In this document: one piece after another, positions 1-64,000 of the stretch
Numbering within the stretch: the first letter of the stretch is position 1
How the letters are laid out: each line of letters begins with the position of its first letter
NCBI GenBank assembly: GCA_973895155.1
Contig: OZ316892.1
Coordinates: 15,616,861-15,680,860, forward strand
Length of the DNA stretch: 64,000 bases
Source: Marsupella aquatica
Taxonomy: Eukaryota; Plantae; Marchantiophyta
Reading direction: 5' to 3'
Position numbers and translations under genes: made by a program
The notes under the pieces: model-generated
Seen by the model: the letters and a program-made list of their open reading frames with translations, nothing else
Databases searched by the model: none
Told to the model about the DNA's origin: nothing

Positions 1-3000
1 TTTCTGTAATTGTATGAGTTTTTTTAATTAACAATTTTTGGAATAACTATGAGTAGAAAAACTTTTTCCAGTACATTGTATGAATTTTCTTTACGGACCC
101 CACTAGAGGTCCCTTCCAAAATTCCTGGCACCACAGCGTGTCACGTCAACAACAACCGCAACAAACAAGACTCGTCGGTTTTGCGAATCAAATTTATAGT
201 TTTCATTAGTGTTTGTGTCAATTTGGGTGTAAATTTTGGGACGTCGTGCCATAAAAAGAAAAGTAAAAACATTGGAAATACAAAGAGCAAGACTGTTAAA
301 GCTGTCACTATGTAACCGTTTTAGTTACACTTCCAATTTTAAAACTTAAATTCAAAGATTTATAAAAAGTATTTTCATATAATAAATAATGACTAATAAC
401 TAACTTGATAATTTCCTTGTTAAACCGCAACTCCCGGTATGTAAGGACCTCTCGTATTGTACGCCCATTAATGCTGGGAAGAGCACATAGAAACCCAGGA
501 TCGGGGAAGAGGAATGGTTGGAATCTTGAAAGTTCATCGAATTTTATACTCAAAACTATTTACTCATTCTCAAAACAAAAATACCCAGTTGTAGATCTCA
601 TTGAGATCTTTCTTTTGCACCCTAGATTTCCTTCTAACATGGATGAATAAGATTTCTAGAGGCATTACAAAATGGACGGCAAAGATCGTAAAATCAACAA
701 AATCGACGGCTAGGAAGGCTTGGATTTGTTTAATTTTTCATTTGAAAAATATTAACCCATTTGCAAAATGGACAGAACCCATCCATAGATCTATTTGAGA
801 TCTTTCTTTTGAGCAAAAGATTGGCCATTATGATGGACGGACGAGATTTCTGGAGATAAGAAATGGAGACGGCTCAGATCGACTCTTCCCCCTGATTTTA
901 TTAGCCAAGGGGTCCACAAACTAATTTTAATTAATAATTTTTGGAATAACCATGGGTAGAAAGAAACTCTTCAACTATTTTAACATTTATGAAGATAATA
1001 TAAGAAACCATTCAATTACTATGGAAAAAAAACACCAATGAAACATAAGAAACACTTTTAATTATTATGGGTAAAAGAACACCAAAAGAATGTAATAGCA
1101 TTTTGCATGGACTGTGAGTACCAAGGGATCTCCATGAATATTCTACTCATTTTCTTCCCTCTTCTCCATATTCAAACCTATTGCAATGTGCAAATCTTAC
1201 ATAACCTCGAACTAATTCTACAAACAATTTCACTATATGAAAGATATCATTTATCACTTAGTGGTCATTTAGGGATCTTACTTGGTGACTTAAGCATTGT
1301 CACTACATTAAAAATATCATTTACCACTTAGTGTTCATGTAGGGACCTTAGTTGGTGATGTGAGCCTTGTCACTACATAAAAAATATTATTTATTAATTC
1401 TTTTAAGGGAAATCTGTGAAACCCTGCAGAAAGGGAAGAGTCGGCCACAATAGTTCAACCCAAGACCTATCAGTCTCTACTCAAGTGAACTACCACAAAG
1501 TCATGCCTCTCTGGGCAAATTTGATTCTCTTTCAACTTAGTCTTCTTGATTTTCTTGATATTGTAGAAAAGTGGCAGACCTATTATTATAGTTTTTATAT
1601 GAATGTTAGGGTGAAATATTCCCTTGGTCGTTAATTATGATATTTATAATAATTGCTTGATCCTAATTGTTGGTGCGTGCTGGTACAGGTGTTAGTTTTG
1701 ATATTCATGATTACCTTAGCCCATGGGCACGTCGTTCAGTTTCCAGTGTGGCCGACCATTCTCAGGAAAAGTTATCATGCAATCAAAAGTGCAATAACTA
1801 CACATGTCAGGTTGAGAGCCCCCATTAAAATTCTACATTCTACCTTTGAATCTGATTCAGGACTCCTTGAAAGAACGCTTATGCAGCATGTGCCACTGCG
1901 TGAAAAGAAAAAAACTACTATAGTTTAAGTGACATTGATGTGTTGGGGTCACAGAGAAACATTGTCAGTAAGCCAGAGAAATTGATTGCCGTCAGAGTAG
2001 ACCCCAGGATGTCAAGGTGGTAGGAGAGGCCTCTCTGCAGTTCCCACTTCATGACCCTCCTATGCGGTTTACTTCAGAGCTCTATCGAGCATTACAGTAC
2101 TCAGCTCAGTTGGGTGTTAGTTTACTCGAGAGCTCTATCAGGCATTACAGTACCTCCGTTCAGTTGGGTGTTAGTCTTCTGAGCTTCTTTGTAAGTTACT
2201 TGTTTGTGTCTTTGTTACTTTGTTGGCTTTTGTTGAGGACCCCTTGGAATTTTTCTCTTTCTCAGTGTGATACGTAGAGGCAGATGTTACATTAAAGTTT
2301 ATGGAGAGTGGGGCCCTTTATTAGCCAGATAATGTCTCAGAGCTAGGAGTCTTCCAGCCAAAACAAAGTTTACACATACACAGAAAATATCGTGACTTTA
2401 TAGCCGGTACGCAAGCTTCAATTGTAGGTGAGTCTACCCAAGTGAATTATAACCGAACGCATGCAGTGCTGGGTATTGAATGTACTTATTTGTGGAGATG
2501 CTCTTCGTTGCTCCAGCCGCTAGGTATAGAAATGTGTCTCGTTATGTACCTGTCATTCCCCTTGTATACAATATACTAGGCCCAAACTCAATACAAAAGG
2601 GGTCGCGACTTAAATGTTGCCTATCAGAGTACCTCGGAACGGAAGAATCGTGCAAAGACTGACCAAACCGTAAGCAAAAAGGACCTGAACCTTGAGGTGG
2701 ACCAAAGGAGCGGACGATAGAGTTAGAATGGATGCATCAATGCGTTCACCTCTCCGAGTAGATGAATTGCTACTACACAGGCAGATTACTGTAGATGCCT
2801 CGTCGTCCTCGCCTGCAATGAGCGGCATATTTTCAGGAACGCCTCAGAATTCTTCTCTCCGAATTCCGAATTTACAGACTGAGCTCCTTTCCAAGATCAA
2901 GGGATCGGATGGCCAGAGGTGTGAGTAATTTGAGAATGGGGTGGGCTGGTCCACTGACAGCTGCTGTTGAAATCATAATGTCTTGCACAAGTAATACACT

Positions 3001-3899
3001 CGCGACACCATATTCTATTGTAAGTTCGTGACTAAGTCAAAGCAAGACATCCCAATCTAGTCAACGAAAGACTCATTCTCGAACAATGGGATAGCTGCAG
3101 CTGAATGAATCACTTCCGTAACTGTCTTGCGTTCCACACCAAATTCTTTTCCAATTCAGAATGAGCCAATGGAACCAGGGAGTCCACATTCGTCCTAGCC
3201 AATATCTCCAACTTAGGTTCCTATACAAGTATTTCATAGCGCTCACAACATTCATCACTCGAACCATCCCTCCAACGAATCTGAGTTCCATTTTTGTGTA
3301 CGTTAGTCGGTTATATATTACACAGCCCGGCGAGGAAACAGACCTTTGACGTAATGCTTTCTAACTACATCATTTCGTCAGAATTATCTTCACAGCCCGC
3401 CAATGAAGATCCTCGAAGGAACTAACATATATTACGTCTTAAGTCGGTCACTTTGGCTATATCTCCAAAAGTTTCAAGAACTTTCATTGACGACCTTCGG
3501 AAATTGTAATAGGGCGGCGTTGGAATTGGATAACAACCACCAAATTAAAGGACAAACTAGTACTCTGTTTCCGCGTCGCAATTGGCTAATAAATATGCTC
3601 TGATCTTTTCTTCTTTCTAAATCATAACTCCGTCGCAGCAATAGCTCTTAAAATTGGGCATCCTATACATTGCAACTGGTAGCAGACTGGCGCTACACCA
3701 CCGACATATTAATGGGATTGTGCCACCTGCTCACTCGGGTACCCGCTTGTTTTGGCTTATAAGCCTTTCCAAGGTCACTACTCTACTAGTGGTACAAAAT
3801 CATTGTACAGCAAAGCCCTCTGCTTTTGTACATTGCGTACCAGTACCCATAAGAAGGCCCAGACTGGACAGCTTCAACTACGTTCAACGACACTTGCTT

Positions 3900-5625
3900 T
3901 CAGAGGGCCATCTCTTTTTGCAGGGCCTCAAGTTCCTCATTTTCTTCGTTTACATAGGCAGGAGCCTTCTGAGTATGGGCAGGAGCTGGGCGAGTGGCAA
4001 GTGGAGCTGGAGCGCGGACAGGTTGTGGAGCTGTGGGGATGCTGCTCATTGGAGCAGGTAGGTCTTCGTTCAACTCCTCATCCTCTAATTCCTCAAGCTC
4101 TGCTTCTAATTCATCCTGAGGATAGTGAGCAAGTCCCACGACAGATATCTTAGAGACGATACAAGAGGTTTAAGTCGATCTCCTTCTATTTACATGCCGC
4201 CATAGAAAGAAACGCAGACAGACACATGCAAAGTTCTTAACCATCTCTAAATACCAGCAAATGGTGCGATCTTCTCTAATTGCCCACAAAGGAAAAGGAC
4301 AACATCTCAGATTCTACAATTAACTAGTTTGAGAAGTAGGATTGAATAAGTACGTCATCAAATTCAGCAGCTGGTCCCACTGGAGTTGACAAGGCTTCCT
4401 GAATTTGCTTCATATTGTCTTGCTGCTCGTTGATAGACTCCATTGTCCTGTCGACATCATCAATATTCCTGCGAACAAATGAACAAGTACGTCCAGAAGA
4501 GGATTGCCAACATGACAAGATGTCAATATATCTATGATGAAATTCCCACGTCAAATCCTTATGTCAGCAGGCTCTACCGTTTCGATTAGTTATCTTGATC
4601 TCAAGTTAGTAATCTAATTTGGCAATCAGAAGCTCAAGCAAACTTACGTGGCTTTCTGAATTGCCTTCATGGCATTGGCACCACTACGGAGAGCATCGAC
4701 TGTATCAGTGGTGGCTTTGGCACCCTCCAGCAGGATCATCTGTCAATGGCTGCCTTCCATTAGAGATTGTCGCTCAATCACGCTGACATTATACTGAAGT
4801 GTCTACAATTTGTGGCCTCCACTCCTTAACCAATATGTAACAATCATGGAGATGTTATACCTGGTCATGAAGCCGGAGTTGATACTGAGCCAATTGTTCG
4901 ACCTGTGCTTCGAACAGTTTCTTTCTCTTTAAGCAATTAATGGCCGCTGCATGTGAAACACACAAAACTTCCTCGGTAAGATCTCCGAAGGTTGGGTACA
5001 CTGCAGGTACCAAACAAGGAGTATGACATGAAACGGCTGCAACCCAGCTCCAATGCGAGATGAATCCATTGCCCCGGTTCGAACCGTAGCATGCCTCAAC
5101 GATCAAGCATCGGCAGCTTCTCCGCATGTCAGTGACCGGGAAATCATAACCTTATACAAACTCAAAATCCAAACTGTACCTCTGCGGAATCTGTTCTTCC
5201 TCTAGGTCTTCTACGCACAACATTTTTCTACTCAAACATGGACAACATCAAAGCAACTCACGAAACACGTACAGTAGCCGATTCACCAAAAAACTACGGA
5301 CCTCTCTTGTTCTTAGCCTTTGTGAACTCCATTGCCTTCTGCAACTCCGCGGCAATTTTCCTCTGTAGGACCTGTTCCTTTTTCTCCAGCATTGCGAGAG
5401 ACTGCATCCAAAATCAAGAAGTAAGGGAACCAACGGCCATCCAACTTCTTTTGCTGGTCCTTCGAGTACACGACTAGCTATGTAAGCCCACGATCAGAAT
5501 TACACGTGATATCCACAACTAAAGCATGGAGTTGTACAACTTACATCGCCGATCCTCTCCAGTGTGGAGATGGCACTAGTTGAGGTGGTCCCATCTTTCG
5601 GTTTGCCGAACAGCTTGTTGAACAT
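3900..5625 (-). CDS. VPS32: ESCRT-III subunit VPS32/SNF7 (CHMP4 family), 229 aa, 6 coding exons: 5625-5545, 5401-5302, 4946-4861, 4739-4648, 4468-4354, 4115-3900
   Basis: Exons join at GT-AG sites to 690 nt in frame: MFNKLFGKPK...LEKKEQVLQRKI...KNKRAAINCLKRKK...LEGAKATTDTVDALRSGANAMK...NIDDVDRTM...EFDDDELEAELEELE...EELEALQKEMAL. An acceptor just before the ATG indicates a 5'-UTR intron. Confidence 0.96.
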
Positions 5626-7199
5626 CCTTTACTGTCAACAATTGATCCGAAACAAGTCCGCTTCCAATTCTGACGGTGTAGCTACAATTATCTCACAAAT
5701 TCAAGTACTCATCGCCAGACCCGCAGTGACAGTGAAGTTTGTATCAAAGGTCGAGGCAGAAATGGACAGGATACTCGAATTCAGCAAAACCCAAACATCA
5801 CATTCAGTCAGGGCTTTAGCAGATCCTGCTCCTCTGAACACACAGGGAAACGACCGAACCTTCGCCTCCAGAACAACAAAATTAATCCAACATGGATAAG
5901 CCCGTTTAATAAGAGAAATGTCGGAAAGCTTGTGGAGGTCGACAACGGATGGACATAGCATAAAGGCACCTAGAGAAAGAATGGAAACGCTTGATGGCAA
6001 AGTTGTAGTGGTTTATATTAGAACAAACAGACGGGAAGGGGGACAGCATAAGACGGACGAGATACTTGAGAGTTTACGCTCTCAACAAAGCCTCGAGGTA
6101 AGCTACGCTGGACTGCCTGACAGCAGAGCTTCAGCAACAGCCCATAACTTTGCAGCGATTTCGACAGAGGTCATTGAAAATAATCAACAACAGAAGGCGA
6201 CAGAAGGAGGAGAAGAGGTTACCAAAAAGGTATAAACCAATATTCCCGAGCTGGAGAAGAGGTTACCAAAAAGGCATACACCAATATTCCCAAGCGCAGT
6301 GATGACGCTCCCTAACAGAAGCGTTGTCCTTCCGTACGTCCGCAGGGAGAAATCGCACGGGATATGGAATGAAATCGGGCGGGATTCTTAATTTTTTCAG
6401 TTGCTTGTTAGTCCATGATAACAGAGACTTCCGATTGACGCACAGACATTCAAGTGAACTGCAGGAACCATCATTGCACAAACTTTAGTAAGTGAAATTC
6501 GAAGATCACTAAATGCTCGAAAAGCCCCTGCACAGGCAGAGTGCTTGTACAAGCTAAACCTAAAGTAGTATGGAACGGAACCCAGACAGAGTGTGAGTAG
6601 ATTGAGCTAAGATTTCTTTGCGGGAGCTTGAGAAAATGCTTCGACCTGGTTGCGAACAACTTGAACAAGACAGTATTGATTAGTGGTGCACAGATTGCTG
6701 AGCGGGAGCTTCAGCAAAACGCTTCAACCTACTGTGTAGTTGTAAAATAGACGAAAGAACGGGCGCTCCAAAAGACCGAGTGAGAGAATAAGAGAGCTCA
6801 CAATGACGTGACGCTCGTGCAGCAACACTACAACGAGAGAACCAGCTGGCTTAGTTTCAGTTGGAAAGGGGATGCTTTTAGGAAGGTGACTCTACTCCCT
6901 CCGTCAAGGTTGAACCCCACTCCAAGCAAAGGGGTGTATACGGTATGTGTGTGTGGTGTATTGGGGAGCGAAGTCATTACCTCCGGTCCTGGTTGGATGT
7001 GACTTTGATTTCAATTTCTCGCTTGGTTGGCAGCTGTGTGGCTATGATTTGAATTTCTCTCCTTGGTTGGTCACTTTGGTACCCTTGTGGATTACCCATC
7101 CTACTTTATTACATACTGCTAGCTTCAATCCCTACAATATTTTATATTTCTGTACTTTATAAACTAAAATGCCAATTTGCAGGGACATTTTGAGATTTT

Positions 7200-8300
7200 T
7201 CTTTTGTTCACCCAAATTAGTGTTGGTAGCACTACTTGTGTAGCCTAATTTTTGAGGTTTACTCTTCCATTAATAGTGTTAATTACGAACTAGCACAAAA
7301 TACATGCATTAAGTAACAATGATGCAAACACTATTTTGAGAACTAGGGTAATAACAATTATAATGCATTATAAGCTACGGGACCATACAAGTCAATGATG
7401 ATGCATGTTGTGCTCATACACATCCCTACATAACATTCATTACTTGTCACACAGATCTAAGTGTAGTCTCAATCTAACATCACAAACATAAGAGAATGGA
7501 GTAGAAGGGGAACTCATATCTACACATGTCCAAAATTCACAATTGCCCCCCTAGTTGAAGGTGAGGTCTCCTAACTCTAGCTAGTCATAATTTCTACAAG
7601 GTTGGTATATAGTGTGAAAATCAGGAGGTCGGGTGCAAGTGAGTCTCATCGATCACCTTCTTGCAATCCTACCTAACACATAAAACCACATATGATAGTT
7701 AGTTGGCTTCATCGACATTGAGGACACAATCTTGATCCACTAGGAATCACCTACAATGGTGGTGTCACACATGACATGTGCCATCCTCTAGCACACTTCT
7801 CATAAATCAACATAAAAGCTTCTCTCTGAGGAGATCCACACAACATACATTTTTAGTTGTCATGGACATATACCAAACTTGGATCTATTTCCCGAAAATG
7901 TTTGAAAGATAACAATCATGGTGCACAATTGCACATGATCCAATCCTTCCAAACCATACCATCACGGCCTTCCAACATTATGACACCATAAGGCATATAT
8001 TTCATGCGTACATAAGATTGTCTGGTTTGCGGTCACATCAAGTGTTTTTGGTGTTGTCTGTTGCAAAAAACATGATCACCATGATGAAATTGTTGAATCC
8101 TTGCACGATAACCTCCTCCACAAATAGTGGCATATCACAAAGTATCATGATGTTGGGCAATGGCAAGGTTGTCAAAGGCCATGGGCGCGACTCTCTCAAA
8201 AACTTGTGCCCTCTCTAAACACACATTGACCCAAACATTAGGATCATCCAAATCCACAACAATTGCGATATATATCATGACGGATAGGCAGTGGCAAATC
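7200..8300 (-). mobile_element. Degenerate 3' end of a Ty3/Gypsy element: integrase C-terminus with PHD finger, PPT and part of the 3' LTR
   Basis: Minus-strand peptides VVDLDDPNVW...MAFDNLAIAQHHDTL..., GVIMLEGRDG and CMLC...MLIYEKCARGWHMSCVTPPL*VIPSGSRLCPQC (7709-7849). Purine tract AGGGGGGCAAT precedes TGTGAA at 7541. Outer LTR boundary approximate. Confidence 0.72.
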
Positions 8301-9091
8301 TGACTCTCTACCAGGCCCAAGTGCCCTTGGAACTCAACCTCCATGCCTACTTGGCCTTGCCTCCCCAATGCAAGCTCACTTGGGAGATTGAACGCGGCTT
8401 GGCTGTTATTTTGGCAGGATTTAGCAAGTGAGCAAGATAGCCCCCGCAAACCCCAAGAACCCATGGCACCCCTAGACTTAGTTGAGCTCAGGAGTGTGTA
8501 TCCCTCCTTGAGAGCTTTCCAATGCACCCAAGAAATCTTCCAACAATCTTCCCGTTGGGAAGTTATTGTCATTTCCGTTTGGCATTTTCCCTTAGTGTTG
8601 CAACCACCATGGCTCACGAACTTGGCTCGCCCTTAGCCCCTAGGGAGACACCACTCCCCTCATATATGCTTTTGGAGACCTGCCACCCCTGGACGTGCTT
8701 TGGTCCCCAAATTTTGGCCTCCCACCTGGACTTCAACCCGCACGTCTGGGCGCGTGACACCAATTGGCTATGCCCATAACTTTCTAGTTAGGCATCCGAA
8801 GCGGAGTGCCTTAGCCCATTGTGATTGGGCCAACCCAGTGGTCATGCCTAGGCCCTCAAAATCAATCATCGCCCGGGGCCCCTGATTGGCCAAACCCGGA
8901 TCGGGCCGTAACTCGTGTCGCCCCGAGCGTCTGTTGCCCATGGAGTAAACTCCATTTGCCTTGGGCCCAAGAGGAGCTCTCACTCAAGCCCTCATAACTC
9001 AAAGTTTGTCCGGGGGTCCGGACAGTCAACCTTGAGTCCAACCGTTTCTCCTTGACCCGACCAGCCCTTAGCTAGTCTAAGTCCTTAGTGT
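8300..9091 (-). mobile_element. Fragment of a chromovirus-type LTR element: partial LTR (8765-9091), degenerate PBS and decayed internal sequence
   Basis: 8765-9091 is an inverted copy of 28886-29183, which adjoins a chromodomain integrase tail. TGGTGTCACGCGCC 2 nt after the LTR end resembles the tRNA-iMet PBS (TGGTATCAGAGCC). Confidence 0.55.
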
Positions 9092-10598
9092 GGGGTAAGG
9101 CCACCGAGATAGGAAACAGGGAAACAGAAATTCTGGTACCAGAAAAACAGATGTTGTTATCACGAATATTTTGTTGTTACCAAGGAAAACTGGTCTTTGG
9201 AACATGATTATTACTTCATTACTTCTAACCAAATAGGTCTCAAATAAGCAATATTTAATGGGTTTCATTTATTTTTTAGAGCTTAGAACCAACTAGCATG
9301 CCCAAAATTGTTGTCTGATCATACGTGAGTATGGAATCATCAACAAACTTCTCGAATATAGTGCCCTAAAAATTCCCGACACACAAACATTGGTGTTTCG
9401 CCCTAAATGCCGTAGGGAAAAACACCAATATGGTAGATCCCACCATAATTCATTTCAAAGTATATGCACACAAGAAGACAAAGAACCATGAATGAAAACC
9501 ACAAACAAAATTAAAGACCACAAACGGATGACTAGCGCCTGGCGCTAGCTAAAATAACAATAAGCAACACACCCAAAAATTGACAATGCATCACTACATA
9601 ATCTTGGAAACCAAACTCTTAAAAAATCATTTCCAGTGGTAAGATATACCATGAAGTAAATGATAATAAGGAAGACTTTCACCCGAGTGCCAGACCCTAA
9701 CATAAAACTATACCGTTGTAACACTACAAAAAACAATATAACTGTTTTGAGTATAGTCCGACAACTATATATTCTTTATAAACCATGAGAATTTTCCCTC
9801 TCCAAGATTAGTCGGACTTTGCCAACTGTGAGGATTGGTTGGCTGGTCAAAGTAGATTCCTCAACGTCTAGTTTGAAAACGGTCTGGAACACCCAGTACA
9901 AATGTTTGCAAGGCATATATGGTTGTCTACAAGAATGTCGACTGTAGAAATCCTCACATGAACATGTTGGGAAAATGCAAATCTGGACAAAGTAACTAAA
10001 TTCCGCGTCCTTAGATTCTTGTGCATCTGTACTTTGAATTGCTTCCTCCATGAGTTCCCAATAGAAACATCCCACTGTCCTTGGACGGACATGGTCTCTT
10101 TTTGTGCAGAATCAAACCTCTTCATGTGACCATGGGTCAGGGTCGATCAAGGAACCGTGTTCTTCCCATTCTGACTTTGAAGACAAATGGTGAGTTCAAG
10201 AAGATTGACCCTCTCTGGAAATAAGTTGACATTGATTTGAAGCTCAAAAACTGATGGTGGAGTAAGAGGACAGTGTCATCCTTGGACTATAGCTACCCCT
10301 GGTCAACAAGATACTTCATCTTAGCTTCCGAAACATTTGTTCCTTTTATAATAGGAAGAACATCAGGGAAAGAGGGCAGGTTTACTACACCGCGATGGGG
10401 ACGGCTCCTAGGCAGAACCAAATCATTTTGGCTATGGGTTCCCCCTGAACATGCATTGTCCTTTGACAACAATGCCGATAACACCATTTGCTGAGGGGAA
10501 CCCAACTTTCTTCACTCTATTCTAGCACTCATCTCTTTTGAAATTACTGCCAAATTATGCATTGCACTACGGACCGCCCCAAAATTTTGATGTCCGAC

Positions 10599-10880
10599 CT
10601 TGGGGATTTCACTTCCACAAAAATGACACATCACGTGCGACGAAGTATAGGGTCAGACATTTTATTGGTTCAAAGGGTAGACTTAAGAATTTTCTGAGAA
10701 GAACAACAGGGTCTTTTAAATCAAATTTTGAGACTTGTAAGAACATAGGATCCTTATAACCAATTTTTTTTGGAATTTTCCAAGAATATTCCAACTTTAT
10801 AGGTTCTTACATTTTAGGGGGTCCAAGGCCTAAAAACGTTGCAGGTGATGGGGAGGCATCCATATAGTGAGACCCCCGAG
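10599..10880. mobile_element. MITE with CT(C/T)GGGG...CCCCCGAG termini and 8-bp TSD
   Basis: Same family as 43417-43750 in opposite orientation. Flanks TGTCCGAC (10591-98) and TGTTTGGC (10881-88) differ only by transitions; removal restores colinearity with the transposase copy near 49745. Confidence 0.75.
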
Positions 10881-11207
10881 TGTTTGGCACAAATGCCATG
10901 CACCTTGCATGACTTCTGTTTCAAGAATTAGATATTCAAGCAATGTTTGTTGAAGCACAATGCGAGCGTTGTGTGGGTATCGCGTTGAACATGTTTGATC
11001 TTGACCCTACGATGTCCTAAAATTGTCACGTTTTGCATCCCTTGAATCATCACTCCCTGGTAGATTGACAACAAAAATGTCATCAGGTTTGTCTTTTGAT
11101 ATGGAAGCAAACATTGTGTGGTTCAGATTTTTAAGCTTGAACGATCTGGTATTCGGCAATGTGATAAGGACTTTATCATGTTGGTGGGAGTCTTGTGGCA
11201 AGATATT

Positions 11208-11593
11208 GGGGTACACATCATCATTAGAATCTCAGCTGAGGAGTTGACATGGGGCCTTCAAACTTCCGCGCATCTCAGCTGGGCAACCTAGGTTGACTCA
11301 ATCTCGGTTGACCTCGCCGAGAAGGGCGTACGGACCAAAAAAAAATCCCCCAAAAAAAACCAATTTTTAATTTTTTTTTAAAACAAAATCGGAAAATTTT
11401 TCCCATCTCAGCTGGCCTTGCCGAGATAGGTGTCAGTACGGTACGGGCGCCTCATGGCAAAAAAAAATTTGAAAAAAAAAAATCCTTCAAATTTTGAAGA
11501 AATCGCAACTTGGCGGCCTCTCTGAGATGAGGTGGCAGCTGATATCAGGTACACTGATGAAAGTGACTGATAACTGATGAGATTACCTATCTC
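11208..11593. mobile_element. 386-bp non-autonomous MULE-like element with 9-bp TSD CAAGATATT
   Basis: Perfect CAAGATATT at 11199-11207 and 11594-11602; removal restores the transposase frame (...NIL|PQDSH, cf. NVLAQDSH at 49432). The end CTGATGAAAGTGACTGATAACTGATGA matches 39513-39539. Confidence 0.85.
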
Positions 11594-14500
11594 CAAGATA
11601 TTCCTAGTTGCAGGTCCTTTCCTCTTGATAGACTTTGTTACAACATCTCCATTTAGAGAAACGCTTCTCTCCAAGTCAAACTCAGCAACATTGGAGAGTA
11701 GCATATTCATCGCATCCTCAAATAGCTTCGGGGAACTTGCCTGATCAGCTGAATGGAAAGCCAATTCCCATATTGTTGGACCTCTCCCTCTATTCAATCC
11801 TTTTCGATTTGTTGTATATGGTGCAACCCTGAGATACAGCTCTATTTTGATCCATTGCACATGCCTCGAAGAGCCCAATTAACCTTTTTTTCATTACCCA
11901 CATTTTCATTCTTGCGTGAACTGACTCTGATCCTAAACATTTTGGAATCCTAGCGCCTTCTTCAACACTTTTGTTCTGGAACGACACAGTACAAAATGTA
12001 GTGAGCATGCGCAAAAGATACTAGCACCAGGCGCTAGACAAAAACTTTGGAAAATCATCAAAATTATTATGTAATCATATGTTTGTCAAAATAAAAGATT
12101 CAAATCAGGTCAGTCGATGAGAATCAATTACATTATTTGGATATTGTGTTCAGGAATTGAATGTTCAGGAATGTCAACAGATACTTGAACTTCTACAAGG
12201 GAGAATGACTTGCATATTACTAGCACTAGCACCAGGTGCTACTACTCACCAAGAAAATAAAATTTCCCCACTGCCTCCAACTCACAACCCACCACAATAT
12301 CCAACACTGAAGCATTCAAAGCTTTCCAGGGAAGCAGTTACCAACTGCCACCATAGGCCAATCTCTGTTGAAAGTCGGTAGGCCTCAACAAATGTTGGTG
12401 CGTTATGTAATTTATCCCATAGCATTTGATGTTTTGCTTGCTTCTCTTCCAACAATGAAACGCTTGGTAAAAATGAAAAGTGTTCGTCCGCTCCCGTCAG
12501 GATTTGGGTGCCCTCCAAAAGAAACATTTTGGACTACTAACCATCCGGCTTGGGCATTGTCTGCCATAAAGCCATGAACAGTTGGGTTATCTAACCCATC
12601 CTCTTTGGATACCTCAATCATTAATCTCCAAGCCTTCTTGAAGGACTCTGTATCTTTAGCTTTTAGCTTGCAAGCGAATATTGTACACAATGCGCGGTAG
12701 TTGTGATCGTAAACGTGTGAGCTGAAAGTCACCCAATCCTTGGTCATTTGTTTCATAACATCGAAGCTTACCCAAGCACCTTCTAGACTCCCACCAGGTT
12801 GCATTTGCCACAAAAGATCCACCCCAACCCATGGCCTTTGGAACTTGTCATCTTGAGGCCTGTCTTCTTGAGACCCCTGACCTGGAAAGATGTACCTCTG
12901 GAGAAAAGGCATGTTGATATTCTTTTGATATTGAACTAGAAAATCCAACTCTCCATGATGACCTTTCTGGTCCTGCCTAACACTCCTGAAAAGAGATGCA
13001 AACTTTTGTGGAGTAGAAACTACCATTAGAGACTGAAAAATTTGTGTTTCTTTGATATCTTGAATATCACCCAAGTTGTCATGTGCACAAAGATTGTACA
13101 AAAGATTTTGTCGCTACATTTTTAATTAAGGCAGGCGTCGAAGATGGATTACCTTCCAATTTTTTTTATGACATCTTCATCCACCTTTTTTGCACTTTGT
13201 GAAAATACCTTACAACAAGGATGGTAGTGCAAAATGTGACTACGAGTATCTGAGTCAAGCAAAACTTGAGGATACATATAAAACAGTCTTGTAGAGCATG
13301 ACTCTACACAAAAAGGAATCTGCTGGCAATAATGACAAACAACTCCACCCTGCTCAATGAACGATCCAACACGGTGTGGCCCTCCAAGTTTAGGGGTACC
13401 TGTCTAGGCCTTTGCATTACTCCTCTTCTTTTGGCGGAAATAGTCACAAGTTTTATTCCTGCACTCAATAAATCCAGTACATGTAACTTTACCAAATTCC
13501 CAGTATTTCTTGGGCTGCACGTTTGCAGTAGTAGGAAAAATTCTAGTCTAGATGTAGCAATCCCTGGAGGGGGATTTCACCGTGACAGCAAACAACAAAC
13601 AACAAAACTCATACCAGCAAATTTGCAACAAAAAATGACACTAAATGAAAACAATATATATACCAAATATCAGTCAAACCCTGAAGTCAAGGTTTTATTT
13701 TGCACCTTACGCAAAGTTTAATTTGTCCAATAACGAGCAGTCTCTTTCAAAAAAAACTTGTTGCGCAAAAAGCAATTTCACATTATATTGGACCTCAAGC
13801 GGCCCTTGACTACATTTATACTAGCACCTGACGCTAGAGGGAAAACATTTTGGCTACAGAATCCCAAGGATTATGATAGACATATCAAAAAGCCTAATCA
13901 ACACCTCTTTGAACTACCGGCTAGAGTAATAGCATCGGGCGCTACCCAATAGGGGATGCCATGAAGTTCTTCTTTTGTGTCGCTCTCCCCAAAGAGAGGT
14001 GAAGAAAACAAGAAAGAACTAAAGACCAGATCCAAAACCACTCGACTCTGAGGCCAATTCAGAACCGCTACTTTCAGATCTATCTGTGGACTCCGCTTCG
14101 TCGTCTACATACTTGGATTTTGCAATGTCATCTATGAAGTGGTTCTGCAAAAACTTCCTATCTGAGCCTCTCCTGAGCCTAAGACCTTTACTCTCCCAAG
14201 TAAGCGTCCTGACTGAATCTGCCTGTTGTGCCGCCTTTTCAGCATAAGAGGGAAGGACAAATGGCTTCTCCAGGGTCTGTACAACGTTCCTAGAGACGTT
14301 CCTTTGAAGTTAAAAATGCCTCCAAAGATTCCACTCTGACCTGACAAGTTGAACTGGAGTTCTTTAGTCAAAGTCGGGAAATTGATGGAACTTTCTAGAC
14401 AAAAGGGAGTAGAGGAGATCTTTGGCAAAAAATATAAAATGAGAGAAAGAAAGCTAAAGATAATTACTCTTCTGACTCTTCACTGTCCTCATCTCTAGAT

Positions 14501-14633
14501 CCAATGTCCATCACATTCTTTGACACCTCATCAACTTTAGATTGTTGAGAACCATTGCCGCCCTCATCCTCGTCTTCAGAATCAAAATTTAGAATAGCAT
14601 GGAGCTTGTCCTAAGTCGCGGAACTTGACTACA

Positions 14634-17600
14634 TGTCACGTCGTCGGCTTCGGCCTTAACTCAGACTTCAGCTTAGACGGGCACATCCCTTGTAAATTTG
14701 AGGGTTCGGGCAGGAAGGGAAGCACGTAATGCACCTTATTCTCGTAAACTAGCGCTAAGTGCGCATACTGCTAAATACGGACACCTCCTAGGTATGGTTT
14801 GTGTTCCGCCGCCGGAACGTACCTTAGTCGATAGCAGGATCGACCCCGGCTTAAGGGCTTCTAAGCCTTCGTTCTGTCCGCCTTCGATCCGGATTCGATG
14901 ATACAGGTCCTCAACCCGTGCTCGCAACCACTTACCTGCAGGCTGCACCCTGTGCACGTCTCGGGTAGTGCGTTCGGCCTGGCGCTGCCACCCCTATACG
15001 AGAAACCCACACACATACACGCGCACATGCATACAATCTCGATTTACATGAAGGAAAATGATGGGAAAGGATTTTACTACAAAGGGAACATATGCGTACA
15101 CTTAGTTGACCCGACAGCCCCGGAATGAACAGGTTCAAGGCCGAGGGTGCACACTACAACGGAGCCCGGCTCCGCACTCGCCCGACGAGCTTAGTCCTAC
15201 CCCCCCTTGGTACTCTTTCATTCCCAGAGGTCGGGACTCCCCGCACATACCGCGGATGTCCAACTCTAAAACTAAAACCCCCCCCCCTTGCCTCTACCAA
15301 GGGGTGCACTAAATACTAAGGGCCGAGGGACGGGGTGTCCTCTCGCCGAAGATTCGCTGACTAAGGTCCTAACTAAGCTAACAGTCAGGCCGAAAACGGC
15401 TGTGTCTTATTAGAAGATCCTAATCTACGCAGGCTGGACAGCATGGCAGCGCTGCTGTGCCTAAGGCAGGTGCCTGTCCCAAGAGCCTGACTAAGCTAGT
15501 CCTAATCCTAATCTATTCCTACTCCGCCGCTAATGCCTGGCACGCTTGCTAGAGCCGCCTGAATGGGAGCGGCCATCCCGCTGCCTTCGAAGCCTGTCAT
15601 TGTCCGCCTTGAGGAGCTGGACCTGGTCCAGCAGAGATTCGTTCTCTCGCCTCGTCGCGTCCGTCTCCTCTGCTACCTCCTGACATGCCTCTTCCAGCTG
15701 CTGGGCGTCGCTCGTCAATTTACCCGCCAGCTGGTCCTGCTTCTCGGCCTCGGTTTGGAGCCGCGCCACCTCGGCCTGCAGCGTGGCTATCTCCGCCGTG
15801 TCCCGCTGGGCCCGTTCCTCGGCCTCCTTCAGGTCTTTCTGCCAGGTGATAGTTTGATTCTTCAAACTGTCAATCTGGTTCCAGAGTCGTGTAATCTCGG
15901 CCTCGTTCCCAGCTTTGGCCTGTTCGGCTAGGGCGGTAAGAGTGTGCACCTTTGCTAACAACTCATCGGCGGCTGCAACCTTGGGTCGTAGTTGTCGAAG
16001 CTCTGCCTCTTGAGCCGCAACTTCGTTCTTTAGGTACACGGACTCCACCCGGTACCGCTCTATCCTCTAAAGGGCCTCTGACTGGGCCCGACCTGCCTTT
16101 ACTGCGGCAACCAACTCCTGATTGAAGAAACATGCTACCTTCCGGGCCATGAACTCCCCGGTATCCCGGGCAATTTGATGAGAGAAATCTCCCAAAAGCC
16201 CGTTCAGAAATGTACCCGGTACGAAGAGTTCCGGGTGGTCCAGGTTGTGCCTCTCCGGAGTTGGGCACGGGCAGACGTCAACACGCGCGGGGGCCGGGGC
16301 AGTGACGTCCAGCCCTGGGGACGTAACGTTGGAAGGGGCCAGAGCGTCCTCTTGTAGCAATGTCCGGTTCTCCGAAATAGCCACCGGTGGGTCTTTGGGA
16401 GAACCGGGCTCGAGTAAGACCTCCGCCGTACCGACTTCTGTACTTAGCCCGACTTGTTGGGTCGCATCAACGGTTGCGACAACCGACCCATCCGGTACCT
16501 TCTCGGTTACGACTACAGCTACTTGTGGAGGTGGGGTGGGTGAAGCTGGCGTGTCCGCTGGACTTCGGGCCTCGGGTTGGGGCCATCTCTCCAAGGCCGG
16601 GAAAACCCACCTAGCTGGGACCAGCTTTGTAATGTTGACACGGGGAAGGGTTTGTCGATCAAACCGAGCGTACCACTCAAGAATCATCTCGATGTGGCTA
16701 GCGAAATACGCCTTCCCACCAATGTACAGCGTCTTCCTTCGCCGCTCCATCTCTTCATGGAATTTCTTAGCGAAGTACGACGCCCACCTTCTAGGTCGAT
16801 AGTTCTCGACCTGGATAACCTGGGCGGCGGAGATCTCTCCCCGGGGTTCCATCATGTGGAGGGCGTACCTCTGGAACTCCAGTCGCTCAGCTATCTCCGG
16901 GATGAGACAGGTCCTCATCACGAACCCGTTGTCCACTGCTCCCTCTGAGGGAAAGCTTGAAGATTGGTACTTGGCTCCCTTGCCCCCGAGAGCCCGTGAT
17001 TCGACTCGATGGTCACCTTCGGGTAACCCGAAGATCATCCTGAGCCGTTCTTTCGTAAGGGACATACTCCTTCCCCGCAACCGAGTATGTTGACGCGCGT
17101 CGTCATAATTCCTGACGAACTCCGTCATGTCCTCCCCGTAGTACTTGCAAGTGTTCCAGGGGAGGGAGGCGAGGTGCTCGAATCCCTGAGTCTTCAGGTA
17201 CACCGCATGCTTGGGATGGAGGATGTTTTTGTGAACGTTTTCCCCCATGCGGTGCATTGTCACCTTGGCTACGGCTACCGTGGCCAACGGTAACCCGGAT
17301 GCAGTGGCGGATTCCTTCCTCTTCTTCCCCGTGACTGGCTCGGGGAAGGTGACACCTCCCCATCCTCCCGATCGGGCCTGGGTAGTGCCACTGCCGTTAG
17401 TAACGGGCCCGGGTCGGCCACGGTCACCATGTTGTCTGCCGGGGCCGCTCCTGGGGTCAGAGCAGGGGGTGGGGATGATATAGTGTCGGCCCCCTGAGCG
17501 CTTGTTCCTCTGGGCCGCCTGGTCAAGGGTGGGGTAGCCTCATCATCATCGCTAAGATCCATAGCGTTTATGATGGAGCGTACTTGTGCTGGCTGGGCGA

Positions 17601-18638
17601 TCGGTGGTGGGGTTTGGCTAGGCTGCGGCTGAGGCTGAAGCTGAAGCTGAGCCTGAGGTTGTATGGGTACGGGTACGGGTACGGGTACGGCTGAGTTGGT
17701 CATGTTGGTTGATGGCCGAGTTCCCCTGAAGCTCTGTAGGTGCTGGTAGAAGTTCTCCAAAGCGAGTGCAGACGACCTTGTCGAACGGGTAGTGCTGGAC
17801 TCGCTGTTGATGATAGCCCAAACCTGAGCAGGGATGTGGTCAAAGTGATGTCGTTGCAAGTCGATCGTACCCGGGATATTGAAGACCTCATCCGGAAGCC
17901 GAAGCAATGCTTCCCAGAACCTGATATATTTGTCTCCGTTGAAGAAGTACCCAGATACCTCTGCTGGTCGGTAAAGCTGGCTCTGAGACGGGTAGTCAAA
18001 GTTAAGGATGTAGTGGTGTCGTCCTGCTAGGCGGATGGCTCTCTCGTACTCGCATTCGATTTCGTATCGGCGCGGGTTGGCGTGTTTCAATGAGTCGGCC
18101 AAGTGCCTTCCGGTAGATAGGAACTGCGTCCAGAATCGAATGGCCGAGCTGGAGAGGATCGTGTGCGACATTCAAAGGAGATAGTAGTGGCGACTTAGAG
18201 CGTATGAGAGAGCTGGGGTCGAAGCTAGCGCGTGGACTGATGGACTGGTGCACTACAAAGGGTTGGCTCCCCTTTTATACCTTGAGGGCTTGTCGATCCC
18301 CCGACGTCTCCTCGACGCCCATAGGCTGAACCGCTCACGCTTGTGGTGTACCGGCCACTCCGCCGGTCTGAGTCAGCGCGTGTCAGTGGCCGCTTCCTTA
18401 AGTTCGTTATACGGACCCGAGGGAGGGGCCCCTCCACGCTCGTAACCCGGGTGTGCGAATAGCGACCCGCCGCCAGTCCGAACCTGAATTCCCCCTTATT
18501 GCCTAATGATGTCCTACCCATAATGATTACCTAAATACTGTCGTTATGCTAATAATAGCGGCCTAAGACACTCCTAACGCGCGTGCTAAGCGCAGTTAGA
18601 TCGAATCACTCATTAACCGCCGTACCGGCGGTGTCACA
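14634..18638 (-). repeat. 3' LTR (4005 bp)
   Basis: Near-identical to 24737-28730 (about 10 substitutions in the first 400 bp by eye); preceded on the minus strand by AAGCAGGGAGCTA. Confidence 0.96.
15530..18171 (-). pseudogene. LTR-internal accessory ORF (~880 codons reconstructed): N-terminal domain, P/Q-rich linker, plant-retroelement accessory domain, C-terminal coiled coil
   Basis: Pieces 18171-17275, 17287-16067 and 16048-15530. The 1-bp frameshift near 17330 is absent in the other LTR; the TAG at 16067-69 is in frame. GFEHLASLPW...EFVRNY...LRGRSMSLT.E.LR.IFGLP resembles Athila/Tat extra-ORF domains. Confidence 0.85.
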
Positions 18639-21600
18639 TAGCTCCCTGCTTAATTGTGAAGCGTCCTCGCAAACATCACTCTCGGCGTCGTCATCTTGAT
18701 GGTGGTACTTTTTTACACGATCGTAGCTGATTCGCGTGGGGAGTAAATCGCTGGCATAAGTCGCAAGCTCCAAAGATCCGTTACGGTAGATCTGATTGAC
18801 AAGGAAGGGCCCTAACCACCGGGTATGAAGCTTCCCTGGAAACTGCATGTACCTACTGTCATACAGAAGGACTAGATCACCTGCCACGACGTCGACCCTC
18901 CATAGTCCTTTGTCGTGCTGCTTCTTCGAAGTTGCCTGTATCTTCACGGCGTGTCGAGCTGCTAGTAGCCGTGCTTCTTCTAGGGCTTCAATCTGATAAG
19001 CTCGGTCTGACGAACTTTCAGGTTCGGGTAAGCGATCCCGAATGTTGACTCGTGGAGTGTGTACTTCAAACTCGACGGGCACCAACGAATGTTGGCCGAA
19101 CACAAGAAAGTACGGGCTGTGACTCGTAGTAATTTTGTAAGCGAGATTATACGAGTACACCGCTGAGTACAACTTATCATCCCAATCCGTTTTGTGCGCC
19201 GCTACCGTCTTGTTGAGGATTTTCCCAATGATACCATTGGCTCTCTCTATCATCCCGTTGGCCTTAGGATGATACGGGGTAGTCTTGCGGTGCTTGACTA
19301 GGTAACGCTTCGTAAGCTGGGCTATGGTGTCATTGAGGAAGTGGGTCCCACGGTCCCTTACCAATTCTAAGGGCGGGCCGAATCGGGTGAAAATCTGTTC
19401 GTATAAGAATCTGGCACTGGTTGCAGCGTCGTCCTTTACCGTAGCCCACGCTTTGACCCACTTGGTGGAGTAATCAATAGCTAGTAGGATGTACCTGCAT
19501 CTTCGCCTTCGGGTAACGGGAGTAAACGGCCCGATATAATCAATTCCCCATTTTTTGAATGGTGCCAATGGAAGCACAGATGTGAGCGGGTGATGATGAG
19601 CCCGTCTCGGGGCCCCAGCCCGCTGACACAGGTCACAGCCCTTAATGAAGCGCTGTACATCCCGATGCAACGTCGGCCACCAATACCCCGAGTCCAGAAT
19701 CTTTCGGGCTGTCGTGACCGCCGCGAAATGGCCTCCAGCTTCTTCTTCATGCAAGGCCCGCATCACGATAAGCGTCTCCTTATACTCCAAGCAGCGTCGT
19801 AACTTCCCATTAACTCCTTCCTTATGTAGGTGACCCTGTACCATGACATAAGGCCCGGCTTTCCGTAGAAACACAGCGGCGGCTTCCTGATTGATGCCGT
19901 CAGGGATGCGGCCTGTCAAGAGGAAGGTGATAATTGAGCCGTACCACGTTGGCGTCCCCACCCCTACGTGGAACAACTCCTCATCCGGAAAAATATCATC
20001 AATTGGCTGATCAACTGGTACGCCGTCCAGCCTTGAAAAGAAGTCGGCATTGAGGTGTGCCTTTCCGGGCCGAACCCGAACTTCGTAGTTAAATTCCTGG
20101 AGAAGTAGCACCCACCGGGCTATCCGTCCCGTCACGTCCGCTTTGTTGACCATGTACTTCAGGCTATCATGATCTGTGTGGAATATGACCTTGTAGCCTA
20201 GCAGATAGTGTCGAAACTTTTTACACGAGTAGATTATTCCCAGAGCTTCTCGATCAGTGGGGGAATAATTCTTTTTGGCTGTGAATAATTGACGGCTAGT
20301 GAAGTAGATGGGGTGGTCGCGTCCGTTCTCATCAAGCTGACTGAGCACGGATCCAATATAGAACCTGACACATCGACATACACGTGGAACTCCTTATTCC
20401 AGTCCAAAGTAACCATGATAGGTGCGGTGGTGAGTCTTTTACGGAGTTCTTCGAAAGCAATCCGTCTCCTGGGTGTCTCCTCGATCACCGCATCCTTTTT
20501 CATCATCTCAGTCAAGGGCAACGCTATTTTAGCAAAGTCTTTAATAAACCGACGGTAATACCCTACACAGCCCAAGAAGGATCGTACCGCTTTTTGATCT
20601 ACGAGAAACACCACCGCCATCCAGGCCGCGACCTTCTCTTGGTCCACCTGGATACCCCGTTTGGACACACGATGCCCGAGTAATACTCCCTCCTCTACCC
20701 CGAAAAAACATTTAGCGGGATGTAGTTTGAGGTTAACCTCTCGGCATCATTGCAATGTTCATCTTAGGTGTTCGGGGTGCATGGCAACGGTTCCAAAGAT
20801 GGCAAAGTCATCGATAAATATCTCCAGAAATTCCCGTAGGAAATCGTGGAAGATATTCATCATAAGGCGCTGAAACATGGCCGGGGCGTTACACAGACCG
20901 AAAGGCATCCTCCGAAATGCGAAAGTCCCCCACTCCGTAGTGAAAGTTGTTTTGAGCTGATCCGTGAGGCGAATCCAGATTTGGTTATAACCTGAATACC
21001 CGTCAAGAAATGTATAGATTTTATTTCGGGCTACCATATCTAGAACCATATCCGTGAATGGTAATGGGTAATGGTCTTTTCGGGTTGCGTCGTTCAGCTT
21101 ACGGTAGTCCTGACAAATATGAATCTTAGGTTTTCCATCCGTACCTCCCTTCTTTGGTACAATGACAATGGGAGAGACCCAGTCGCTGGCCATTACCGGG
21201 TAGATGATATCGGCGGCGAGGAGACGATCAATTTCCTCCTTCACTAAGATGGAGTACCTCGGGTTCATGCGACGTTGTCGCTACCGTACCGCATGGGCTC
21301 CTAGGTTCAGATCGATCGTGTGTTCTCCCAACTCGGGGGAGACGCCTGTTAAATCATGATGACTCCATGCAAACACATCTTCATATTCCTTGAGCAAAGC
21401 TTGGATGGATTTTTCAGCCTCCCCTGTCAGAGCGTGGCCCAGGTTAAAAGATTTGTCCATCCCAATGGTGTACTTCCGGTAGTGCTCCTTCCTGATGACT
21501 TCAACCTGGTTTCGCAGGCTCGGGTCCAGGCTCGCATCAAGCTCAGCTAACCGAACTCCTCCGTACATGGGTGGAACCGGGATTGGTCTCGGGATTGGAG

Positions 21601-24600
21601 TTTCTTCCTCCAATTGCGGAATGGACGGATCCCATGAGACTCGTTTCTTATGTCTCGGTCTCGAGTTTTCGGCCTCGGGCGGTTGTTGGGCTGGTTTGTG
21701 GTCACGAGGCTCTGCAACGGTAGAAGCAGCCTCGGCTCCCTGCTTAGCTGGAGCCATGTCCTCTGTCTCGACGAGTTGTTCGTGTGTTTCCTCATCCCCG
21801 GCAGTAGATGTGCTTGGGGTGGACTCAATGGCAGCCCTTGGGTAGTTTAGGAGATGTGTTTTGCGGGTTGCTTCAACTTCAAAGACATCTTCCTCGGACA
21901 GGGACGAGATGAGTTCAATCATATTGAGTTCCTCTTCCTCCGAGGTCTCCGAATCATATTCCTCGGGTCCTTGTGGGGTTTCTCCCTGATAATTGTCCAT
22001 TGCCCATGATACCCGTACGGTGGGTTCCCCGAACCGTAGCTCCTTCTTTCCCCAATCCGTGACTACGCGGCCACCATACAGCCACGGCCTGCCCAGAAGA
22101 ACCGGGTAAGAGGAGGGACGAACCGGCCTCATGACTAGGAAGTTGAGATAGAACTCCACCCCTCCCACCAGGGTGAGCACTCGTGTGAGCGTGCCTAATG
22201 GGAGGACCCTTGCCCCGTTTGCTAATCTGATGGCTCGGGCTGTGGGTTCATACGTGAGGTATCCTAACTTGACTGACGTTTCTTCAGTCATGATGTTGAC
22301 TCCCGCTCCTCCGTCTACAAGAACCATCTTGGTGGTACAATTATTAATTTCGATCGAGATGTCCGGCGCTCCAAGGTCCTCACATATCATGTTGCAGTCC
22401 GCGATCCCAACTCGGGGTAGTCTCCTCCTCCGGCAACCCATGAGCAACTCCCTTAGTTGCCGTCTGTACTGTGGGTTGTTCAGCAGCAGTTGCCCCACCG
22501 TCGCTGTAACCGGGCAACTCTTCACGTCTTCCTTAATATCATAGTTCTCCTTTTTATCCTCTTTCGGCTGCAGCTTGGCTTCCTCTTGCTTTTCTTGCTC
22601 TTCTTGCTCCTGGCGCCGGGCGGTCTCGGCTGCTTTGATGTCCTTATCGATTGCCTTCTGGTATTCCCGAGCTTTGTAAGCCTCCAACTGTTTCTTTACC
22701 AGTTCTTCGATGCGGGGGTAGAATAGCTTTGGGTCGTCCCGTCGGTAGTCATCGTCCTTTTCTGGGGGTATATCTATCGCTGGCTGCACCGGAGTAGTAT
22801 CTTGCTTTTTCCTTCGTTTCTCCTCCGTCTTCTCTTCCTTCCGTTTGGCCCTTGTCGACACTCGGTAGCACTCGGCCTCATCCAATGGATCAGGGTGCTC
22901 TGCTACGTCCACCAAATTCACCCACTCGGTGTTGTCATCTTGCCATTCTACAGCAATCATTTGGACGACTGCATCGCTCGTGGCCGGTCCAGCCTGGGCC
23001 GGTCTAGCTACGCTCGTTCGAGCAGCGATTACCAACGGACAGTTGGCTGTGGAATGAGCCTCCGTTTTGCAGACTTGACATAGTGGGGTGCCTCGGCCAT
23101 CTCCCTGATGTCTTGGTTTGGTGCATTCCCTCGCAAAGTGTCTTGGCTTTTCACAGTTATAACAAACCGGGGATCGCCAAATCCCTGGCTTAGGAGGGAT
23201 GCTCGGGTTACTGATAACCTGGAAACTCCGGCCATTGTTTGGGTAGGGGTACGCAGTTCTACCCGCTAAATTACGCGGACCTACCATTGAAATCTGGTAC
23301 ACGGAATCAGGAGGGTCCTCAAAGAAATACTCCGTGGACTCCGATTCGGGACCCGGGTTGTCAACATCATCCAGCTCTACTTGGTGAACTCGGTTCTTCC
23401 ACCTTGGGCATTCCTGCACCACATGGCCGGATTGGAAGCACTTTGAACACCACGCATGGGCTTGAATCTCAGATGGCTTCTTCTTCTCCACCGGCTTTTC
23501 AGCAAGATGTACTGACAGTGCTTTGAGTCGATCCGTGATTTTGTTCAGCTTGTCTGCTTCGGCAGCCTTTGGATCTGGTATCGTTCTTCGCGCCCGGGGT
23601 TTGATCTTCCCCTCCTTCTTCACTCGTCTCTTCTTCTTTTTGCTCCGGGTTTCGCTCTCCGAGTCACTTCCTGATGAACTGGAGGTAGAGGATCCGGTGC
23701 TTGAAGCTGAATCCAAACTGGATTCCGTCTACGAGCTGGATGAGGTCGAACGATGTTTCTTCTTCTTCTTGCGTTTCTTCTTCCTCTCATCGTCCGATTC
23801 GGAGTTAATGTCACTGAAGGTCTCATACTTACCCTTCTTGCGGCGTGCTCGTTGGCTCTGCCGGGAGTTATAGGTGGACTCCCGGTAAGTTTCGGCGCAC
23901 GCTATGGCCGCCTGCATTGAAATTGGATTATTCTGGCATACCCAGAATTGCATATTCGTGGGCAAACCATGAAGGAACCATGTAAGCTGGAGCGCGTCTC
24001 CCGGCCTGGGCCGGATCTTGGCCGCAAGTTTATGAAACTTCTGAATGAACTTCCGCAGGGACTCCTTTCCCATGCGAAGCTGGCCAATCTTTAATAGAGA
24101 ATGTTGTTCTGATCCAATGGCACAAAACTCCTGCAGCAATGCAGCTTGGAATTGTGCCCATGTAGTCCCGGGTGGCAACGTGTTGTACCATGGACGAGCT
24201 TCTCCCCGCATCACTCCCGGGAGGACGGTTAGTTTAATAGCGTCTTCCCCATTAGCTTTAGCAGTGGCTTCAAACTCATCCAACCATTCATCTGGATCAT
24301 CCCCATGATGCCCCTTGAAAGGTCGATAATGAAATAGCGATCGTTGCGATATTTGTGGAGGAGCTTGAGCAGCGCGGGCCATCGGTGGAGCGGCTGCCAT
24401 AGGTGGTGGTGGAGGTGGCGGTGGTGGTGGTGGTGGCGGAGGAACCGCAACAGGACCGGTCGAACCGGACCCCGAAGGTCCTGGGGGTATGTTCATACGT
24501 CGGGGCGATTGCGAGTCCTTCGAGCCCGAAGAATCAGAACTTGTCGTGGTTGCACTTTCTCGTTCGCTGGTCAATCTCCTCAAGTAAGCTGCTTGAGAAC

Positions 24601-24613
24601 GAGTGACGGGCAT
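18606..24613 (-). pseudogene. gag-pol polyprotein (three CCHC knuckles, protease LVDGG, RT FIDD, RNase H, integrase HHCC/DDE/GPF), broken by in-frame stops and a frameshift
   Basis: ORFs 24613-23729, 23716-21281 and 21268-20759 share a frame across single stops; frameshift near 20360; the integrase stop lies 33 nt inside the 3' LTR. Confidence 0.95.
18639..18651 (-). other. Polypurine tract region
   Basis: AAGCAGGGAGCTA immediately 5' of the 3' LTR TG on the minus strand. Confidence 0.75.
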
Positions 24614-24706
24614 TTACTCATATAAATGCGATGGTTAGTACTACGTCCTGAAGTATCCTGCCTAGGTGAATACGCACATGTCTCCCCTCTACGATATGCA
24701 GAGTGG

Positions 24707-24724
24707 CCCCTCCATCTAGCGCCA
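24707..24724 (-). other. Primer-binding site, probably tRNA-Asn
   Basis: TGGCGCTAGATGGAGGGG, 12 nt from the LTR end; near-complementary to the plant tRNA-Asn(GUU) 3' end as recalled (CCCCTCCTTCTAGCGCCA), one mismatch. Confidence 0.75.
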
Positions 24725-25633
24725 AAACAAAGGCTATGTCACGTCGTCGGCTTCGGCCTTAACTCAGACTTCAGCTTAGATGGGCACATCCCTCGTAAAT
24801 CTGAGGGTTCGGGCAGGAAGGGAAGCACGTAATGCACCTTATTCTCGTAAACTAGCGCTAAGTGCGCATACTGCTAAATACGGACACCTCCTAGGTATGG
24901 TTTGTGTTCCGCCGCCGGAACGTACCTTAGTTGATAGCAGGATCGACCCCGGCTTAAGGGCTTCTAAGCCTTCGTTCTATCCGCCTTCCATCCGGATTCG
25001 ATGATACAGGTCCTCAACCCGTGCTTGCAACCACTTACCCGCAGGCTGCACCCTGTGCACGTCTCGGGTAGTGCGTTCGGCCTGGCGCTGCCACCCATAT
25101 ACGACAAACCCACACACATACACGCGCACATGCATACAATCTCGATTTACATGAAGGAAAATGATGGGAAAGGATTTTACTACAAAGGGAACATATGCGT
25201 ACACTTAGTTGACCCGACAGCCCCGGAATGAACAGGTTCAAGGCCGAGGGTGCACACTACAACGGAGCCCGGCTCCGCACTCGCCCGGCGAGCTTAGTCC
25301 TACCCCCCCCCTTGGTACTCTTTCATTCCCAGAGGTCGGGACTCCCCGCACATACCGCGGATGTCCAACTCTAAAACTAAAACCCCCCCCCTTGCCTCTA
25401 CCGAGGGGTGCACTAAATACTAAGGGCCGAGGGACGGGGTGTCCTCTCGCCGAAGATTCGCTGACTAAGGTCCTAACTAAGCTAACAGTCAGGCCGAAAA
25501 CGGCTGTGTCTTATTAGAAGATCCTAATCTACGCAGGCTGGACAGCATGGCAGCGCTGCTGTGCCTAAGGCAGGTGCCTGTCCCAAGAGCCTGACTAAGC
25601 TAGTCCTAATCCTAATCTATTCCTACTCCGCCG

Positions 25634-28263
25634 CTAATGCCTGGCACGCTTGCCAGAGCCGCCTGAATGGGAGCGGCCATCCCGCTGCCTTCGAAGCCTG
25701 TCATTGTCCGCCTTGAGGAGCTGGACCTGGTCCAGCAGAGATTCATTCTCTCGCCTCGCCGCGTCCGTCTCCTCTGCTGCCTCCTGACATGCCTCTTCCA
25801 GCTGCTGGGCGTCGCTCGTCAGTTTACCCGCCAGCTGGTCCTGCTTCTCGGCCTCGGTTTGGAGCCGCGCCACCTCCGCCTGCAGCGTGGCTATCTCCAC
25901 CGTGTCCCGCTGGACCCGTTCCTCGGCCTCCTCCAGGTCTTTCTGCCAGGTGACAGTTTGATTCTTCAAACTGTCAATCTGGTTCCGGAGTCGTGTAATC
26001 TCGGCCTCGTTCCCAGCTTTGGCCTGTTCGGCTAGGGCGGTAAGAGCGTGCGCCTTTGCTAACAACTCATCGGCGGTTGCAACCTTGGGTCGTAGTTGCC
26101 GAAGCTCAGCCTCTTGAGCTGCAAGTTCATTCTTTAGGTACACGGACTCCACCCGGTACCGCTCTATCCTCTAAAGGGCCTCTGACTGGGCCCGACCTGC
26201 CTTTACTACGGCAACCAACTCTTGATTGAAGAAACAGGCTACCTTCCGGGCCATGAACTCCCCGGTATCCCGGGCAATTTGATGAGAGAATCTCCCAGAA
26301 GCCCGTTCAGAAATGTACCCGGTACGAAGAGTTCCGGGTGGTCCAGGTTGTGCCTCTCCGGAGTTGGGCACGGGCAGACGTCAACACGCGCGGGGGCCGG
26401 GGCAGTGACGTCCAGCCCTGGGGACGTAACGTTGGAAGGGGCTGGAGCGTCCTCTTGTAGCAATGTCCGGTTCTCCGAAATAGCCACCGGTGGGTCTTTG
26501 GGAGAACCGGGCTCGGGTAAGACCTCCGCCGTACCGACTTCTGTACTTAGCCCGGCTTGTTGGGTCGCATCAACGGTTGCGACAACCGACCCATCCGGTA
26601 CCTCCTCGGTTACGACTACAGCTACTTGTGGAGGTGGGGTGGGTGAAGCTGGCGTGTCCGCTGGACTTCGGGCCTCAGGTTGGGGCCGTCTCTCCAAGGC
26701 TGGGAAAACCCACCTAGCTGGGACCAGCTTTGTAATGTTGACACGGGGAAGGGTTCGTCGATCAAACCGAGCGTACCACTCAAGAATCATCTCGATGTGG
26801 CTAGCGAAATACGCCTTCCCGCCAATGTACAGCGTCTTCCTTCGCCGCTCCATCTCTTCATGGAATTTCTTAGCGAAGTACTACGCCCACCTCCTAGGTT
26901 GATAGTTCTCGACCTGGATAACCTGGGCGGCGGAGATCTCTCCCCGAGGTTCCATCATGTGGAGGGCGTACCTCTGGAACTCCATTCGCTCAGCTATCTC
27001 CGGGATGAGACAGGTCCTCATCACGAACCCATTGTCCACTGCTCCCTCTGAGGGAAAGCTTGAAGATTGGTACTTGGCTCCCTTGCCCCCGGGAGCCCGT
27101 GATTCGACTCGATGGTCACCTTCGGGTAACCCAAAGATCATCCTGAGCCGTTCTTCCGTGAGGGACATACTCCTTCCCCGCAACCGAGTATGTTGACGCA
27201 CGTCATCATAATTCCTGACGAACTCCGTCATGTCCTCCCCGTAGTACCTGCAAGTGTTCTAGGGGAGGGAGGCGAGGTGCTCGAATCCCTGAGTCTTCAG
27301 GTACACCGCATGCTTGGGATGGAGGATGTTTTTGTGAACATTTTCCCCCATGTGGTGCATCGTCACCTTGGCTACGGCTACCATGGCCAACGGTAACCCG
27401 GATGCAGTGGCGGATTCCTTCCTCTTCTTCCCCCGTGACTGGCTCGAGGAAGGTGACACCTCCCCATCCTCCCGATCGGGCCTGGGTAGTGCCATTGCCG
27501 TTAGTAACGGGCCCGGGTCGGCCACGGTCACCATGTTGTCTGCCGGGGCCGCTTCTGGGGTCAGAGCAGGGGGTGGGGACGATATAGTGTCGGCCCCCTG
27601 AGCGCTTGTTCCTCTGGGCCGCCTGGTCAAGGGTGGGGTAGCCTCGTCGTCATCGCTAAGATCCACAGCGTTGATGACGGAGCGTACTTGTGCTGGCTAG
27701 GCGATCGGTGGTGGGGTTTGGCTAGGCTGCGGCTGAGGCTGAAGCTGAAGCTGAGCCTGAGGTTGTATGGGTACGGGTACGGCTGAGTTGGTCATGTTGG
27801 TTGATGGCCGAGTTCCCCTGAAGCTCTGTAGGTGCTGGTAGAAGTTCTCCGAAGCGAGTGCAGACGACCTTGTCGAACAGGTAGTGCTGGACTCGCTGTT
27901 GATGATAGCCCAAACCTGAGCAGGGATGTGGTCGAAGTGATGTCGTTGCAAGTCGATCGTACCCGGGATATTGAAGACCTCGTCCAGAAGCCGAAGCAAT
28001 GCTTCCCAGAACCCGATATATTTGTCTCCTTTGAAGAAGTACCCAGATACCTCTACTGGTTGGTAAAGCTCGCTCTAAGACGGGTAGTCAAAGTTAAGGA
28101 TATAGTGGTGTCGTCCTGCTAGGCGGATGGCTCTCTCGTACTCGCGTTCGATTTCGTATCGGCGCGGGTTGGCGTGTTTCAATGAGTCAGCCAAGTGCCT
28201 TCCGGTAGATAGGAACTGCGTCCAGAATTGAATGGCGGAGCTGGAGAGGATCGTGTGCGACAT
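25634..28263 (-). pseudogene. Second copy of the LTR-internal accessory ORF
   Basis: Colinear with 15530-18171, with different private stops and frameshifts. Confidence 0.85.
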
Positions 28264-28364
28264 TCAGAGGAGATAGTAGTGGCGACTTAGAGCGAACGAG
28301 AGAGCTGGGGTCGAAGCTGGCGCGTGGACTGATGGACTGGTGCACTACAAAGGGTTGGCTCCCC

Positions 28365-28371
28365 TTTTATA
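28365..28371 (-). promoter_or_regulatory. TATA box of the 5' LTR (equivalent at 18273-18279)
   Basis: GGTATAAAAGGGG about 360 bp from the LTR start and about 100 nt upstream of the LTR-ORF ATG. Confidence 0.65.
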
Positions 28372-28789
28372 CCTTGAGGGCTTGTCGATCCCCCGACGTC
28401 TCCTCGACGCCCATAGGCTGAACCGCTCACGCTTGTGGTGTATCGGCCACTCCGCCGGTCTGAGTCAGCGCGTGTGAGTGGCCGCTTCCTTAAGTTCGTT
28501 ATACGGACCCGAGGGAGGGGCCCCTCCACGCTCGTAACCTGGGTGTGCGAATAGTGACCCGCCGCCAGTCCGAACCTGAATTCCCCCTTATTGCCTAATG
28601 ATGTCCTACCCATAATGATTACCTAAATACTGTCGTTATGCTAATAATAGCGGCCTAAGACACTCCTAACGCGCGTACTAAGCGCAGTTAGATCGAATCA
28701 CTCATTAACCGCCGTACTGGCGGCGTCACACTACATTAACACTTAGCTCCAGCATTGCTGACTCCAACGCCAAGCTCCCTTATGGTTCA

Positions 28790-29510
28790 GGCCTGGATAG
28801 GCCATCAGGGGAGGACTTAGCATGGGGAGACTTGTGGGCAATGAGACGTGGCACTAGCGAAGGCAACGAGCCAAGCTGGTGACACACACTAAGGACTTAG
28901 GCTAGCTAAGAGCTGGTTGGGTCAAGGGGAAAAGGGGTTGGGCTCAAGGTTGACTGTCCGGACCCCCGGGAGGACTTTGAGTTATGAGGGCTTGAGTGTG
29001 AGCTCCTCTTAGGCCCAAGGCCAATGGAGTTGACGCCATGGGCAACGGACGCTTGGGGCGTGAGTTATGGCCCGATCCAGGCTTGGCCGATCAGGGATCC
29101 TGAGAGCCTAGGCATGAGCACCGGGTTGGCCCGATCACAACTCCGCTTGCGGACGTCTAACGAGAAAGTTATGGGCGTTGCCAGTTTTGGTGGTGTTGGA
29201 AACACCCAAGGAAATGGGTGTGGGCAAAAGCTACCATGTTAGCCGGCTCAAGAAGTTTGTCAAAGATGATGATCCCAACCGGGATCAGGTCTTGCATCCG
29301 GACGCCATGCTGGTGGAGGACGCGGAGGAGTTTGAAGTGGAGGCAATTCTGGACCACAGTTACAAACGCAAGTTGGGAAGGCAAATCTGAGAGTATTTGG
29401 TGAAGTGGGTTGGCTATGATCAGGCCAAGAGTACTTGGGAACCTGAAGATAATTTGGGTAATGCCTCAGAGATCCTTGGAAGTTATCGTAAGCAAAGCAG
29501 CCTACCGCCA
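28790..29510 (+). mobile_element. Chromovirus Ty3/Gypsy remnant: partial LTR joined by deletion to integrase tail and chromodomain
   Basis: YHVSRLKKF...EEFEVEAILDH...*EYLVKWVGYDQAKSTWEPEDNL..A.EIL at 29178-29490. Left boundary approximate. Confidence 0.8.
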
Positions 29511-30300
29511 TTGTGAACTGGTACATGCAACTGTAGCTACCTTTGTGAGTTGTATCCTAGTTTCACTCCTCTCGGCCTCTTAAGGATAAAGTCAGATTGC
29601 ATTGGTGCTAGAGGTTGTTGGGCGGCCAATTTTCTTTTTGCGAGTGGAAGTTGATGGTACCCGCCTTACATGTGTGGGCGGGCTGGTTCAAACCAAAGGG
29701 GAGTACCCCAAGGGGAGGACAATGGGTCCGACAAGTTTGGAGTTAGCTTACCCGCTTGGACTGGCATCCTACTTGGATTAGTGGGACAGGTTGGAATTTC
29801 CTAAGTCTGGAATTATCACAAGAGAAGCCATGTGTCCCAAATCCACAATGGGAATGTTAGTCCCCAGGCCTTTGGCTTTATACATCAGACGTTAAAGTCT
29901 TGGTACCACTTTATGCCAATAATACCGCACTTTCAGGCTTAGAACTTGGGCGGTACATCAGACGTTAAAGTACCTGCACTTTACGCCAAGAATACCGTTC
30001 CGGACAACATGCGTACCATATAACGATCGTAGAATCCGGAGCGTACATATAACAACTGTACCACAAAGAAGGTACCTATTTGCTAGCGGCCGCCAAGAAG
30101 GTACAGATTCTGCACATGTACAAGGTACATATTTGCCAGCAGCCGCCAAGAAGGTACATGCAAACTCTGGGGATGTAGTATATTCTCCAAGATTCCGTCC
30201 GGCCTTGCCTAAAACATTTCTTCTTCTTCCATCGTGTGGCTTATAATCCCCTCTGCAAAAATGCCTGACTTGAAGGATGAATAAATAGCCTTCCGACTTC

Positions 30301-31169
30301 CTACTCGGCAAGGGTCTTTGACATGCGGTCGCCCTATCTAGCGAGCCTCTTTGTGGTGGATTAGGGACTTCCTTGGTCGTTGAGTGTCATTTACTTTTCA
30401 TCCCAAGTCATTCTCGGCGGGGGTCTCCAAGATTCTGAGATGGATTCTCATAGACTTTTATCTAGAATCCTACTCGGCAATGGTCTCTAACATGCGGTCG
30501 CGCTATCTGGCGAGCCTCTCTGTGGTGGATTAGGGACTTCCTTGGTCGCCGAGTGTCATTTACTTCTCATCCCAAGTCATTCTTGGCGGGGGTCTCCGAG
30601 ATTTTGAGATGGATTCTCATAGACTTTTATCTAGAATCCTACTCGGCGAGGGTCTCTGACATGCGGTTGCGCTATCTGGCCAGCCTCTCTGTGGTGGATT
30701 AGGGACTTCCTCGGTCGCTGAGTGTCATTTACTTTTCATCCCAAGTCATTCTCGGCGGGGGTCTCTGAGATTCTAAGATGGATTCTCATAGACTTTTACC
30801 TAGAATCCTACTGGGCGAGGGTCTTTGACATGCGGTCGCGCTATCTGGCAAGCCTCTTTGTGGTGGATTAGGGACTTCCTCGGTCGCTGAGTGTCATTTA
30901 CTTTTCATCCCAAGTCATTCTTGGTGGGGGTCTTCGAGATTCTAAGATGGATTCTCATAGACTTTTACCTAGAATCCTACTCGGCGAGGGTCTCTAACAT
31001 GCGGTTGCGCTATCTGGCGAGCCTCTCTGTGGTGGATTAGGGACTTCCTTGGTCGTTGAGTGTCATTTACTTTTCATCCCAAGTCATTCTTGGCGGGGGT
31101 CTCCGAGATTCTGAGATGGATTCTCATAGACTTTTACCTAGAATCCTACTCGGCGAGAGTCTCTGACAT
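30301..31169. repeat. Tandem array, 169-bp unit x5 plus partial
   Basis: CTACT(C/G)GG starts at 30301, 30470, 30639, 30808, 30977, 31146. Confidence 0.95.
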
Positions 31170-31379
31170 TTAGTTTCCACCCTAAATTATTCTCGGTGGG
31201 GGTCTCTGAGATGGACTCGGGTCATTTGGGCAACAGTATTTGTACTCGGCGAGCCTCTCTAAGATGGTAGATTTGTACGGACACGCGATCCATACAGAAT
31301 TACATCGTAAAAACATTGAAAAGTACTGTACGATCAGTTTTTGCATGCACTTTTGGGTTCATCCTTGTATTTTGGCGAG

Positions 31380-31986
31380 GGTCTCTGACATCGAATGTGG
31401 GATAGAACCAATTTGGGTCCTTCATTTGAAACGGAATACCCTTAATTTCATCTCGGAGAGGGTCTCTGAGAGACATAGTGTATGTTGTAGCTAACCCTTT
31501 GAAACTGTTAACAGGGTCCACAAGTGGTGTCATCTGGCCAAAGTACGCCCACGACTCCATCTCGGAGAGGGTCTCCGAGAGGCTGGGTCTCATTTGGCGA
31601 CCTTTCTGACCTAATATGCGATTTGGGAGAACTGCTCTCTGGCCACTTGGGGCACACGGCTCCATCTCAGAGAGGGTCTCCGAGCGATTGGGTTGCAATC
31701 TCGCTTCCCTTTCCACCCAAGATGCGATTGACAATTTTTGCCGTCTGGCCGTTCGGGCCACACCACTCCATCTCAGAGATGGTCTCTGACATCGGATGTG
31801 GGATAGAACCAATTTGGGTCCTTCCTTTGAAACGGAATACCCTTAATTTCATCTCGAAGAGGGTCTCTGAGAGACACAGTGTATGTTGTAGCTAACCTTT
31901 GAAACTGTTAACAGGGTCCACAAGTGGTGTCATCTGGCCAAAGTACGCCCACGACTCCATCTCAGAGAGGGTCTCCGAGAGGCTGG
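31380..31986. repeat. ~205-bp direct repeat with 401-bp offset
   Basis: 31380-31586 matches 31781-31986. Confidence 0.9.
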
Positions 31987-33105
31987 CAACCTTTTTGACC
32001 CTAGAGGCATACTTTTCTACCGTGAAGTTTGCTAGAGTGTTGGACTTTTTTCTACTTCTCATATTTTACGCTAAACCCTAAACCCTAAACATAATTGGCC
32101 GCCTTTATTAAGTCTCCTCCAACAAACCCTCCTTGATCTTGTTGACTTGTGCTCTTCCCCCTTCTCTTAACCCCAATTTCCTCTTTTAGTTAAGCCACCC
32201 AAATGATAATGCATGTGGGCAACCATTTCCTCTTTGAGTTGATGCACCGAGATGTTGACACATCTCAGTAGGCCTCGGAATAAAATGACAGCGAGGGTCT
32301 CCTACATTTGGACTCATTTGAGTTGTAGGCCGAAGTCCCTAATTGTACCCTAAATGTACCCTAAACTCTCTCGTACTAATGGTGGTCAGTACTCGCGTTA
32401 GCATTGTGTACTTTCTTGTTTGGCCGTTAACATGTACGTATTGAAGTATAGTTAGGATCTCCCATATCTATTGCGTACTTTAGTGTTGTGCAGTACGGGC
32501 GGTATGTTATTCCTTGAAGTGGATGTCATTCCTTCCTCGTCACTCTTCCACGGTGTGACACCTTAGGTTTGGCGCTCGTCTTTATCACTAATCCCCGGAC
32601 CTTCTCACTCTGCCTCACTCTTTTGCGTCCCTTACTCGTTCGCGCTCTAATCCGCGCTCTTCCTCAATCTTTGCATATTGGTCTGTGCAATCTCTCACTT
32701 CTCCGCGCTCACATCCGCGTTGTTCCTACTCTTCTTTAGTCGTCCCACTCACGGTAAACTCTCCTGTGCAACCCTGTTACCGTGTCTACTAGATTGCGTT
32801 GGTGTTTTGAGGCAGTGAGCGTGTGGTAGCTTCTCCGTGAGCGTTTAGGCAACATTTTTTTGTGAGCATTTGCGACAGTGATTTGCCGTGAACGTTGGTG
32901 ATTCTCTCAGGTTTTTCTCTTGGCTCCCCCTTTTTCTTGATATGTCAAATCCATTTGTAGATGAATCAAATGTGTGAGAGGCTGGACCCCGCGTATCCTT
33001 GAAAACTGGCTCTCTCGGCGGGGCTCGCTAAGATATTGTCAGGTTTATAGGTCGTGCTATTGCCGAGTAATAACTCTTTCATTTCTCATGTAATCTAAGG
33101 TCAAA

Positions 33106-36100
33106 ATGCCAAAGAGGAAAGACTCGACTGGAGCTGGACCTGCCGACAGCCAAACTTCTCAGCGGAGTAAGAAACCACGATCCAAGCTCGGGGGGTTAAC
33201 TAAGTGTATATTTTGGGGTACCACGTGCAATCCTAGCCTAATATAAATAGACCTATTTTATAAAGAAAATATTCCAAGATGTTTTGGGTTTTTTATGGAA
33301 ACCACAGATACACAGCCTGGTCCGCAATTGCTTCTGAGTATTCGGATCAATTGCAATACCATCTGTGCGTCAAATTCTCTCTTTTGAACACTGGGAAGGA
33401 CGGATTCAAGAAGGTTGAGCAAGCAATGCACGCTCTCAACTCATAAGTACTCTCATTCGTGTCTTTTTGCAAAATGTGATTACCCGTTTGTGTAAACCTT
33501 GTGTGCCATCTTGGAGAGCCTCTTTGAAATTGCCGCTATGAGTACTATTTGTCATTTTCAGGATAAGTGCAACTGTCGTGAAGACGTCCTGGTTTAATGA
33601 CGCTGATCGGGTTGCAAAGCTATTGAACACTCCATTGGAGGAGTACAGTTCGCTCATGTCAAAGGAGACAATGGAGGCTTTCATGAAGGCCCAAAATCGA
33701 GGACATGGGAAGACTTGGTACTCGAAGAATATGACAAAAGAAGCCGCTGTGTACATCATGTCTTGGTCAAACATTGAAGCGGGACGAATCAATATCTCCA
33801 AGGAGATGGCACAAGACGCAGCTCGTGGGCACCCGTGGAGTGTGAAGAGAACTGAGGAGGAGACGGAGGCAATGATTATTGTTGCATGCAAGGCCTGGGA
33901 CAACAAGTTCCCCAAGCTTGCGGCCTGCGTGAATCCAGCCAATGGAGACCAGTTCATGCCGGTATGTCGGCAGCTGTATCACAAGTTGTCAAAGGACGCC
34001 AAGCAGGGTGTGATGAATGTACAGGTTGGCTTGGACAGGGTCCGCTTGTTTGCTGGGGCTTGGGTAACTACAGAGTGCAGAGTATAGCTATTGAAAGCTC
34101 ATTTTGGAACGGAGGAGGAGAAGAGTATTTATCACCATCCACGTAGCAATGATGATGCTGCAATTAGATCTTGGTTAGCAGTCTGGTCAATGTGGTGTTA
34201 CATTGACCACGTTGGTTGTGTGATTTTGACCGATTTTGCTGCAAAGGCCTACCAAAGACAGATGTACCATGAGTTTTCCGGGATAGAGGAGGAATTTGCA
34301 GAGCTATACAAAAGGCTTTATCGAGCTTATGTGCAAGAGAAATCACTGAAACTAGGCGGGGAAATTTGGATTGACGGAAAGGCCACAATCCTGTTAAAAG
34401 AATTGTGGAAAAAGTGAACAAAGAGGTGTGTGACAAGATTTCTAATCAATCAGGAGAACATGAATGCATCCGTATTGAAAGAGCTGCCATGGGCACTCAC
34501 ATCTTGGATGGAGCCGAAAGGGAGCCTTAACATGTATCCATGTGATGGCCAAATTCCTAATGGCAGAGTAGTCTGCAATTGGGAACGTCAAAACTGCCCA
34601 TGGTATATGGAATACCGTGACTGGAATACTTTTATCGATGACGCTGAGAAGGAGTGTCCAATGAAGCTGAAGGACCAACAGGAGCCTACAAATTACTACG
34701 ATATTACCAAGCTACGACAATTGATAGACTCTATGCCCCAGGCAATAGCGTTGGAGGCCATAATCCCAATGGACCCAACCTATGATGGGAAAAAGGCCCG
34801 AAAGGAAGGAGGCGAGAAGAAGGTCAACAAGGAACAATCCGCCGAGGCCAGTCAGTCAGATTCTATAAGCACTCCAACAAAGACCCCATCAGGTATTACT
34901 CAATTCCTTTCGAATCAGGTGGTGGCTTGCATTGGAAAAAACCTTGGCTGGGTTGGCGAGGCTCGCCGAGATTAAGTGTCCGATCTAGTCCAGATGTCGG
35001 CGAGGCTCTCCGAGATTAAGTGTCTGGTCCAGTCCAGATGTCGGCGAGGCTCTCCGAGATTAAGTGTCTAGTCCAGTCCAGATGTCGGCGAGGCTCTTTG
35101 AGATTAAGTGTCTGGTCCAGTCCAGATGTCGGCGAGGCTCGCCGAGATGAAGTATTAGTTGAGTAATAAGTTGCTTGCATATAATGAACCCGATCTTGGC
35201 GAGCCTCGCCGAGATGTAGTTGCCATCATGAAGCTCATCAATTTGCATCCTATGCAGGTCATGCAGAGATCCAAATGGAACCTGGTTCTATCAAGAGCAA
35301 GGGTGTAGAGCCGGCTACAAGGCCAGCAATTGAGGACGGTCCAGGGGTTTCATAGGGTCCAAGGCACAAGGATAAACAACCAATAGTTGAGTTGGGTCTA
35401 GACGAGGCTCCACTGCAAGAATTTGACTTGCCTCCGCATGAGGCTCCTGAAGTACAAGATGAATTGGCTGACGAGCAACAAGGTGAGGATGATGTGGGTG
35501 AGCGAGAGGAAGAGGAGCAAGAGGAAGAGGACAAAGGACAATCCAAAGATGAAGGGCGCTTGTCCGATATCTCTCTTGTGCCTTACCGGCCACCATTACT
35601 GTCACGGCAAAAGGAAAAGGCCTTAAAAAGAAAGCAAACTAGGCGACCCAGAGCTCCCAAAGGGAGCCCAAGCCAAGCACGTGACAAGGAATTTCCTCCT
35701 CTTCCTTCCCCCACTGAGTCGCCTCCCCCGCCCGGCACTGGAGAGGTTCCGCCCACAACCATCCAACCTGACCCCACATTGGAAAATGAGGAGGATGAAG
35801 AGGCCCTTGGAGAAGAGGATAATACAGAGCTGGAAGGAGTAAGGCGTCCTTATGCCAATACCGTGTCTTCCTAGAGCAGACATATGTATTTTAGGTGGTC
35901 TCCAAATCTATTTACAACTTTTTTTGATGCGGCTAAAGAAGGTACCGAACCCCCTGTAGTTAGTAAATTGATCTCATGGTGCAGAAAGCTATTGTGGGAA
36001 GGTTTGCGTCAAAATGCCTGGAGAAAAGGGGGGAAGCGAGTGAAGACTGGTGCAGATTTAATTCTAATACATATGGGAACAGACACGCGAATGGTCGAGG

Positions 36101-36870
36101 GTAAGTCCACCCCGTTGTGGAATTCATTTCGGGAGGATGACTTGAACCGGGTTCAGGAGTTTGCTCGAGATGTCCTTGATTCCGAAGGACTGTTTGCCAT
36201 CGTGCACAGTGGTTTGCTTCGGCACTCAACTTGCATTTATGATGCATTAGTTTACGAGAATACCAACTGGGGGTTGAAAGAAAGCTTCTTTATCTGGAAC
36301 GACACACCCACCTACGAAGGTAGGACTGGGAAGCGAGTAATTCCCATCAATTACCTACTTCTTCATTTATTTTTTATTCCAATGACTTACTATCCTAAAC
36401 TGAGGAAGTCTGACCTCTAATTGACCTCTAATATCTCAAGCTAGACCTGTGGGGGTTTCAATCTGCTGTGGAGATATGCCCAAAGGACGATGTGGCACCA
36501 ATTAGTGCAGAGCTCGATATGAAGAGTAGGAATGGGCTAACAAACTATACATCCAAGAAGAATCAGGTTAACGATCCTTTTGCGGGCACATTGTTGCCAG
36601 CAACGCTCCAATGTATCATTGAATATACAACACACCTTGGGGCAACTATCCTCACTTTCAACGCACAGTTTGGGGCAATATTCAAGGCGGGTGAAAATTG
36701 CGGGCGGATGGTGTTTGGGACTGAATCCTATCCTCACTTCAGAACTTGTGCGCAAGACCAACTGGCACAACTGGTTGGAGTGATCTCCCCGGAGGAGGAA
36801 GAGGTGGTCCGTTCAAAAGCCAATCCAGAAAAGCACAAGAAGAAAAAGCCGGCAGTACTCCCAACAACAT
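33106..36870 (+). pseudogene. Multi-exon gene: ParB/Srx-like domain, helical region, acidic linker, beta-class N6A/N4C methyltransferase-like fold
   Basis: KMFWVFYGNHRYTAW (33276-33320). ORFs 33578/34091/34430 and 35392/35884 are in frame across single stops, and intron 34893-35257 keeps phase. ADLILIHMG...W...FARDVL..EG.F.I.H (from 36052) and LQCIIEYTTHLGATILTFNAQFGAIFKAGENCGRMVFGTE (36606-36726). Confidence 0.7.
34955..35148. repeat. Intronic tandem array, 44-bp unit x4 plus partial
   Basis: GGCGAGGCTC starts at 34955, 34999, 35043, 35087, 35131. Confidence 0.95.
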
Positions 36871-37095
36871 GTAAGTTTTCTGGCGTTTGATGTTGTTCAT
36901 TTCATATTTGCTTGCTCGTCGCAATGGTTGACAATAGAGGGATACAAGTCAGCGGCCTCGCCGATATGTATGCATGTCGGCTGACCTCGCTGACATTCAT
37001 AGTGTCTGGCCTCCTCTACAAGCGAGGGCAAGTCCTAACTTGAGATGCATGTTGGCGGACCTCGCCAAGATTCATTCCTCTACATGCAACTCAAG

Positions 37096-37893
37096 AAGAG
37101 TCATCTTGGCGGGCCTCTCCAAGATCCGTCTGAGGAAGAGTGATCTCGGCTGGCCTCTCCAAGATCCGTCTCAGGAAGAGTTAATCTCGACTAGCCTCTC
37201 TGAGATCCGTCTCAGGAATAGTCATCTCGGCTGGCCTCTCCGAGATCCGTCTCAAGAAGAGTGATCTTGGCTGGCCTATCCAAGATCCGTCTCAGGAAGA
37301 GTCAATCTCGGCTGGCCTCTCTGAGATCCGTCTCAGGAATAGTCATCTCGGTTGGCCCCTCCGAGATCCGTCTCAGGAAGAGTGATCTTGGCTGGCCTAT
37401 CCAAGATCCATCTCAGGAAGAGTCAATCTCGGTTGGCCTCTCTGAGATCCGTCTCAGGAATAGTCATCTCGGCTAGCCTCTCCCAGATCCGTCTCAGGAA
37501 GAGTGATCTTGGCTGGCCTCTCCAAGATCCGTCTTAGGAAGAGTCAATCTCGGCTGGCCTCTTTGAGATCCGTCTCAGGAAGAGTCAATCTTGGCTGGCC
37601 TCTTTGAGATCCGTCTCAGGAACAGTCATCTCGGCTGGCCTCTCCAAGATCCGTCTCAGGATGAGTCAATCTCGGCTAGCCTCTTTGAGATCCGTCTCAA
37701 GAACAGTCATCTCGGCTAGCCTCTCTGAGATCCATCTCAGGAAGTCATCTCGGCTGGCGTCTCCAAGATCTGTCTCAGGAATAGTCAATCTCGGCTGGCC
37801 TCTCTGAGATCCGTCTCAGGAATAGTCATCTTGGCTGGCCTCTCCGAGATCTGTCTTAGGAAGAGTGATCTCGGCTGGCCTCTCTGAGATCCG
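37096..37893. repeat. Intronic tandem array of ~20 units of 40/41 bp with a 121-bp higher-order period in its first half
   Basis: Unit AA(G/T)AGT(C/G)(A)ATCTCGGCTGGCCTCT(C)CGAGATCCGTCTCAGG; lies between donor 36871 and acceptor 37994. Confidence 0.95.
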
Positions 37894-38385
37894 TCGATCC
37901 ATGTCGACTACCTTCCCCGACAGATGCCTTCTTGTTTACGTCTATTTTGGCGCAATACATTATTTGATTGGATTTAAGTATAACTTAGTAGCAGTTCCCG
38001 ACAGGACTACCGAGTCAGCTACAGCGGAATGGGACAGCCAGGACAGACGGCTTGTCAAGCTCGCGTGGGAGGAAGCTTCGGCATATTTCTCGCCGGAGAA
38101 GTTAACCCTTCCGTGCTACCCTATTGATACCTATCATGAAGAAATAGTGCCTCGCTGTGTAAAAGAGAGAAAAAGGAAAACTCTCAAATTTGTTGATGAT
38201 AGGGCAAAAGAAGCTCAATCAGATGAGAGTAGCTCGGTAGGAAGTGACAATCTCCAAACTCACCATGTAAGTATAAGATTATCAAGCTCCAGTTCCGAAG
38301 AGTAATGTTTGAATGAATTTACCTTCATTGCAGCTCAGGAGAGACCTGAGAAACCAGTGAATGAGGGCTGACTCCCCGAGCAGGA

Positions 38386-39111
38386 GTGAAAGAGGTGGGG
38401 CTTGCAAACAAAGGAGTGCCCGCACAACAACAACCATCCAAATTTTTGGCGATAGTGAAGAAGGCATTGGACCCCAAGGCGGACCAAAAAGAGGTCATAG
38501 TGACAATCGAGGATGTGCACTTGACGAGGGCACATTTAAAATGCTTTCGGCCAAAAAAATGGATCACTTGCGACGTCATCAATGCTTACATTGCTTTACT
38601 GGAACAAAGAGCACAAACCCTTCATAAACCCAAGGCCATGTTATTGCCAACACATTTTTACCAAGTGATGACAACTCCGGAATATAACTTCAACGCAGCG
38701 TTGGCATATTGGCGGGGCATTCAAATGTGGGAGCACGAGTACGTTTTAATCCCCGTCTACCGGCCAAAATACTGGGTACTAGTTGTGGTTGATACTGCCT
38801 TGCGGCAACTGCATTTACTTGATCCGCTTGTGCCCAAAGCACAGGATGGCACAGAAGTGTTCAAAGTAGCTCAGTTTCTTTCGGACCTCTCCATCTTGCG
38901 GGGTCGTACCTTGTTATGTCCATTAGAATGGCCACGCATTTACCGAGATAACATTCCAGGTCAAGGGGATGATTACAATTGTGGTGGATATATCATTATC
39001 TACATGGAGCATATTTTTGGAGGCGGCGTACTGAACTTTGACCCTGCACTTATAGACATCATGCGGCAAAAGATTGTTGTGGACCTTGTCTGCCAGACAA
39101 TTACCCTATAG
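38386..39111 (+). CDS. Ulp1/SENP-like (C48) SUMO protease domain, catalytic His apparently changed to Tyr
   Basis: LKCF.P..WITCDVINAYI.LL, THFYQ, YVLIPV....YWVLVVVD, LLDPL, Q..DYNCG.Y. TAC at 38770-72 stands where CAC (HW motif) is expected. Confidence 0.88.
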   Translation: MKEVGLANKGVPAQQQPSKFLAIVKKALDPKADQKEVIVTIEDVHLTRAHLKCFRPKKWITCDVINAYIALLEQRAQTLHKPKAMLLPTHFYQVMTTPEYNFNAALAYWRGIQMWEHEYVLIPVYRPKYWVLVVVDTALRQLHLLDPLVPKAQDGTEVFKVAQFLSDLSILRGRTLLCPLEWPRIYRDNIPGQGDDYNCGGYIIIYMEHIFGGGVLNFDPALIDIMRQKIVVDLVCQTITL

Positions 39112-39552
39112 AGAGGATGGGAGATGGAGACGCAGCCTAGTGGAATTTAGTTCAGAAAATTGAGATAGACAACATCGTTGTAAAGTTCGGTACAAAGCTT
39201 AATAAAAAGTCAGCGAGGGTCCAAACATTCTTAATGTGGCTCCTATTTGATATGCTATGTTGTACACGTTGCTGGGTATGTTTTCATCTTGGCAAGCTCA
39301 GCCGAGATGGAACAACACTCCAAGGATATCTCAGAGAGGGCGCCAAGATGGTTAGAAAGGGCACCAAGATGGTCAGAGAGGCAGCCGACATTACTAATTG
39401 TCCGAACCAAAACAATGTCGGAGTGGACGCCGACATAGGGTTTGATTGTGGGTGTGAATTAAGTCCATGTCGGCGGCGTCGCTGAGTTTCGGGCACAGAC
39501 TGATATTAGTGACTGATGAAAGTCACTGATAACTGATGAAGTTGTGTACCTC

Positions 39553-42500
39553 CTTTCTGGTCAACAAGTGGTGACGGTACTAGAATGCCTGAATTGATAT
39601 CTTCTCACACAAGGATTTCTAGATTGTCAAATTGATAACTTCTCAATCAAATTTAGATAATTACTCATGGAAAGGAAACATTCCATTTCGACTACTGGAA
39701 CAGCAGGAGTTCAATGCTACCTAGAATCCATATGAGTAATTCAAATCAAAATCCAACTTCAAAGTATGATGGTAAAATTTCTAAGTATTAACTTCTCAAC
39801 AAGAGGAGTCTGTAGTTCTACTCACAACAGGTCAAGGCTCAACAGGAGCACCTGAGGAGGAGCTTCTATGCTTCCAACAGAAATTGAGAACTAAAGGAAA
39901 ATGGATCTGTGTTCCTCCTAACATGCACAAAGGAAGGATCCCAAAAGTCACAAAGTGTCATTTCCGGTTTTCGTGGAAGAAAAATTAACTGTCAATCAAA
40001 ATTCAGAAATGAGAACAAAGGAAAATCCGGAAATGGATGTAAGACAAAATCTGGATTTTGATTTCCGGTCCTACTTACTAAATCCGGATTTAGATCCTAG
40101 TCGGATCCGGAAATTCTAACTAACTAACTAAAAGCTACTAATCTACTGAGCATCATCAACTACATCTACTCTAACTGACTCATGTGTAAGATCAATTGGA
40201 CTAGCAGGTTTTAGAGGAGGAGATATAACTAAACTCGCAGTTGCCTCCAAGTCCTTCAAATCAAAAGGTGTTCCATGTGTTGGACTAATAGTTGAAGGTG
40301 ACACTGACGGAAAATGAAACTCAACCTTCTCAAATCCGGGTGGGGTGCCTCCTGCTTCATTTTGATCGCGCATCACCGGATATGTTCCGGATTCCGAAAT
40401 CCGGATTCTGGCAGGGGTCAACATGGACTTCGCATCCGAAATCACTATCTCCATCTGATCAAACGCTCCTGTGATCTTCTTGGCAAAGCGGTTATTGCAC
40501 TCAATAACCTTGACAAGGGTGCCTGGGTTGGCTGTCGCTAAATACTTATCTATCAGGTTGGCTTCCAACAAGCCAAGGGCTGGTACATGAATAGCCTCCT
40601 GAACACTGGTAACTACAGCATTCAGTTATTTCTGGATTTTCAGGTGTTCCTCCAACTTCTTCTGTGCAACATCCAACTGGTCCACCAAAGAGTCAATCTT
40701 CTATCTGTCCTTGAAGGCCTGATCCTCCAAGTCCCAGATCCGCTTCTTAGCCTGACTCTTAATCACCATGTCCAGAGTGGAAACGATGACAATTGGGCTG
40801 CAGTTGAGCATCTCAGCAACCGTCCCAACTAGATCCTCAAGTTGCTTCATTTTTCCGGTCGCACTTTCCATGAAAGTCCGGACATGCTCCAACTCTGCTG
40901 ATGCCGTCCACTTCAAACTAGGGATCACGCCCGGAAGACTTCCTCTACTTTCCGGTCTCCGGATAGGTTTCGGATCTTCAACAGGATCCAGTTCCGGACT
41001 CTGCACAAATCTCTTCTGCGTCCTGAGAGGTCGCACTTCCAGAACCGGTTCTTCTTCTGATTCAGTCCCCTCAGACGGCTGTCGATCCGGATCTCCGAGT
41101 TGAGCCAACATGGCTTGATTCTCATACTCTTCCGCTACTTCATCTGTAAGAATTTGGTCCATCACGTAAATATTGGCTAGATAGCAAGAAAGGGATGTGG
41201 GGGTCTTCAAATGAAGATTTCGGACCTGGTTGGCTATAACTTCCTCCAAAACCTTGGCCCAGGAAATCTTCTTCTCCCCTATGTAAGAAGCAGCAATCGT
41301 ATTTCCAATCCGAATTGTAACTCGTCAAGGCTTGGCAGGGGAAAGAAGTGGTAGCAAAAAGGACAGAATGTCGTAAAACTCCTCATTACAGCACTGGGAC
41401 ACCTTCCAACCGTCCTTCGGATCCACTTCACCATCAAAATAGTTATCCGCAAATTCATTCTTAGAGGTCAGGAAACCTTCTCCCTTCAAAGGCACATCCA
41501 AAAGCAAAGAGATAACTGCCGCGGTCCACTTTTTCGGTTTGGCTTTGATCGAATCCGGAAATTCCAAAGCAAGGGTCGTGCGCTTTCGGACCTCCTTCAC
41601 GAATATTGCACTCTGGTATCCCCATGGCAACTCCATCAACTTTGCACAACCCATGGTCTCAAGGTTCTTTTGTAAACGGTCCTTCCGTGCCAAATCCGTG
41701 GGAATCTTCGGACGCAGTGGCTTTTCATTCACAATCACTGTCCGCTCCTTGGTCGTCCGCTTCGGTAGCGTCCGGATTCCGGATTTGTCCGGGGCAAAAT
41801 CCGGGTCCTTTCTCTTCACCATATTTAGGAGATGGAGAGGAAGAATCCAAATTAAACTCCTTTCACAAAATTCCGGAAATATCAAATCTGGAAATTGAAA
41901 TCAAATCTTCACTTCCCCACTCAATCGAACGATCACCCACTTCCCCCGTAACCAGTTCCTCACGACTAATGCCTCGAATCGGCAGCCTGGTTCGGCTCTA
42001 AGCTCTCCTGTGATTCCTTGCGAAGGATTTCTACAGCAGTTTGGTGGTGTGAGGAATGCTCGGTCTAGCGTGGTCTTAAGAACTCGGTCACCAACTTCCG
42101 GTCTCCGGTCGAACGTCAGACTTATGGTTTTAATATTCATTCTCCCACGCCTTCTCGCATGGCTCAACGGTGTCGTTACTTAAGAGATCCAAAAAAAGGT
42201 GCTATCTGGATATTTCCGGATGCGATATTGCAAAGTAGTTTGTTATGGTCTTTTCCGGTCAAAGTATACTCCGTTAACCACTAAAAGTTGAAAATTTTCA
42301 AATTTTTTTGTACTTTTTAATTTCATTATTTATAACTATGGTATCACATAACTCCCTCCCCAACCGGTGCAGTGCCCTCGCAAACCATCAAGAGGTGGAG
42401 TGATATTTCTTAACCCGAGATCCATTAACTCGAGTTAATAAAACTTTGCCTTGTAAATCCTCCAACTGTAATGAACCATTAGAAAATATCTCCCTTACCT

Positions 42501-42775
42501 TGTAAGGTCCAAGCCATCTGGTATGAAGCTTCCCTGGAAATAACATGTAACGATTATCAAAAAGCATAACCAAATCACCTGGTACAATCTTCACTTCTTT
42601 AAGCTTAGAATCATACCACTTTGCACGTCCCAATTGTTGTTTCTCGGTCTCAATCAAAGCATAATGGCGATCTTCTTCTAACTTCTCCAAATTTTGTAAC
42701 CTGATAGTCTGACTTGACTCCTCATCCAACCGAGTGGTGTCAGAAATCCGGTAAGTGGGTACTTCAAATTCCACA
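39553..42775 (-). mobile_element. 3' part of a second non-chromovirus Gypsy: integrase tail (42775-42388), PPT, and putative 3' LTR from 42348
   Basis: GDLVMLFDNRYMLFPGKLHTRWLGPY closely matches the integrase tail of the full element; GGGGAGGGAGTTA|TGTGATAC lies 40 nt after the stop. Confidence 0.85.
40143..41822 (-). pseudogene. Accessory ORF (~560 codons, frameshifted) downstream of the PPT of the second Gypsy
   Basis: MVKRKDP...LETMGCAKLMELPW...DPKDGW.V..C....L.FLLPLLSPAKP, followed by 41249-40701 and 40571-40143 with coiled-coil character. Confidence 0.75.
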
Positions 42776-44139
42776 CACAAAATATAGATGAGAGCGTCCT
42801 GTGGCATCTTGTGTGTGAACCATGACCCCTTTCTCATCTTTTTTTGGATTGCCTCAAACTTTACCATGTTTGCGCTATCAATGAGTGGTTTGTAGTGATC
42901 CAGATCACGCAACAAAATTTGGGAAATTCAAGAAGGCTCAACGACTGCTTGTCCAAGCCTGGATACAATGAGAGGTAATTAGCAGCGCCGGGCACAAAGA
43001 TCAGGGAATTGCCACTCTATGGTCCAACATATTTAGCCCAAAATCAATGAGAGCTATACAAGTAGTTAATGAATGTAACTTACTGGTTCACGGTGTGCAT
43101 CGTCGCCTTGAGCTCAACCAGAGAACCTCTATCGCCATTGAAATTGACGCAAATCACACAAGGATGATACTTCAAGTTGTTCGGATTCTCCCTGGTGACA
43201 ACTGACCAGGAGTACAATCACTGATTTTTGTCAAAGACACAAAACATTTTGTATTTTAGAATGTGGAATGTTGGATTTGCATCACACTCTTCCTTGAACT
43301 TCTCATTCTCTACGACTCAGATTGGATCCCAAGAGTCCTGGATCTCGCTTGTGCAGATTTGAGGAACCCCATCGGCATTGGCAGGCTGAACATAGAAAGG
43401 CATTCCAATGCGTGAGCTCGGGGGGGTCACTATATGGAGGGCCATACATCGCATGCGACGTTTTAGGGTTTGACCCCCCCTAACTTATAAGTGAAAAATA
43501 TTTTTTTGCGAAGCCCTTTCTTTCTTTAAATTTTGTCATTTTTATTAAAAAACCCCTAAAAACTTTAAAGAAAGTATTTTTTGCAATTAAATAGGCCTAT
43601 GTGTTCTTTAAAGTTGACCAGTCAATAAAACATGCCCTATGTGTTCTTCCACCAAACTTTGGAAGTCTTTCGCCACACCCATTTAAATGGGCCTATACTT
43701 TGTCACACGTGATGTGCCATTTCCGTGGAAGTGACCCCCCCCCCCCCGAGTGCGCAAGTTGTACCCTGTGACACAAAATGATCCTTTCAACTTGTCAATT
43801 GACGCGCTCTCTTTTTGCAATGTTTGAACAACCTCCATGGGGAGAAATCTACAAAGAGGAATTTGAGGAGGCTCCTTATCGAATCCTCAGAATTCCTTTC
43901 CAAACAATAACACATGCTTCAAGATTACCTCATCCATGGATAACCCTACGTTGCTGACTTCACCCCATGGCACCCTCCTTAGGGTCCATTCTTTCTCTTC
44001 TCAACCTCGAGAAGGGCTGCGTGGATTTAGCTTTGGAATTTGTTGAGGACGCAGTCGATCGGGTGACGCGACGGGTGTAGATTGAGCCAATGAACAAAGA
44101 CTGAGAGGACTTGGAATGACCACCATCAGCCTTCCCCAT
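42776..44139 (-). pseudogene. ParB/Srx-like accessory gene, copy A (3'-truncated, MITE-interrupted)
   Basis: SQSLFIGSIYTRRVTRS; FYVQP; SWDPI*V.ENEKF..EC.ANP; KMFCVFDKNQ*LYSW; DLDHYK..IDSAN..KF....KGSWFT.KMPQDAL.YILC, all aligning with 52471-53560. Confidence 0.8.
43417..43750. mobile_element. MITE with ~40-bp imperfect TIRs CTCGGGGGGGTCACT and 8-bp TSD
   Basis: Flanks TGCGTGAG / TGCGCAAG (both derivable from TGCGCGAG by CpG decay); removal restores GYNSRIGMPFYVQP. Confidence 0.85.
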
Positions 44140-46463
44140 TCTTGTATCACCCAACCAAAAGATGCTAAAGAGCGGGGCTTGACCTTCCAACACTGTCGTA
44201 CAAGACGTGCAGTTCTTGGGACAATCACGCCTCAAATTTACGAGAGCAATAAAGGACACACGCACACACTTGGGAAACACGTACAGTCCAAGGTATGTGC
44301 GCTTAAGTCGACTAAATTATCTACAAAGAGGGATCCCAACCTTGTATTAAGACACCGATACCTTCGACACAGCCAGCGGATTACAACGGTCAAGATGCTT
44401 GAACCATGACAGATGGCATTTCATGATTGGCCGTTCATGGCAAACAAAAGGAGAACGGTTCCGTGAACATCAATCTACTGTAATGTTATTGTTGGCAAGT
44501 GACAGTTGGGAGCAATACAGTGTTAATAATTCTCTCTAGCGCTAGTACAAAACATACACTCAACATACAACCAATTTTGACCTATTTTGACTAGGGTTCG
44601 GCACTGGTATGGAATCCATACATCTGCATTTCCAATTTTGTGATAGTGTTGAACAATAACTTATAATAGCGCTCGGCGCTAGTATCAAGAGAAATCATTA
44701 AATCAGACACTAAACATAGGTAACACATCTGCATTGCCAAATTATGTGACGGAATTGTTCAATAGCTTATAATAGCGCCTGGCGTTATCAAATTTGTCCA
44801 GAAATGGCTCAAAGTTTGTTCGCATAGACATAAAATTAACAACTGAAGTATTTGAGTTTAGGGCCCATCTCTTAATAGCACCGAGTGCTATCAAAATCAA
44901 TTTTAAGATTACACAGAATACAAAACTTTAAACAATTCTTTGTTTCTCAAAATAAGGCCGAGCGTTGTTGCAATTATCAACAAACAACAAGTGTTTCCAA
45001 CAATTTTAAATAATTGTTATTGTTCACGTTCACAATTACAATACATACACGAGAGTACAAACGGAAAGCAACACCGTTGCTGCCCTGGGTTCCAGCTGAA
45101 AAATGAAAAACTATTGGTCTTTTTGATTAAAAACACGCAAACTTCGATATCAAAAGGAACGGACAAATACCAAAACTTTGATATCAAAAGGAATACAATT
45201 AGGAACATTTTGGAAACTGTAGTAATCCGATGTGAGGTGAGCTACTGGCAATCATTTCCTATTGGAAAATACATATGGAAACATGTACCATCTAACTTGC
45301 TACATCCTCCAAGTGGCCCAAAACTCAAACTAAACGATGTGGTGAAGGGCAGTCAGTCATCCCACCAACTCGGCTTGTACACGTTAGAGTCGTCGTTGGA
45401 GTTGCTTGACCCATACCAAGAAAATCCTTGCCTGCTCGGAGATGAGTCCCCGCTCGAAGAAGGATCACTCTCCGTGGAGGATTCCACATCGGAGAGATCC
45501 CTACATGGAGTGGCTTGTCTCGGAGGTTTGACTGCAGTAGGGGCAATATATACTCCCCGGGGGAACAGAAGACGTGCCACTCCAATTTGGAGGATTGGAT
45601 CCTTCTCCACGGCCCGTAGGTGGCGTTGCTTTAGTCTTTGAGATTGTCTTGCCCTTGGCCGAGATCAGAACCATGGTCCTCTGTGTAGTCGGCCACGGTG
45701 GTAGGTTGTTCAACACGGGGGTCTCACGCTCACTATCACTTACAACAACGGCCTCCTCCTTACCCTTTCCTCGTGGAGGTGCCATTGAAACTGATCAGGC
45801 GATGGTAGGACTGAATAAAAGGACCAAAAGCTAACAAGAACCACTACTCACCACGCCGCTGACGTGCAACAAGAACTTGATGCCGTCTCTGCCCAGAACA
45901 CAAGTCCTAAAATGAGACTTGGGAGCGAGAACTTGTGGACACTGAAGAATTATAGGAGAATGAAGAGATATGAGAAGAATGAGGAGATATGAGGAGAATG
46001 AGGAGATATGAAGAGGTAGTCCCGCACTTTCAGTTTGTGTACTGACTTTCAAAGATGCTTCCTTCATCAATCTTTTGAACCGCAACGGTTTGGATACGTA
46101 TAGATATACAAAATAACTTCACGCGTGTGAACTTGATGACACGTACTGTACCGCGTCGGCTCTATATGACTTGGATACCTTTTTATTAATTGTGAAATAG
46201 GTAGCAACAAGCGCTATTATTATTGACCATCGCACTCCTCACCCAAGAGTGTCATCATATTGCTTCCAGAGGTAGCGTCAGGCGCTATTAACTTCTAACC
46301 CAAACCCAACTGTTGTTAAGACGACAAAATGTCATTGATGCAGTGCGTCCAAATCTATAACGAATCCTCTATAGTGAGAATGGAACGTTTACTTATTTTC
46401 CTGATCTCATGATAAACATATTTCATTTGGAGCGGGGCAAGTCCATTATCCCGTCTTGAAGCC

Positions 46464-49400
46464 ATGGCTCACAATATTGTTGTCACAATTCCCATGCCAG
46501 AATCATCTGAAACAAAGCAAGTTTTGGAGGAATATTTGGGAGTGAGATTTGATGTTTCCAAGGAGTCTATTCTTGCAATCTCATTGGTGTGTGTTAGTTC
46601 GGGGGAGACTCCAGTTTTCTACGATGTTGTTTGTGGACAAAGATATTGGACTATGGCTGCCCAGAAGGAATACAAAGTCTTTGTCTTAAGTGCGAGATTT
46701 TGGGACATGTAGTGCTCGTCCTCCCACATTGGGTCAACTCAATGTCATCAAGCTTTTGGAGAGTTCTAGAGATGAGAAGCAAGCCACAACTCCTATTTTA
46801 GGGAAGATTCCGGTTTACCCATTTGAGGTTAAAAAGGAGTGTAATGTTGATCGAGAAAAGATGGTGCCTTTGATTGTGTACCGGCAGAGTGCCATGGATA
46901 CAATCCTGAAATCCAAAGGGCATAGTGAATTATCTCGATTTATAAGGGTATGGCACGCGTGACAGTAAACAGGAAACAGGTTTACTGGTACAAGCAAAAA
47001 ATTTCTTGTTACCAGCAAAAAGTTATTGTTACCAGGAAAAATAACCATGTCAAAATATTTTCTAGAAAGTCTCATTTTCCAAAAAACTTTAAGTTACAAC
47101 ATTTTTTGGCTAGCTTTGGGCGCTAGCAAATAAAATAAATCTTTGAAAAAAAACCTTTTTTTTCCCCAATTTTTTTTTTTTTAAATTAAAAAAAAATTAC
47201 CACTCATTTTCCTATTACCAATTTCTGTTTTCTGTTACTGTTTACTGTTTCCTGTCGTTTGTAAATACCCCGTTTATAAGGGGAAATGATTTTGTTCATC
47301 ACATAGTTCCTAGTCTTCCCACATCGTACAATGGGAATGTGGTTTTTGAGTTACCCCTGGTAGACTGTGTGAATGCAAAAGGGGAACGTTTGAAAGATAT
47401 GGATTGCAGTAAGGATTGTTTTTACTGGACTTGTATTGTGAAAACATCTTCAAATGTTCTCCCAAAGAAAATGTGGGATTTCGAGAAAGTTCAGTGTACT
47501 GGATCGTTGCAATGTCGTAATAATGCTTATCCATGGTGGAAAGACAACAAGTCAAGAAACGATGATGTGTGGGCAAGAACCCCAAAACTTTCAGGCCCAT
47601 TCCAGGTTGGGGAATTGATCTCTGAAGGTGGAGTTTGTCACTATTGCTCTGAACCTTTGATGTGCGTTGAGGCATGCCCTGCTCTAATGTTCTACATGTA
47701 TCCATCTTGCAAAAGTTGATGTAAAGTCTTTGCCCACAGGTCATGACTTGCTGTTCATAAGGGATTTCACAATCATCCCAGTAGACGGGTTTGGTTGAGG
47801 GAGGCAAAAAAGGTAGCCAAGTTGCATTTGGAGAAGGGATTCATTGCAAACCCCATGGCAACCCCAGTTGGGATAAAAAACTTTGCGACTGAGACATTGA
47901 CAAACACATTTTGTGAGGCCTCTGTTGAAGAAATCTCTCTTGAAGAAGAGAAGGAAATTTGGGAGTCCTTGATGGTCGTCGCATCTCCTTAGAAGTTTGC
48001 ATCCATGTTAAGGAGTGTCCGTCAAGATCAGAAGGGGAAAGGGGAACTGGAATTTCTTGTCAGGATGCAAAAGTGTATCCGACTGCCTTTTCTTCAAAGG
48101 TTCTTGCTCCCTGGTCAAGGCTGCCGAGACGAGAGTGCTCATATCTTCAAAATGACCATAAAATGTGACGGGTGTGGTCTGGACTTGCTCCAAAGAATGA
48201 AATCTGGCGGGTCATTAGAGGGCTCATGGGTAAGTTTTGACGTTATGCATCAAAGCATGGCAGATTGGCTTACTTTTAGTGCCCATGTATATGATCATCA
48301 TTACCCGACACTTTGCACAATATTCACTTGTGAGCTAAAGGCCAAAGATGCAAAATCTCTTGAGAGAGCCTGGCGGTTGATGCTTGAGGTTGCCGATGAA
48401 AATGGCTTAAAAGATGTTACAATTTGGGGATTCATGGTGGACAATGCTTAGGCTGGTTGGAATGTTGTTTGAAACGTGTTTTTTGACGGCCTCCTCAACC
48501 CAGAGCAAGAAAGATCAGTTGCCTTCCATTTTTTCCAATCTTTTCATCGTCATTCCTGAGAAGGTGTAAAAGATGGAAAGCACGGAGAGCACAAGGAGAT
48601 GTGGGATCGTCTTTGGAACGTGTCAACTTTCTTGAAAGCATATCAAATCTTGAGGGAAATTGATGACTGGTGGAGGTCCGACAATTGTCACTCCTGAGGA
48701 AAACTTGGATGCTCCAAGGGTAGTTGTCCTGGTGGGTTGTCCGATGGAGACAATGGGGGAACTTCATAAGACTGGTGAGTTATAGTCTATTCTAGGATAC
48801 ATTGGCTAATTAATAGCGTCTGGCGCTACTGAAACATGTATGAAACTGCAAAGTTCTTCATTCCCAATAGTAGTGCCAAGCGCTAGTAAGCCATTTGGAT
48901 TGTGATTGATATTAGGGCTTACACTGTGATAAATTGTACTTTGAATGGAAACATACCCATCAAATATGATATACTAGCGCCTGGCGCTATTGTTAATTCA
49001 CTTTTATTTCCACTAGTGGGGCAATTTGCGATACATACTAAACACTTGCGTACAATGTTTCAGAGCAAGAGTGCCTAAGAAGCTGGTATGATTCCAAACT
49101 ATACTGGATCAAAATCTAGGCATGCTGGAATGAAAGCATGGCAACAGAAAATAAGGTTGGTCTATTTGAAGGATGCAAAATGGACCAAAATAGGGTTGTT
49201 GCTCAAATTGTTGCTTATACTACATACAAAAGGGGATTGAACAGAGGAACTGGCCCAACTATTTTTGAGCTTGCCTTCAGATCGGCGGACCTGGCGGGGT
49301 CACCGCATCTCTTTGAGGAAGCCACCAATCTTCTCCTATCAAATGCTGCAGAGTTTGATTTGGAAAGAAGCGTTCTATTGAATGGGGATGTTGTAACGCG

Positions 49401-50595
49401 ATCGGTGAAACAAAAAGGACATGCAACTGGGAATGTCTTGGCACAAGACTCGCACAGGCATGATACCATCCTTGTTACTTCACCAAATACAAAAGATTTG
49501 AAAAGAGAAACCTCCATTCCACTAATTTTGAGAAAATGTCTTCCATGCCTTCAGCCGGTGGAATTGATGGGGTCCTTAATTTGTCCGAAAGTGATGATTC
49601 TAAAGAAGTTGTAATCGTTGACACTCCTTTGCATCAAGCGACAAGATCTTTTGTTCCTCCAATGACCCCTGCAAGAACCCGTTGAGACTGCATATTGTAA
49701 TTCAGTTTCCCCAACAGAAAGTGAGGTACCTCTCGGTGCCTGGCAGTTGCGTCGGACCTCAAAAATGGGGTGCGGGTCCAATGTGTAACGAAACCCTTGG
49801 CCGGGGAGGGAGTCGTGATGAATGTCAAAATCAAGTGAAGAAGGTTGGGTTTCCAAATCCAGATGGTGTTGTTGCAATTTTCGTGAGAGGATGCAGAATG
49901 TTTAGGGGACAACCTTATAACAATCAGATATGGTTTTGCCCCAACAACGATTGTCACCAAATCACAACAAGGAGAGGAGTCTCAAACATTTTGAATGTTC
50001 CTTCACATCTCCCAATTGCCAGAGGGACCAATATTTTTGCAGCAGAGATTCAATTCTTGAAAGAACGAGGACCTATTCTCTCCAAAGGCCGTGGAGATAT
50101 GAAATTGAAGCACCGTTGTCATCTGCGTTATAGATTGATGTCAATATTTTCCCAAAGAGGATCAACCTAACTGACCCAACTATGAGGTGCGCTTCAAGGA
50201 ACGGGAAGAAATGCTTGCAATGAGTGCAGCTTACCCCGTCCCATTTGAAGGAAATGAAGCCTCTGAAAAATAAGTCATGAGCGTCATTGGTCAGAGAGAG
50301 ATCACATGCAACTGGAAATGCGTTGGGGAAACAATTTTGTATCCGGACCCATGAACATGATTGATCAGTTGCCTCTTATTGGGTCTAGATATGTTGTTTC
50401 CCATGTTGCTCCTGCAAGGATTTCTATCGTCAGCATACTTATCGGAAGCCTTACATGCCTTGTAAACATGTGTATTGGGTGTTCAAGAATGTGTTCAAAC
50501 TGGATGTGCACGATTTGACATTATGTAGCCAGCCAATTCTAACGTTGGGAGAAGTCCGTTATATACTTGATAGGAAATTGGGAACAGGAATTTAG
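46464..50595 (+). pseudogene. MULE transposase pseudogene (copy A): N-terminal region, Cys/His WRKY/GCM-like finger, DDE core, SWIM finger
   Basis: C.GSLQC.N...CHYC...C..ACPA...H.G.HNHP (47490-47780); SFDVMH...GFMVDNA*AGW...FHFFQS (48230-48545); CCSCKDF...PCKHVYWVF (~50403-50485); intron ~48775-49062. Confidence 0.82.
46946..47270. mobile_element. MULE-derived MITE (GGGTA...TACCC) inside the transposase gene
   Basis: TIRs with ACAGTAAACAGGAAACAG; flanks GATTTATAA / CGTTTATAA (7 of 9 identical); removal restores SRFIRGND; carries one TAGC..GGCGCTA palindrome (47111). Confidence 0.8.
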
Positions 50596-51049
50596 ACTAT
50601 TGTTTTAACGTTGAACAGCTAGAATCATGGTTTGTCTTTTCTAACGGGTAGAAGTGTAAGTTTTTTAAGTGTTGTTTTCGAAGCATAATTCCATACCACC
50701 GCCGGGCGCTAGTAATGTTGACTTGTGTTTTGCCTTCATAATTGGTTGCAATGTATTTGAGTCATTGTGTGAAATTATCAAAAATATTCCTATGTTGTTG
50801 TATAGTGGCGGGCCCCACCACAATGTTGTCCAAACAATTATTGCATATATGGACGCTAAATACCATGAAGAGAAGAAACTAAAATGCATACGATGAAACA
50901 AGAAACTTGTATGAGAAAACAGAATCTCGTACGAGTAAATAGATACGCTCTGAATACGAGTAATTTGTTTACTCATATGAGACAAATTTGTGCTCATACG
51001 AGGAAAATTTTGCTCGTATGAGCACATCTATTTGCTATTTGTTGTCACG

Positions 51050-51666
51050 GTGGTTATATCCATCCCTAGACCTGTCCATGTCGCGGAGGCGGGATCCTTT
51101 TGAAAGAATTCCTGGCGATGGAGGCAACTCGAACACAATATTCCCATTGTACTTTGGCGGCAAACAAGGTACTTGTTCATGTCAAAAGTTTCCACCCGTA
51201 ATGAACCTTGAAAGTTCACTGGACCCAGTTGACTTGAGCAACGCATCCATTGCACTTCGTCGATACACAAGCTGGGAATGCAACAATGGCATCTCCTCTT
51301 TGACCAAGACCACGTTAGGGGCTGGAGGCTTCATAAGAGGGATCCCTGGTGGCTCCTCATCATTACTATCATAAAGCCACATCCACCAAAGCCCTTGTTG
51401 GGGATTGTTGCAACCACAACGGAGTATCACAATCCAGCATTAAGGTGCCAGAATCTCTCTCCGTCATCAATATAAAAAAGTGCAACATATTTTGAGTCAT
51501 CTTCTTTGTTTCTCTCCTGAACAATTTCCTCAATATAATTCATGCGTAAATCAAACCTTCCACTGAGGTAAACCTCACTAACTTGCTTGTACGTTTCAGC
51601 CACAAAGACAGGAATGGAAATAATATCACCGGTCAACAAACGGGTAACAACAATTGACTGAGACAT
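51050..51666 (-). pseudogene. 5' fragment of a MULE transposase (copy B)
   Basis: LVYRRSAMDALLKSTGSSELSRFITGGNF...LP..YNGNIVFELP....KG.RL.DMD.S.D matches 46870-47420. Confidence 0.82.
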
Positions 51667-52470
51667 CGCAAAAGCCTCTAAAAAAATGAACACAAGAAAA
51701 TTATGAATCAAAATTCTGTGGGCGAGGAATGTTATTGATCCTAGCTAACAATTTCCAGACACCGTTATAATAAGACAAACACACCACCTGGCGGACAATC
51801 CTCCAACACCATAAATTATGTATTTTGTCGTTATATCAACAACATTTACGATTACAAACAATGCTTTTTGGGGGCACCTTTATTTTTTGAAAATCTCAAT
51901 TATTAAATAGTGTCTGGCGCTATTAAAAACAAACCAAAATTCAAGGGCCACTAGAAGTCAATCCATGTTTAGCACTTGGCGCTAATATTGGGTTCATTCA
52001 GATTCTAATTGTTTATGAAGGTAAACTATAAAATATGAGTCTCAAAACGGTCTTAAAAGGCAATGGTTTTTGATAGCGTCGGGCGCTAGTTTTGGTATAC
52101 CGACAGTATTTGAAAAATGTGTTTTAGTTTGTTGTTAACAATGAAATTATGCCATATTCCCATATCTTAAGACCATATTGTGTTACCAATTGATGTGAAA
52201 ATATAGTCCATTTAGCCTTTGGGTTTTGTGTTCATCAATACATTGATCCTCTTAGGTATTGTCAAATAAAGAAATGACAAGTGTCAAATATCCAGGGCAA
52301 GAGTTGACTTTTGTTATTGTATATCTTACGCTCTGCACTCTGGATTCTATTTAGTTTCCCTGTGCAGTGGTTATTTGTACAAGAAAGGAGGTGTATGACG
52401 GGTTTGTGCCGTTTGCAGTACGGTACAAACAAAGCGGTTGTCAGTCATTTCTTTCCCCCTTGTGCGAGTG

Positions 52471-54660
52471 ATGGACCCTGCCTTGTCCTCCTCTCAATGC
52501 TTTAGTGGAAACGGACAGAAAGAGGTCGTTCCTTTGCAAAAATCTGAGTGTTTTTTTTCAGGATCTGTGTATGGTCGTCGAGTGACCAGGTCCATTACTT
52601 CGCAAGCTCTTGAAACACAACCGCTATTACATTTCCAAAGAGCATGAGAGGGGAGATGGATGATCTTGATTTGTATGCTGTGGGGGACTACGGGGAAACG
52701 TTGCTTACTGTGTATGATGTGATCTCCAAACACATCATGTCCTTTGTAAAATATTTTTGAGGACACGACAAGGATCCCCCAAGGATTCCAATGTGTTGAT
52801 TACTTCACATGGAAGTAGTGCAAACATTGCAGAAGGGAAAACCTTTGATCAAGAAGTTGAAGGACTCTTTTCATAGCACGGGTTACAATTCTAAGATCAA
52901 CATGTTGTTTTACGTCCAACCAATAGATTTGAATGGAGATTCTAGATTTGTACGCCAGAGATTCGTGCTTCATGGGATCCAATTTTGGTTGTAAAGAATG
53001 AAAAGTTTGGGGCAGAATGTGCTGCCAATCCTGACTTACCATCTTGCAAGATAAGATGTTTTCAGTATTTGATGGTAACCATTGATTGTACGCATGGTCC
53101 ATCGTAACAAAGGAAAATCCTGATGATGTGAAATATCATCCTCACATACTCTGCACAATATTCAAGGAAGAAAAGGGGTCATTAATTGAGATTGAGGCAA
53201 CAATGCAAATTGTCAACCAATAAGTGTCTCTCTCAACATATGTATCTCTCTTCAATTACATTGTCTCTCCATTATAATTCCCATCCACTTAATTCCAATC
53301 TTTGGCAAAGTTTGACTAGCATTGGGTGCTACTGACTCATTTATTTTTCTTCAGGCTTGGGCAGGCAGTGTAACCCTCTTGGATACTTGACGCAGGCCGA
53401 ATTAACAGAATTCTATCAAATGATCTAGATTACTACAAGTCAAGCATCGATAGTGCCAATTTCAAGAAGTTTGGCCAGGTCATGCAGAAGACTCAGAAGG
53501 GATCGTGGTATACAAAGAAAATGCCTCAGGAAGCGCTTTTGTACATCTTGTGTGAAAATAAGATCAAGTCTTATTCTCGACAGTTTAAGATGGTTCTAGA
53601 GTTTGTTGCCGCTCAGGGTACACCTTGGTCTCTGGGAGAGATTTCAAAAAGGCACGTTGCAATGATGAAGGAGGCAACCAATGATTGGGCAATAAAGGTT
53701 TCAAAAATAACTCCTTTGTTATGCCCCGCCTTTGAGGATTTATGCGTACGTGCGCCAAGATGTACCCCCTGACAGAGAAGAATAAACGAGAGAAGAAACC
53801 CGATGCGGTTGTTTGTACAATGGATCAAGCAAGATTGTTTACAATCATGTCTATCCTCAACCCCAAGCTGAGGAGTATTCTTCTTGTTGCCCATTGTACA
53901 CCAGAGCTGAGGAAATAGTTCTTTCATCCACAAAATGTTAGTGACGATCCCGTGAGGCAATGGTGCCATACCTGGCAAACTTGGAACAATGTGGAGGGAA
54001 TCGCTATTGGTATGCTGCACACCTCCCTCTGGCAGGTCAATGATCAATATAGTCCCCACCAATTGATTGAATGTAGGAGTGGGATTGTGACTCATTTGAC
54101 TCGCTTATTGAAATAATCTTGAATGATTTTAAGAAATTTGGAGACACAGTGAAAGGCAAGTATTTGAATACAATGTGGCCTTCCAAGTATCCCAATAAGG
54201 TTGACTACATGCTGAAGAATCAAAAGAGGGCCAAACAATATCTCTATCGTTTCTTCATGCACATGGAGATTGTGAAGCCAAATTACTTTTGGGCTTACCG
54301 AGTTGCTTTCCATAAGTGGATCATAGTTGCCGAACGAGACATTCTGGCTAAGGTGAATTCAATGTATCCTGCTAAAGGGTGTCTTCCGCTAAGAAAACTG
54401 TCGGAATGGGAGAGAATTCATTGTCCGTGGTATTTGGATACTAACAGTTGGGACTCTCCGTTTGACAACACTGAGAAAGATGCATTCAATAAGCTCTCCA
54501 AATCTCAAGTCCCCCCCCCCCCAATTTGTGTCTGACATGAAGCAGGGAATCAAAGGCGATGTGAACCAATCAACGGCCGAATTGCAAATGGTATGCAAAA
54601 CTATGGTTGTTCATGTTGATCAAAGTCACAAACCCAGAGCCAAGGCAAAAACCAAAGGCA
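52471..54660 (+). pseudogene. ParB/Srx-like accessory gene, copy B (3'-truncated)
   Basis: KMFSVFDGNH*LYAW at 53053-53097 (TGA from CGA gives DGNHR); intron 53220-53354; WERIHCPWY matches WERQNCPWY of copy C. Confidence 0.82.
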
Positions 54661-54669
54661 TCACGAAAC

Positions 54670-55803
54670 AATTAGTGTCACTAACAATTAGTGTCACACA
54701 CACTAATTAGAGGTATCCCTTGATTTTCAGCCAACTGACACTATTTACCGTCACCTTCAATTTTGAAAAAAAAAAATTTAAAAATATTGATAATTAGAGA
54801 TAACAATATAATTGGTGGTAACCCTAAACTAGACTCACTCCAAAGTTATCCAGACTTTCAATGACATCTCTGTGTGCCTATGTTTTTAGAAGATTTCCTT
54901 TGTATTTTAGCTGGTCAGTCTTTGTGAAAGGAGAGTAATAGAGCGATAACATGGCGGGATATGGATCGCCCATCATAGTTGGATTTGCTAGAGTAAGGGA
55001 AAGAGAATCAAGATTATGTCAACATGTCACTGGTAATTAATCTGCGTCTCCTTTGGCTTTTCCTTGCGGCAAGACCCACAAAATGTTTTTAAGTGTATCG
55101 AAAGAGTCTGTTCTTTTCTTGAAGCAACTTGTGAAATGTTCGTTCTGTACTTTACGTCTCATTATGATCAACTTACACCTGAGCTTCAAAATATCATAGT
55201 ATAGTATCGAGTGAATTTTGAAGGGAGTCGAGTTGACCTTGATATTCATGCTACTGTTGAAGTGGCTCCTGAAGTTGGTGAACCAGGTGAAGAGCCAGCT
55301 CAACCCACTTCTCTTGGGGCTGTATGCTGTCTTGCAAGGATGAGACACAGGGGACAGGTTGAAAGAGAGTGAACAGGATATTAGTTTGTAGCTTATGTGA
55401 GACAACATATGTTATTCATAATTGATAGAAGTGAATCAAACATATCTTGCTTGCTCAATGTGGTTGAGTACCTCAAACTATAATTTTGTGCTATGTGAAA
55501 AGAGTTATAAATGTCTGAAGTTTGCTCAATGTTCAGTAGTATATGGAAAGAGTTATAAGTTTCTGAAGTTTGCTCAGTAGTAAATTTTGTAAAGTGTAAT
55601 CAAATATTGTGCACATTTTTCATTTTTTTAAAAGCAAATTTTGACTATAGTCTATTCTATTTTTTAACTTAAGTGTACATGTGACACTATTTGACTTGTG
55701 ACCACAATTAGTGTCATACCATATTAGTGTCACACACCCTAATTACCGTCACTTACCTCAAATATAACCTCACAGTAATTAGAGTGTGTGAGACTAAATA
55801 CTG
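54670..55803. mobile_element. Partial non-autonomous DNA transposon with a Tc1/pogo-like end (...ATACTG|TA) and repeated TTAGTGTCAC motifs
   Basis: Motif clusters at 54671-54710 and 55708-55800; decayed small ORF near 54950-55372; left end missing. Confidence 0.45.
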
Positions 55804-58359
55804 TAAAGAGTGTAGTTTGTCAACACATTCCGCAAAAAAACCTATATTTTTCACCTCTTTTGTCTCCAGATATTGGTTAGCACCAACTGAAGCGCTACTC
55901 TATCTCTCTTCCTATTGGTTCCTTTTTTAAAGTGAATTGTTTGTTCAGCACCTGGCACTATTATTGAAAAATGACTGTATTCCTTTAGGTGGGAGAAAGT
56001 CAGACGTTGCATGTGGTATACCCGTTAGCGATAATCTTCTAAATAGGAGACATTTTTAATTTTTTTGGATGGAAGTTAGAAACTTTGAGGTTGTAAGCAG
56101 GATAATTAGCCATAAAGAGCATTAAGTGAGTAGGGAAGAGGAACGGCCTTTACCAAGAAATGAGCGCTTCAACCTGGTGACCGGTAGCAGTAAGAGCGCG
56201 AGAAAGAATGAGTACTGGCGGAGGAGCTATGCAGGTCGAGGAAGAAAACCGAAGGCTTAGGACAATTGTTGAAGCTGTAATGTGACACCACTGATTGAAG
56301 ACAGGGCGCTGCGAGTAAAACAGGGATAATTTTTGGGCAGAAGTGTCAACTCATAAGAGGCGCCCTCTGTTAGTAGTTCTTAAGACAGCACTATTTACTT
56401 ACTCAGAGCACCTTTAGTAAGTTTACTAAGTAGATGTTCACTATTGTTTTACCGACAGCGCTACTAGTTGATTTTCCACCATAGTAAGAAGTCTCTTTTC
56501 TAGTTAGCAGCACTCAGTACTCTACTACTTTTCATACTAGTTAAAACTACAGTATGTAGTTTAGTTTAGATCAGCCTTTCTAGATCTCATTTTAGTTACT
56601 TTTCTTTCTAGATTCTAGGGAACACTTTCTCTGCCTTGACTTTGATGATACTTAAGCCCTTGTTTTTCCTCATTTCGGGTGAGAAGGACTAAATTGGAAG
56701 CCTGGCTGTAGATGCAAGACTCCCGGTCGCTCCCTTTGTTTGTGATCTATTCAGTTGTAGAGATTGCAAATGAAGTAAATGTTTGTGTTGAGGAATTTGT
56801 TTTGAAAGATTCCTCGATAAACAAGTGTATGTTCAACTTCTGGAAATCAAGATGAATTTTATGATTGATTGCTTACAGTGATGAGAATCATTCAAAATTC
56901 AAAGATGAATGTTTATAGGAAAGTGTCAAATCTATCATTGAGGGACAAGAGTACCATTATTATGCCCTGGACTTTTGCATTAGTGTTTTGTCTATGCCAT
57001 ACTTGATGCCTAGCCAAACCGTGTTGCCATCATTTTAATGCAAAGCTCGGCAATTATAATCTGAAATTTACCTTGAAAACGGTAGAGATTATATCTTTCC
57101 TGTGATCTTCTCATGACAAGAGCGAGATTTTGAAAGAGAAGAATATAGGAGAATGGGTTGAGTAAGACCCTAATCTTTGTTGAAGGAAGGGCAATGCCAT
57201 TCATATTCCTTGAATTCTTCCTTATGTAAATCCACCTTCAATCATGATTCCAGAATTAGTTGTTATTGGTTGATTTTATTCTGTGTTTGATCGGTTGAAA
57301 ATAGAGAAATTTGAGAGGTCAGCTTATATCTCTTCATTAACACTATTTCCTTCAATAGCTTCCACTTTGTTCTTTACGGGATCGACTTTGGGTTATCTTT
57401 GGCTTTAAACCTTGTGTTTTATTTATAGACTGGATATATTTAGCCGGATTTCTATCAAGGGAAAGGTACCGAAGGATCCCAGATTTAAGTTATCAATTAC
57501 CAAAGATCCTTCGATCACAAACTTAATTGGGCTTCCAACTTTGAAGACATATACATGGTCCGGAATTGCAATTAGTTGGGAATGTCAGAATCAAGCAACC
57601 ATTATGCACGACAAGACTGGGGAACAAAAGATACTGAAAACATGAATTCGTAACAAGTGTAGTGTACTAAGCATAGACCAGTGTCTGGGGCAGCCTCGTC
57701 TTGCGTCCACAAAGTTGATTAATGCACGTCCTCTTCACTAAAGATTAGTTCCCTAGAGTGTCTCGACCTGACTCCTCGTTAGCCAGGCCAAATTTAGTTA
57801 CTGCACACGAACATGTTCAAATACGCATTGCCGGAGCCTAGTCTAATGCCAACATCAAATTCCCAAGTCGACAATCGAGTACTTTTTCGTGAAATCTGTC
57901 TGAAGTGACTCTGCAAAAATCTTTCAAATAATACAATCTAAGTGGGAGCATATCTTTCAATCAATACTTATCTTTCCACCTTGCATTCAAGACCAATCCA
58001 ATTACTTCGCACAGATGAATCTTCGTTTTTACTTTTCTAAAGGTGCAGCCCAAAGGTACCAATTTCACCCAGGACGTGACGTGGTTCACAGACAATACCT
58101 AAACCCCTGAAAGACGTACCAACTATATAACATGATTTCATCAACAAATTAAGTATCACAATTTCGGGTGTAGTTTACATCTACAACATTTTTTAAAACA
58201 ACCCGGGTGAACATACTTGCCGAGTGCCAATTTTAACAATCGTTTTGTAAACTGTGGCAACAACGCCTTGCATTAATATGACCGAAAGACCAACAGCAGT
58301 TGTGAGCCCTGAACCACCGCCGCATAGTGTGAGTCAAAAGAAAGAAGAATTGTAACAAT

Positions 58360-59352
58360 TCAAGGCTCGAGTATCTCCAAAGGGATAGGGTCCTTCAGTG
58401 GCATATACTCTCCCAAATATCCGTCCAAATGATCAGACAGAGCATATCTGTCAACACTCTCGTGGTGATAGGCCTTGCACACGAAGTAAAGAACGCTTTG
58501 CACGATGATTCCCATCAACCACAGCCCGGAAAAGATGGATATGAGAAACCCGGCATATAGTGTTCGCCACCAGATACTACCTGAAGAGTGCACGACCTCA
58601 ACTTGGAACAACAAAGATATGATGAAATTTGGAAGAGCATAAATGATTGCTAAAACGCTTGCCTCTAGCCGCTTTCCTCTGAGCAGTTGCAAGCTCTTCC
58701 TTACAGCACCGAGTCCATACGTTTCTTCGAGCACTGACACGACACTGGCCATATCCCAAATCATTTTCAGCCAAACGACTACAACCAGGAATCCGATGAC
58801 GAGCACTACTCCAACTAAAAAAGTCAGAACGCCGAGAACTGGAGCAAGAGTGACCAGGACGACGATCGCTATGACGAAAGCCAACTGATAAGCGAACAAT
58901 ATCAAGTACGCCCACAGCAACGTCACCATCAGACGCTTCCAGACCCTAGGGACAACACTGAGTACCTTGGAATAGGAAACGCCCTTGCCAGTGTAGATGC
59001 ACGCAACGCTGTAAACAATAGCAGCGAACGCGAGCAGAGAGAATGCCAAAACAAAGAGCAAGTAACATACTCCCAATACGAAATATCCCACCGACTCTCC
59101 ATCTACTTGATGCCTCAGCTTTTCCCCCGCAGGCGTACCCGCTTCCGCTTCCATAACATCCTTCTGCTTTACGATCTTATCTAACAGGGGATCCGACACC
59201 AGGTGGTGCGCAAGAACCACAAAACAGAAAGGCAGCACCAGTGTCGTTGTCAGCGACGCCAGGAGCCTTCCATATGACCTCATCAGCTTAAAAGCTTCTG
59301 TGATCACTCCGACCACCCCTAAATGTTGCATCTCCTCCGGTTCCTTGTCCAT
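58360..59352 (-). CDS. Conserved land-plant multi-pass membrane protein of unknown function (At4g19950/At5g44860-like family, from recall), 330 aa, intronless
   Basis: Intact ORF with about six hydrophobic helices; family-like ends MD.EPEE.Q.L...TLVLP..F..LAH and QSV.YFVCK.YHHE.VD..L.DHL.GYLGEY.PLK. Confidence 0.9.
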   Translation of the reverse strand: MDKEPEEMQHLGVVGVITEAFKLMRSYGRLLASLTTTLVLPFCFVVLAHHLVSDPLLDKIVKQKDVMEAEAGTPAGEKLRHQVDGESVGYFVLGVCYLLFVLAFSLLAFAAIVYSVACIYTGKGVSYSKVLSVVPRVWKRLMVTLLWAYLILFAYQLAFVIAIVVLVTLAPVLGVLTFLVGVVLVIGFLVVVVWLKMIWDMASVVSVLEETYGLGAVRKSLQLLRGKRLEASVLAIIYALPNFIISLLFQVEVVHSSGSIWWRTLYAGFLISIFSGLWLMGIIVQSVLYFVCKAYHHESVDRYALSDHLDGYLGEYMPLKDPIPLEILEP

Positions 59353-60104
59353 CTCTACTCTTGACGTTGCAGCGACTACGCTCGAACAATTGATCCAGTT
59401 GATCGGATACTTGTATCTCTCTCTGACTTTCTGGCTCGATCGACGGGAACCCTGTCAAAGCTGCTCCTCTGTAGAATTCTTCTTCGTTCCAAAACCCTAA
59501 CTGAGTTCGCGATCGCGCTTGACCCCTGATACTTACTCTGCACGGACCTCTGATATCAACATGGGCACTTTCCTCAGTCGACTTCCGATTTTTGCTTCGC
59601 AATCTCGACTCTGATTACCACTTGGCAACAACGGGATCTCACGCGGCCTCTGGTCTACACTTGGCATGGACTGAATCACACTCGACCTCTGATTCCTCCT
59701 AGGCACTAAGGGCATACGGGTCACATTCGACTCTGCACTCGTCCCTCTCGACCACAAGTCCTGGCTTCAGAGAGACATCCAGAACGCAATACTGCACACT
59801 ATATCACAATATGTGCTTTAATAGTTCAGATGGACCCCGCAAATGGAAGACAATTGGTAAGCTTTTGACCTTACGTACTTCCGGGCTAAAGATAAGGAGA
59901 ACGCAGGCTCTGTGAAGTTGACGTGCTATGTGGGATGATTATAGTTACTATATTTATGTTTATCTATTTCTATAATTATTTCAATGCTATATAAGAAAAC
60001 TATTTTTTACTGAGTCAACCCCCATAGTGAATCTTATACAAAATTACCCCCAATCTATTTTATTTAGTACTACTCCCAAGCCAGTGCATTGTCAAAACTA
60101 AGAA

Positions 60105-60320
60105 AAAAGATGTCAAAGGTGAAAACAAGATGTTGAGGTGAGAAAATGATGCTGAGGTGAGAAAAAAGATACCTAATAGAAAAAAGGTGTCAATGTGAGA
60201 TAAAGATGTGAAGTGAAAAGTAGATGTTGAGATGAGAAAATGATGTTAATTAGTTCACTTGAAGAAAATATGTCAAGGAGATAAAAAATGTCAAAATGAG
60301 AAAAATATGTCAAGGCGATG
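60105..60320. repeat. Degenerate ~19-20-bp minisatellite (AAAAGATGT(C/T)(A/G)AGGTGAG)
   Basis: About ten imperfect units visible. Confidence 0.6.
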
Positions 60321-61357
60321 CAAAGAAATTGCAGGCTTTGGGAGGTAATTGTTGAGGCATGCATGTTATGTATCACCCCTACTATATAGTCATTGTGGTC
60401 GTGCCCAACACCCATGCGTTGCACACAAGATGTCATTGCATAAACAATGTTATTGTAAAACAAAAGTCATTGCATAAAAGATGTCCATGTCAGAAAATGG
60501 TGTGGCCCAACTTGGGAAGAAATAATCCATTGGGGCAAAAATTTAAGGGGTCCATATGTAGAAACATGGGAATAAATGGTTTAGGATGGGATTCCATCCA
60601 ATTTCTACCTCAAAAATTTCACCATTAAGAAAACAAAATAGAACAAGCTCAATTGTACAAAAATTTAAAAATTGTTCCCCCAAACGGATATTGATGTATA
60701 AGTAACAATTGCACCCGAGTCTTGGGGTATTGAATCTTGATGGCAGTGGTCAGTGAATAATACCAACAATCATGACTAATTACTGCATGTCAAACTATTG
60801 TTGTAAACAAAGTCTTATGGGCTGAAACTTTTTAAACATAAGATTTTTATAGGGTTTGTATTTAGGTAGCCCGTAACTCCTTACATCCTGGCCACAAAAC
60901 AATTTTATGGCGTTACGGTTTTGACACTCCCTATTAATTAGTTTTGAACAAAAACAAAAAGACAAACTGGGAGATAGCATACAAAAAAATACATGGAACA
61001 AAAGCAAAAAAAAACAGACACAAAAGACAGATTGGGAGAAAGGCAATCTATAATACAGGAATTAAAGTGGACGGTATCAATAAATTTAGATTTTGTCTAA
61101 TCTAAGGTCTAGAAAAAAAGACTTTTAAAAAGAAATGGTTGGAGTTAAATCCCACCAATGCTACTTTCATAAGCAGGCAATGTACACAAAAGGGCAGGTT
61201 CCCTTGTTATAGTGTGTGATATACTAATCCCTAGAGCTGCTAGTCTAACCCACCTTGCGCCTTTCTTTGGCTGGCCATGCCATTGCATCACCCGTGAGCT
61301 GCAATGCCCCCTGACAAGCCGGACTGGTCCTGATGGGCCCATCTTCTTTTGAATAAA

Positions 61358-62152
61358 CAGCTTTTTACTATCCTGTCCCCCAAACTGAGCTAAATTACTA
61401 ACCTACCCCCAAAATTATTTTAATTGCTAGGTTGCCCCCCATATTGTATATATGGGTTACATTAACCGTTTCACTAGTTAGCCCAGGGTGATTTCTCATT
61501 GGTGGACTAACATGTTGCGAGACACTATTGGCTCCGCCTTACCCTGGCCGAGCTTACCCTCACCCAGCTAGCTCTTTCCCATTTTTTGAACAAGCCTTGC
61601 ACCAACCAGGGCTGGCCCCTCCCCCTCGCAAGTTTCAATCTCAACTTGAATCCAACCCTGACAATCGACCTGGCTGGCTGGGTGCTACAATTTTCCCTTC
61701 AAAAACAGGGTCCCACGCTCCATAGGGGCCTACGATCCTTTGGTCCCGATGATCCACCCACTCCCATTTTTCTGAAGGAAAGAGGCCCCAATAGTATACA
61801 TATTTTCCATTTGAAAACAACCCACATTTGGGCCTACCGCTTGATTTGAGCTGGGTCATCAGGATCTAGAACTTGAGAGGGGGACACGCCAGCCCTATTT
61901 GGTGCAGGCTCATTCAAAAAATGGGGAAAGAGATATAGTAGCCTAGTGAGGGTAACTCGGCCAGCATAAGGCAGAGCCAATAGTGCCTAGCAACGTGTTA
62001 GTCCACCAATGAGAGATCACCCTGGGTTAACTAAAACTGTTAATGTAACCCATTTATACAATATGGGGGGGGGGGCAACCTAGCAATTAAAATAATTTTG
62101 GGGGTAGGTTAATAATTTAGCTCAGTTTGGGGGACAGGTTAGTAAAAAGCTG
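61358..62152. mobile_element. Foldback/MULE-type MITE, 795 bp, with ~280-bp TIRs
   Basis: CAGCTTTTTACTA...TAGTAAAAAGCTG; flanks TTTGAATAAA / TTTGAACAAA (10-bp TSD, one mismatch). Confidence 0.88.
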
Positions 62153-62610
62153 TTTGAACAAAATGACGACACTCCTCTTGGCTGTCATCAATGTTGCATC
62201 CTTCAGTCTTGACTGCCCTTTCACTCCTTTCCATAACAATATTGTCAAGGCAGCTAAATCCTATGCATTAATTTTGTTTGTCGTTGTAGCACTTAACCAA
62301 AGTTATGATCAAACGAGTCAGTGATAGCTGATGTGATACAAGTCTTCCAACCATAGGCTTGCTTGAAGAAACAACAATACAAGTCCGGAAGGTTATCAAT
62401 CACTGATGAAGAAGCTATAGAAGTTGGAAATCAATATCATGTAGCCAAGCCTTGGCTGTCAGCAACAACAAGGTAGAGCTGTTAGGAATTTACTTGAGTT
62501 CCCAACTTTAGTTACTTTGGTTTACTAGGGTTAGTCAACCCTTGGTTTGATTAGGATAAGATCCACTTAGTTTAGCCCACACATCTCAGCCCCCTAGGGA
62601 GGTATAGGTT

Positions 62611-64000
62611 TGTCACGTTGAAAGCTTTGTCCTTAATCGAATTTTGGCTTAGGTGGCCATAAACTCCGTCGTTAGTATTGAGGTTCGGGCAAGGAGGGAT
62701 GTGCATACGGTACCGCATTCCACTAACTTGACACTAAATGTGCCAAATTCTATTATTACCCGTATCATAGGTATCGTTTGTGTTTCGCCGCCAAAACGTA
62801 CCTCAAGTCAATAGCTAGATCAACCTCGGTTTAAGGACTTCTAAGCCTTTGTGCTGTCCACCTTTGATCCGAATCCAATAATGCGGGTAGCTAACCTGGG
62901 CCCAAAACTGCTATCTGCAGCCTACACCCCGTGAACGGCTCGTATAGCGCATTCGGCCCAACATTCTCTATCCGCACACAAGATGTACAATTGTCTCAGT
63001 ATTCACAACATACACGCTTGATTCACACAAAGGAAATATTGGGGGAAAAGACTTTACATCAGAATCCGTTATGCACATACACAAGGTTGACTTGACTTCT
63101 TCTGAATACTCAAGCCAAAGGCAAAGAGGTGTACACTACAACAGAGCCCGGATCCGCACTCGCACAGCAAGCTTAGTCGTACCCTCAATCCTTGGAACTC
63201 TTATTCAAGAAGGCCGGGACTCCCCGCACATCCTGTGGACACCCGGTTCTGAACCTAAAATCCCCCCCCCCCGCTGCCTCTACTGGGGGTGCACTAAATA
63301 CTAACTAAGACCCGTGGCCAGGAGTGGGCACATGCTCAAATTCTAACCTATGCTAATCCTAGCTAAACGCCAGTCCGCTAAAATGGCTTGTCGTTACCCT
63401 AAGATACTACGCTAAAAGGTTGTCGGCGCCGCTCTAACTAGTTTTGGCTCTCGTCGGTAGTGTCCTACTCCTACGGCTAAACCTACGCTACTCCAAACTA
63501 TCGGTGCCTCTTAATGTCTGGCTCGCTTATTAGATCCGCCCAAGTGGGACTTGGATCGGCCATCCCGTTGCCTTCTCAGTCGGTCGACGTATTGCTTGAG
63601 GATTTGGACCTGGTCCATGAGAGAATCATTTTCTCTCTTCATCGCGTCTGTCTCCTCCACGGCTTCCTGGCATGCCTCTTCCAACTATTGACCGTCGCTC
63701 GTCAGCTTGGCCACCAATTGGTCTTGTTTAGCGGCTTCTTGTTGAAGCCGTGCCACCTTTGCTTTCAGGGCATCCACCTTGGCGGTATCTTGTTGGGCCC
63801 AAGCATCGGCCTCCTCTACGTCCTTTTGCCAGATTACAACTTGTCCCTTCAAATTGTCAATCTGGGTCCAGAGTCGTGAGATCTGGGCGTCCTTCCCGGC
63901 TCCGGCTTGCTCGGCCAAGGTTAACTTGGCCTTGGTATCGGTGACTTGGGCAAGGGCCATTGCCAACTAAGGACGGAGAAGCTGCAGCTCAGTATCCCGG
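62611..64000 (-). mobile_element. LTR of a family related to the 14.1-kb element, cut by the window edge, containing the 3' end of the LTR-internal ORF
   Basis: Starts TGTCACG; colinear with 14634-16000; peptide LAEQA.AG..A.I.RLW.QID.LK.Q...WQKD..EA...AQ.DTA....L.A.VARLQ.EA.KQDQL..KLTSD.Q; ORF stop near 63511. Confidence 0.88.

Follow-up and report, generated by a model that had tools for sequence, protein, structure and literature searches.

The window, a 64,000-nt stretch of Marsupella aquatica contig OZ316892.1 within which the motif copies listed below were counted, contains the remains of an element made up of a MULE transposase gene and a divergent accessory gene. In both genes the non-coding intervals are filled with copies of a 15-bp palindrome, which also occurs in a derived MITE. 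A sister lineage, element E, lies between the copies. All copies of the family in the window are broken, and the sites described here are therefore either relics or act in trans. The features are as follows.

9092..14633, minus strand: copy A, decayed MULE transposase gene (DDE core ~12240-13110, SWIM end ~9780-10000)
9533..55960, no strand: 15-bp palindrome TAGCGCCnGGCGCTA, 20 copies, ~23 bp including flanks
Copies of TAGCGCCnGGCGCTA, first half: 9533, 12022, 12227, 13822, 13930, 44667, 44773, 44876, 46202, 46273
Copies of TAGCGCCnGGCGCTA, second half: 47111, 48814, 48871, 48975, 50697, 51908, 51970, 52074, 53317, 55946
42983 and 44592: weak extra copies of the 15-bp palindrome
11208..11593, no strand: MITE2, non-autonomous derivative of the E lineage inside copy A, 9-bp TSD
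30291..39563, plus strand: element E, the sister lineage, in which neither a left end nor a transposase was found
33276..34918, plus strand: accessory gene of E, with a GNHR box, an intron and a ~450-codon helical exon with 2 stops
35875..36887, plus strand: N6/N4 DNA-methyltransferase-like domain of E, two exons, in-frame 104-bp intron
38365..39111, plus strand: Ulp1-family protease ORF of E (PF02902, E 3.6e-11)
42776..44140, minus strand: copy B, a ParB-like accessory gene that diverges from transposase C
45356..45800, minus strand: acidic ORF, small and broken, lying between the divergent genes; it matches no family
46416..50600, plus strand: copy C, decayed MULE transposase gene
46948..47272, no strand: MITE1, A/C-family derivative in a transposase exon, 9-10-bp TSD
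51050..51750, minus strand: copy F, a third transposase gene, present as a 5' fragment and divergent from accessory gene D
52430..54535, plus strand: copy D, ParB-like accessory gene with frameshifts and stops

Transposase copies and the Mutator assignment

The assignment of these copies to MULEs in the first-pass annotation was borne out by the DDE residues, a SWIM pattern, the TSDs of the MITEs and a fold match to ISCth4. Candidates for the D, D and E catalytic residues are visible in copies A and C, and a database homologue (P0021) is 59% identical to C and 56% identical to A over the DDE exon. The top three Foldseek matches of the structure model of P0021 were all to ISCth4 (best E 5.2e-4), which we take to belong to the IS256 family. 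With the transposase model, VIA returned mostly helical bundles; integrase cores scored Z 6-6.8. The Pfam MULE profile matched none of 27 transposase homologues at E<=1, and these proteins therefore represent a divergent MULE clade. Relatives of the transposase also exist in the liverwort Calypogeia fissa. A C-terminal SWIM finger is common but not universal in MULEs; a CxC...CxH pattern is found in A and C, with a Pfam SWIM match (E 0.045) below the cut-off. The N-terminal region of the transposase is Cys/His-rich and presumably GCM-like, and a Pfam search of this region gave no match. The TSDs of MITE1 (9-10 bp) and MITE2 (9 bp) fit the 8-11 bp range stated for Mutator/MULE elements in the accessible text of PMC6446971, each of the large copies being without one end. 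The imperfect TIRs on both MITEs match single ends of A and E, there being no large element with both ends.

Copy A has a terminus at 9092 and carries five palindrome copies; no accessory gene is in view there because a Gypsy LTR element cut off the 5' part. Three palindrome copies lie inside the copy C intron at ~48778-49061, and MITE1, with termini resembling the end of copy A, has a single central palindrome at 47111. A Gypsy-like insertion truncates copy B, and an unrelated MITE (~43411-43757) splits it; three palindromes lie upstream and one weak copy in its intron. Copy D similarly has three palindromes upstream and one in its intron (53317).

Distribution and persistence of the 15-bp palindrome

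All 20 of the copies first proposed were verified at their given positions, with 0-4 mismatches each. The 15-bp palindrome has 15 matches at <=2 mismatches against 0.04 expected (maximum 1 among 100 shuffles). There are 22 matches at <=3 mismatches, 20 of which lie within the family (including the weak copy at 42983, absent from the original list) and two outside, at 2508 and 22611, the latter within a Gypsy element. A scan of the window with a PWM trained on the 20 copies themselves gave 21 matches (the 20 copies and the weak copy at 44592; that at 42983 fails the threshold) compared with 0.7 per shuffle. All 21 fall in MULE copies and the derived MITE, and none in host genes or Gypsy elements, in agreement with the absence that had been noted. 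A 15-bp core was correctly recognized, but 15 bp is not the full extent of the site, as the flanks extend it to ~23 bp with the consensus ~TTAM-TAGCGCC-n-GGCGCTA-KTAA. Inspection by eye of the sequence around the copies revealed no TSD pattern.

The palindrome is confined to non-coding DNA, as proposed. A homology-based exon map assigns 11,384 of the 18,034 family bases to coding sequence, yet coding overlap was found for 0/21 copies (the 20 and that at 42983). The motif also outlasts its diverged flanks, with identity at 75/98 motif positions versus 110/350 positions in the 25-bp flanks of seven orthologous-interval pairs, although copies were paired by order and those close to the consensus were selected, so that the motif figure is inflated. 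Between these copies, four-fold degenerate sites are saturated (29/118 identical), and the palindrome recurs in equivalent introns and spacers of these saturated copies. The description of most deviations as CpG-type does not stand, as only 15 of 36 are of this type. Overall, 31/36 deviations are C>T or G>A, and 15 are C>T or G>A in the central CC/GG. When half-sites are folded, G5>A is seen 12 times versus 3 times for C4>T (p=0.035; copies not independent), a pattern of loss that looks like constraint, not plain CpG decay. These elements are depleted in CpG (o/e 0.5-0.67) and were therefore methylated at least after death, which counts against the binding-site reading favoured below.

The accessory gene and a sister lineage with another palindrome

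The accessory gene evolved under coding constraint, with identities of 0.76-0.85 at codon position 2 and 0.35-0.45 at position 3. Copies B, D and E share the same phase-2 intron, in which the lineage's own palindrome lies 20-31 bp before the acceptor. The ParB identity proposed for this gene is retained as far as a GxxR-like box is concerned, but profile and fold tests gave no significant ParB match. The box is intact in E (GNHR), reads GNH followed by a stop in D and is degenerate in B. HHalign aligns it with the GERR box, and among the fetched ParB_N members GxHR/GHxR variants exist. Against 20 ParB_N sequences, only the 16-column GxxR box aligned (probability 0.35), with a score reached by 5/60 shuffles; in global mode the score was reached by 14/40 shuffles and is not significant. 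Searches of the accessory-gene fragments against Pfam, PHROGs and NCBIfam returned no ParB family, a PDB sequence search for ParB relatives gave no result, and a phage tblastn yielded four weak, unrelated matches. The domain following the box has an all-helical model of low confidence (pLDDT 52) with no recognisable helix-turn-helix, and fold searches with this model matched nothing clear or significant. Atlas features for exon 2 of the E accessory gene (best 0.89) provide a lead only. A DUF6551 lead from these features yielded 0/151 genomes, with the controls also silent. No longer relatives of the accessory gene of D were present among 303 candidates.

The sister lineage has a homologous accessory gene and uses another, 23-bp palindrome in the same intron. 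Element E contains 53 copies of this palindrome, ATCTCGGCGAGnCTCGCCGAGAT, and no copy of the 15-bp motif. Consequently, the 15-bp palindrome is confined to a ParB-carrying family as far as lineage A/B/C/D/F is concerned, but the claim fails for E. The two motifs are mutually exclusive: the 21 D-type matches are all in A, B, C, D and F, and the 55 E-type matches are all in E and its MITE. One end of that MITE (MITE2) matches the right end of E, and it carries two E-type palindromes and lacks the 15-bp motif. The E-type palindromes lie mostly in tandem arrays (169 bp x5.2, 44 bp x4.5, 40 bp x20), and one is found in the accessory intron at 33508. The E accessory gene is without the N-terminal half present in B and D. 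The methylase-like domain of E is recognized by Atlas features (0.94, with PF01555 in 10/10 best matches) and by weak matches in other searches, and its catalytic and SAM-binding motifs look degenerate. No methylase domain was found in B or D, both of which are truncated.

Candidate readers of the palindromes

On balance, we lean towards the palindromes being lineage-specific sites bound by an accessory protein of the element itself, probably to counter silencing or for self-marking. The 15-bp palindrome would be a conserved cis-acting tag of one giant Mutator-type transposon lineage; its likely reader is the ParB-like accessory protein encoded by the element, which would label the element and probably protect it from silencing. 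The two-fold symmetry of the site suggests that it is read by a protein dimer, with the accessory protein, rather than the transposase, as the probable reader. The GxxR-like box is predicted to be nucleotide-binding and may enable the dimer to load and spread like bacterial ParB. Once bound, the protein would alter the chromatin nearby, perhaps by means of the methyltransferase-like and Ulp1 domains in lineage E, and therefore only cognate copies and MITEs would be affected, as with VANC.

The earlier suggestion that these sites are read by the element's own ParB-like protein gains from the second lineage, whose own palindrome in the intron of a homologous gene would, judged from sequence, strengthen the view of an element-encoded reader; the part of the suggestion that fell away is the likeness to parS, as the palindrome is identical to the parS consensus at only 5/15 positions. 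The lineages compared as DNA are two, both in one window. Because the lineages also differ in their transposases, that of E not being in view, the motif switch cannot be assigned solely to the accessory gene. As in the system described here, bacterial ParB-parS combines a gene that has a GxxR-like box with several nearby palindromic sites of comparable length. In contrast, the accessory gene is eukaryotic and intron-containing, has ~35 extra residues before the box and no recognised helix-turn-helix, and no ParA was seen.

The VANC-like layout that had been proposed, a family-specific motif in the non-coding DNA of a MULE with an accessory gene, was supported. As described in the accessible text of PMC5735166, VANDAL motifs are short and family-specific; they are found in the non-coding DNA of introns, intergenic regions and termini, vary from one related family to another and multiply as tandem repeats. 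The sites described here resemble VANC21 sites in being scattered over introns and spacers, but they are palindromes, whereas the VANC21 motif, of 9 bp, is not palindromic (PMC5735166). No VANC homology was seen, and Pfam searches with the accessory and small ORFs gave no match.

Closer parallels come from algae. The accessory gene PAG3 of red-algal Plavaka (EnSpm), Mutator and Zisupton transposons is described in the accessible part of the Bostrychia paper (bioRxiv 10.1101/2025.02.11.637652) as having an N-terminal ParB-like domain and adjacent inverted repeats, with proposed binding to its own element, in a cassette that also carries the N6-methylase gene PAG2. Judged by this described layout and not by sequence, both systems combine a giant DNA transposon, a ParB-like accessory gene (at box level here) and inverted repeats, and the arrays of E match the layout. 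In contrast to PAG3, the host here is a land plant, the sites of A-D are single and dispersed in introns and spacers rather than in arrays, and no 2OG-oxygenase or SET domain was detected. The accessible text of PMC12477816, which cites Iyer et al. 2011, describes an Ectocarpus Sola1-1 accessory protein, ParB-like with an N4/N6 methyltransferase, on the other strand from the transposase. The ParB-like gene here likewise lies opposite the transposase strand, and in E a GxxR-box gene is followed by the N6/N4-methylase-like domain. The superfamily and host of Sola1-1 differ, however, and that text mentions no palindromes for it; moreover, the methylase motifs of E look degenerate and a Ulp1 domain follows. 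VANC is the only transposon protein named in the accessible part of the Bostrychia paper as binding and modifying its own element (10.1101/2025.02.11.637652), and the ParB-type accessory proteins of algae are proposals only. The general idea of a ParB-like gene with its own inverted repeats is already in print for algal transposons; what is new here is the land-plant MULE and the motif switch between sister lineages.

The window offers two related proteins and two distinct candidate sites, making a reciprocal binding test straightforward. Reading by the accessory protein, if true, would mean that a ParB-type clamp works on chromatin in a eukaryote; it would also bring land plants into the system and provide orthogonal chromatin tools with sequence specificity. 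A bolder version is put forward tentatively, and we doubt it in this full form. Land-plant Mutators would carry a nucleotide-gated ParB clamp of bacterial origin that loads on its own palindromes, spreads and rewrites chromatin, with protein and site co-evolving as lock-and-key pairs; the parS/ParB switch would have been repurposed for anti-silencing, possibly from the N4/N6 methylase pool that liverworts use for 4mC.

The main rival, which we consider rather unlikely, is that the transposase binds the palindrome as an internal site, which would serve as an enhancer of transposition or in autoregulation or activation. Both MITEs keep TIRs and the family palindrome, which fits a transposase site equally well, and the Cys/His-rich N-terminal region could bind DNA. 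A MULE transposase on its own is able to bind motifs and to hypomethylate and activate the family to which it belongs (10.64898/2026.08.24.746577). The AtMu1 transposase, however, peaks at TIRs (10.64898/2026.08.24.746577), whereas the palindromes lie deep in introns and spacers and are absent from the termini found; furthermore, the 53 sites of element E surround an accessory gene with no transposase in view. Copy A, with five palindromes and no visible accessory gene, would suit a transposase site, but this absence is uninformative because the Gypsy insertion removed the 5' part. If the transposase is the reader, the result is a modest finding on internal MULE sites.

It is improbable that the palindrome is a host-factor site, RNA hairpin or splicing signal exploited for element expression. 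Copies do occur in introns and promoters, three of them 20-31 bp before a splice acceptor, and the palindrome can fold in RNA. However, the 1-base centre makes a poor hairpin loop, many copies are intergenic, Rfam gave 0 matches, and the PWM scan found none in the host genes and Gypsy elements of the window. Nor would a host factor account for two unrelated palindromes in sister lineages. We give still less credence to a true parS-like role, in which a nucleotide-gated clamp tethers, condenses or segregates excised or extrachromosomal element DNA or joins its ends. The GxxR-like box in three copies, the repeated palindromic sites and the spacing of 103-108 bp in 5/9 short gaps (~ten helical turns; gaps partly orthologous and not independent) are set against the lack of parS similarity in the palindrome, of a ParB fold match for the accessory gene and of a ParA-like partner among the ORFs scanned (all elements being truncated); moreover, cut-and-paste elements are not known to need partition. 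A passive relic of old tandem or inverted duplications or tiny insertions is already disfavoured and barely credible: a local 105-bp duplication does carry motif copies (44620-44681 vs 44725-44787, 79%) and the E-type arrays are tandem, but flanks and four-fold sites are saturated with the motif near consensus in seven orthologous intervals, no similarity above z=3 was found among nine spacers, and TSDs are lacking by eye.

Searches were extended beyond the window. The literature covered, with most subscription papers and Repbase lying outside it, held no account of a ParB-like gene or the 15-bp motif in bryophyte MULEs. The 15-bp motif at <=2 mismatches was absent from 141 fetched loci (140 bacterial, 553 kb). 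Viral contigs gave 0/17 related loci and no match in a motif-pair scan. The metagenomes supplied one related locus from 152 pattern matches (L001; 1,053 bp, nearly all coding), in which neither palindrome is present. Among 49 database proteins, peptide traces of the 15-bp motif amounted to one chance match in coding sequence. In database relatives of the E gene, the terminal peptides back-translate to the E-type palindrome, at the protein level only; such ends were seen by eye in P0003 and, among the 49 proteins, twice in P0004 and once in P0018.

Nested elements and the transposase

The window consists of decayed transposons nested between host genes. One of the host genes, near 4.4–5.6 kb, looks SNF7-like from its sequence; an intact hydrophobic host ORF of 364 aa (58360–59454, −) has no Pfam match. 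Self-comparison of the window revealed one transposase gene in two long copies, A (−) and C (+), with F as a 5′ fragment of it, and a second, accessory gene in three copies (B, D and E). B–C and F–D are divergent gene pairs. The other features are as follows.

14.6–28.7 kb and ~40–42.8 kb, Gypsy elements
29118–29513, chromodomain ORF
30291–39563 (+), element E, of MULE type, a sister lineage of the A/B/C/D/F family
46948–47272, MITE1, within C, derived from the A/C family
11208–11593, MITE2, within A, derived from the E lineage

The Gypsy element at 14634–28735 has 4-kb LTRs that are 97% identical, with no matching TSD seen by eye, and a diverged copy of its LTR starts near 62611. A 2.4-kb Gypsy-like stretch (39900–42300) holds 14 of the window's 30 TCCGGA palindromes. 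At 43411–43757 (in accessory gene B) and ~10580–10880 (in transposase A) sit MITEs of a third family, unrelated to the other two and lacking both palindromes described below. Between the divergent B and C lies a small acidic broken ORF (45356–45800, −) with no family match and no counterpart between F and D. A near-perfect 38-bp hairpin (50989–51026) stands where the 3′ region of C meets the truncated F, and the word ATTAGTGTCACACAC, repeated 3′ of D (54668–55800; four copies and a reverse variant), perhaps marks the ends of another insertion.

The transposase of the A/C family is Mutator-type, based on three features: ISCth4 is the best match for the predicted structure of a transposase homologue (E = 5.2e-4), a SWIM pattern ends both the A and C transposases, and the TSDs of the two derived MITEs (9–10 bp) fall inside the 8–11 bp given for MULEs (PMC6446971). 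The Pfam MULE model matched 0 of 27 transposase homologues. Among 31 transposase relatives, the seven with a named source all come from Calypogeia fissa, which makes a liverwort the likely host.

The 15-bp palindrome

All 20 copies of the palindrome listed in the first-pass annotation are present. Allowing two mismatches or fewer, the window contains 15 matches versus 0.04 expected; with three mismatches, one family copy beyond the listed 20 appears (42983), as do two outside the family (2508, 22611). A PWM scan of the window gave 21 matches, all in the family, versus 0.7 per shuffle. Confinement to ParB-carrying elements applies to the A/B/C/D/F lineage alone; element E carries an accessory-gene homologue without the motif. 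Together with a weak TTAM/KTAA extension in its flanks, the site measures ~23 bp. Short gaps between copies measure 103–108 bp in 5 of 9 cases, partly through shared ancestry.

Decay was earlier described as mostly CpG-type, yet only 15 of 36 deviations lie at CpG, while 31 of 36 are C>T or G>A. Within half-sites, G5>A occurs 12 times versus 3 for C4>T (p = 0.035, with copies not independent), an imbalance that plain CpG decay would not give.

None of the 21 copies overlaps coding sequence, though 63% of the family's bases are coding. A and C both carry the palindrome in one shared intron of the transposase gene and in the 3′ region; upstream of the accessory gene it stands three times in each of B and D, and further copies lie within that gene's intron. 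Its persistence beside diverged flanks was borne out: paired motifs agree at 75 of 98 positions versus 110 of 350 in their flanks, although we did the pairing ourselves and chose copies that resemble the consensus. Four-fold sites compared between the same element copies agree at 29 of 118. A firmer point than these identities is that palindromes stand in equivalent intervals after saturation. As judged from the sequence of one 64-kb window with broken element genes, the palindrome is a real, selected cis element.

Element E and its own palindrome

The accessory gene of E is homologous to that of D (34 of 121 residues identical in exon 2). The PWM scan found no 15-bp palindrome in E, which instead carries 53 copies of a 23-bp palindrome, ATCTCGGCGAGnCTCGCCGAGAT, many in tandem arrays. 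Two more stand in MITE2, which has a 9-bp TSD. A PWM trained on 19 of these same copies gave 55 matches, all in E and its MITE and none elsewhere in the window (0.5 per shuffle). Terminal peptides of database relatives of the E gene back-translate to this palindrome, as read from protein sequences alone.

B, D and E share a phase-2 intron in the accessory gene, with the lineage's own palindrome 20–31 bp before the acceptor in each, in degenerate form in B and E. The intron donor is GTAAGT in B but ATAAGT in D (53222) and E (33445), a pattern that points to the splice site having been lost twice through independent G>A changes.

Element E also encodes a Ulp1 protease and an N6/N4-methylase-like domain (35875–36887) with degenerate motifs. 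The methylase motifs DPPY and FxGxG are not recognisable in this domain, which may be inactive.

Candidate readers of the palindromes

Red-algal Plavaka, Mutator and Zisupton elements are described as having arrays of inverted repeats next to a ParB-like accessory gene (10.1101/2025.02.11.637652), and Ectocarpus Sola1-1 as having a ParB-methylase gene (PMC12477816); self-binding is proposed in each of these sources. Literature searches found no bryophyte or land-plant case. The present system is a new form of a proposed but unproven kind, and what is new is the host group, the scattering of a palindrome across introns, set against a measurement of saturation as control, and the exclusive palindromes of two sister lineages at a homologous position.

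The best fit, by analogy, is an accessory protein that would act as a dimer, read its family's palindrome across the element and change its chromatin or expression; VANC21 likewise acts at non-coding motifs (PMC5735166). The main rival reader is the transposase: both MITEs hold a palindrome together with TIRs, and the AtMu1 transposase is reported to activate its own family, but its binding is located at TIRs (10.64898/2026.08.24.746577). A parS-like partition role has nothing beyond resemblance in its favor, the palindrome matching parS at only 5 of 15 positions.

The accessory gene evolved as a protein-coding gene. HHalign aligns its GNHR box with the GERR box of ParB, at a score that shuffled sequences also reach. 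No family library names the gene, and the 390 residues after the box, predicted to be helical in a poor model, gave no match in fold searches. The label "ParB-like" is consequently a lead, made more plausible by analogy with the Ectocarpus case, which likewise has a methylase neighbor and divergent orientation.

Follow-up and report, generated by a model that had tools for sequence, protein, structure and literature searches.

Extra open reading frames (ORFs) of plant retrotransposons have had no settled function. In the Athila/Ogre/Retand (OTA) group of Gypsy elements they include PMD-A, Athila ORF-1, and Transposase_32 (Neumann 2019, PMC6317226), and the survey of Gypsy PMD-A forms covered angiosperms (Ikeda 2017, PMC5418596). 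In the literature we examined, the proteins with a demonstrated anti-silencing role are the VANCs of DNA transposons, whose VANC domain is DUF1985 (bioRxiv 2024.09.27.615353). VANC21, described as dicot-specific, targets tandemly accumulated 8- to 9-bp motifs (Hosaka 2017, PMC5735166). The plant mobile domain (PMD) proteins MAIN and MAIL1 belong to the same structural group (bioRxiv 2024.09.27.615353), yet they are encoded by host genes and promote silencing of transposable elements (TEs) (Ikeda 2017, PMC5418596), so the fold says nothing about the direction of the effect.

A protein gene located within a long terminal repeat (LTR) and duplicated with each integration is known from MMTV, in which sag is preserved mainly in solo LTRs (490 of 527 contigs; PMC4667437). 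Our literature search turned up no plant retrotransposon described as encoding a gene within its LTR. Retrosat2/RIRE3 of grasses combine LTRs of >3 kb, an excess of solo LTRs, and an extra ORF under selection, ORF0, but this ORF lies upstream of gag-pol in a Tekay chromovirus lineage (PMC3485330). Here we describe a Gypsy element of Marsupella aquatica with an ORF inside its LTRs, as in MMTV. We found no link between its protein and ORF0. MMTV, however, is a retrovirus, the sag protein is unrelated, and sag lies mostly in U3, a placement that we infer for the Marsupella ORF.

A Gypsy element with 4-kb LTRs

The element occupies positions 14634-28730 (14.1 kb, minus strand) of the window, the 64-kb stretch of DNA analyzed here. 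It is a decayed non-chromovirus Ty3/gypsy retrotransposon whose LTR begins at the integrase end. The 3′ LTR (14634-18637, 4,004 nt) and the 5′ LTR (24737-28730, 3,994 nt), both TG...CA, are 97.1% identical and differ by 100 substitutions, 85 of them transitions. A perfect 5-bp target-site duplication, CTACA, flanks the element at 14629-14633 and 28731-28735. Adjoining the 3′ LTR, within the final integrase codons, is a weak polypurine tract (PPT)-like sequence (18638-18650, minus strand) that reads AAGCAGGGAG-CTA/TG. A primer-binding site (PBS)-like sequence, TGGCGCTAG... (24707-24724, minus strand), lies 12 nt past the 5′ LTR and is a putative match to tRNA-Asn. This offset exceeds the 0 to 5 nt permitted by REXdb (Neumann 2019, PMC6317226) and is similar to that of the relative L006, 11 nt. 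The LTR limits that a preliminary description had drawn from the repeat, the TG/CA ends, the duplication, PBS, and PPT were borne out, with the PPT weak and the PBS offset.

The interior has the order gag-PR-RT-RH-INT on the minus strand. Domain annotation placed gag, a zinc knuckle, and protease, with one internal stop, at 21281-24613; a broken reverse transcriptase with the start of RNase H at 20234-21280; and RNase H with an integrase lacking a chromodomain at 18606-20393. Gag-pol (24613-18606) fills nearly all of the interior (24736-18638). Because the LTR begins at the integrase end, an extra gene of about 880 codons lies inside the LTR. An Rfam scan of the LTR gave 0 matches, the 64-kb window contains no tRNA genes, and an exact-sequence look-up of three window proteins returned no match.

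In several respects the element resembles the OTA group: it is a non-chromovirus Gypsy with a 5-bp duplication, a PMD-like extra ORF, and very long LTRs, which reach about 5 kb in OTA (PMC6317226). It differs in carrying the ORF inside the LTR, in an interior that is almost gag-pol only, and in the absence of aRH. Two features separate it from chromoviruses: Pfam detected no chromodomain, and its LTR begins within the final codons of integrase. Its single RNase H, between RT and INT, does not agree with Tat elements (including Ogre and Retand), for which aRH is the criterion (PMC6317226). As a non-chromovirus without aRH and with an extra ORF it matches the described features of Athila; a tree of relatives took in only unclassified and liverwort rows. 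As in Phygy/Selgy, almost all of the internal region is taken up by the polyprotein, but 14.1 kb and an 880-codon ORF do not suit these short elements, which REXdb contrasts with the extra-ORF OTA group.

An ORF inside the LTR and its relatives

Both copies of the LTR ORF are on the sense strand of the element. From the ORF list and the LTR alignment, the 3′ copy (15530-18171) spans 880.7 codons, with a frameshift near 17326 and a stop at 16067-16069, and the 5′ copy (25634-28263) spans 876.7 codons, with five stops and one frameshift. The ORF is thus entirely within the LTRs and present twice, as the preliminary description had it. That description also held that lesions in one LTR are mostly repaired by the other. 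This is correct for six of the seven distinct breaks, each private to one LTR, but neither copy is intact and one stop is common to both. Since both LTRs share this stop, the parent element may have transposed without making the full-length protein. Elsewhere in the family it is rare: of 460,896 depth units at this position in X1, 460,064 have another reading, and in X2 429,720 of 433,815 do.

The only TATA(A/T)A box found by a motif scan of the LTR (18274-18279) is 108 nt upstream of the ATG. The encoded protein has three parts: an N-terminal part of about 125 aa (17797-18171) with no Pfam match, conserved in the homologs P0167 and P0123; a 214-aa core domain (16640-17281), free of breaks in this copy, with a predicted PMD/DUF1985(VANC)-like fold; and a coiled-coil-like C-terminal part (15533-16066) with a basic KRARH end, for which codon comparison indicates purifying selection. 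P0167, an unbroken 906-aa homolog, is colinear with all three. The ORF is followed by a noncoding tail of 896 nt (14634-15529), comparable in length with the L006 LTR (~1 kb). Canonical AATAAA was not found in the LTR by the motif scan.

Could the 4-kb repeat be an artefact, arising by tandem duplication, by recombination, or from two nested elements? The weak PPT and the 12-nt PBS offset would fit, and the preliminary description had named short LTRs with an internal ORF in other family members as the sign to look for. The duplication is perfect, however, and the LTR contains no internal repeat and no second clade-type PPT. By the median of summed contig depth, coverage of the LTR is 5.6x (X1) and 4.5x (X2) the interior value, the ORF bins are at least as deep as the tail bins, and depth drops at both LTR limits (X1, X2). 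By this measure the ORF belongs to the LTR throughout the family. Since summed contig depth is not equal to copy number, an excess of solo LTRs is suggested rather than shown. An independent, diverged relative (67% nucleotide identity) also speaks against an artefact. Its LTR end lies at 62612-64000 on the minus strand, cut by the window edge, and conserved blocks of the noncoding tail and the C-terminal part of the ORF, with two stops of its own, are in the same place; the ORF ends at the equivalent position. Together with boundary motifs shared by L001, L006, and this element, these data largely refute an artefact, which we regard as extremely improbable.

Selection on the ORF had been proposed as a check, and it is seen over the 158 codons comparable with the relative at 62612, all in the coiled-coil part: dN/dS is 0.16-0.43, with an upper bootstrap bound of ≤0.62 across kappa 1-11.3. 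Between the two LTR copies dN/dS is 0.66 (p=0.06), and decay after insertion was about neutral. Transitions between the LTRs fall at CG/CHG sites in 77 of 85 cases, the pattern of a methylated copy. Mutated CG/CHG sites number 17/353 in the noncoding LTR and 60/760 in the ORF, a difference that is not significant (p=0.075).

A full HMMER search with the LTR ORF gave 45 matches, whereas two word-based protein searches gave nothing. The liverwort Calypogeia fissa has homologs of the ORF as well as of the integrase. We compared the layout in the ten closest metagenome loci (L001-L010), with LTR starts placed by motifs and not by paired LTRs. A purine tract followed by TG lies within 150 nt of the integrase end in nine of the ten, and behind it eight of those nine carry a related ORF or ORF fragment. 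Compared with the reverse-complemented LTR end that precedes the PBS, the putative LTR starts of L003 and L004 agree at 9/9 and 9/10 bases; their tails did not align with post-ORF DNA of other loci, so these LTRs are not closable by similarity. In more distant ERZ loci, LTR starts were not placeable. Several relatives carry the PBS TGGCGCCGCTGCC. A profile built without the loci matched L010 (E 1e-10) and L006 (3e-7) and missed L002 and L003. Pattern matches yielded no confirmed locus for the core in metagenome contigs (38 matches) or for the integrase in viral contigs (6 matches), and direct BLASTP of the core against the ORF of a neighboring element was not significant. The integrases of lineages sharing the layout are just ~50% identical. 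Judging from these boundary motifs, the ORF-in-LTR layout is common to several related lineages and not to one family only.

The gene likely began as a 3′ extra ORF and was taken into the LTR through use of an upstream purine tract. A shift of plus-strand priming to a tract upstream of such an ORF would enclose it in the LTR, with the former LTR of ~0.9 kb now forming the tail. The gene would then come to sit in U3, which is probably its place, R/U5 being the alternative. In L006 the related ORF is internal, with PPT/TG after the ORF and a second PPT-like copy, without TG, directly after INT. The internal ORF of L006 also fits a reading in which the gene serves full-length elements, its LTR position is a priming accident, and the copies in 5′ and solo LTRs ride along silently. 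The absence of a canonical poly(A) signal, apparent methylation of the LTR copies, and their nearly neutral decay agree with this. But the layout has been kept across the ~50%-identical-integrase lineages even though it duplicates an additional 3 kb, and the TATA box precedes the ORF in every LTR. We consider a priming accident rather unlikely; it is compatible with either function discussed below.

Predicted fold of the core and candidate function

Pfam gave no match for the core itself, and a PDB sequence search with it returned just two weak, unrelated matches. An AF2 model built from 43 sequences reached a pLDDT of 94.8; the single-sequence fold reached only 31. The best Foldseek match of the core is VANC21 (9LNJ; prob 0.97, TM 0.55, E 0.036). 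Among 48,161 chains compared by VIA-align, 9LNK was the sole one with Z≥5 (Z 7.9, rmsd 4.4, 200/214 residues aligned; next 2.4), a Z just below 8, a level that by the tool's own caution may reflect a common arrangement. ESM features pointed to PMD and DUF1985 clusters at 0.89, where values <0.9 are leads only. These results predict a VANC/DUF1985-like fold, a moderate match, and support and narrow the earlier guess of a PMD/Transposase_32-type domain. The likeness to VANC21 extends to a coiled-coil region and to being a TE-encoded accessory protein (PDB 9LNJ/9LNK; Hosaka 2017, PMC5735166), but the cores are only 9-10% identical in sequence and VANC21 is encoded by VANDAL21, a Mu-like DNA transposon, not by a Gypsy LTR. 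With the LTR ORF, an extra ORF of a plant retrotransposon gains a concrete structural link to VANC.

A protein working on RNA or particles, whether env-like, for movement or packaging, or as a suppressor of RNA silencing, might be expected from the term env-like given to Athila 3′ extra ORFs and from Transposase_32, related to Athila ORF1, which 2 of the 43 homologs match. The protein has no transmembrane stretch, however (maximum 19-residue hydropathy, 1.13), a viral fold library yielded no credible match, and the best fold match is a double-stranded DNA-binding protein. Such a role seems improbable.

Because the core is predicted to share the fold of a DNA-binding anti-silencing VANC, our best reading is that the product would be a nuclear factor acting in trans, either against silencing or as an activator. 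The TATA box 108 nt ahead of the ORF would drive its transcription; the core would bind DNA, the coiled coil would oligomerize, and the basic ends would drive nuclear import. Each solo LTR would retain one gene copy, raising gene dose, and we infer that solo LTRs could be self-contained cassettes acting in trans. On balance, we favor a decayed Gypsy element whose LTR gene, with its predicted VANC-like core, likely encodes a nuclear factor that would keep family copies active in trans.

The protein may instead bind DNA or chromatin for another job, leaving silencing marks in place: integration steering, tethering of the cDNA complex, or transactivation of the LTR promoter. Foamy-virus Tas is a transactivator of this kind. 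The same VANC21 matches fit such a role, as do the integrase without a chromodomain, the lack of target-motif arrays in the LTR, and the clear methylation-type mutation pattern in this copy. Against it, the sole structurally matched protein, VANC21, has a shown anti-silencing role, and anti-silencing has already been proposed for TE-borne PMDs (bioRxiv 2024.09.27.615353). We hold another DNA job to be possible but doubtful.

An anti-silencing factor opens a further, speculative view: a bryophyte Gypsy radiation with a VANC-like, sequence-specific anti-silencing LTR gene, in which solo LTRs left after deletion of an element would still make the family's de-silencing factor and the host's principal means of removal would amplify the gene. 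It could also be an early PMD/VANC branch; whether the PMD fold was first in Gypsy elements or in host genes, left open by PMC5418596, becomes testable here. When hosts remove elements by recombination, the LTR is what stays behind, and lone LTRs likely keep the helper gene. Retrotransposons opposing silencing with a VANC-like factor, and solo LTRs as protein-coding helpers, can now be tested. Annotation pipelines that seek extra ORFs only between LTRs would miss such genes.

VANC21-type arrays of 8- to 9-bp motifs were not found in the LTR: no cluster of short target motifs in its noncoding parts was significant, and its highest-ranking words did not exceed the level of control DNA. The twice-found AGTATTTAG was considered as the VANC21 motif YAGTATTAY and rejected, the likeness being taken as chance. 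Among the relatives, L004 and L009 are enriched for ATCCGGA. Their pol, too, is dense in CCGG, and the ORF-less L040 is comparably enriched.

Structure and selection of the LTR gene

The focal Ty3/gypsy element lies on the minus strand between LTRs at 14634-18637 and 24737-28730, which share 97.1% identity, have TG...CA ends and are flanked on both sides by CTACA. These features confirm the claim of a preliminary description that a long sense ORF, about 880 codons, sits inside both LTRs. The interior encodes gag, a zinc knuckle, protease, RT, RNase H and integrase, in that order and interrupted by stops and frameshifts; it has neither a chromodomain nor a second RNase H. A PBS-like site, presumably a tRNA-Asn match, begins 12 nt past the 5′ LTR, and a weak purine tract adjoins the 3′ LTR within the last integrase codons. 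No internal repeat or second clade-type purine tract was found within the LTR. The inner LTR boundaries are mirror images (GCTA/TG ... CA/TAG, window 18638-18641 and 24733-24736), as they are in metagenome locus L006 (6570 and 7565).

The two LTRs had also been proposed to repair each other's lesions. This is true of six of the seven distinct breaks in the ORF pair, which are private to one LTR; the seventh is present in both. At the position of this stop, over 99% of the depth in both deep sequencing runs (X1 and X2) carries another letter, so the stop is particular to the focal copy or its parent.

We profiled depth in four of the eight listed runs, with one focal LTR plus the interior as reference. 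Contig depth falls at both LTR limits, and median LTR depth is 5.6 times (X1) and 4.5 times (X2) that of the interior. Summed contig depth is not copy number, but full-length elements alone would give a ratio of about 2, and this excess suggests that the family includes many solo LTRs. Bins in the ORF are not below those in the non-coding tail (14634-15529).

A diverged LTR end of the same group (62612-64000, minus strand, 67% nucleotide identity) is cut by the window edge. Since no PBS lies behind it, it belongs to a 3′ or solo LTR. The C-terminal part of the ORF is equally far from the LTR end in this relative and in the focal LTR. Over these 158 C-terminal codons, dN/dS between the two is 0.16-0.43 (kappa 1-11.3; bootstrap upper bound at most 0.62), which indicates purifying selection. 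Between the two focal LTRs it is 0.66 at matched kappa (p = 0.06), a value that neutral decay following insertion could produce. A recombinant or local artefact had been considered; ORF depth tracks the whole LTR and the relative has the same ORF end, so this check did not overturn the layout. The LTR-located ORF is genuine and under selection, as measured in its C-terminal part, and more than one family shares the layout.

Related loci and origin of the layout

Scanning metagenome contigs confirmed 241 integrase relatives, 80 of which were kept as loci. Nine of the ten closest have a purine tract followed by TG at most 150 nt from the integrase end. Past it, L002, L003, L007, L009 and L010 carry a long open sense ORF (299 to 853 codons) and L004, L005 and L008 only ORF fragments; L001 stops too early to show one. 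In L003 and L004, the start past the purine tract matches, in inverted form, the LTR end that precedes the PBS (at 9/9 and 9/10 bases); each contig has a single TGTGGGA motif. The two L004 LTR pieces do not overlap, so this LTR exceeds 2.2 kb. L006 is a counter-example: its related ORF is internal and followed by a PPT and TG, its LTR measures about 1 kb, and integrase is directly followed by a PPT-like copy that lacks TG. Among the remaining 70 loci, a purine tract with TG past integrase turned up only in L029 and L062, with a search pattern that overlooked some genuine cases.

Against a profile of six locus ORFs the focal core reaches 16.2 bits, and the highest-scoring of 500 shuffles 4.9; a profile that leaves the loci out matches L010 and L006 and misses L002 and L003. 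The window contains another Gypsy remnant (about 40100-43000, minus strand), arranged like the focal element: the integrase end is followed by a purine tract and TGTGATAC at about 42347, then by a broken ORF (41900-40146) with a strong match to the profile of locus ORFs. No LTR end was located for this remnant. Judging by sequence, it probably carries another LTR-located gene.

Distant ERZ Gypsy loci (L023, L024, L028, L042-L046, L051, L052, L054, L055, L065, L067), at about 40% integrase identity, have sense ORFs of 850-1200 codons past integrase, which combine a small helical domain with long coiled coils. A boundary motif search could not place their LTR limits.

Integrases from 21 of the 80 loci, 10 proteins and the focal element were placed in one tree (32 rows), in which the focal clade is sister to the L002-L009 group (support 90/89). 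L010 is separate, and L006 falls outside both at a position the tree does not resolve. The layout may have arisen once or twice. The simplest inference is that plus-strand priming shifted to a purine tract upstream of a 3′ extra ORF; this would have taken the ORF into U3, and the old LTR would remain as the 0.9-kb tail of the focal LTR. The sole TATA box of the focal LTR precedes the ORF, which counts against U3 placement, whereas L004 has a TATA box 150 nt before its LTR end, which counts for it.

The LTR protein

The protein comprises an N-terminal part, a Pro/Gln linker, a 214-aa core (3′ copy, 16640-17281), a second linker, a coiled coil and a basic end; it has no transmembrane stretch. 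The core was modeled with a pLDDT of 94.8 from 43 aligned sequences. Foldseek matched it best to DNA-bound VANC21, the anti-silencing protein of the VANDAL21 transposon (prob 0.97, TM 0.55, E 0.036; others TM at most 0.19). When the model was independently aligned to 48,161 chains, VANC21 was the sole match with Z of at least 5 (Z 7.9, rmsd 4.4 over 200 aligned residues; runner-up 2.4); another run gave Z 7.7. The structural match is moderate. ESM features point toward plant mobile domain (PMD) and DUF1985 clusters, as leads only (<0.9); DUF1985 is described as the PMD-like VANC domain (bioRxiv 2024.09.27.615353; PMC13547354).

According to PMC5735166, VANC21 binds a short motif in its own family's non-coding DNA, with loss of methylation. 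The focal element is itself a methylation target, since 77 of the 85 transitions that separate the two LTRs fall at CG/CHG. Given this, the VANC21-like fold and the function of VANC21, we lean slightly toward a trans-acting anti-silencing or activating factor as the ORF product. The host proteins MAIN/MAIL1 share a fold with VANC yet serve silencing, as PMC5418596 reports. A motif scan found no target-motif array in the non-coding parts of the focal LTR, and CG/CHG decay was lower in non-coding LTR than in the ORF, though not significantly (p = 0.075). ATCCGGA/CCGG words abound in non-coding LTR DNA of L004 (1-1394, 7374-8050; 26 versus 6.3 expected), L009, L003, L005 and L007, CCGG being dense also in pol of these loci; L006 has AGCGCT words instead. 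On word counts, these could be family-specific target motifs.

HMMER found 45 core homologs among 1.84 billion proteins, and five of the ten looked up are assigned by name to Calypogeia fissa. P0167, which shares a cluster with the core match P0123, is 906 aa long, unbroken and colinear with all three pieces of the focal ORF. Liverworts (Calypogeia, 67%; Riccia; Marchantia) also supply the closest named integrases, so the host is probably a liverwort.

REXdb sorts extra ORFs by position, either 5′ or 3′ of the polyprotein, and notes LTRs up to about 5 kb (PMC6317226); according to a review, such ORFs lie in the internal region (PMC7264820). MMTV sag is a precedent for an LTR gene, kept in solo LTRs (PMC4667437). 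Our search of mostly open-access papers covered LTR-located ORFs, bryophyte elements and PMD/VANC and found no published LTR-encoded gene or VANC-like protein of a plant retrotransposon.

Other features of the window

The stretch 30299-39111 contains tandem arrays (169-nt, 44-nt and ~40-nt units) and several plus-strand ORF fragments, including an Ulp1 protease (PF02902) at 38365-39111, and looks like a large DNA transposon. An inverted repeat at 61347-62163 is MITE-like, with 299-nt arms at 86% identity. Two transposase-like fragments (12412-13113, minus; 47993-48451, plus) are related at 65% nucleotide identity; the one scanned has no Pfam match. An unbroken hydrophobic ORF of 330 aa (58360-59454, minus), with no Pfam match and absent from the protein collection searched, looks like a host membrane-protein gene.

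Follow-up and report, generated by a model that had tools for sequence, protein, structure and literature searches.

Transposons whose accessory proteins are shown or proposed to act on their own DNA

Few transposons are known to bind their own DNA and protect it from host silencing. The VANC proteins of VANDAL elements recognize family-specific motifs of 8-9 bases (YAGTATTAY, AGTTGTCC) that lie kilobases from the element ends, in introns, intergenic DNA, and terminal DNA, and that have been multiplied in tandem; both binding and demethylation have been shown for VANC (PMC5735166). KIU proteins are Ulp1-fused VANC proteins acting on family motifs (PMC13317346). In red algae, Plavaka transposons carry an accessory gene, PAG3, whose product joins an N-terminal ParB-like domain to a modifying-enzyme domain (Petroll et al., bioRxiv 10.1101/2025.02.11.637652). 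The accessory protein of Sola1-1_Ec32 from Ectocarpus combines a ParB-like domain with an N4C/N6A methyltransferase domain (PMC12477816). ParB sites are palindromic and clustered, and phage ParB domains partner DNA-modifying enzymes (PMC13229309; PMC4738411). Self-binding is already a published concept for the red and brown algal elements (i.e., PAG3 and Sola1-1_Ec32), as a proposal, and a 2011 chapter is cited for green-algal relatives (ref. 50 in PMC12477816).

The window analyzed here (i.e., the whole 64-kb stretch of liverwort DNA) extends this pattern of a ParB-like protein with palindromic arrays to a land plant and adds a fused SUMO protease. A land-plant, Ulp1-fused version with two motifs was not found in the literature searched; the 2011 chapter and supplements may cover green-lineage cases. 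The element concerned, element C, resembles VANDAL elements in its likely Mutator-like host and in its family-specific, noncoding motifs multiplied by tandem repeats, and it resembles KIU in the fusion of Ulp1 to the accessory protein. Its motif, however, is a 23-bp dyad, and its protein has another architecture; PMC5735166 makes no mention of palindromes.

PAG3 and the Ectocarpus protein are likened to the C protein by their described architecture, and of the traits of this type C has the fused modifying-enzyme domain (activity not implied) and inverted-repeat arrays beside the gene. Such tandem arrays also adjoin PAG3, for which self-binding was likewise proposed. PAG3 carries a 2OG-oxygenase and belongs to EnSpm/Plavaka elements of red algae, whereas C has a methyltransferase fold in a MULE-like element of a liverwort; the section on PAG3 describes no Ulp1 domain, intron placement, or between-family motif difference, all of which are present here. 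The Sola1-1_Ec32 protein (about 1100 aa, compared with 1207 aa for Riccia homolog P0090) is encoded on the strand opposite the transposase, like genes B and D of the window. It belongs to a Sola1 element of a brown alga, PMC12477816 mentions no palindromes and, in the passages on this element, no Ulp1, and the catalytic motif is degenerate in the window analyzed here.

Element C and two nonautonomous derivatives

29812..39553, plus strand: element C, a left-truncated, pseudogenized copy of a multicopy DNA transposon family
11208..11593, unstranded: 386-bp nonautonomous derivative of family C, inside transposase gene A of the other family
46947..47271, unstranded: nonautonomous derivative of the comparison family, with ends like those of element A

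The left junction is marked by LTR-retroelement contigs, which depart from the window at 29811/29813. In two runs, C-type contigs carry other sequence before 29812. At the right end, a contig departs at 39552, and positions 39474-39553 match the end of the 386-bp derivative. Element C is likely a broken copy of a multicopy, Mutator-like (MULE-like) DNA transposon, whose own transposase and left end were lost with the missing left part. A target duplication was sought for C itself and not found, as expected for a left-truncated copy. The derivatives have duplications in the 8-11-bp range of the MULE superfamily (PMC6446971): a perfect 9-bp one, CAAGATATT, for the family C derivative (9/9) and a 9-bp one with 8/9 positions alike for the other. 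Each retains the motif and ends of its own family. The 386-bp derivative has C-type ends with two 9-nt-center and two 8-nt-center sites, and the comparison-family derivative has one weak copy of the second palindrome described below (47111; 3 mismatches).

A family-specific 23-bp dyad

30299..31169, unstranded: 169-bp unit in 5.2 tandem copies upstream of the gene, with 11 scored sites
31369..31990, unstranded: 210-bp segment duplicated at a 401-bp offset, with an inner ~105-bp repeat; 7 sites
34950..35153, unstranded: 44-bp unit in 4.5 tandem copies within predicted intron 34893-35257, with 5 sites
37090..37895, unstranded: 40/41-bp unit in 20 tandem copies within predicted intron 36871-37991, with a 121-bp higher-order repeat and 20 sites
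31190..39308: sites that stand alone, ten in all (31190, 31243, 32285, 33012, 33508, 35193, 36974, 37049, 37901, and 39286)
39328..39488, unstranded: three subterminal sites with an 8-nt center (39328, 39415, and 39467)

A 23-column profile built from the arrays identified 55 sites at ≥10 bits in the 64-kb window, 53 of them in element C and two (11301 and 11405) in the 386-bp derivative. The rest of the window contains none, and a Markov null gave 0 sites per 64 kb. As the profile was trained on C, the count of 53 is partly circular; the absence elsewhere in the window is not. The consensus is a 23-bp dyad, about ATCTCGGCGAG-S-CTCKCCGAGAT. An earlier note on this DNA had described it as a 7-9-7 palindrome, and all five sites quoted there are present (30411, 31559, 34994, 37224, and 39286), two of them 1 bp to the left of the quoted place. 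Its 9-nt spacing is borne out: with 7+7 arms and ≤2 mismatches, a spacer of 9 gave 34 matches in the window (32 inside 30301-39490), and each of the 24 other spacers from 0 to 24 gave 0 to 3. Its free N9, however, does not stand. Across 19 context classes, the central bases are G at position 11 (16/19), T at position 14 (18/19), and C at position 15 (17/19), and positions 9 and 15 are complementary in 14/19; the center is constrained and partly symmetric, which rules out a free spacer. The sites with 8-nt centers near the right end were confirmed, and two more occur in the 386-bp derivative.

Tandem Repeats Finder reported arrays of 169, 44, and 40/81/121 bp, the 169-bp unit holding two scored sites. 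It did not report the 205-bp array of the earlier note, and we reject that array: positions 31377-31586 are duplicated at 31778-31986, and the ~105-bp repeat, a triplet, spans 31547-31789. Four unrelated repeat units carry the palindrome, as had been claimed, although 10 of the 53 sites stand alone. Across 20 context classes, the flanks agree at 26.5%, compared with 25.1% for random pairs, and none of the six motif-masked unit pairs beats shuffles (p 0.39-0.995). This lack of relatedness outside the motif excludes descent of the four arrays from one ancestral unit. In family C, local duplication has amplified the palindrome on at least four occasions, in agreement with the repeated amplification of one dyad proposed earlier. 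Stronger conservation of the motif than of its surroundings is not supported inside the arrays (variable non-CpG columns, 12/66 in the motif and 14/143 outside; p 0.11). The CpG columns are the most variable (p 8e-9), indicating that the array copies of C were methylated and decay neutrally.

This decay, together with unit numbers that differ between copies of family C, would suit an origin of the pattern without any protein, in which hairpins or breaks at the palindrome trigger local duplications and short insertions, so that it spreads by mutation bias. We consider that very improbable, given a fixed 9-nt center with asymmetric preferred bases, imperfect arms, single sites with unrelated flanks, a family-exclusive motif, and a second family that shows the same arrangement with a motif of its own.

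All 53 sites of C lie outside predicted exons. None of the 30 sites in the gene span touches a predicted exon; collapsing the arrays leaves 7 independent sites, for which such placement has a probability of ~1e-5 under an exon model that is our own prediction. The intronic position given for two arrays agrees with this model: the 44-bp and 40/41-bp arrays fall in predicted GT..AG introns, and removing these would preserve the reading frame. A single dyad of constant geometry recurs in unrelated contexts, in family C only and outside predicted exons. Sites upstream of a gene and in introns are where enhancers lie, as would be the case if the element exploited a host transcription factor site; this is highly improbable, because the remaining 54 kb of the window, outside family C, lacks the dyad, related families have different dyads, and 23 bp is long for a plant transcription factor site.

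Alternatively, the family transposase (or a regulator derived from it) may bind the dyad, with subterminal and internal sites aiding end pairing or activating cognate copies and the accessory protein doing something else. The 386-bp derivative retains little beyond ends and sites, the 8-nt-center sites cluster at the right end, and the ends are short and degenerate. In addition, AtMu1 transposase alone binds its own ends and hypomethylates cognate copies; that binding, however, is located at the ends (bioRxiv 2026.08.24.746577), whereas most C sites are found in introns and upstream DNA, at distances of 1-9 kb from the right end. A palindrome paired with a ParB-like protein has also been reported with a Plavaka transposase (bioRxiv 2025.02.11.637652), so the pairing appears to travel with the accessory gene. 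We regard binding by the transposase as possible, although unlikely.

Predicted domains of the accessory protein

33106..33442, plus strand: predicted start of the accessory gene, with the GNHR-bearing second half of the ParB-like domain
33562..34892, plus strand: exon for a helical region of ~440 aa, with two in-frame stops in this copy
35895..36870, plus strand: two exons for a domain resembling beta-class N4C/N6A methyltransferases, in which the catalytic and SAM motifs are degenerate
38339..39111, plus strand: Ulp1/C48 SUMO-protease domain, predicted in-frame fusion, with a frameshift and a His-to-Tyr change in this copy

Of predicted introns 1 and 2, the former lacks AG and the latter GT. 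The first half of the ParB-like domain, present in the copies of the other family, was not found in C. The motif order of the N-terminal domain (IP..L.P / E.L..S / G..R) is colinear with ParB_N and the sites are palindromic and clustered, as in bacterial ParB/parS; the C protein differs in an insertion of ~40 aa, with no HTH recognized, no ParA, and a similarity not beyond shuffles (hhalign E 0.015; score 18.5, compared with 18.45 for the best of 60 shuffles). Among accessory-protein homologs, neither Pfam nor PHROG gave a ParB match, the nearest Atlas clusters are DUF3723 (score 0.96), and the domain is poorly modeled in structure prediction. Of the earlier ParB-MTase-like label, the methyltransferase part is borne out by profile and fold, and the ParB-like part is weakly supported.

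A full HMMER search with the helical-region exon gave 83 homologs, the best 76% identical and uninterrupted, and the named ones among the 20 of these 83 that were looked up are from the liverworts Riccia and Calypogeia. Word-based searches with two C exons gave no match. The helical region has no clear fold match (Foldseek best E 2.3; VIA best Z 4.7) and no DNA-binding fold was recognized in it at that best Z; this does not establish a new fold. Neither A9 nor A6 had a significant match when searched as a profile against PDB. Related loci with flanking sequence were absent from viral contigs, phage searches gave no usable match, metagenomes yielded one locus (1053 bp, coding only), and prokaryote genomes yielded 24 isolated single matches without arrays.

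Of 28 homologs, 20 match Pfam N6_N4_Mtase, with a best E of 1.9e-7, and the C exons match that profile (iE 1.3e-10). Motif IV precedes motif I, and a CcrM/M.RsrI-like fold is predicted, with CcrM the best structural match (E 8e-6) of a low-confidence model (pLDDT 44); a C exon compared with M.RsrI gave E 0.81. The consensus catalytic motif of beta-class N4C/N6A methyltransferases is (D/N/S)PP(Y/F/W). At the corresponding position, Riccia has DLPT, DLPS, or DMPS, Calypogeia has SVGT, and C has HMGT; the SAM motif DFAGG is kept in Riccia copies and reads TFNAQFG in C. The fold and the retained Riccia SAM motif would fit an active methyltransferase that writes 6mA or 4mC at or near the dyad, a private mark blocking host 5mC. 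Against this stand the catalytic motif, degenerate in all three lineages, and the altered SAM motif of C, and we hold such an enzyme to be quite unlikely. Modified bases written by the C-type protein are unlikely because of that degeneracy, and the domain is probably a dead enzyme serving as a dimer or DNA-contact module.

The Ulp1 label held: Peptidase_C48 was the only family above the cutoff in Pfam scans of the C frames (E 3.6e-11), and SENP2 matched at E 5e-19. The His-Asp-Cys triad of C48 is present, except that His is replaced by Tyr in the C copy. In most other copies, the Ulp1 frame is open and His is kept (position 38770 encodes His in all other-copy depth in three runs). In the Riccia homologs examined, the protein ends without a Ulp1 domain; the protease is therefore a variable component of the accessory protein.

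A second family with a second palindrome

9779..13576, minus strand: transposase gene A, MULE-like and decayed, with a Cys-rich start, a SWIM-like end, and candidate DDE residues
42770..54532, unstranded: comparison family block with genes B and D and the second palindrome in noncoding parts
42770-44100, minus strand: ParB-like gene B, head to head with transposase B
46479-50600, plus strand: transposase B
51063-51624, minus strand: transposase fragment, head to head with ParB-like gene D
52683-54532, plus strand: ParB-like gene D

The transposase of this family has SWIM matches at E 0.045 and 0.2 and DDE residues assigned by eye, and it has no MULE match in Pfam, NCBIfam, or PDB. As the earlier note had stated, its palindrome differs from that of C: TAGCGCC-N-GGCGCTA occurs at 15 sites, also in the introns and flanks of transposase gene A, and is absent from element C at ≤3 mismatches. 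All 15 sites are noncoding, with coding blocks making up 52% of the span, and 20 simulated spans gave 0 to 1 matches each. Proteins C and D share 27% identity over 347 aa and fall in separate clades (100/100 and 99/97), with a Calypogeia member in each; B and D are 61% identical over 51 aa. The neighboring family thus pairs a distant clade of accessory protein with another dyad, likewise noncoding, a pattern compatible with protein-site coevolution, as inferred from two families. These families differ in their ends, and presumably in their transposases, as well as in the accessory protein, so the binder cannot be told from two families, and on this evidence the transposase is an equally matched candidate.

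Proposed role of the accessory protein

Some element-encoded protein probably binds the C palindrome. That this binder is the accessory protein, acting against silencing at family-specific sites, is the reading we prefer, at about even odds. Counting against it are the weak ParB similarity, the lack of a recognized DNA-binding fold, the neutral decay of the motif inside arrays, and the Riccia homologs that end before any Ulp1 domain; family-specific binding is supported by the dyad geometry, its exclusivity, the unrelated flanks, and derivatives that keep their own motif. A dimer of the accessory protein, through its N-terminal ParB-like domain and helical region, would bind the dyad, and more sites would recruit more protein, so that site-carrying duplications would be retained. 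The fused Ulp1 domain could strip SUMO from nearby silencing proteins, or the bound protein could exclude methylation. Family C would thus stay transcribable, and short nonautonomous derivatives would also be served.

A more far-reaching and doubtful version is a eukaryotic ParB/parS-like system in which a family-specific dimer loads at palindromes and spreads as a nucleotide-gated clamp, the SUMO protease dismantles element-wide silencing, and protein and palindrome codiverge in bryophyte Mutator-like transposons. If true, this would add a third independently built system to the anti-silencing systems of land plants, of which VANC and TnpA are the other two, and would offer a programmable tool against silencing. 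The two families, with distinct palindromes and their own short derivatives, allow a direct comparison of cross-binding specificity.

Liverwort homologs are mislabeled by automatic annotation (e.g., "trimethylguanosine synthase"), and a system of the proposed kind would account for many such proteins.

Palindromic sites in element C

The palindrome repeats of element C, a left-truncated, pseudogenised DNA transposon copy (29812..39553, plus strand), are a genuine feature of this element, and all of the sites quoted in the earlier note were confirmed in the window sequence. When up to 2 mismatches were allowed in the 7+7 arms, a spacer of 9 nt gave 34 matches in the window, including 32 inside the flagged range 30301..39490, compared with 0 to 3 matches for each of 24 other spacers. 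The reported variants with an 8-nt centre were also recovered (five sites, placed near the ends). The freely variable N9 centre described earlier was contradicted: positions 9, 11, 14 and 15 are G, G, T and C in 14, 16, 18 and 17 of 19 context classes, respectively, and the inner base pairs are complementary in 7 to 14 of the 19. With its centre constrained and partly complementary, the site is therefore a 23-bp dyad, about ATCTCGGCGAG-S-CTCKCCGAGAT. A 23-column profile trained on C itself, with the arrays given equal weight, was used to scan the whole window and matched 53 sites in C and 2 in a short insert at 11.3 to 11.4 kb; the rest of the window DNA contained 0 profile sites, and a Markov null at the same threshold gave 0 sites per 64 kb. 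Ten lone sites in C lie outside the arrays.

Repeat arrays of element C (Tandem Repeats Finder)
169-bp array, 5.2 copies
44-bp array, 4.5 copies
40/41-bp array, 20 copies

The previously described "205-bp array" is really a 210-bp segment recurring at a 401-bp offset, with an inner ~105-bp repeat. The claim that the repeat units lack kinship outside the motif stood, as the 17 nt to either side of the motif agree at 26.5%, versus 25.1% for random pairs. Descent of the arrays from one ancestral unit was ruled out (0 of 6 motif-masked unit pairs beat shuffles), and spread of the palindrome by mutation bias appears very improbable. Contig joints suggest that array length differs between copies of the C family, some of these joints perhaps being mis-joins at motif copies.

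Ends and copy number

Contigs were compared from public runs (6 runs, 4 studies and 3 organism labels; the best run is possibly the window's own sample). All 30 bins of 28.5 to 41 kb were covered by contigs in three of four runs compared. Several variant contigs were found at each place in the C region, and C is therefore a multi-copy family; depth itself gives no copy number. One contig departs from the window at 39552, fitting an end of C at 39553, and this end resembles that of the 386-bp non-autonomous derivative at 11208-11593 (score of 76 versus 17 in shuffles). The derivative has a perfect 9-bp target duplication, within the 8 to 11 bp reported for Mutator-like elements (PMC6446971). 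At the left junction, the sequences of C and of a retroelement fragment both break off at 29811/29812; thus, the left part of C has been lost, probably together with its transposase.

Accessory gene of element C

The gene model comprises eight predicted exons (33106 to 39111) and seven introns, five being GT..AG and two damaged. Two arrays had been placed in introns, and the predicted junctions around both do preserve the reading frame. None of the 30 sites in the gene span overlaps a predicted exon (chance of about 1e-5 with the arrays collapsed to 7 independent sites). Judging from its sequence, this gene copy is dead: it carries two stops and a frameshift ahead of Ulp1, Ulp1 itself has a His-to-Tyr change that is absent from other copies, and the opening half of the N-terminal domain was not found in C. 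In the stretches 32071-32092 and 30190-30270 there are AAACCCT telomere-like repeats, located upstream of the gene, and a minus-strand TATA-like box with an ATG near 30240, which may be the start of the lost left-hand gene.

A HMMER search of 1.84 billion proteins identified 83 homologs of the helical exon, the best being 76% identical with an open frame; the named homologs among 20 looked up are annotated as hypothetical proteins and come from Riccia sorocarpa and Calypogeia fissa, which makes a bryophyte-type plant the likely host of the element. A 1207-aa Riccia protein has, in order, a WDGNHR domain, the helical region and the methyltransferase. The methyltransferase-like label was upheld as beta-class (Pfam match in 20 of 28 homologs), and the best fold match of a weak structural model is CcrM. 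This domain is probably a dead enzyme, because its catalytic motif reads DLPT, DLPS or DMPS in Riccia and HMGT in C; the same degeneracy makes an active methyltransferase writing 6mA/4mC at the sites improbable. The helical region was modeled with a pLDDT mostly >90 for residues 311-700, and fold searches returned no clear structural match. The ParB label of the N-terminal domain stands as a lead: its motifs run colinear with those of ParB_N, but the E value is 0.015 and the top score among 60 shuffles was equal. The Atlas clusters closest to residues 135-320 of protein P0015 are fungal DUF3723 and one unnamed cnidarian cluster, a hint that DUF3723 may hold the same kind of domain. The assignment of Ulp1 as a C48 protease is firm.

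A second family with a different palindrome

The window also contains a second family, represented by transposase genes A and B and accessory genes B and D. As claimed, this family has a palindrome of its own, TAGCGCC-N-GGCGCTA, with 15 sites (up to 2 mismatches), all non-coding, compared with 0 or 1 site in each of 20 simulations; none occurs in C. The best copies of this palindrome (window 9533-52088) have a CCWGG core, which is probably a coincidence. CCWGG is the Dcm/EcoRII site. The ends of the second family are unrelated to those of C. A 325-bp derivative of the second family is also present and shows a 9-bp duplication. The tail of a further accessory gene (14022-14600, minus strand; profile iE of 0.0035) lies upstream of transposase A and points the same way, whereas genes B and D each stand head-to-head with a transposase gene or fragment. 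The C and D proteins share 27% identity and belong to separate, well supported clades, each including one Calypogeia member (tree of 25 rows; D on a long branch; B omitted as too short). Of the proposed protein-site coevolution, the part that stood is that motif and protein differ together, but there are two families only and their ends differ too. Viral contigs, metagenomes and prokaryote genomes provided no usable flanking DNA of further relatives.

Possible role of the dyad

The dyad is long and of fixed geometry, recurs in otherwise unrelated sequence, stays out of exons, is confined to one family and has been multiplied four times, and is therefore most probably the binding site of an element-encoded dimer; binding by a host factor is the least probable reading considered. 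We give about an even chance that the C accessory protein binds the dyad and would thereby counter silencing of the element, with Ulp1 as the likely effector, as in KIU, an anti-silencing system of Mutator-like elements (PMC13317346). The accessory protein is favoured as binder because the sites lie in introns and upstream, far from the ends, and because inverted-repeat arrays are reported beside a ParB-like accessory gene in elements of another transposase superfamily (bioRxiv 10.1101/2025.02.11.637652). The dyads could instead be transposase sites, which is rather unlikely, as their placement is closer to that of VANC targets (PMC5735166) than to that of transposase end sites (AtMu1; bioRxiv 2026.08.24.746577). 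The reading of the accessory protein as an anti-silencing binder is weakened by the poor ParB match, by arrays that decay neutrally and in a CpG-driven manner in this copy, and by the absence of Ulp1 from the Riccia proteins examined; that no DNA-binding fold was recognised in the accessory protein also counts against it.

This kind of system is already in print as a proposal. PAG3, a red-algal Plavaka accessory gene, was proposed together with tandem inverted repeats (bioRxiv 10.1101/2025.02.11.637652), and Ectocarpus Sola1 carries a gene with ParB-like and N4C/N6A methyltransferase domains (PMC12477816). Our literature searches, with supplements and reference 50 of the Ectocarpus paper outside their scope, found neither a land-plant case nor a Ulp1 fusion of this accessory protein, nor two families with defined, different dyads.

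Other elements and genes in the window

14634-28730, Ty3/Gypsy-type LTR retroelement; ~4-kb LTRs 97% alike; 5-bp target duplication CTACA
28736-29811, second LTR retroelement fragment; very abundant; chromodomain-like frame; cut at 29811 where C starts
40146-41900 and 42391-42772, both minus strand, long frames interrupting gene B; no Pfam match
58363-59454, minus strand, single-exon membrane-protein frame; 364 aa; no Pfam match
61347-62163, inverted pair; ~290 bp, 86% alike

The LTRs of the first retroelement contain long frames of unknown kind, and an LTR piece 67% related to it lies at 62611-63915. An inverted piece related to the second is found at 8762-9092. The frames interrupting gene B are probably another retroelement remnant; one of them has integrase-end similarity. 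By eye, the membrane-protein frame looks like an intact land-plant-type host gene, and the inverted pair is possibly another short transposon.

Follow-up and report, generated by a model that had tools for sequence, protein, structure and literature searches.

Palindrome arrays accompany a broken accessory gene with ParB-like, methylase-family and Ulp1 parts in a liverwort DNA transposon

The stretch of DNA analysed here (64,000 nucleotides, referred to as the window) carries a real but broken copy of an accessory gene of a plant DNA transposon, and the non-coding DNA of this element holds arrays of a 23-bp palindrome that are confined to it. The element itself is a multi-copy transposon, likely of the Mutator type. 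We favour, with a probability of about 0.45, the reading that the accessory protein binds these palindromes and, with no methylation of DNA, maintains the element in an open state in which it can be expressed and transpose. Since the catalytic motif of its methylase-like domain is lost and the palindromes mark distant relatives as well, it appears likely that the protein recognises its own element rather than methylates it. The original prediction, which described a transposon-borne gene joining ParB/sulfiredoxin-like and amino-methyltransferase-like parts and followed by a Ulp1 protease, was confirmed in part as an observation and supported in part as an interpretation. In particular, its suggestion that the gene might bind or de-silence its own DNA, an idea that is in print for algal transposons in the accounts PMC12477816 and 10.1101/2025.02.11.637652, gains support from the palindrome arrays.

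The predicted spliced frame of more than 1000 codons is present as a chain of exons on the + strand that amounts to 1002 codons by the point where the methylase exon ends (Table 1). Followed further, to 38368, the frame reaches 1102 codons with 4 stops, after which a 1-bp frameshift precedes the Ulp1 domain. The intron behind the methylase part keeps the phase towards Ulp1, as had been expected, but it does not lead there directly, because a second intron and the frameshift intervene. The extra base that restores the frame at 38364 accounts for 3590 of 3902 contig depth in run X1 and for 1541 of 3064 in X3. Both sister copies keep the ParB-like domain's N-terminal half, which in this copy has given way to an insertion remnant (depth bin of 47368 vs about 5000, loose contig ends at 33279). 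The splice donor behind the GNHR exon has decayed to AT instead of GT, and the second methylase exon has a decayed 5' edge whose position is uncertain. A frameshift near 36480 was considered and rejected, as a single frame aligns with homologs from 36432 onward.

Table 1. Features of the accessory gene, its element and related elements in the window (positions are those of the window)
Feature	Position	Strand	Basis
Gene-less 386-bp relative, 9-bp target duplication, 2 palindromes, within transposase remnant	11208..11593	.	
Upstream region, 169-bp and about 105-bp repeat units, palindrome x15	30299..33034	.	sequence
Probable first coding exon, basic, MPKRK...	33106..33187	+	sequence; 3' edge lost
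High-copy insertion remnant replacing N-terminal half of ParB-like domain	33188..33276, edges approximate	.	depth, contig ends
ParB/Srx-like domain, C-terminal half, FYGNHRYTAW ... AMHALN	33277..33442	+	tblastn to sisters, weak profile matches
Helical domain, no known family, 2 stops here	33562..34892	+	4 homologs
Intron, 44-bp tandem repeats, palindrome x6	34893..35257	+	sequence
Acidic linker and methylase-like N-terminal half, motif IV position = HMGT, 2 stops	35258..36336	+	
Methylase-like C-terminal half, motif I position = FNAQFG	~36441..36870	+	49% identity to P0025
Intron, 40/41-bp tandem repeats, palindrome x22	36871..37994	+	sequence
Linker exon, phase kept	37995..38266	+	splice phase
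Extra intron ahead of Ulp1	38267-38338	+	
Ulp1/C48 SUMO-protease exon; frameshift 38364, His-to-Tyr 38770, this copy only	38339..39111	+	PF02902
Right end of element: 1 palindrome and terminus common to 386-bp relative	39270..39553	.	28-bp match, 96%
Sister ParB-like/helical gene (domain ~43.9 kb)	42750..45790	-	interrupted by retrotransposon
Second sister ParB-like/helical gene (domain ~52.8 kb)	52700..54700	+	

The transposon-borne, Mutator-like character of the gene is supported by the target duplication of the gene-less relative, whose length of 9 bp is typical of Mutator, and by SWIM transposases beside the sister genes. The first sister gene and a SWIM transposase at about 46.4-50.6 kb (+) face each other head-to-head, as do the second sister gene and the remnant of a transposase at 51.7-51.0 kb (-). 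Profile matches of the window transposases were to SWIM only (E=0.045), with none to the MULE DDE transposase profile or to the PDB, and neither the focal element's own transposase nor its left end was found within the window. Two candidates for these parts were rejected: the inverted repeat 8762-9092 / 28885-29186 as transposon ends, whose right arm enters a chromodomain retrotransposon fragment, and the transposase at 13.6-9.7 kb as that of the focal element, which bears the other palindrome and whose two 23-bp sites are those of an inserted mini-element.

The palindrome has the consensus ATCTCGGCGAG-N-CTCGCCGAGAT, taken by eye from the window, with a 1-bp centre. At up to 6 mismatches the window contains 47 sites, whereas the 10 Markov controls gave 0-2 apiece; 45 of the window sites lie within the element and none (0/47) in its exons, which make up 45% of its length. 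The palindrome is the only part that different repeat units have in common: across different arrays, identity is 74% in its core and 26% in the flanks, as measured on 275 pairs drawn from 26 picked sites. Many sites show C>T and G>A changes, so that in this copy decay has not spared the palindromes. When the palindrome pattern alone served as a metagenome query, 30 loci were returned, 2 of which match genes of the window element. Locus L179 encodes the methylase domain of the family (HMM E 8.6e-69) and has 2 palindromes in the next intron, whereas in locus L191 the 2 palindromes lie behind the end of a SWIM transposase (tblastx E about 1e-21); the relevant metagenome loci (n=3) come from a single data set. 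The palindromes are therefore conserved in distant relatives. The sister elements carry a palindrome of their own, TAGCGCC-N-GGCGCTA (15 sites at up to 2 mismatches, none in any of 20 controls), and neither palindrome was found in the other's element. The arrays had not been mentioned in the original prediction.

These sites might instead be bound by the Mutator-like transposase, with the accessory protein acting otherwise or being recruited indirectly, an explanation that we regard as rather unlikely. It fits well with the gene-less 386-bp element, which retains the ends and 2 palindromes that could equally be transposase sites, as well as with the position of the palindromes in L191 and with the description, in a preprint (10.64898/2026.08.24.746577), of the AtMu1 transposase activating cognate copies alone. 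However, most sites are located in the introns of the accessory gene and upstream of it, kilobases from the end and in a VANC-like layout, and red-algal ParB-like genes with palindrome arrays are described on an unrelated transposase type (10.1101/2025.02.11.637652).

The N-terminal part of the protein bears the expected (D/Y)GNHR..AW motif in the form YGNHRYTAW, and the predicted helical region and acidic linker are both present in the window copy. Of the proposed ParB/Srx fold, the G-x-x-R signature and the collinear order of motifs stood, but the family match is weak, so that ParB is plausible without being established; overall, alignment and profile comparisons give moderate support to a ParB-type identity. 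G-x-x-R follows a hydrophobic strand (the window has YGNHR, and the sisters have DGNH and DKNQ with a stop at the Arg position), and an alignment to ParB spanning 90 columns places GNHR at box II and also matches a terminal Asn. By tblastn the window piece matches the two sister copies (E 1.3e-7 and 4e-7), and a search for homologs of the piece found none. Against 31 ParB domains, the score of the ParB-like profile was reached by 38 of 200 shuffles in a first run and by 1 of 60 in a later one; against 15 of the 31, picked afterwards, by 0/60 and 0/48; and against 24 DGQHR segments by 2/200, with an HH probability of 6% at most. There was no match in Pfam, PHROG, NCBIfam or the PDB, the predicted structure is poor (pLDDT 41), and a 3-row profile gave only chance-level matches when run on 301 genomes from a single bacterial phylum (11 matches with E<=0.1, the best being an unrelated 714-aa protein). 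The helical domain has 4 homologs (42-76% identity), whose reading is open at the covered stop positions of the window copy; it matches no family in Pfam, PHROG or NCBIfam, and no DNA-binding fold was identified in it.

The alignment of GNHR and of the terminal Asn with ParB, and the retention of palindromes by the gene-less element, would also suit nucleotide-gated clamp loading of the ParB type at the palindromes, which would pair or organise the element ends in transposition and would not have silencing as its main task. We consider this improbable: the ParB fold is only putative, DNA-modifying enzymes of phages are described as having ParB partners that can work with mutated NTP residues (PMC13229309), and the Ulp1 and methylase domains point toward chromatin.

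The predicted beta-order layout of an amino-methyltransferase is present, with DLILIHMGT first and ILTFNAQFG...GRMVFGTE last. Window segments taken singly match neither the ParB nor the N6_N4_Mtase profile, and NF010253 matches the C-terminal half with E=0.04; it is through homologs that the assignment to the methylase family is confirmed at the level of sequence. Riccia proteins match PF01555 (N6_N4_Mtase), homolog P0027 scores 27.6 bits against a cut-off of 26.7, P0028 has E=3e-5, and a phrog_67 match spans both methylase halves (E=8.3e-9). Compared with 6 bacterial enzymes, the window clade gave a profile score of 39.2 that was reached by 0/60 shuffles; these were the 6 bacterial/phage methylase loci, found through the Riccia homologs, that a motif filter kept out of 96. 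Motif IV precedes motif I, as DLILIHMGT aligns with QLIIADPPY and TFNAQFG with DPTAGSG. The predicted model of P0025 is poor (pTM 0.38), Foldseek found no match at E<=0.001, the best VIA hit (Z 6.0) is unrelated, and in the ESM Atlas the methylase half falls to unnamed clusters at 0.91.

Residues of motifs IV and I are required for methyl transfer. The catalytic [DNS]PP[YFW] occurs in 0/19 homologs and is also absent from the window and L179 (the 19 are 27 matches minus 8 repeat-driven false ones, P0008, P0016, P0017, P0019, P0022, P0024, P0026 and P0029). In the window clade the Asp and the two prolines of motif IV are gone, as is the initial Gly of motif I, which reads [FL]NAQ[FY]G in 3/3 close-clade sequences covering it and not as the SAM-binding D..F.G.G loop. 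Because the catalytic motif is missing in this way, the domain probably does not methylate. Nonetheless, the domain remains conserved (identity to P0005 is 63%, and of the 5 variants listed for it 4 are silent), and the fact that it was retained once catalysis was lost speaks against methylation as the core function. The original proposal of an active N4C/N6A methyltransferase that has unusual motifs and marks element DNA is accordingly hard to credit, even though the beta-order domain is confirmed, the Ectocarpus protein is predicted to be active (PMC12477816), and the Riccia relatives keep the motif IV Asp in 5/7 cases (DPPT, DMPT, DIPT, DLPS), the D..G.G of motif I in both (n=2) that cover it, and the acidic residue following strand 2. 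Apart from the losses in the window clade, none of the 19 homologs has the base-stacking aromatic of motif IV, and neither the window nor L179 has it. Nor was the suggested link to Marchantia DN4MT1 found; DN4MT1 has TSPPY.

The Ulp1 domain is confirmed by PF02902 (E=3.6e-11, 43.7 bits vs a cut-off of 20.7). In the His-Asp-Cys triad, Asp and Cys are present and His is replaced by Tyr; all depth of the 3 covering runs has a His codon at 38770, and other copies thus keep the catalytic residue. Splice phase and homologs suggest a single fused protein through Ulp1. No full-length homolog of 792-2260 aa was found, which is weak evidence, and no relatives emerged when metagenomes, viral contigs and prokaryote genomes were scanned with protein patterns. 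A reading of the segments as separate genes or as neutral captured cargo, and of the repeats as by-products of tandem amplification, is very improbable: in L179 the methylase precedes the helical exon, opposite to the window gene, and no methylase remnant was detected at the second sister gene, but the splice phases fit as far as Ulp1, the annotated Calypogeia protein CAM6126174 unites the methylase part with the helical and linker parts, and the palindrome, as the sole part common to differing repeat units, recurs in distant relatives.

In the favoured reading, in which the protein binds the palindromes of its own element, the ParB-like and helical parts would form a dimer on the palindrome, the methylase domain would serve as a non-catalytic binder of DNA or of modified bases or as a scaffold, and Ulp1 would strip SUMO from nearby silencing or chromatin proteins. 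Each subfamily might pair its protein with its own palindrome, by analogy to VANC proteins and their motifs. A bolder version, which we regard as doubtful, is that land-plant Mutator-like transposons use ParB/parS-like self-recognition, in which a nucleotide-gated clamp on a subfamily-specific palindrome in introns and ends would deliver a dead-methylase reader and an active SUMO protease that undoes silencing locally, while protein and palindrome would co-evolve from one subfamily to another. For algal transposons the ParB-methylase idea is itself a proposal, which the window family extends to land plants, including two named liverworts. The family supplies a 23-bp candidate site, a sister palindrome as a natural specificity control and a gene-less mini-element, and binding is therefore directly testable. 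If binding proves true, this would be a new sequence-specific module for anti-silencing or targeting.

Among known systems, the beta-class enzymes of PF01555 (M.RsrI, M1.HpyAVI/DpnA, CcrM, MboIIA, MpDN4MT1 and bdelloid N4CMT) have motif IV before motif I, as here; however, N4CMT has SPPY and DN4MT1 the motif given above, and the window family has no such motif. ParB-parS and DGQHR/DndB-like domains resemble the window domain in their collinear motif order and many-copy palindromic sites. Unlike in these systems, an insertion of ~45 residues precedes the GNHR strand, the site is 23 bp with a 1-bp centre, and no ParA partner was seen. VANDALs are Mutator-like, and their VANB is Ulp1-like. VANC is described as acting on subfamily-specific short motifs that are tandem-repeated in introns and upstream regions (PMC5735166), a layout like that of the window palindromes. 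As characterised there, VANC differs in its DUF1985/DUF287 domains, of which the window protein showed none, and in motifs that are 9 bp long and not palindromic.

In the literature, ParB-methylase transposon genes were found described for brown and red algae and none for land plants. Compared by description, a close likeness is Ectocarpus Sola1-1_Ec32 (PMC12477816), an accessory protein of about 1100 aa with ParB-like and N4C/N6A methyltransferase domains, whose gene lies on the strand opposite the transposase and for which a role in binding and modifying its own element has been proposed. It differs in its host, a brown alga, and in its Sola transposase, 4-bp target duplication and methylase predicted to be active; the passages of that account describing the element mention neither Ulp1 nor a palindrome array, both of which the window element has. 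The red-algal Plavaka cargo PAG2/PAG3 is reported to include a PF01555 methylase and a ParB-like domain, with tandem inverted-repeat arrays adjoining the ParB-like gene of PAG3, and to occur also on Chondrus Mutator elements (10.1101/2025.02.11.637652). In those elements separate genes encode a fusion of the methylase with SET and one of the ParB-like domain with a 2OG oxygenase, whereas the window element unites ParB-like, methylase and Ulp1 parts in one frame and has lost the methylase motif.

The focal gene is real but decayed: the window holds a pseudogene copy of a gene that is otherwise conserved. The spliced frame of more than 1000 codons proposed in the original prediction was borne out: six exons from 33277 yield 1102 codons up to 38368, with compatible splice phases and four stops. 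The window copy is judged to be a pseudogene because, besides these stops, the splice donor 3' of the GNHR exon reads AT as a result of decay, and the domain in this exon lacks its N-terminal half, which two sister copies retain, whereas homologs P0001-P0003 are open at the positions of the exon 3 stops and, in contigs of public runs, an additional base at 38364 (most contigs) brings Ulp1 into frame and the codon at 38770 is His. Contig depth in these runs, which when summed is not equivalent to copy number, reaches thousands over the focal element, compared with approx. 100-300 in individual contigs flanking it; the difference points to numerous close copies. Fusion of the domains into one protein is inferred from splice phase and from Calypogeia CAM6126174, in which the helical domain, linker and methylase half are joined.

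The predicted beta-class amino-methyltransferase layout also held. In an alignment with six bacterial enzymes, located via Riccia proteins (with 12 query codons in a frame later rejected), motif IV precedes motif I in the window clade, and the profile score of this clade without Riccia exceeded all 60 shuffles. Searching 1.84 billion proteins with the first methylase half returned 27, of which 19 are true homologs and eight are repeat-driven; all named homologs belong to two liverworts, Riccia sorocarpa and Calypogeia fissa, which points to a land-plant source for the window. Two Riccia proteins match PF01555 and phrog_67, and all four PDB matches of one are adenine methyltransferases. The canonical catalytic motif is absent from the window and from all 19 true homologs: at its position the window has HMGT, the 12 close homologs mostly have x-[ML]-G-x, and seven Riccia proteins have DPPT/DMPT/DIPT-like sequences. 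Within the Riccia set, the SAM loop is better preserved in two proteins and DPPT in one; judged by these motifs, such proteins are the best candidates for residual activity.

The N-terminal domain probably has a ParB/Srx fold. Following the order of elements in ParB/Srx, the sister copies carry IP-RFL-MEVV, L--SF--TGY and FYVQP, then FDGNH after an insertion, HP-V, and an Asn at the end. In the comparison with 31 bacterial ParB domains, 38 of 200 shuffles scored at least as high, and 1 of 60 did so when context pseudocounts were applied; against a diverse 15-member subset chosen afterwards, 90 columns were collinear and no shuffle (0/60 and 0/48) reached the score. Against 24 DGQHR segments, 2 of 200 shuffles reached the score, which is similar to that of ParB itself against DGQHR. 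Profile-match probabilities never exceeded 6%, and a ParB HMM run over the window ranked the GNHR piece first, though only at E=2.1. A natural counterpart in prokaryotes is the 437-aa open frame of bacterial locus L114, in which a ParB domain (LDGVHRWSAY) is linked to a DPPY methylase.

The window is intron-bearing and transposon-rich (see table). The focal element ends at 39553, and this end recurs on a gene-less 386-bp element (11208-11593) flanked by a 9-bp target duplication. Retrotransposon DNA interrupts the left part of the focal element, whose transposase was not found within the 64 kb. Next to the sister genes, in head-to-head orientation, are transposase remnants with SWIM (46.4-50.6 and 51.7-51.0 kb). 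The proposed Mutator-like assignment is based on the 9-bp duplication and SWIM; no match to a MULE profile was obtained.

Features of the window and family members
Feature	Position or identifier	Strand	Remarks
SWIM-ended transposase family	46400-50600; 13600-9700; 51700-51050	+; -; -	cysteine-rich N-terminal part; no MULE profile match
Second palindrome, TAGCGCC-N-GGCGCTA	9533-13944 and 44667-52088		15 dispersed sites around sister transposases and genes
Small insertion	43427-43760		very high-copy; G-run/C-run ends; interrupts sister ParB-like exon
Remnant resembling this insertion	33188-33276		high-copy
Young Ty3/Gypsy-type LTR retrotransposon	14633-28730		4-kb LTRs 97% identical, containing long ORFs without Pfam match; 5-bp target duplication
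Related LTR	62.6-63.9 kb		
Chromodomain end of retrotransposon integrase	29200-29520		PF00385, E=1.6e-15; adjoining DNA has inverted repeat at 8762-9092
MITE-like element	61347-62163		about 820 bp; long inverted arms
Hydrophobic plant-like membrane-protein ORF	58360-59454	-	intact, intronless, 364 codons; no Pfam match; probably a host gene
Riccia sorocarpa family members	P0018, P0021, P0023, P0027, P0028, P0030, P0031		at least seven annotated proteins

A 23-bp palindrome occurs at 47 sites in the window (0-2 in controls), 45 of them inside the focal element and none in exons, and is the sole sequence common to repeat units of 169, about 105, 44 and 40 bp; the sister elements have a different, 15-bp palindrome at dispersed single sites. 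With the 23-bp pattern as the only query, 241 million metagenome records gave 30 loci, of which 26 (54-73% G+C) are probably chance matches. Three others come from one data set. L179 encodes a family methylase (41-49% identity, motifs again degenerate), followed by an intron with two sites and then a helical exon in phase; this order, read on the reverse strand of the whole contig, is the reverse of that in the window and suggests exon shuffling or ancestral ParB-methylase adjacency. In L175, at least four related palindromes surround a pair of short ORFs, one of which contains a putative F-box-like stretch and is possibly a third cargo gene. In L191, a SWIM transposase end is followed by two sites. 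In the most likely reading, at a probability of about 0.45, the palindromes are where the accessory protein recognises its own element, and the protein would counteract silencing or make the element accessible for transposition. The main rival explanation is that the transposase, rather than the accessory protein, binds the palindromes. On the first reading, the accessory protein would bind the 23-bp sites, dimerise and use CTP, and Ulp1, its only predicted enzyme, would act by deSUMOylation.

In the literature covered, which excludes subscription journals and Repbase, no land-plant ParB-methylase transposon gene is reported, and none is described that includes Ulp1 or has a dead methylase; the available part of PMC4738411 describes no land-plant case, and the five supplements of PMC12477816 that were searched contain no ParB wording. 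Available sections of that paper describe a 1104-aa ParB-like and methyltransferase gene opposite the transposase in Ectocarpus Sola1-1_Ec32, and those of another describe PF01555 and ParB-like genes with inverted-repeat arrays in Bostrychia Plavaka elements (10.1101/2025.02.11.637652). The layout of the palindrome sites has a precedent in VANC, as far as the accessible text of PMC5735166 describes it, and the focal gene is a variant of the recently proposed transposon ParB-like/methylase gene type.

Follow-up and report, generated by a model that had tools for sequence, protein, structure and literature searches.

Elements A and B of the analysed window (the whole 64,000-nucleotide stretch of Marsupella aquatica contig OZ316892.1) both derive from a two-gene Mutator-like transposon and are decayed, A lying inside the transposase gene of B, and the evidence supports their second gene as a selected long-term passenger and not a chance capture. 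The reading placed foremost, on which our confidence is evenly balanced, is that this conserved passenger, with a predicted ParB-like fold, binds palindromes in the non-coding DNA of its own element, keeping the element active against silencing.

A first-pass annotation of the same DNA had described two independent head-to-head copies. The ATG codons at 44139 (-), 46464 (+), 51666 (-) and 52471 (+) were all found, and each pair of genes diverges from a spacer of about 2.3 kb (A) or 0.8 kb (B). A and B are separate insertions of two diverged subfamilies, as the annotation held; they do not lie side by side, however, as A is nested in B, and the B transposase is not cut off but continues in frame at 13559-9770 beyond the inserted element. 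The features of the two elements are as follows.

13569-51061, no strand: full extent of element A, about 28 kb of it nested foreign DNA, within the element B transposase
13560-13568, no strand: 9-bp target duplication on the left side of A (ATCCCTGGA)
51062-51070, no strand: 9-bp target duplication on the right side of A (ATCCCTAGA)
46464-50605, + strand: MULE-type transposase pseudogene of A, with two catalytic-type Asp motifs, an FH motif, an intron at about 48775-49045 and a C-terminal SWIM-type finger
42776-44139, - strand: 5' part of the A accessory gene, with ParB-like exon, intron at about 42960-43077 and start of the helical exon
14020-14606, - strand: last stretch of the A accessory gene, in which 14110-14285 matches the tail after the methylase-like domain in Riccia relatives
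9093-9190, + strand: left terminal inverted repeat (TIR) of B, which inserted into LTR sequence at 9092/9093
51062-51666, - strand: 5' part of the B transposase
9770-13559, - strand: 3' part of the B transposase, the in-frame continuation after removal of A, with SWIM-type finger
52471-54665, + strand: B accessory pseudogene, with ParB-like exon, intron at about 53222-53355 and helical exon, ending at an unrelated repeat
46947-47271, no strand: MITE of the same TIR family inside the A transposase, with a 9-bp target site duplication (TSD) and one degenerate palindrome (47111)
43415-43745, no strand: high-copy MITE-like insertion in the A accessory gene, with a relative at about 10599-10885

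The termini of A are TIR-like (29 identical letters out of 47 in an ungapped comparison; 74% similarity over 47 letters) and are flanked by a 9-bp duplication with 8/9 letters equal; the contig of another copy begins at 13569, with a different flank there. Once A was removed, the two halves of the B transposase (51666-51062, 5', and 13559-9770, 3') read through in frame, and contigs of sibling copies ran from one half into the other, providing an empty site for A. The left boundary of B was marked by an empty LTR site in 4/4 runs, listed for three, and by another copy that starts at 9093. The right TIR and duplication of B were sought within the window and not found, leaving its TSD without a second side for comparison. 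The TIRs, compared over five related ends, begin with G and are short and decayed. The 9-bp TSD that is a MULE hallmark is present for A and also for the MITE in its transposase, where contigs skip 334 letters (325 + 9). All genes of A and B are pseudogenes, with stops, frameshifts and MITE insertions; the A accessory gene breaks off at 42776, where it abuts a fragment of an LTR-element integrase, and its last stretch (14020-14606) shows multi-copy depth.

The protein-level divergence noted at first pass amounts to 60% identity between the accessory proteins (200 aligned codons) and 62% between the transposases (438 aligned codons). The N-terminal motif F.GS.Y.RRVTRS was seen in both accessory proteins, and a TRS word lies within the N-terminal 150 residues of 13 of the 16 relatives checked. 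The intron position is common to A and B, and to a third copy, C, a GT donor being present only in A. Assignment of the transposase to the MULE class is of modest strength. The Atlas places it with PF10551 clusters at 0.92; FDVM, FMADNA and D[AC]FH motifs occur in 5/5 long relatives, and the CxC..CxH pattern of a SWIM finger in both A and B. HMM searches for a MULE transposase gave no Pfam or NCBIfam match, a third catalytic residue was not located beside the two Asp motifs, and no Riccia proteins were among the matches of the transposase search.

Pfam searches of window pieces named no ParB, MULE or methylase domain, and these labels come from relatives, from models and from the Atlas. The ParB domain was also unnamed by Pfam or NCBIfam in the relatives, the best match being a DGQHR domain at E 0.001 in one of four proteins. 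Structure models were made of two relatives (P0069 and P0017), not of the broken window genes. With Foldseek the best 10 rows were all ParB/KorB/Noc, with a best E of 0.064, not under 0.05; with VIA the best 8 rows were all of ParB/Srx fold (KorB Z 6.5, rmsd 2.7, 92 aligned), the next unrelated row scoring 3.6 and all Z being under 8, and the longer model gave KorB at Z 7.7. The helical part aligned weakly with the DNA-binding domains of ParB, KorB and SopB at Z 5.2, 4.4 and 4.3 (6s6h, 1r71 and 3mkw; 110-135 residues aligned, Z 4.3-5.2, rmsd 4.5-6.6), amid unrelated helical rows. The GxxR-type motif, DGNHR, is nearly invariant among relatives and broken in all three window copies. The ParB-like label was upheld at modest strength by the predicted fold of the relatives, whose accessory proteins are predicted to consist of an N-terminal ParB/Srx domain with DGNHR, followed by a helical region.

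A third subfamily is represented by copy C, which no transposase adjoins.

33106-38250, + strand: copy C accessory gene, nested inside A
31451-31980, no strand: own palindrome of C, TCTCGGAGA-N3-TCTCCGAGA, six copies upstream of C
38365-39111, + strand: Ulp1-family protease ORF behind C (PF02902, E 3.7e-11)

Copy C comprises a ParB-like motif (33276-33443), a helical exon to about 34900, a methylase-like part (35950-36810) and a weak tail at about 38075-38250. Words related to its palindrome form tandem arrays at 30299-31200 and 37084-37895. A word-based search of long proteins with its helical exon gave no match, and PDB sequence searches gave no ParB match, the sole row for C being M.RsrI at E 0.97.

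As to whether full-length copies extend into a methyltransferase fold, the question raised at first pass, near-intact Riccia relatives carry near their end a methylase-like domain without the catalytic aromatic residue, and a tail after it; no such domain is in the surviving parts of A or B. One of these relatives, P0119 (1207 aa), carries both ParB-like and methylase domains. PF01555 was matched in P0117-P0120 at E 1e-5 to 5e-5, under the cut-off, and the relatives show a PF01555-type fold, motif IV preceding motif I. A Riccia methylase profile found no match at E under 0.001 among the metagenome loci described below. The best window match of a tail profile built from 7 stored proteins was 14110-14285 of A (E 0.0013). 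As A retains this C-terminal tail and methylase-bearing relatives stand on both sides of the tree, a quick version with an open fork around A, B, C and Riccia, a methylase domain in this subfamily is likely.

A second feature common to A and B, overlooked at first pass, is a dispersed palindromic word.

9533-53331, no strand: palindrome TAGCGCC-N-GGCGCTA, scattered over the non-coding DNA of A and B (spacers, introns and termini)
44140-46463, no strand: spacer between the divergent genes of A, holding 5 palindrome sites (44667, 44773, 44876, 46202, 46273)
51667-52470, no strand: spacer between the divergent genes of B, holding 3 palindrome sites (51908, 51970, 52074)

This 15-bp palindrome has 15 sites at up to two mismatches, against 0.0 in 10 simulations, and 19 at up to three. 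All 15 are in non-coding DNA, where 35% is non-coding, and none lies in the other 47 kb; apart from the palindromes, the two spacers share almost nothing. Other palindromic words were found at relatives (16 sites at L010, 10 at L024, and 4-6 each at L019, L022, L023, L044-46 and L067), and none above simulated background at several loci, such as L042, L055, L064 and L065. A and B carry family-specific motifs in their non-coding DNA, and C and some relatives have words of their own.

Purifying selection on the accessory gene was apparent from codon-position identities of 0.74/0.79/0.39 between A and B and a pN/pS of 0.29 (0.22-0.37), versus 0.36 (0.30-0.42) for the transposase and 1.31 for a shifted-frame control; dS was saturated, and omega is therefore not given. 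Accessory homologs numbered 114, the named ones coming from two liverworts. Linkage was tested on 72 metagenome loci in 41 clusters instead of genome-wide, the clusters with less than 8 kb upstream (28/41) or downstream (30/41) being dropped. An opposite-strand transposase lay upstream of the accessory gene in 7 of 13 testable clusters with a window-seeded profile, and in 8 of 13 after one profile round on the loci, versus 1 of 11 in the downstream control (Fisher p 0.033 and 0.013, respectively), for clusters that may derive from few hosts and are not independent. The orientation proposed at first pass was identical in 8/8 linked clusters, with transposases only 16-26% identical to those of the window. 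The two genes co-diverged overall (Mantel r 0.56, p 0.003) but not within the 8 metagenome loci alone (r 0.30, p 0.14). A weak same-strand transposase match was also observed downstream in L070/L072, a cluster too short for the control.

It is very improbable that the second gene was captured as a fragment and evolves neutrally (a Pack-MULE), its layout owed to chance or recent duplication. Every copy here is a pseudogene, and no transposase was found within 8-10 kb in 5 of the 13 testable clusters, as such a capture would allow; however, a pN/pS of 0.29, similar to that of the transposase, argues against neutrality, synonymous sites are saturated, linked clusters keep one orientation, and the named homologs are many Riccia paralogs, with no single-copy host gene among them. 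In substance, linkage and purifying selection refute this explanation, and the earlier claim of a stable accessory gene was borne out by selection, by the 114 homologs and by head-to-head linkage in distant relatives. Another possibility is that of an active N4-cytosine or N6-adenine methylase: the full-length protein would mark the element that encodes it, and the ParB part would load or activate the enzyme. The beta-class N4C/N6A methylases have the standard catalytic motif (D/N/S)PP(Y/F/W), for example DPPY, and an N4C methylase reference reads TSPPY. An intact motif of this kind was found in none of the matched relatives, L005, L006 or C: 11 of 14 long relatives have D-[LM]-P-[TS]-G, none of the 11 with the aromatic residue, L005 and L006 read DYPE and DIPE (by eye), and C has lost the catalytic motif and has a degenerate SAM motif. 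An active enzyme is accordingly considered unlikely, with a Pfam score under the cut-off, even though PF01555 reaches E 5e-5 in P0119, the Atlas gives PF01555 clusters at 0.93-0.94 for the last ORF of C, and the SAM-type motif DFAGGWG is kept in Riccia; an equivalent proposal has been made for Ectocarpus (PMC12477816), and phage ParB homologs are described as activating a DNA-modifying enzyme (PMC13229309).

Somewhat less doubtful is the explanation that the palindromes are transposase sites and that the accessory protein aids transposition otherwise, as maize MURB may by binding MURA (PMC12973397). The AtMu1 transposase alone is reported to bind and activate cognate copies (10.64898/2026.08.24.746577), and the MITE belonging to this TIR family, for which transposase sites are enough, keeps one degenerate palindrome. 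AtMu1 peaks, however, are placed at TIRs in that report, whereas here the first 50 letters of five TIR ends hold no palindrome and most sites are in spacers and introns; moreover, the own palindrome of C surrounds an accessory gene with no adjoining transposase.

Under the preferred reading, that of a passenger binding its own palindromes, an accessory dimer would read the 15-bp palindrome as ParB reads parS, with one word per subfamily, and would bring a C-terminal methylase-fold module without the catalytic aromatic residue, which may shield by binding DNA or methylated bases and not work as an ordinary enzyme. The result would be sequence-specific anti-silencing of the VANC kind. We infer VANC-like or parS-like self-recognition of the element, and the position of the palindromes in non-coding DNA favours an analogy with VANC over one with mudrB. 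A wider version is offered tentatively, as possible at best: that an old land-plant MULE clade took over the ParB-parS principle, a clamp loading on subfamily palindromes and spreading while a dead methylase fold shields the DNA from host cytosine methylation, as a second plant anti-silencing system of origin separate from VANC. An accessory gene has been delimited here in liverwort-type DNA together with its partner transposase and a precise candidate site, and near-intact relatives exist in Riccia, so that the proposal is open to a simple binding and methylome experiment. If the proposed role is real, the protein would be a programmable, sequence-specific anti-silencing factor made from a prokaryotic clamp.

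ParB-plus-methylase transposon genes are already published for algae; no land-plant description was found in the literature searched, and the supplements of the Ectocarpus and Bostrychia papers may list land-plant relatives. The Sola1-1_Ec32 element of Ectocarpus encodes, on the strand opposite to its transposase, a 1104-aa accessory protein with ParB-like and N4C/N6A methylase domains, for which a role in binding and modifying the element itself was proposed (PMC12477816). The same two domains occur in Riccia P0119, a likeness by domains between a Sola transposon of a brown alga and a MULE of land plants; unlike here, the accessible text reports neither palindromes nor a degenerate catalytic motif (PMC12477816). 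In red-algal Plavaka and Mutator elements, the latter including those of Chondrus, the ParB-like accessory genes PAG2/PAG3 stand beside inverted-repeat arrays, and parS-like self-binding was proposed (10.1101/2025.02.11.637652). As far as that account goes, and unlike here, the ParB part is joined to a 2OG oxygenase while a separate SET-fused gene encodes the methylase; the repeats are adjacent tandem arrays, whereas the A/B palindromes occur at scattered places in spacers and introns of unrelated sequence. With bacterial ParB, KorB and Noc there is a common predicted N-terminal fold, a GxxR-type motif in the form DGNHR and palindromic candidate sites, but about 50 extra residues lie within the domain, with no Pfam ParB match and no ParA partner. 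VANC of Arabidopsis VANDAL is likewise a MULE accessory gene with family-specific short motifs in non-coding DNA, VANC21 binding them within introns, between genes and in terminal non-coding stretches (PMC5735166). The VANC motifs described there are non-palindromic 8-9-mers, whereas the A/B word is a 15-bp palindrome, and A and B, in contrast to VANDAL, have TIRs.

The two decayed Mutator-like elements of the window, A and B, each carry a transposase gene and a ParB-like accessory gene in head-to-head orientation, and this arrangement is real. All four start codons were found at the positions given by the first-pass annotation, and the intron position claimed as common to the A and B accessory genes is also present in copy C, the accessory gene of a third subfamily (33106-38250, plus strand) nested inside A; many unnamed relatives end at this place. 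Amino-acid identity between A and B was 60% for the accessory genes, aligned in blocks, and 62% for the transposases, and every gene of the copies is disrupted by stops, frameshifts and MITEs.

The same annotation had treated A and B as two independent cut copies, a view that has to be amended, as A sits within the B transposase. The latter breaks off at 51062 and continues exactly in the transposase piece at 13559-9770; between the halves lie TIR-like ends at 13569 and 51061, with a 9-bp duplication (one mismatch) flanking A. The halves read through in frame, the junction is spanned by alignment to the A transposase, and contigs of related runs join the halves (two in X4, three in X3), the loose ends of these contigs matching best, in each case, the opposite half. 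On this evidence A measures 37.5 kb; foreign DNA nested in it accounts for about 28 kb and comprises an LTR element, other LTR remnants and copy C. Two features of this DNA are as follows:

14634-28730: near-intact LTR retrotransposon, 4-kb LTRs 97% alike, 5-bp duplication
30299-31200 and 37084-37895: tandem arrays flanking the C gene, units of about 169 bp and 40 bp

The LTR retrotransposon is itself nested within A in the remnant of an older LTR. A diverged LTR of its type begins at about 62611. The left end of B (9093) falls within an LTR; its right end was sought in the window and not found. A 325-bp MITE in the A transposase belongs to A's TIR family; it is flanked by a 9-bp duplication, and an empty allele was also seen. 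The B accessory gene is cut by a multi-copy repeat with inverted ends (54666-55800), within which contigs skip 988 letters. The window DNA is repeat-rich and eukaryotic, and includes an element at 61347-62163 with inverted arms of about 290 bp, 86% alike. An intact 364-codon ORF with hydrophobic stretches (58360-59454, minus strand), without a match in a Pfam search, is probably a host membrane-protein gene, and a Ulp1 protease ORF (38365-39111) immediately 3' of copy C and on its strand may belong to the same element as a third gene.

No name was assigned to the transposase by HMM libraries. Given that the core of its relative P0140 groups with PF10551 clusters in Atlas (0.92), together with two Asp motifs, a D/CxxH motif, a SWIM-type finger and the 9-bp duplications, the sequence places it as a divergent MULE. 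Neutral evolution of the ParB-like gene between subfamilies was ruled against: identity at the three codon positions between A and B was 0.74/0.79/0.39, and pN/pS over 200 codons of locally aligned blocks was 0.29 (0.22-0.37), compared with 0.36 for the transposase and 1.31 for a shifted-frame control. Linkage was assessed in 72 metagenome loci with accessory-gene relatives, which formed 41 clusters at 90% identity, 13 of them with at least 8 kb upstream. A transposase lay upstream in 7/13 with a window-seeded profile and in 8/13 after one round on the loci, always on the strand opposite to the accessory gene, and downstream in 1/11 (p 0.033 and 0.013, respectively). The proposed linkage and orientation thus held for eight clusters; for the other five, as for copy C, no transposase was found. 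The linked transposases are only 16-26% identical to those of A and B over profile columns, and the pairing is therefore, on sequence divergence, old. Co-divergence of both genes was significant overall and not significant among the eight loci alone.

A profile of A, B and C matched 114 proteins. The named homologs belong to two liverworts, Riccia sorocarpa and Calypogeia fissa, which makes a liverwort the probable host of the window DNA. Riccia sorocarpa has many annotated ParB-methylase paralogs (P0012, P0119, P0125-P0137), some auto-annotated as trimethylguanosine synthase. Two relatives were modelled (pLDDT 84 and 77). In Foldseek the ten best rows were all ParB, KorB and Noc, no single row reaching significance (best E 0.064), and in the VIA structure comparison the top eight rows were ParB/Srx-fold chains (Z 6.5 to 4.4; following row 3.6). 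The helical part of the longer model aligned weakly with three ParB-family DNA-binding domains, with unrelated rows interspersed. A TRS word after Arg, Thr or Val occurs in the disordered N-terminal region of 13/16 relatives, and in the A and B N-termini.

Extension of full-length copies into a methyltransferase fold, also raised earlier, was seen in Riccia P0119, whose C-terminal domain is PF01555-like (E 5e-5, under cut-off), and not in surviving A/B sequence; the last ORF of C scored 0.94 to PF01555 clusters in Atlas. A profile of the stretch C-terminal to the methylase, built from seven stored proteins after the likeness had been spotted by eye, found its best window match in the left arm of A (E 0.0013) and its second 3' of the C methylase (E 0.14). 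As methylase-bearing proteins (C, Riccia, L005, L006) also flank A and B on both sides in a quick tree, the A/B subfamily probably once had the domain. One alternative is that the accessory protein is an active methylase, as the accessible parts of PMC12477816 and PMC13229309 would allow; against it, the catalytic motif reads D-[LM]-P-[TS]-G, lacking the catalytic aromatic residue, in 11/14 long relatives and was not found in the other three.

The palindrome TAGCGCC-N-GGCGCTA, a word derived from the same data in which it was counted, occurs at 15 sites with up to two mismatches (simulations, n=10, 0.0). Every one of them falls in non-coding parts of the elements (p 1.6e-7, for a non-coding share of 35% of 16.5 kb with exon limits drawn by hand), and none in the remaining 47 kb of the window; the A and B spacers have little else in common. 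The word was absent from 72/72 metagenome loci. Own palindromes, often as tandem units, were found in C, L010, L024 and the L019/L022/L023/L044-46/L067 group; several of 20 loci scanned were at background level. L010 has 16 near-perfect GGTGCCG-N4-CGGCACC copies (1755-3960, 5679-5835), spaced about 138 bp apart, upstream of and within the ParB-like gene, and the core words of the arrays on either side of C resemble C's palindrome. These sites could instead be bound by the transposase, a reading based on the available portions of 10.64898/2026.08.24.746577 and PMC12973397. Most likely, in our analysis, a dimer of the accessory protein would read the palindromes and thereby protect or activate its own subfamily.

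The literature search found no land-plant description of ParB-plus-methylase transposon genes, and the accessible part of a Marchantia 4mC preprint does not mention ParB. Elsewhere, judging from the accessible parts of each source, a ParB-plus-methylase gene on a transposon has already been published for Ectocarpus (PMC12477816), ParB and methylase occur as separate transposon genes adjoining inverted-repeat arrays in red algae (10.1101/2025.02.11.637652), and ParB-HTH methylase fusions are described from chlorophytes and chytrids (PMC4738411). In its proposed protection or activation of its own subfamily, the accessory protein would resemble VANC, the anti-silencing accessory protein of Arabidopsis VANDAL elements, as portrayed in the available text of PMC5735166.
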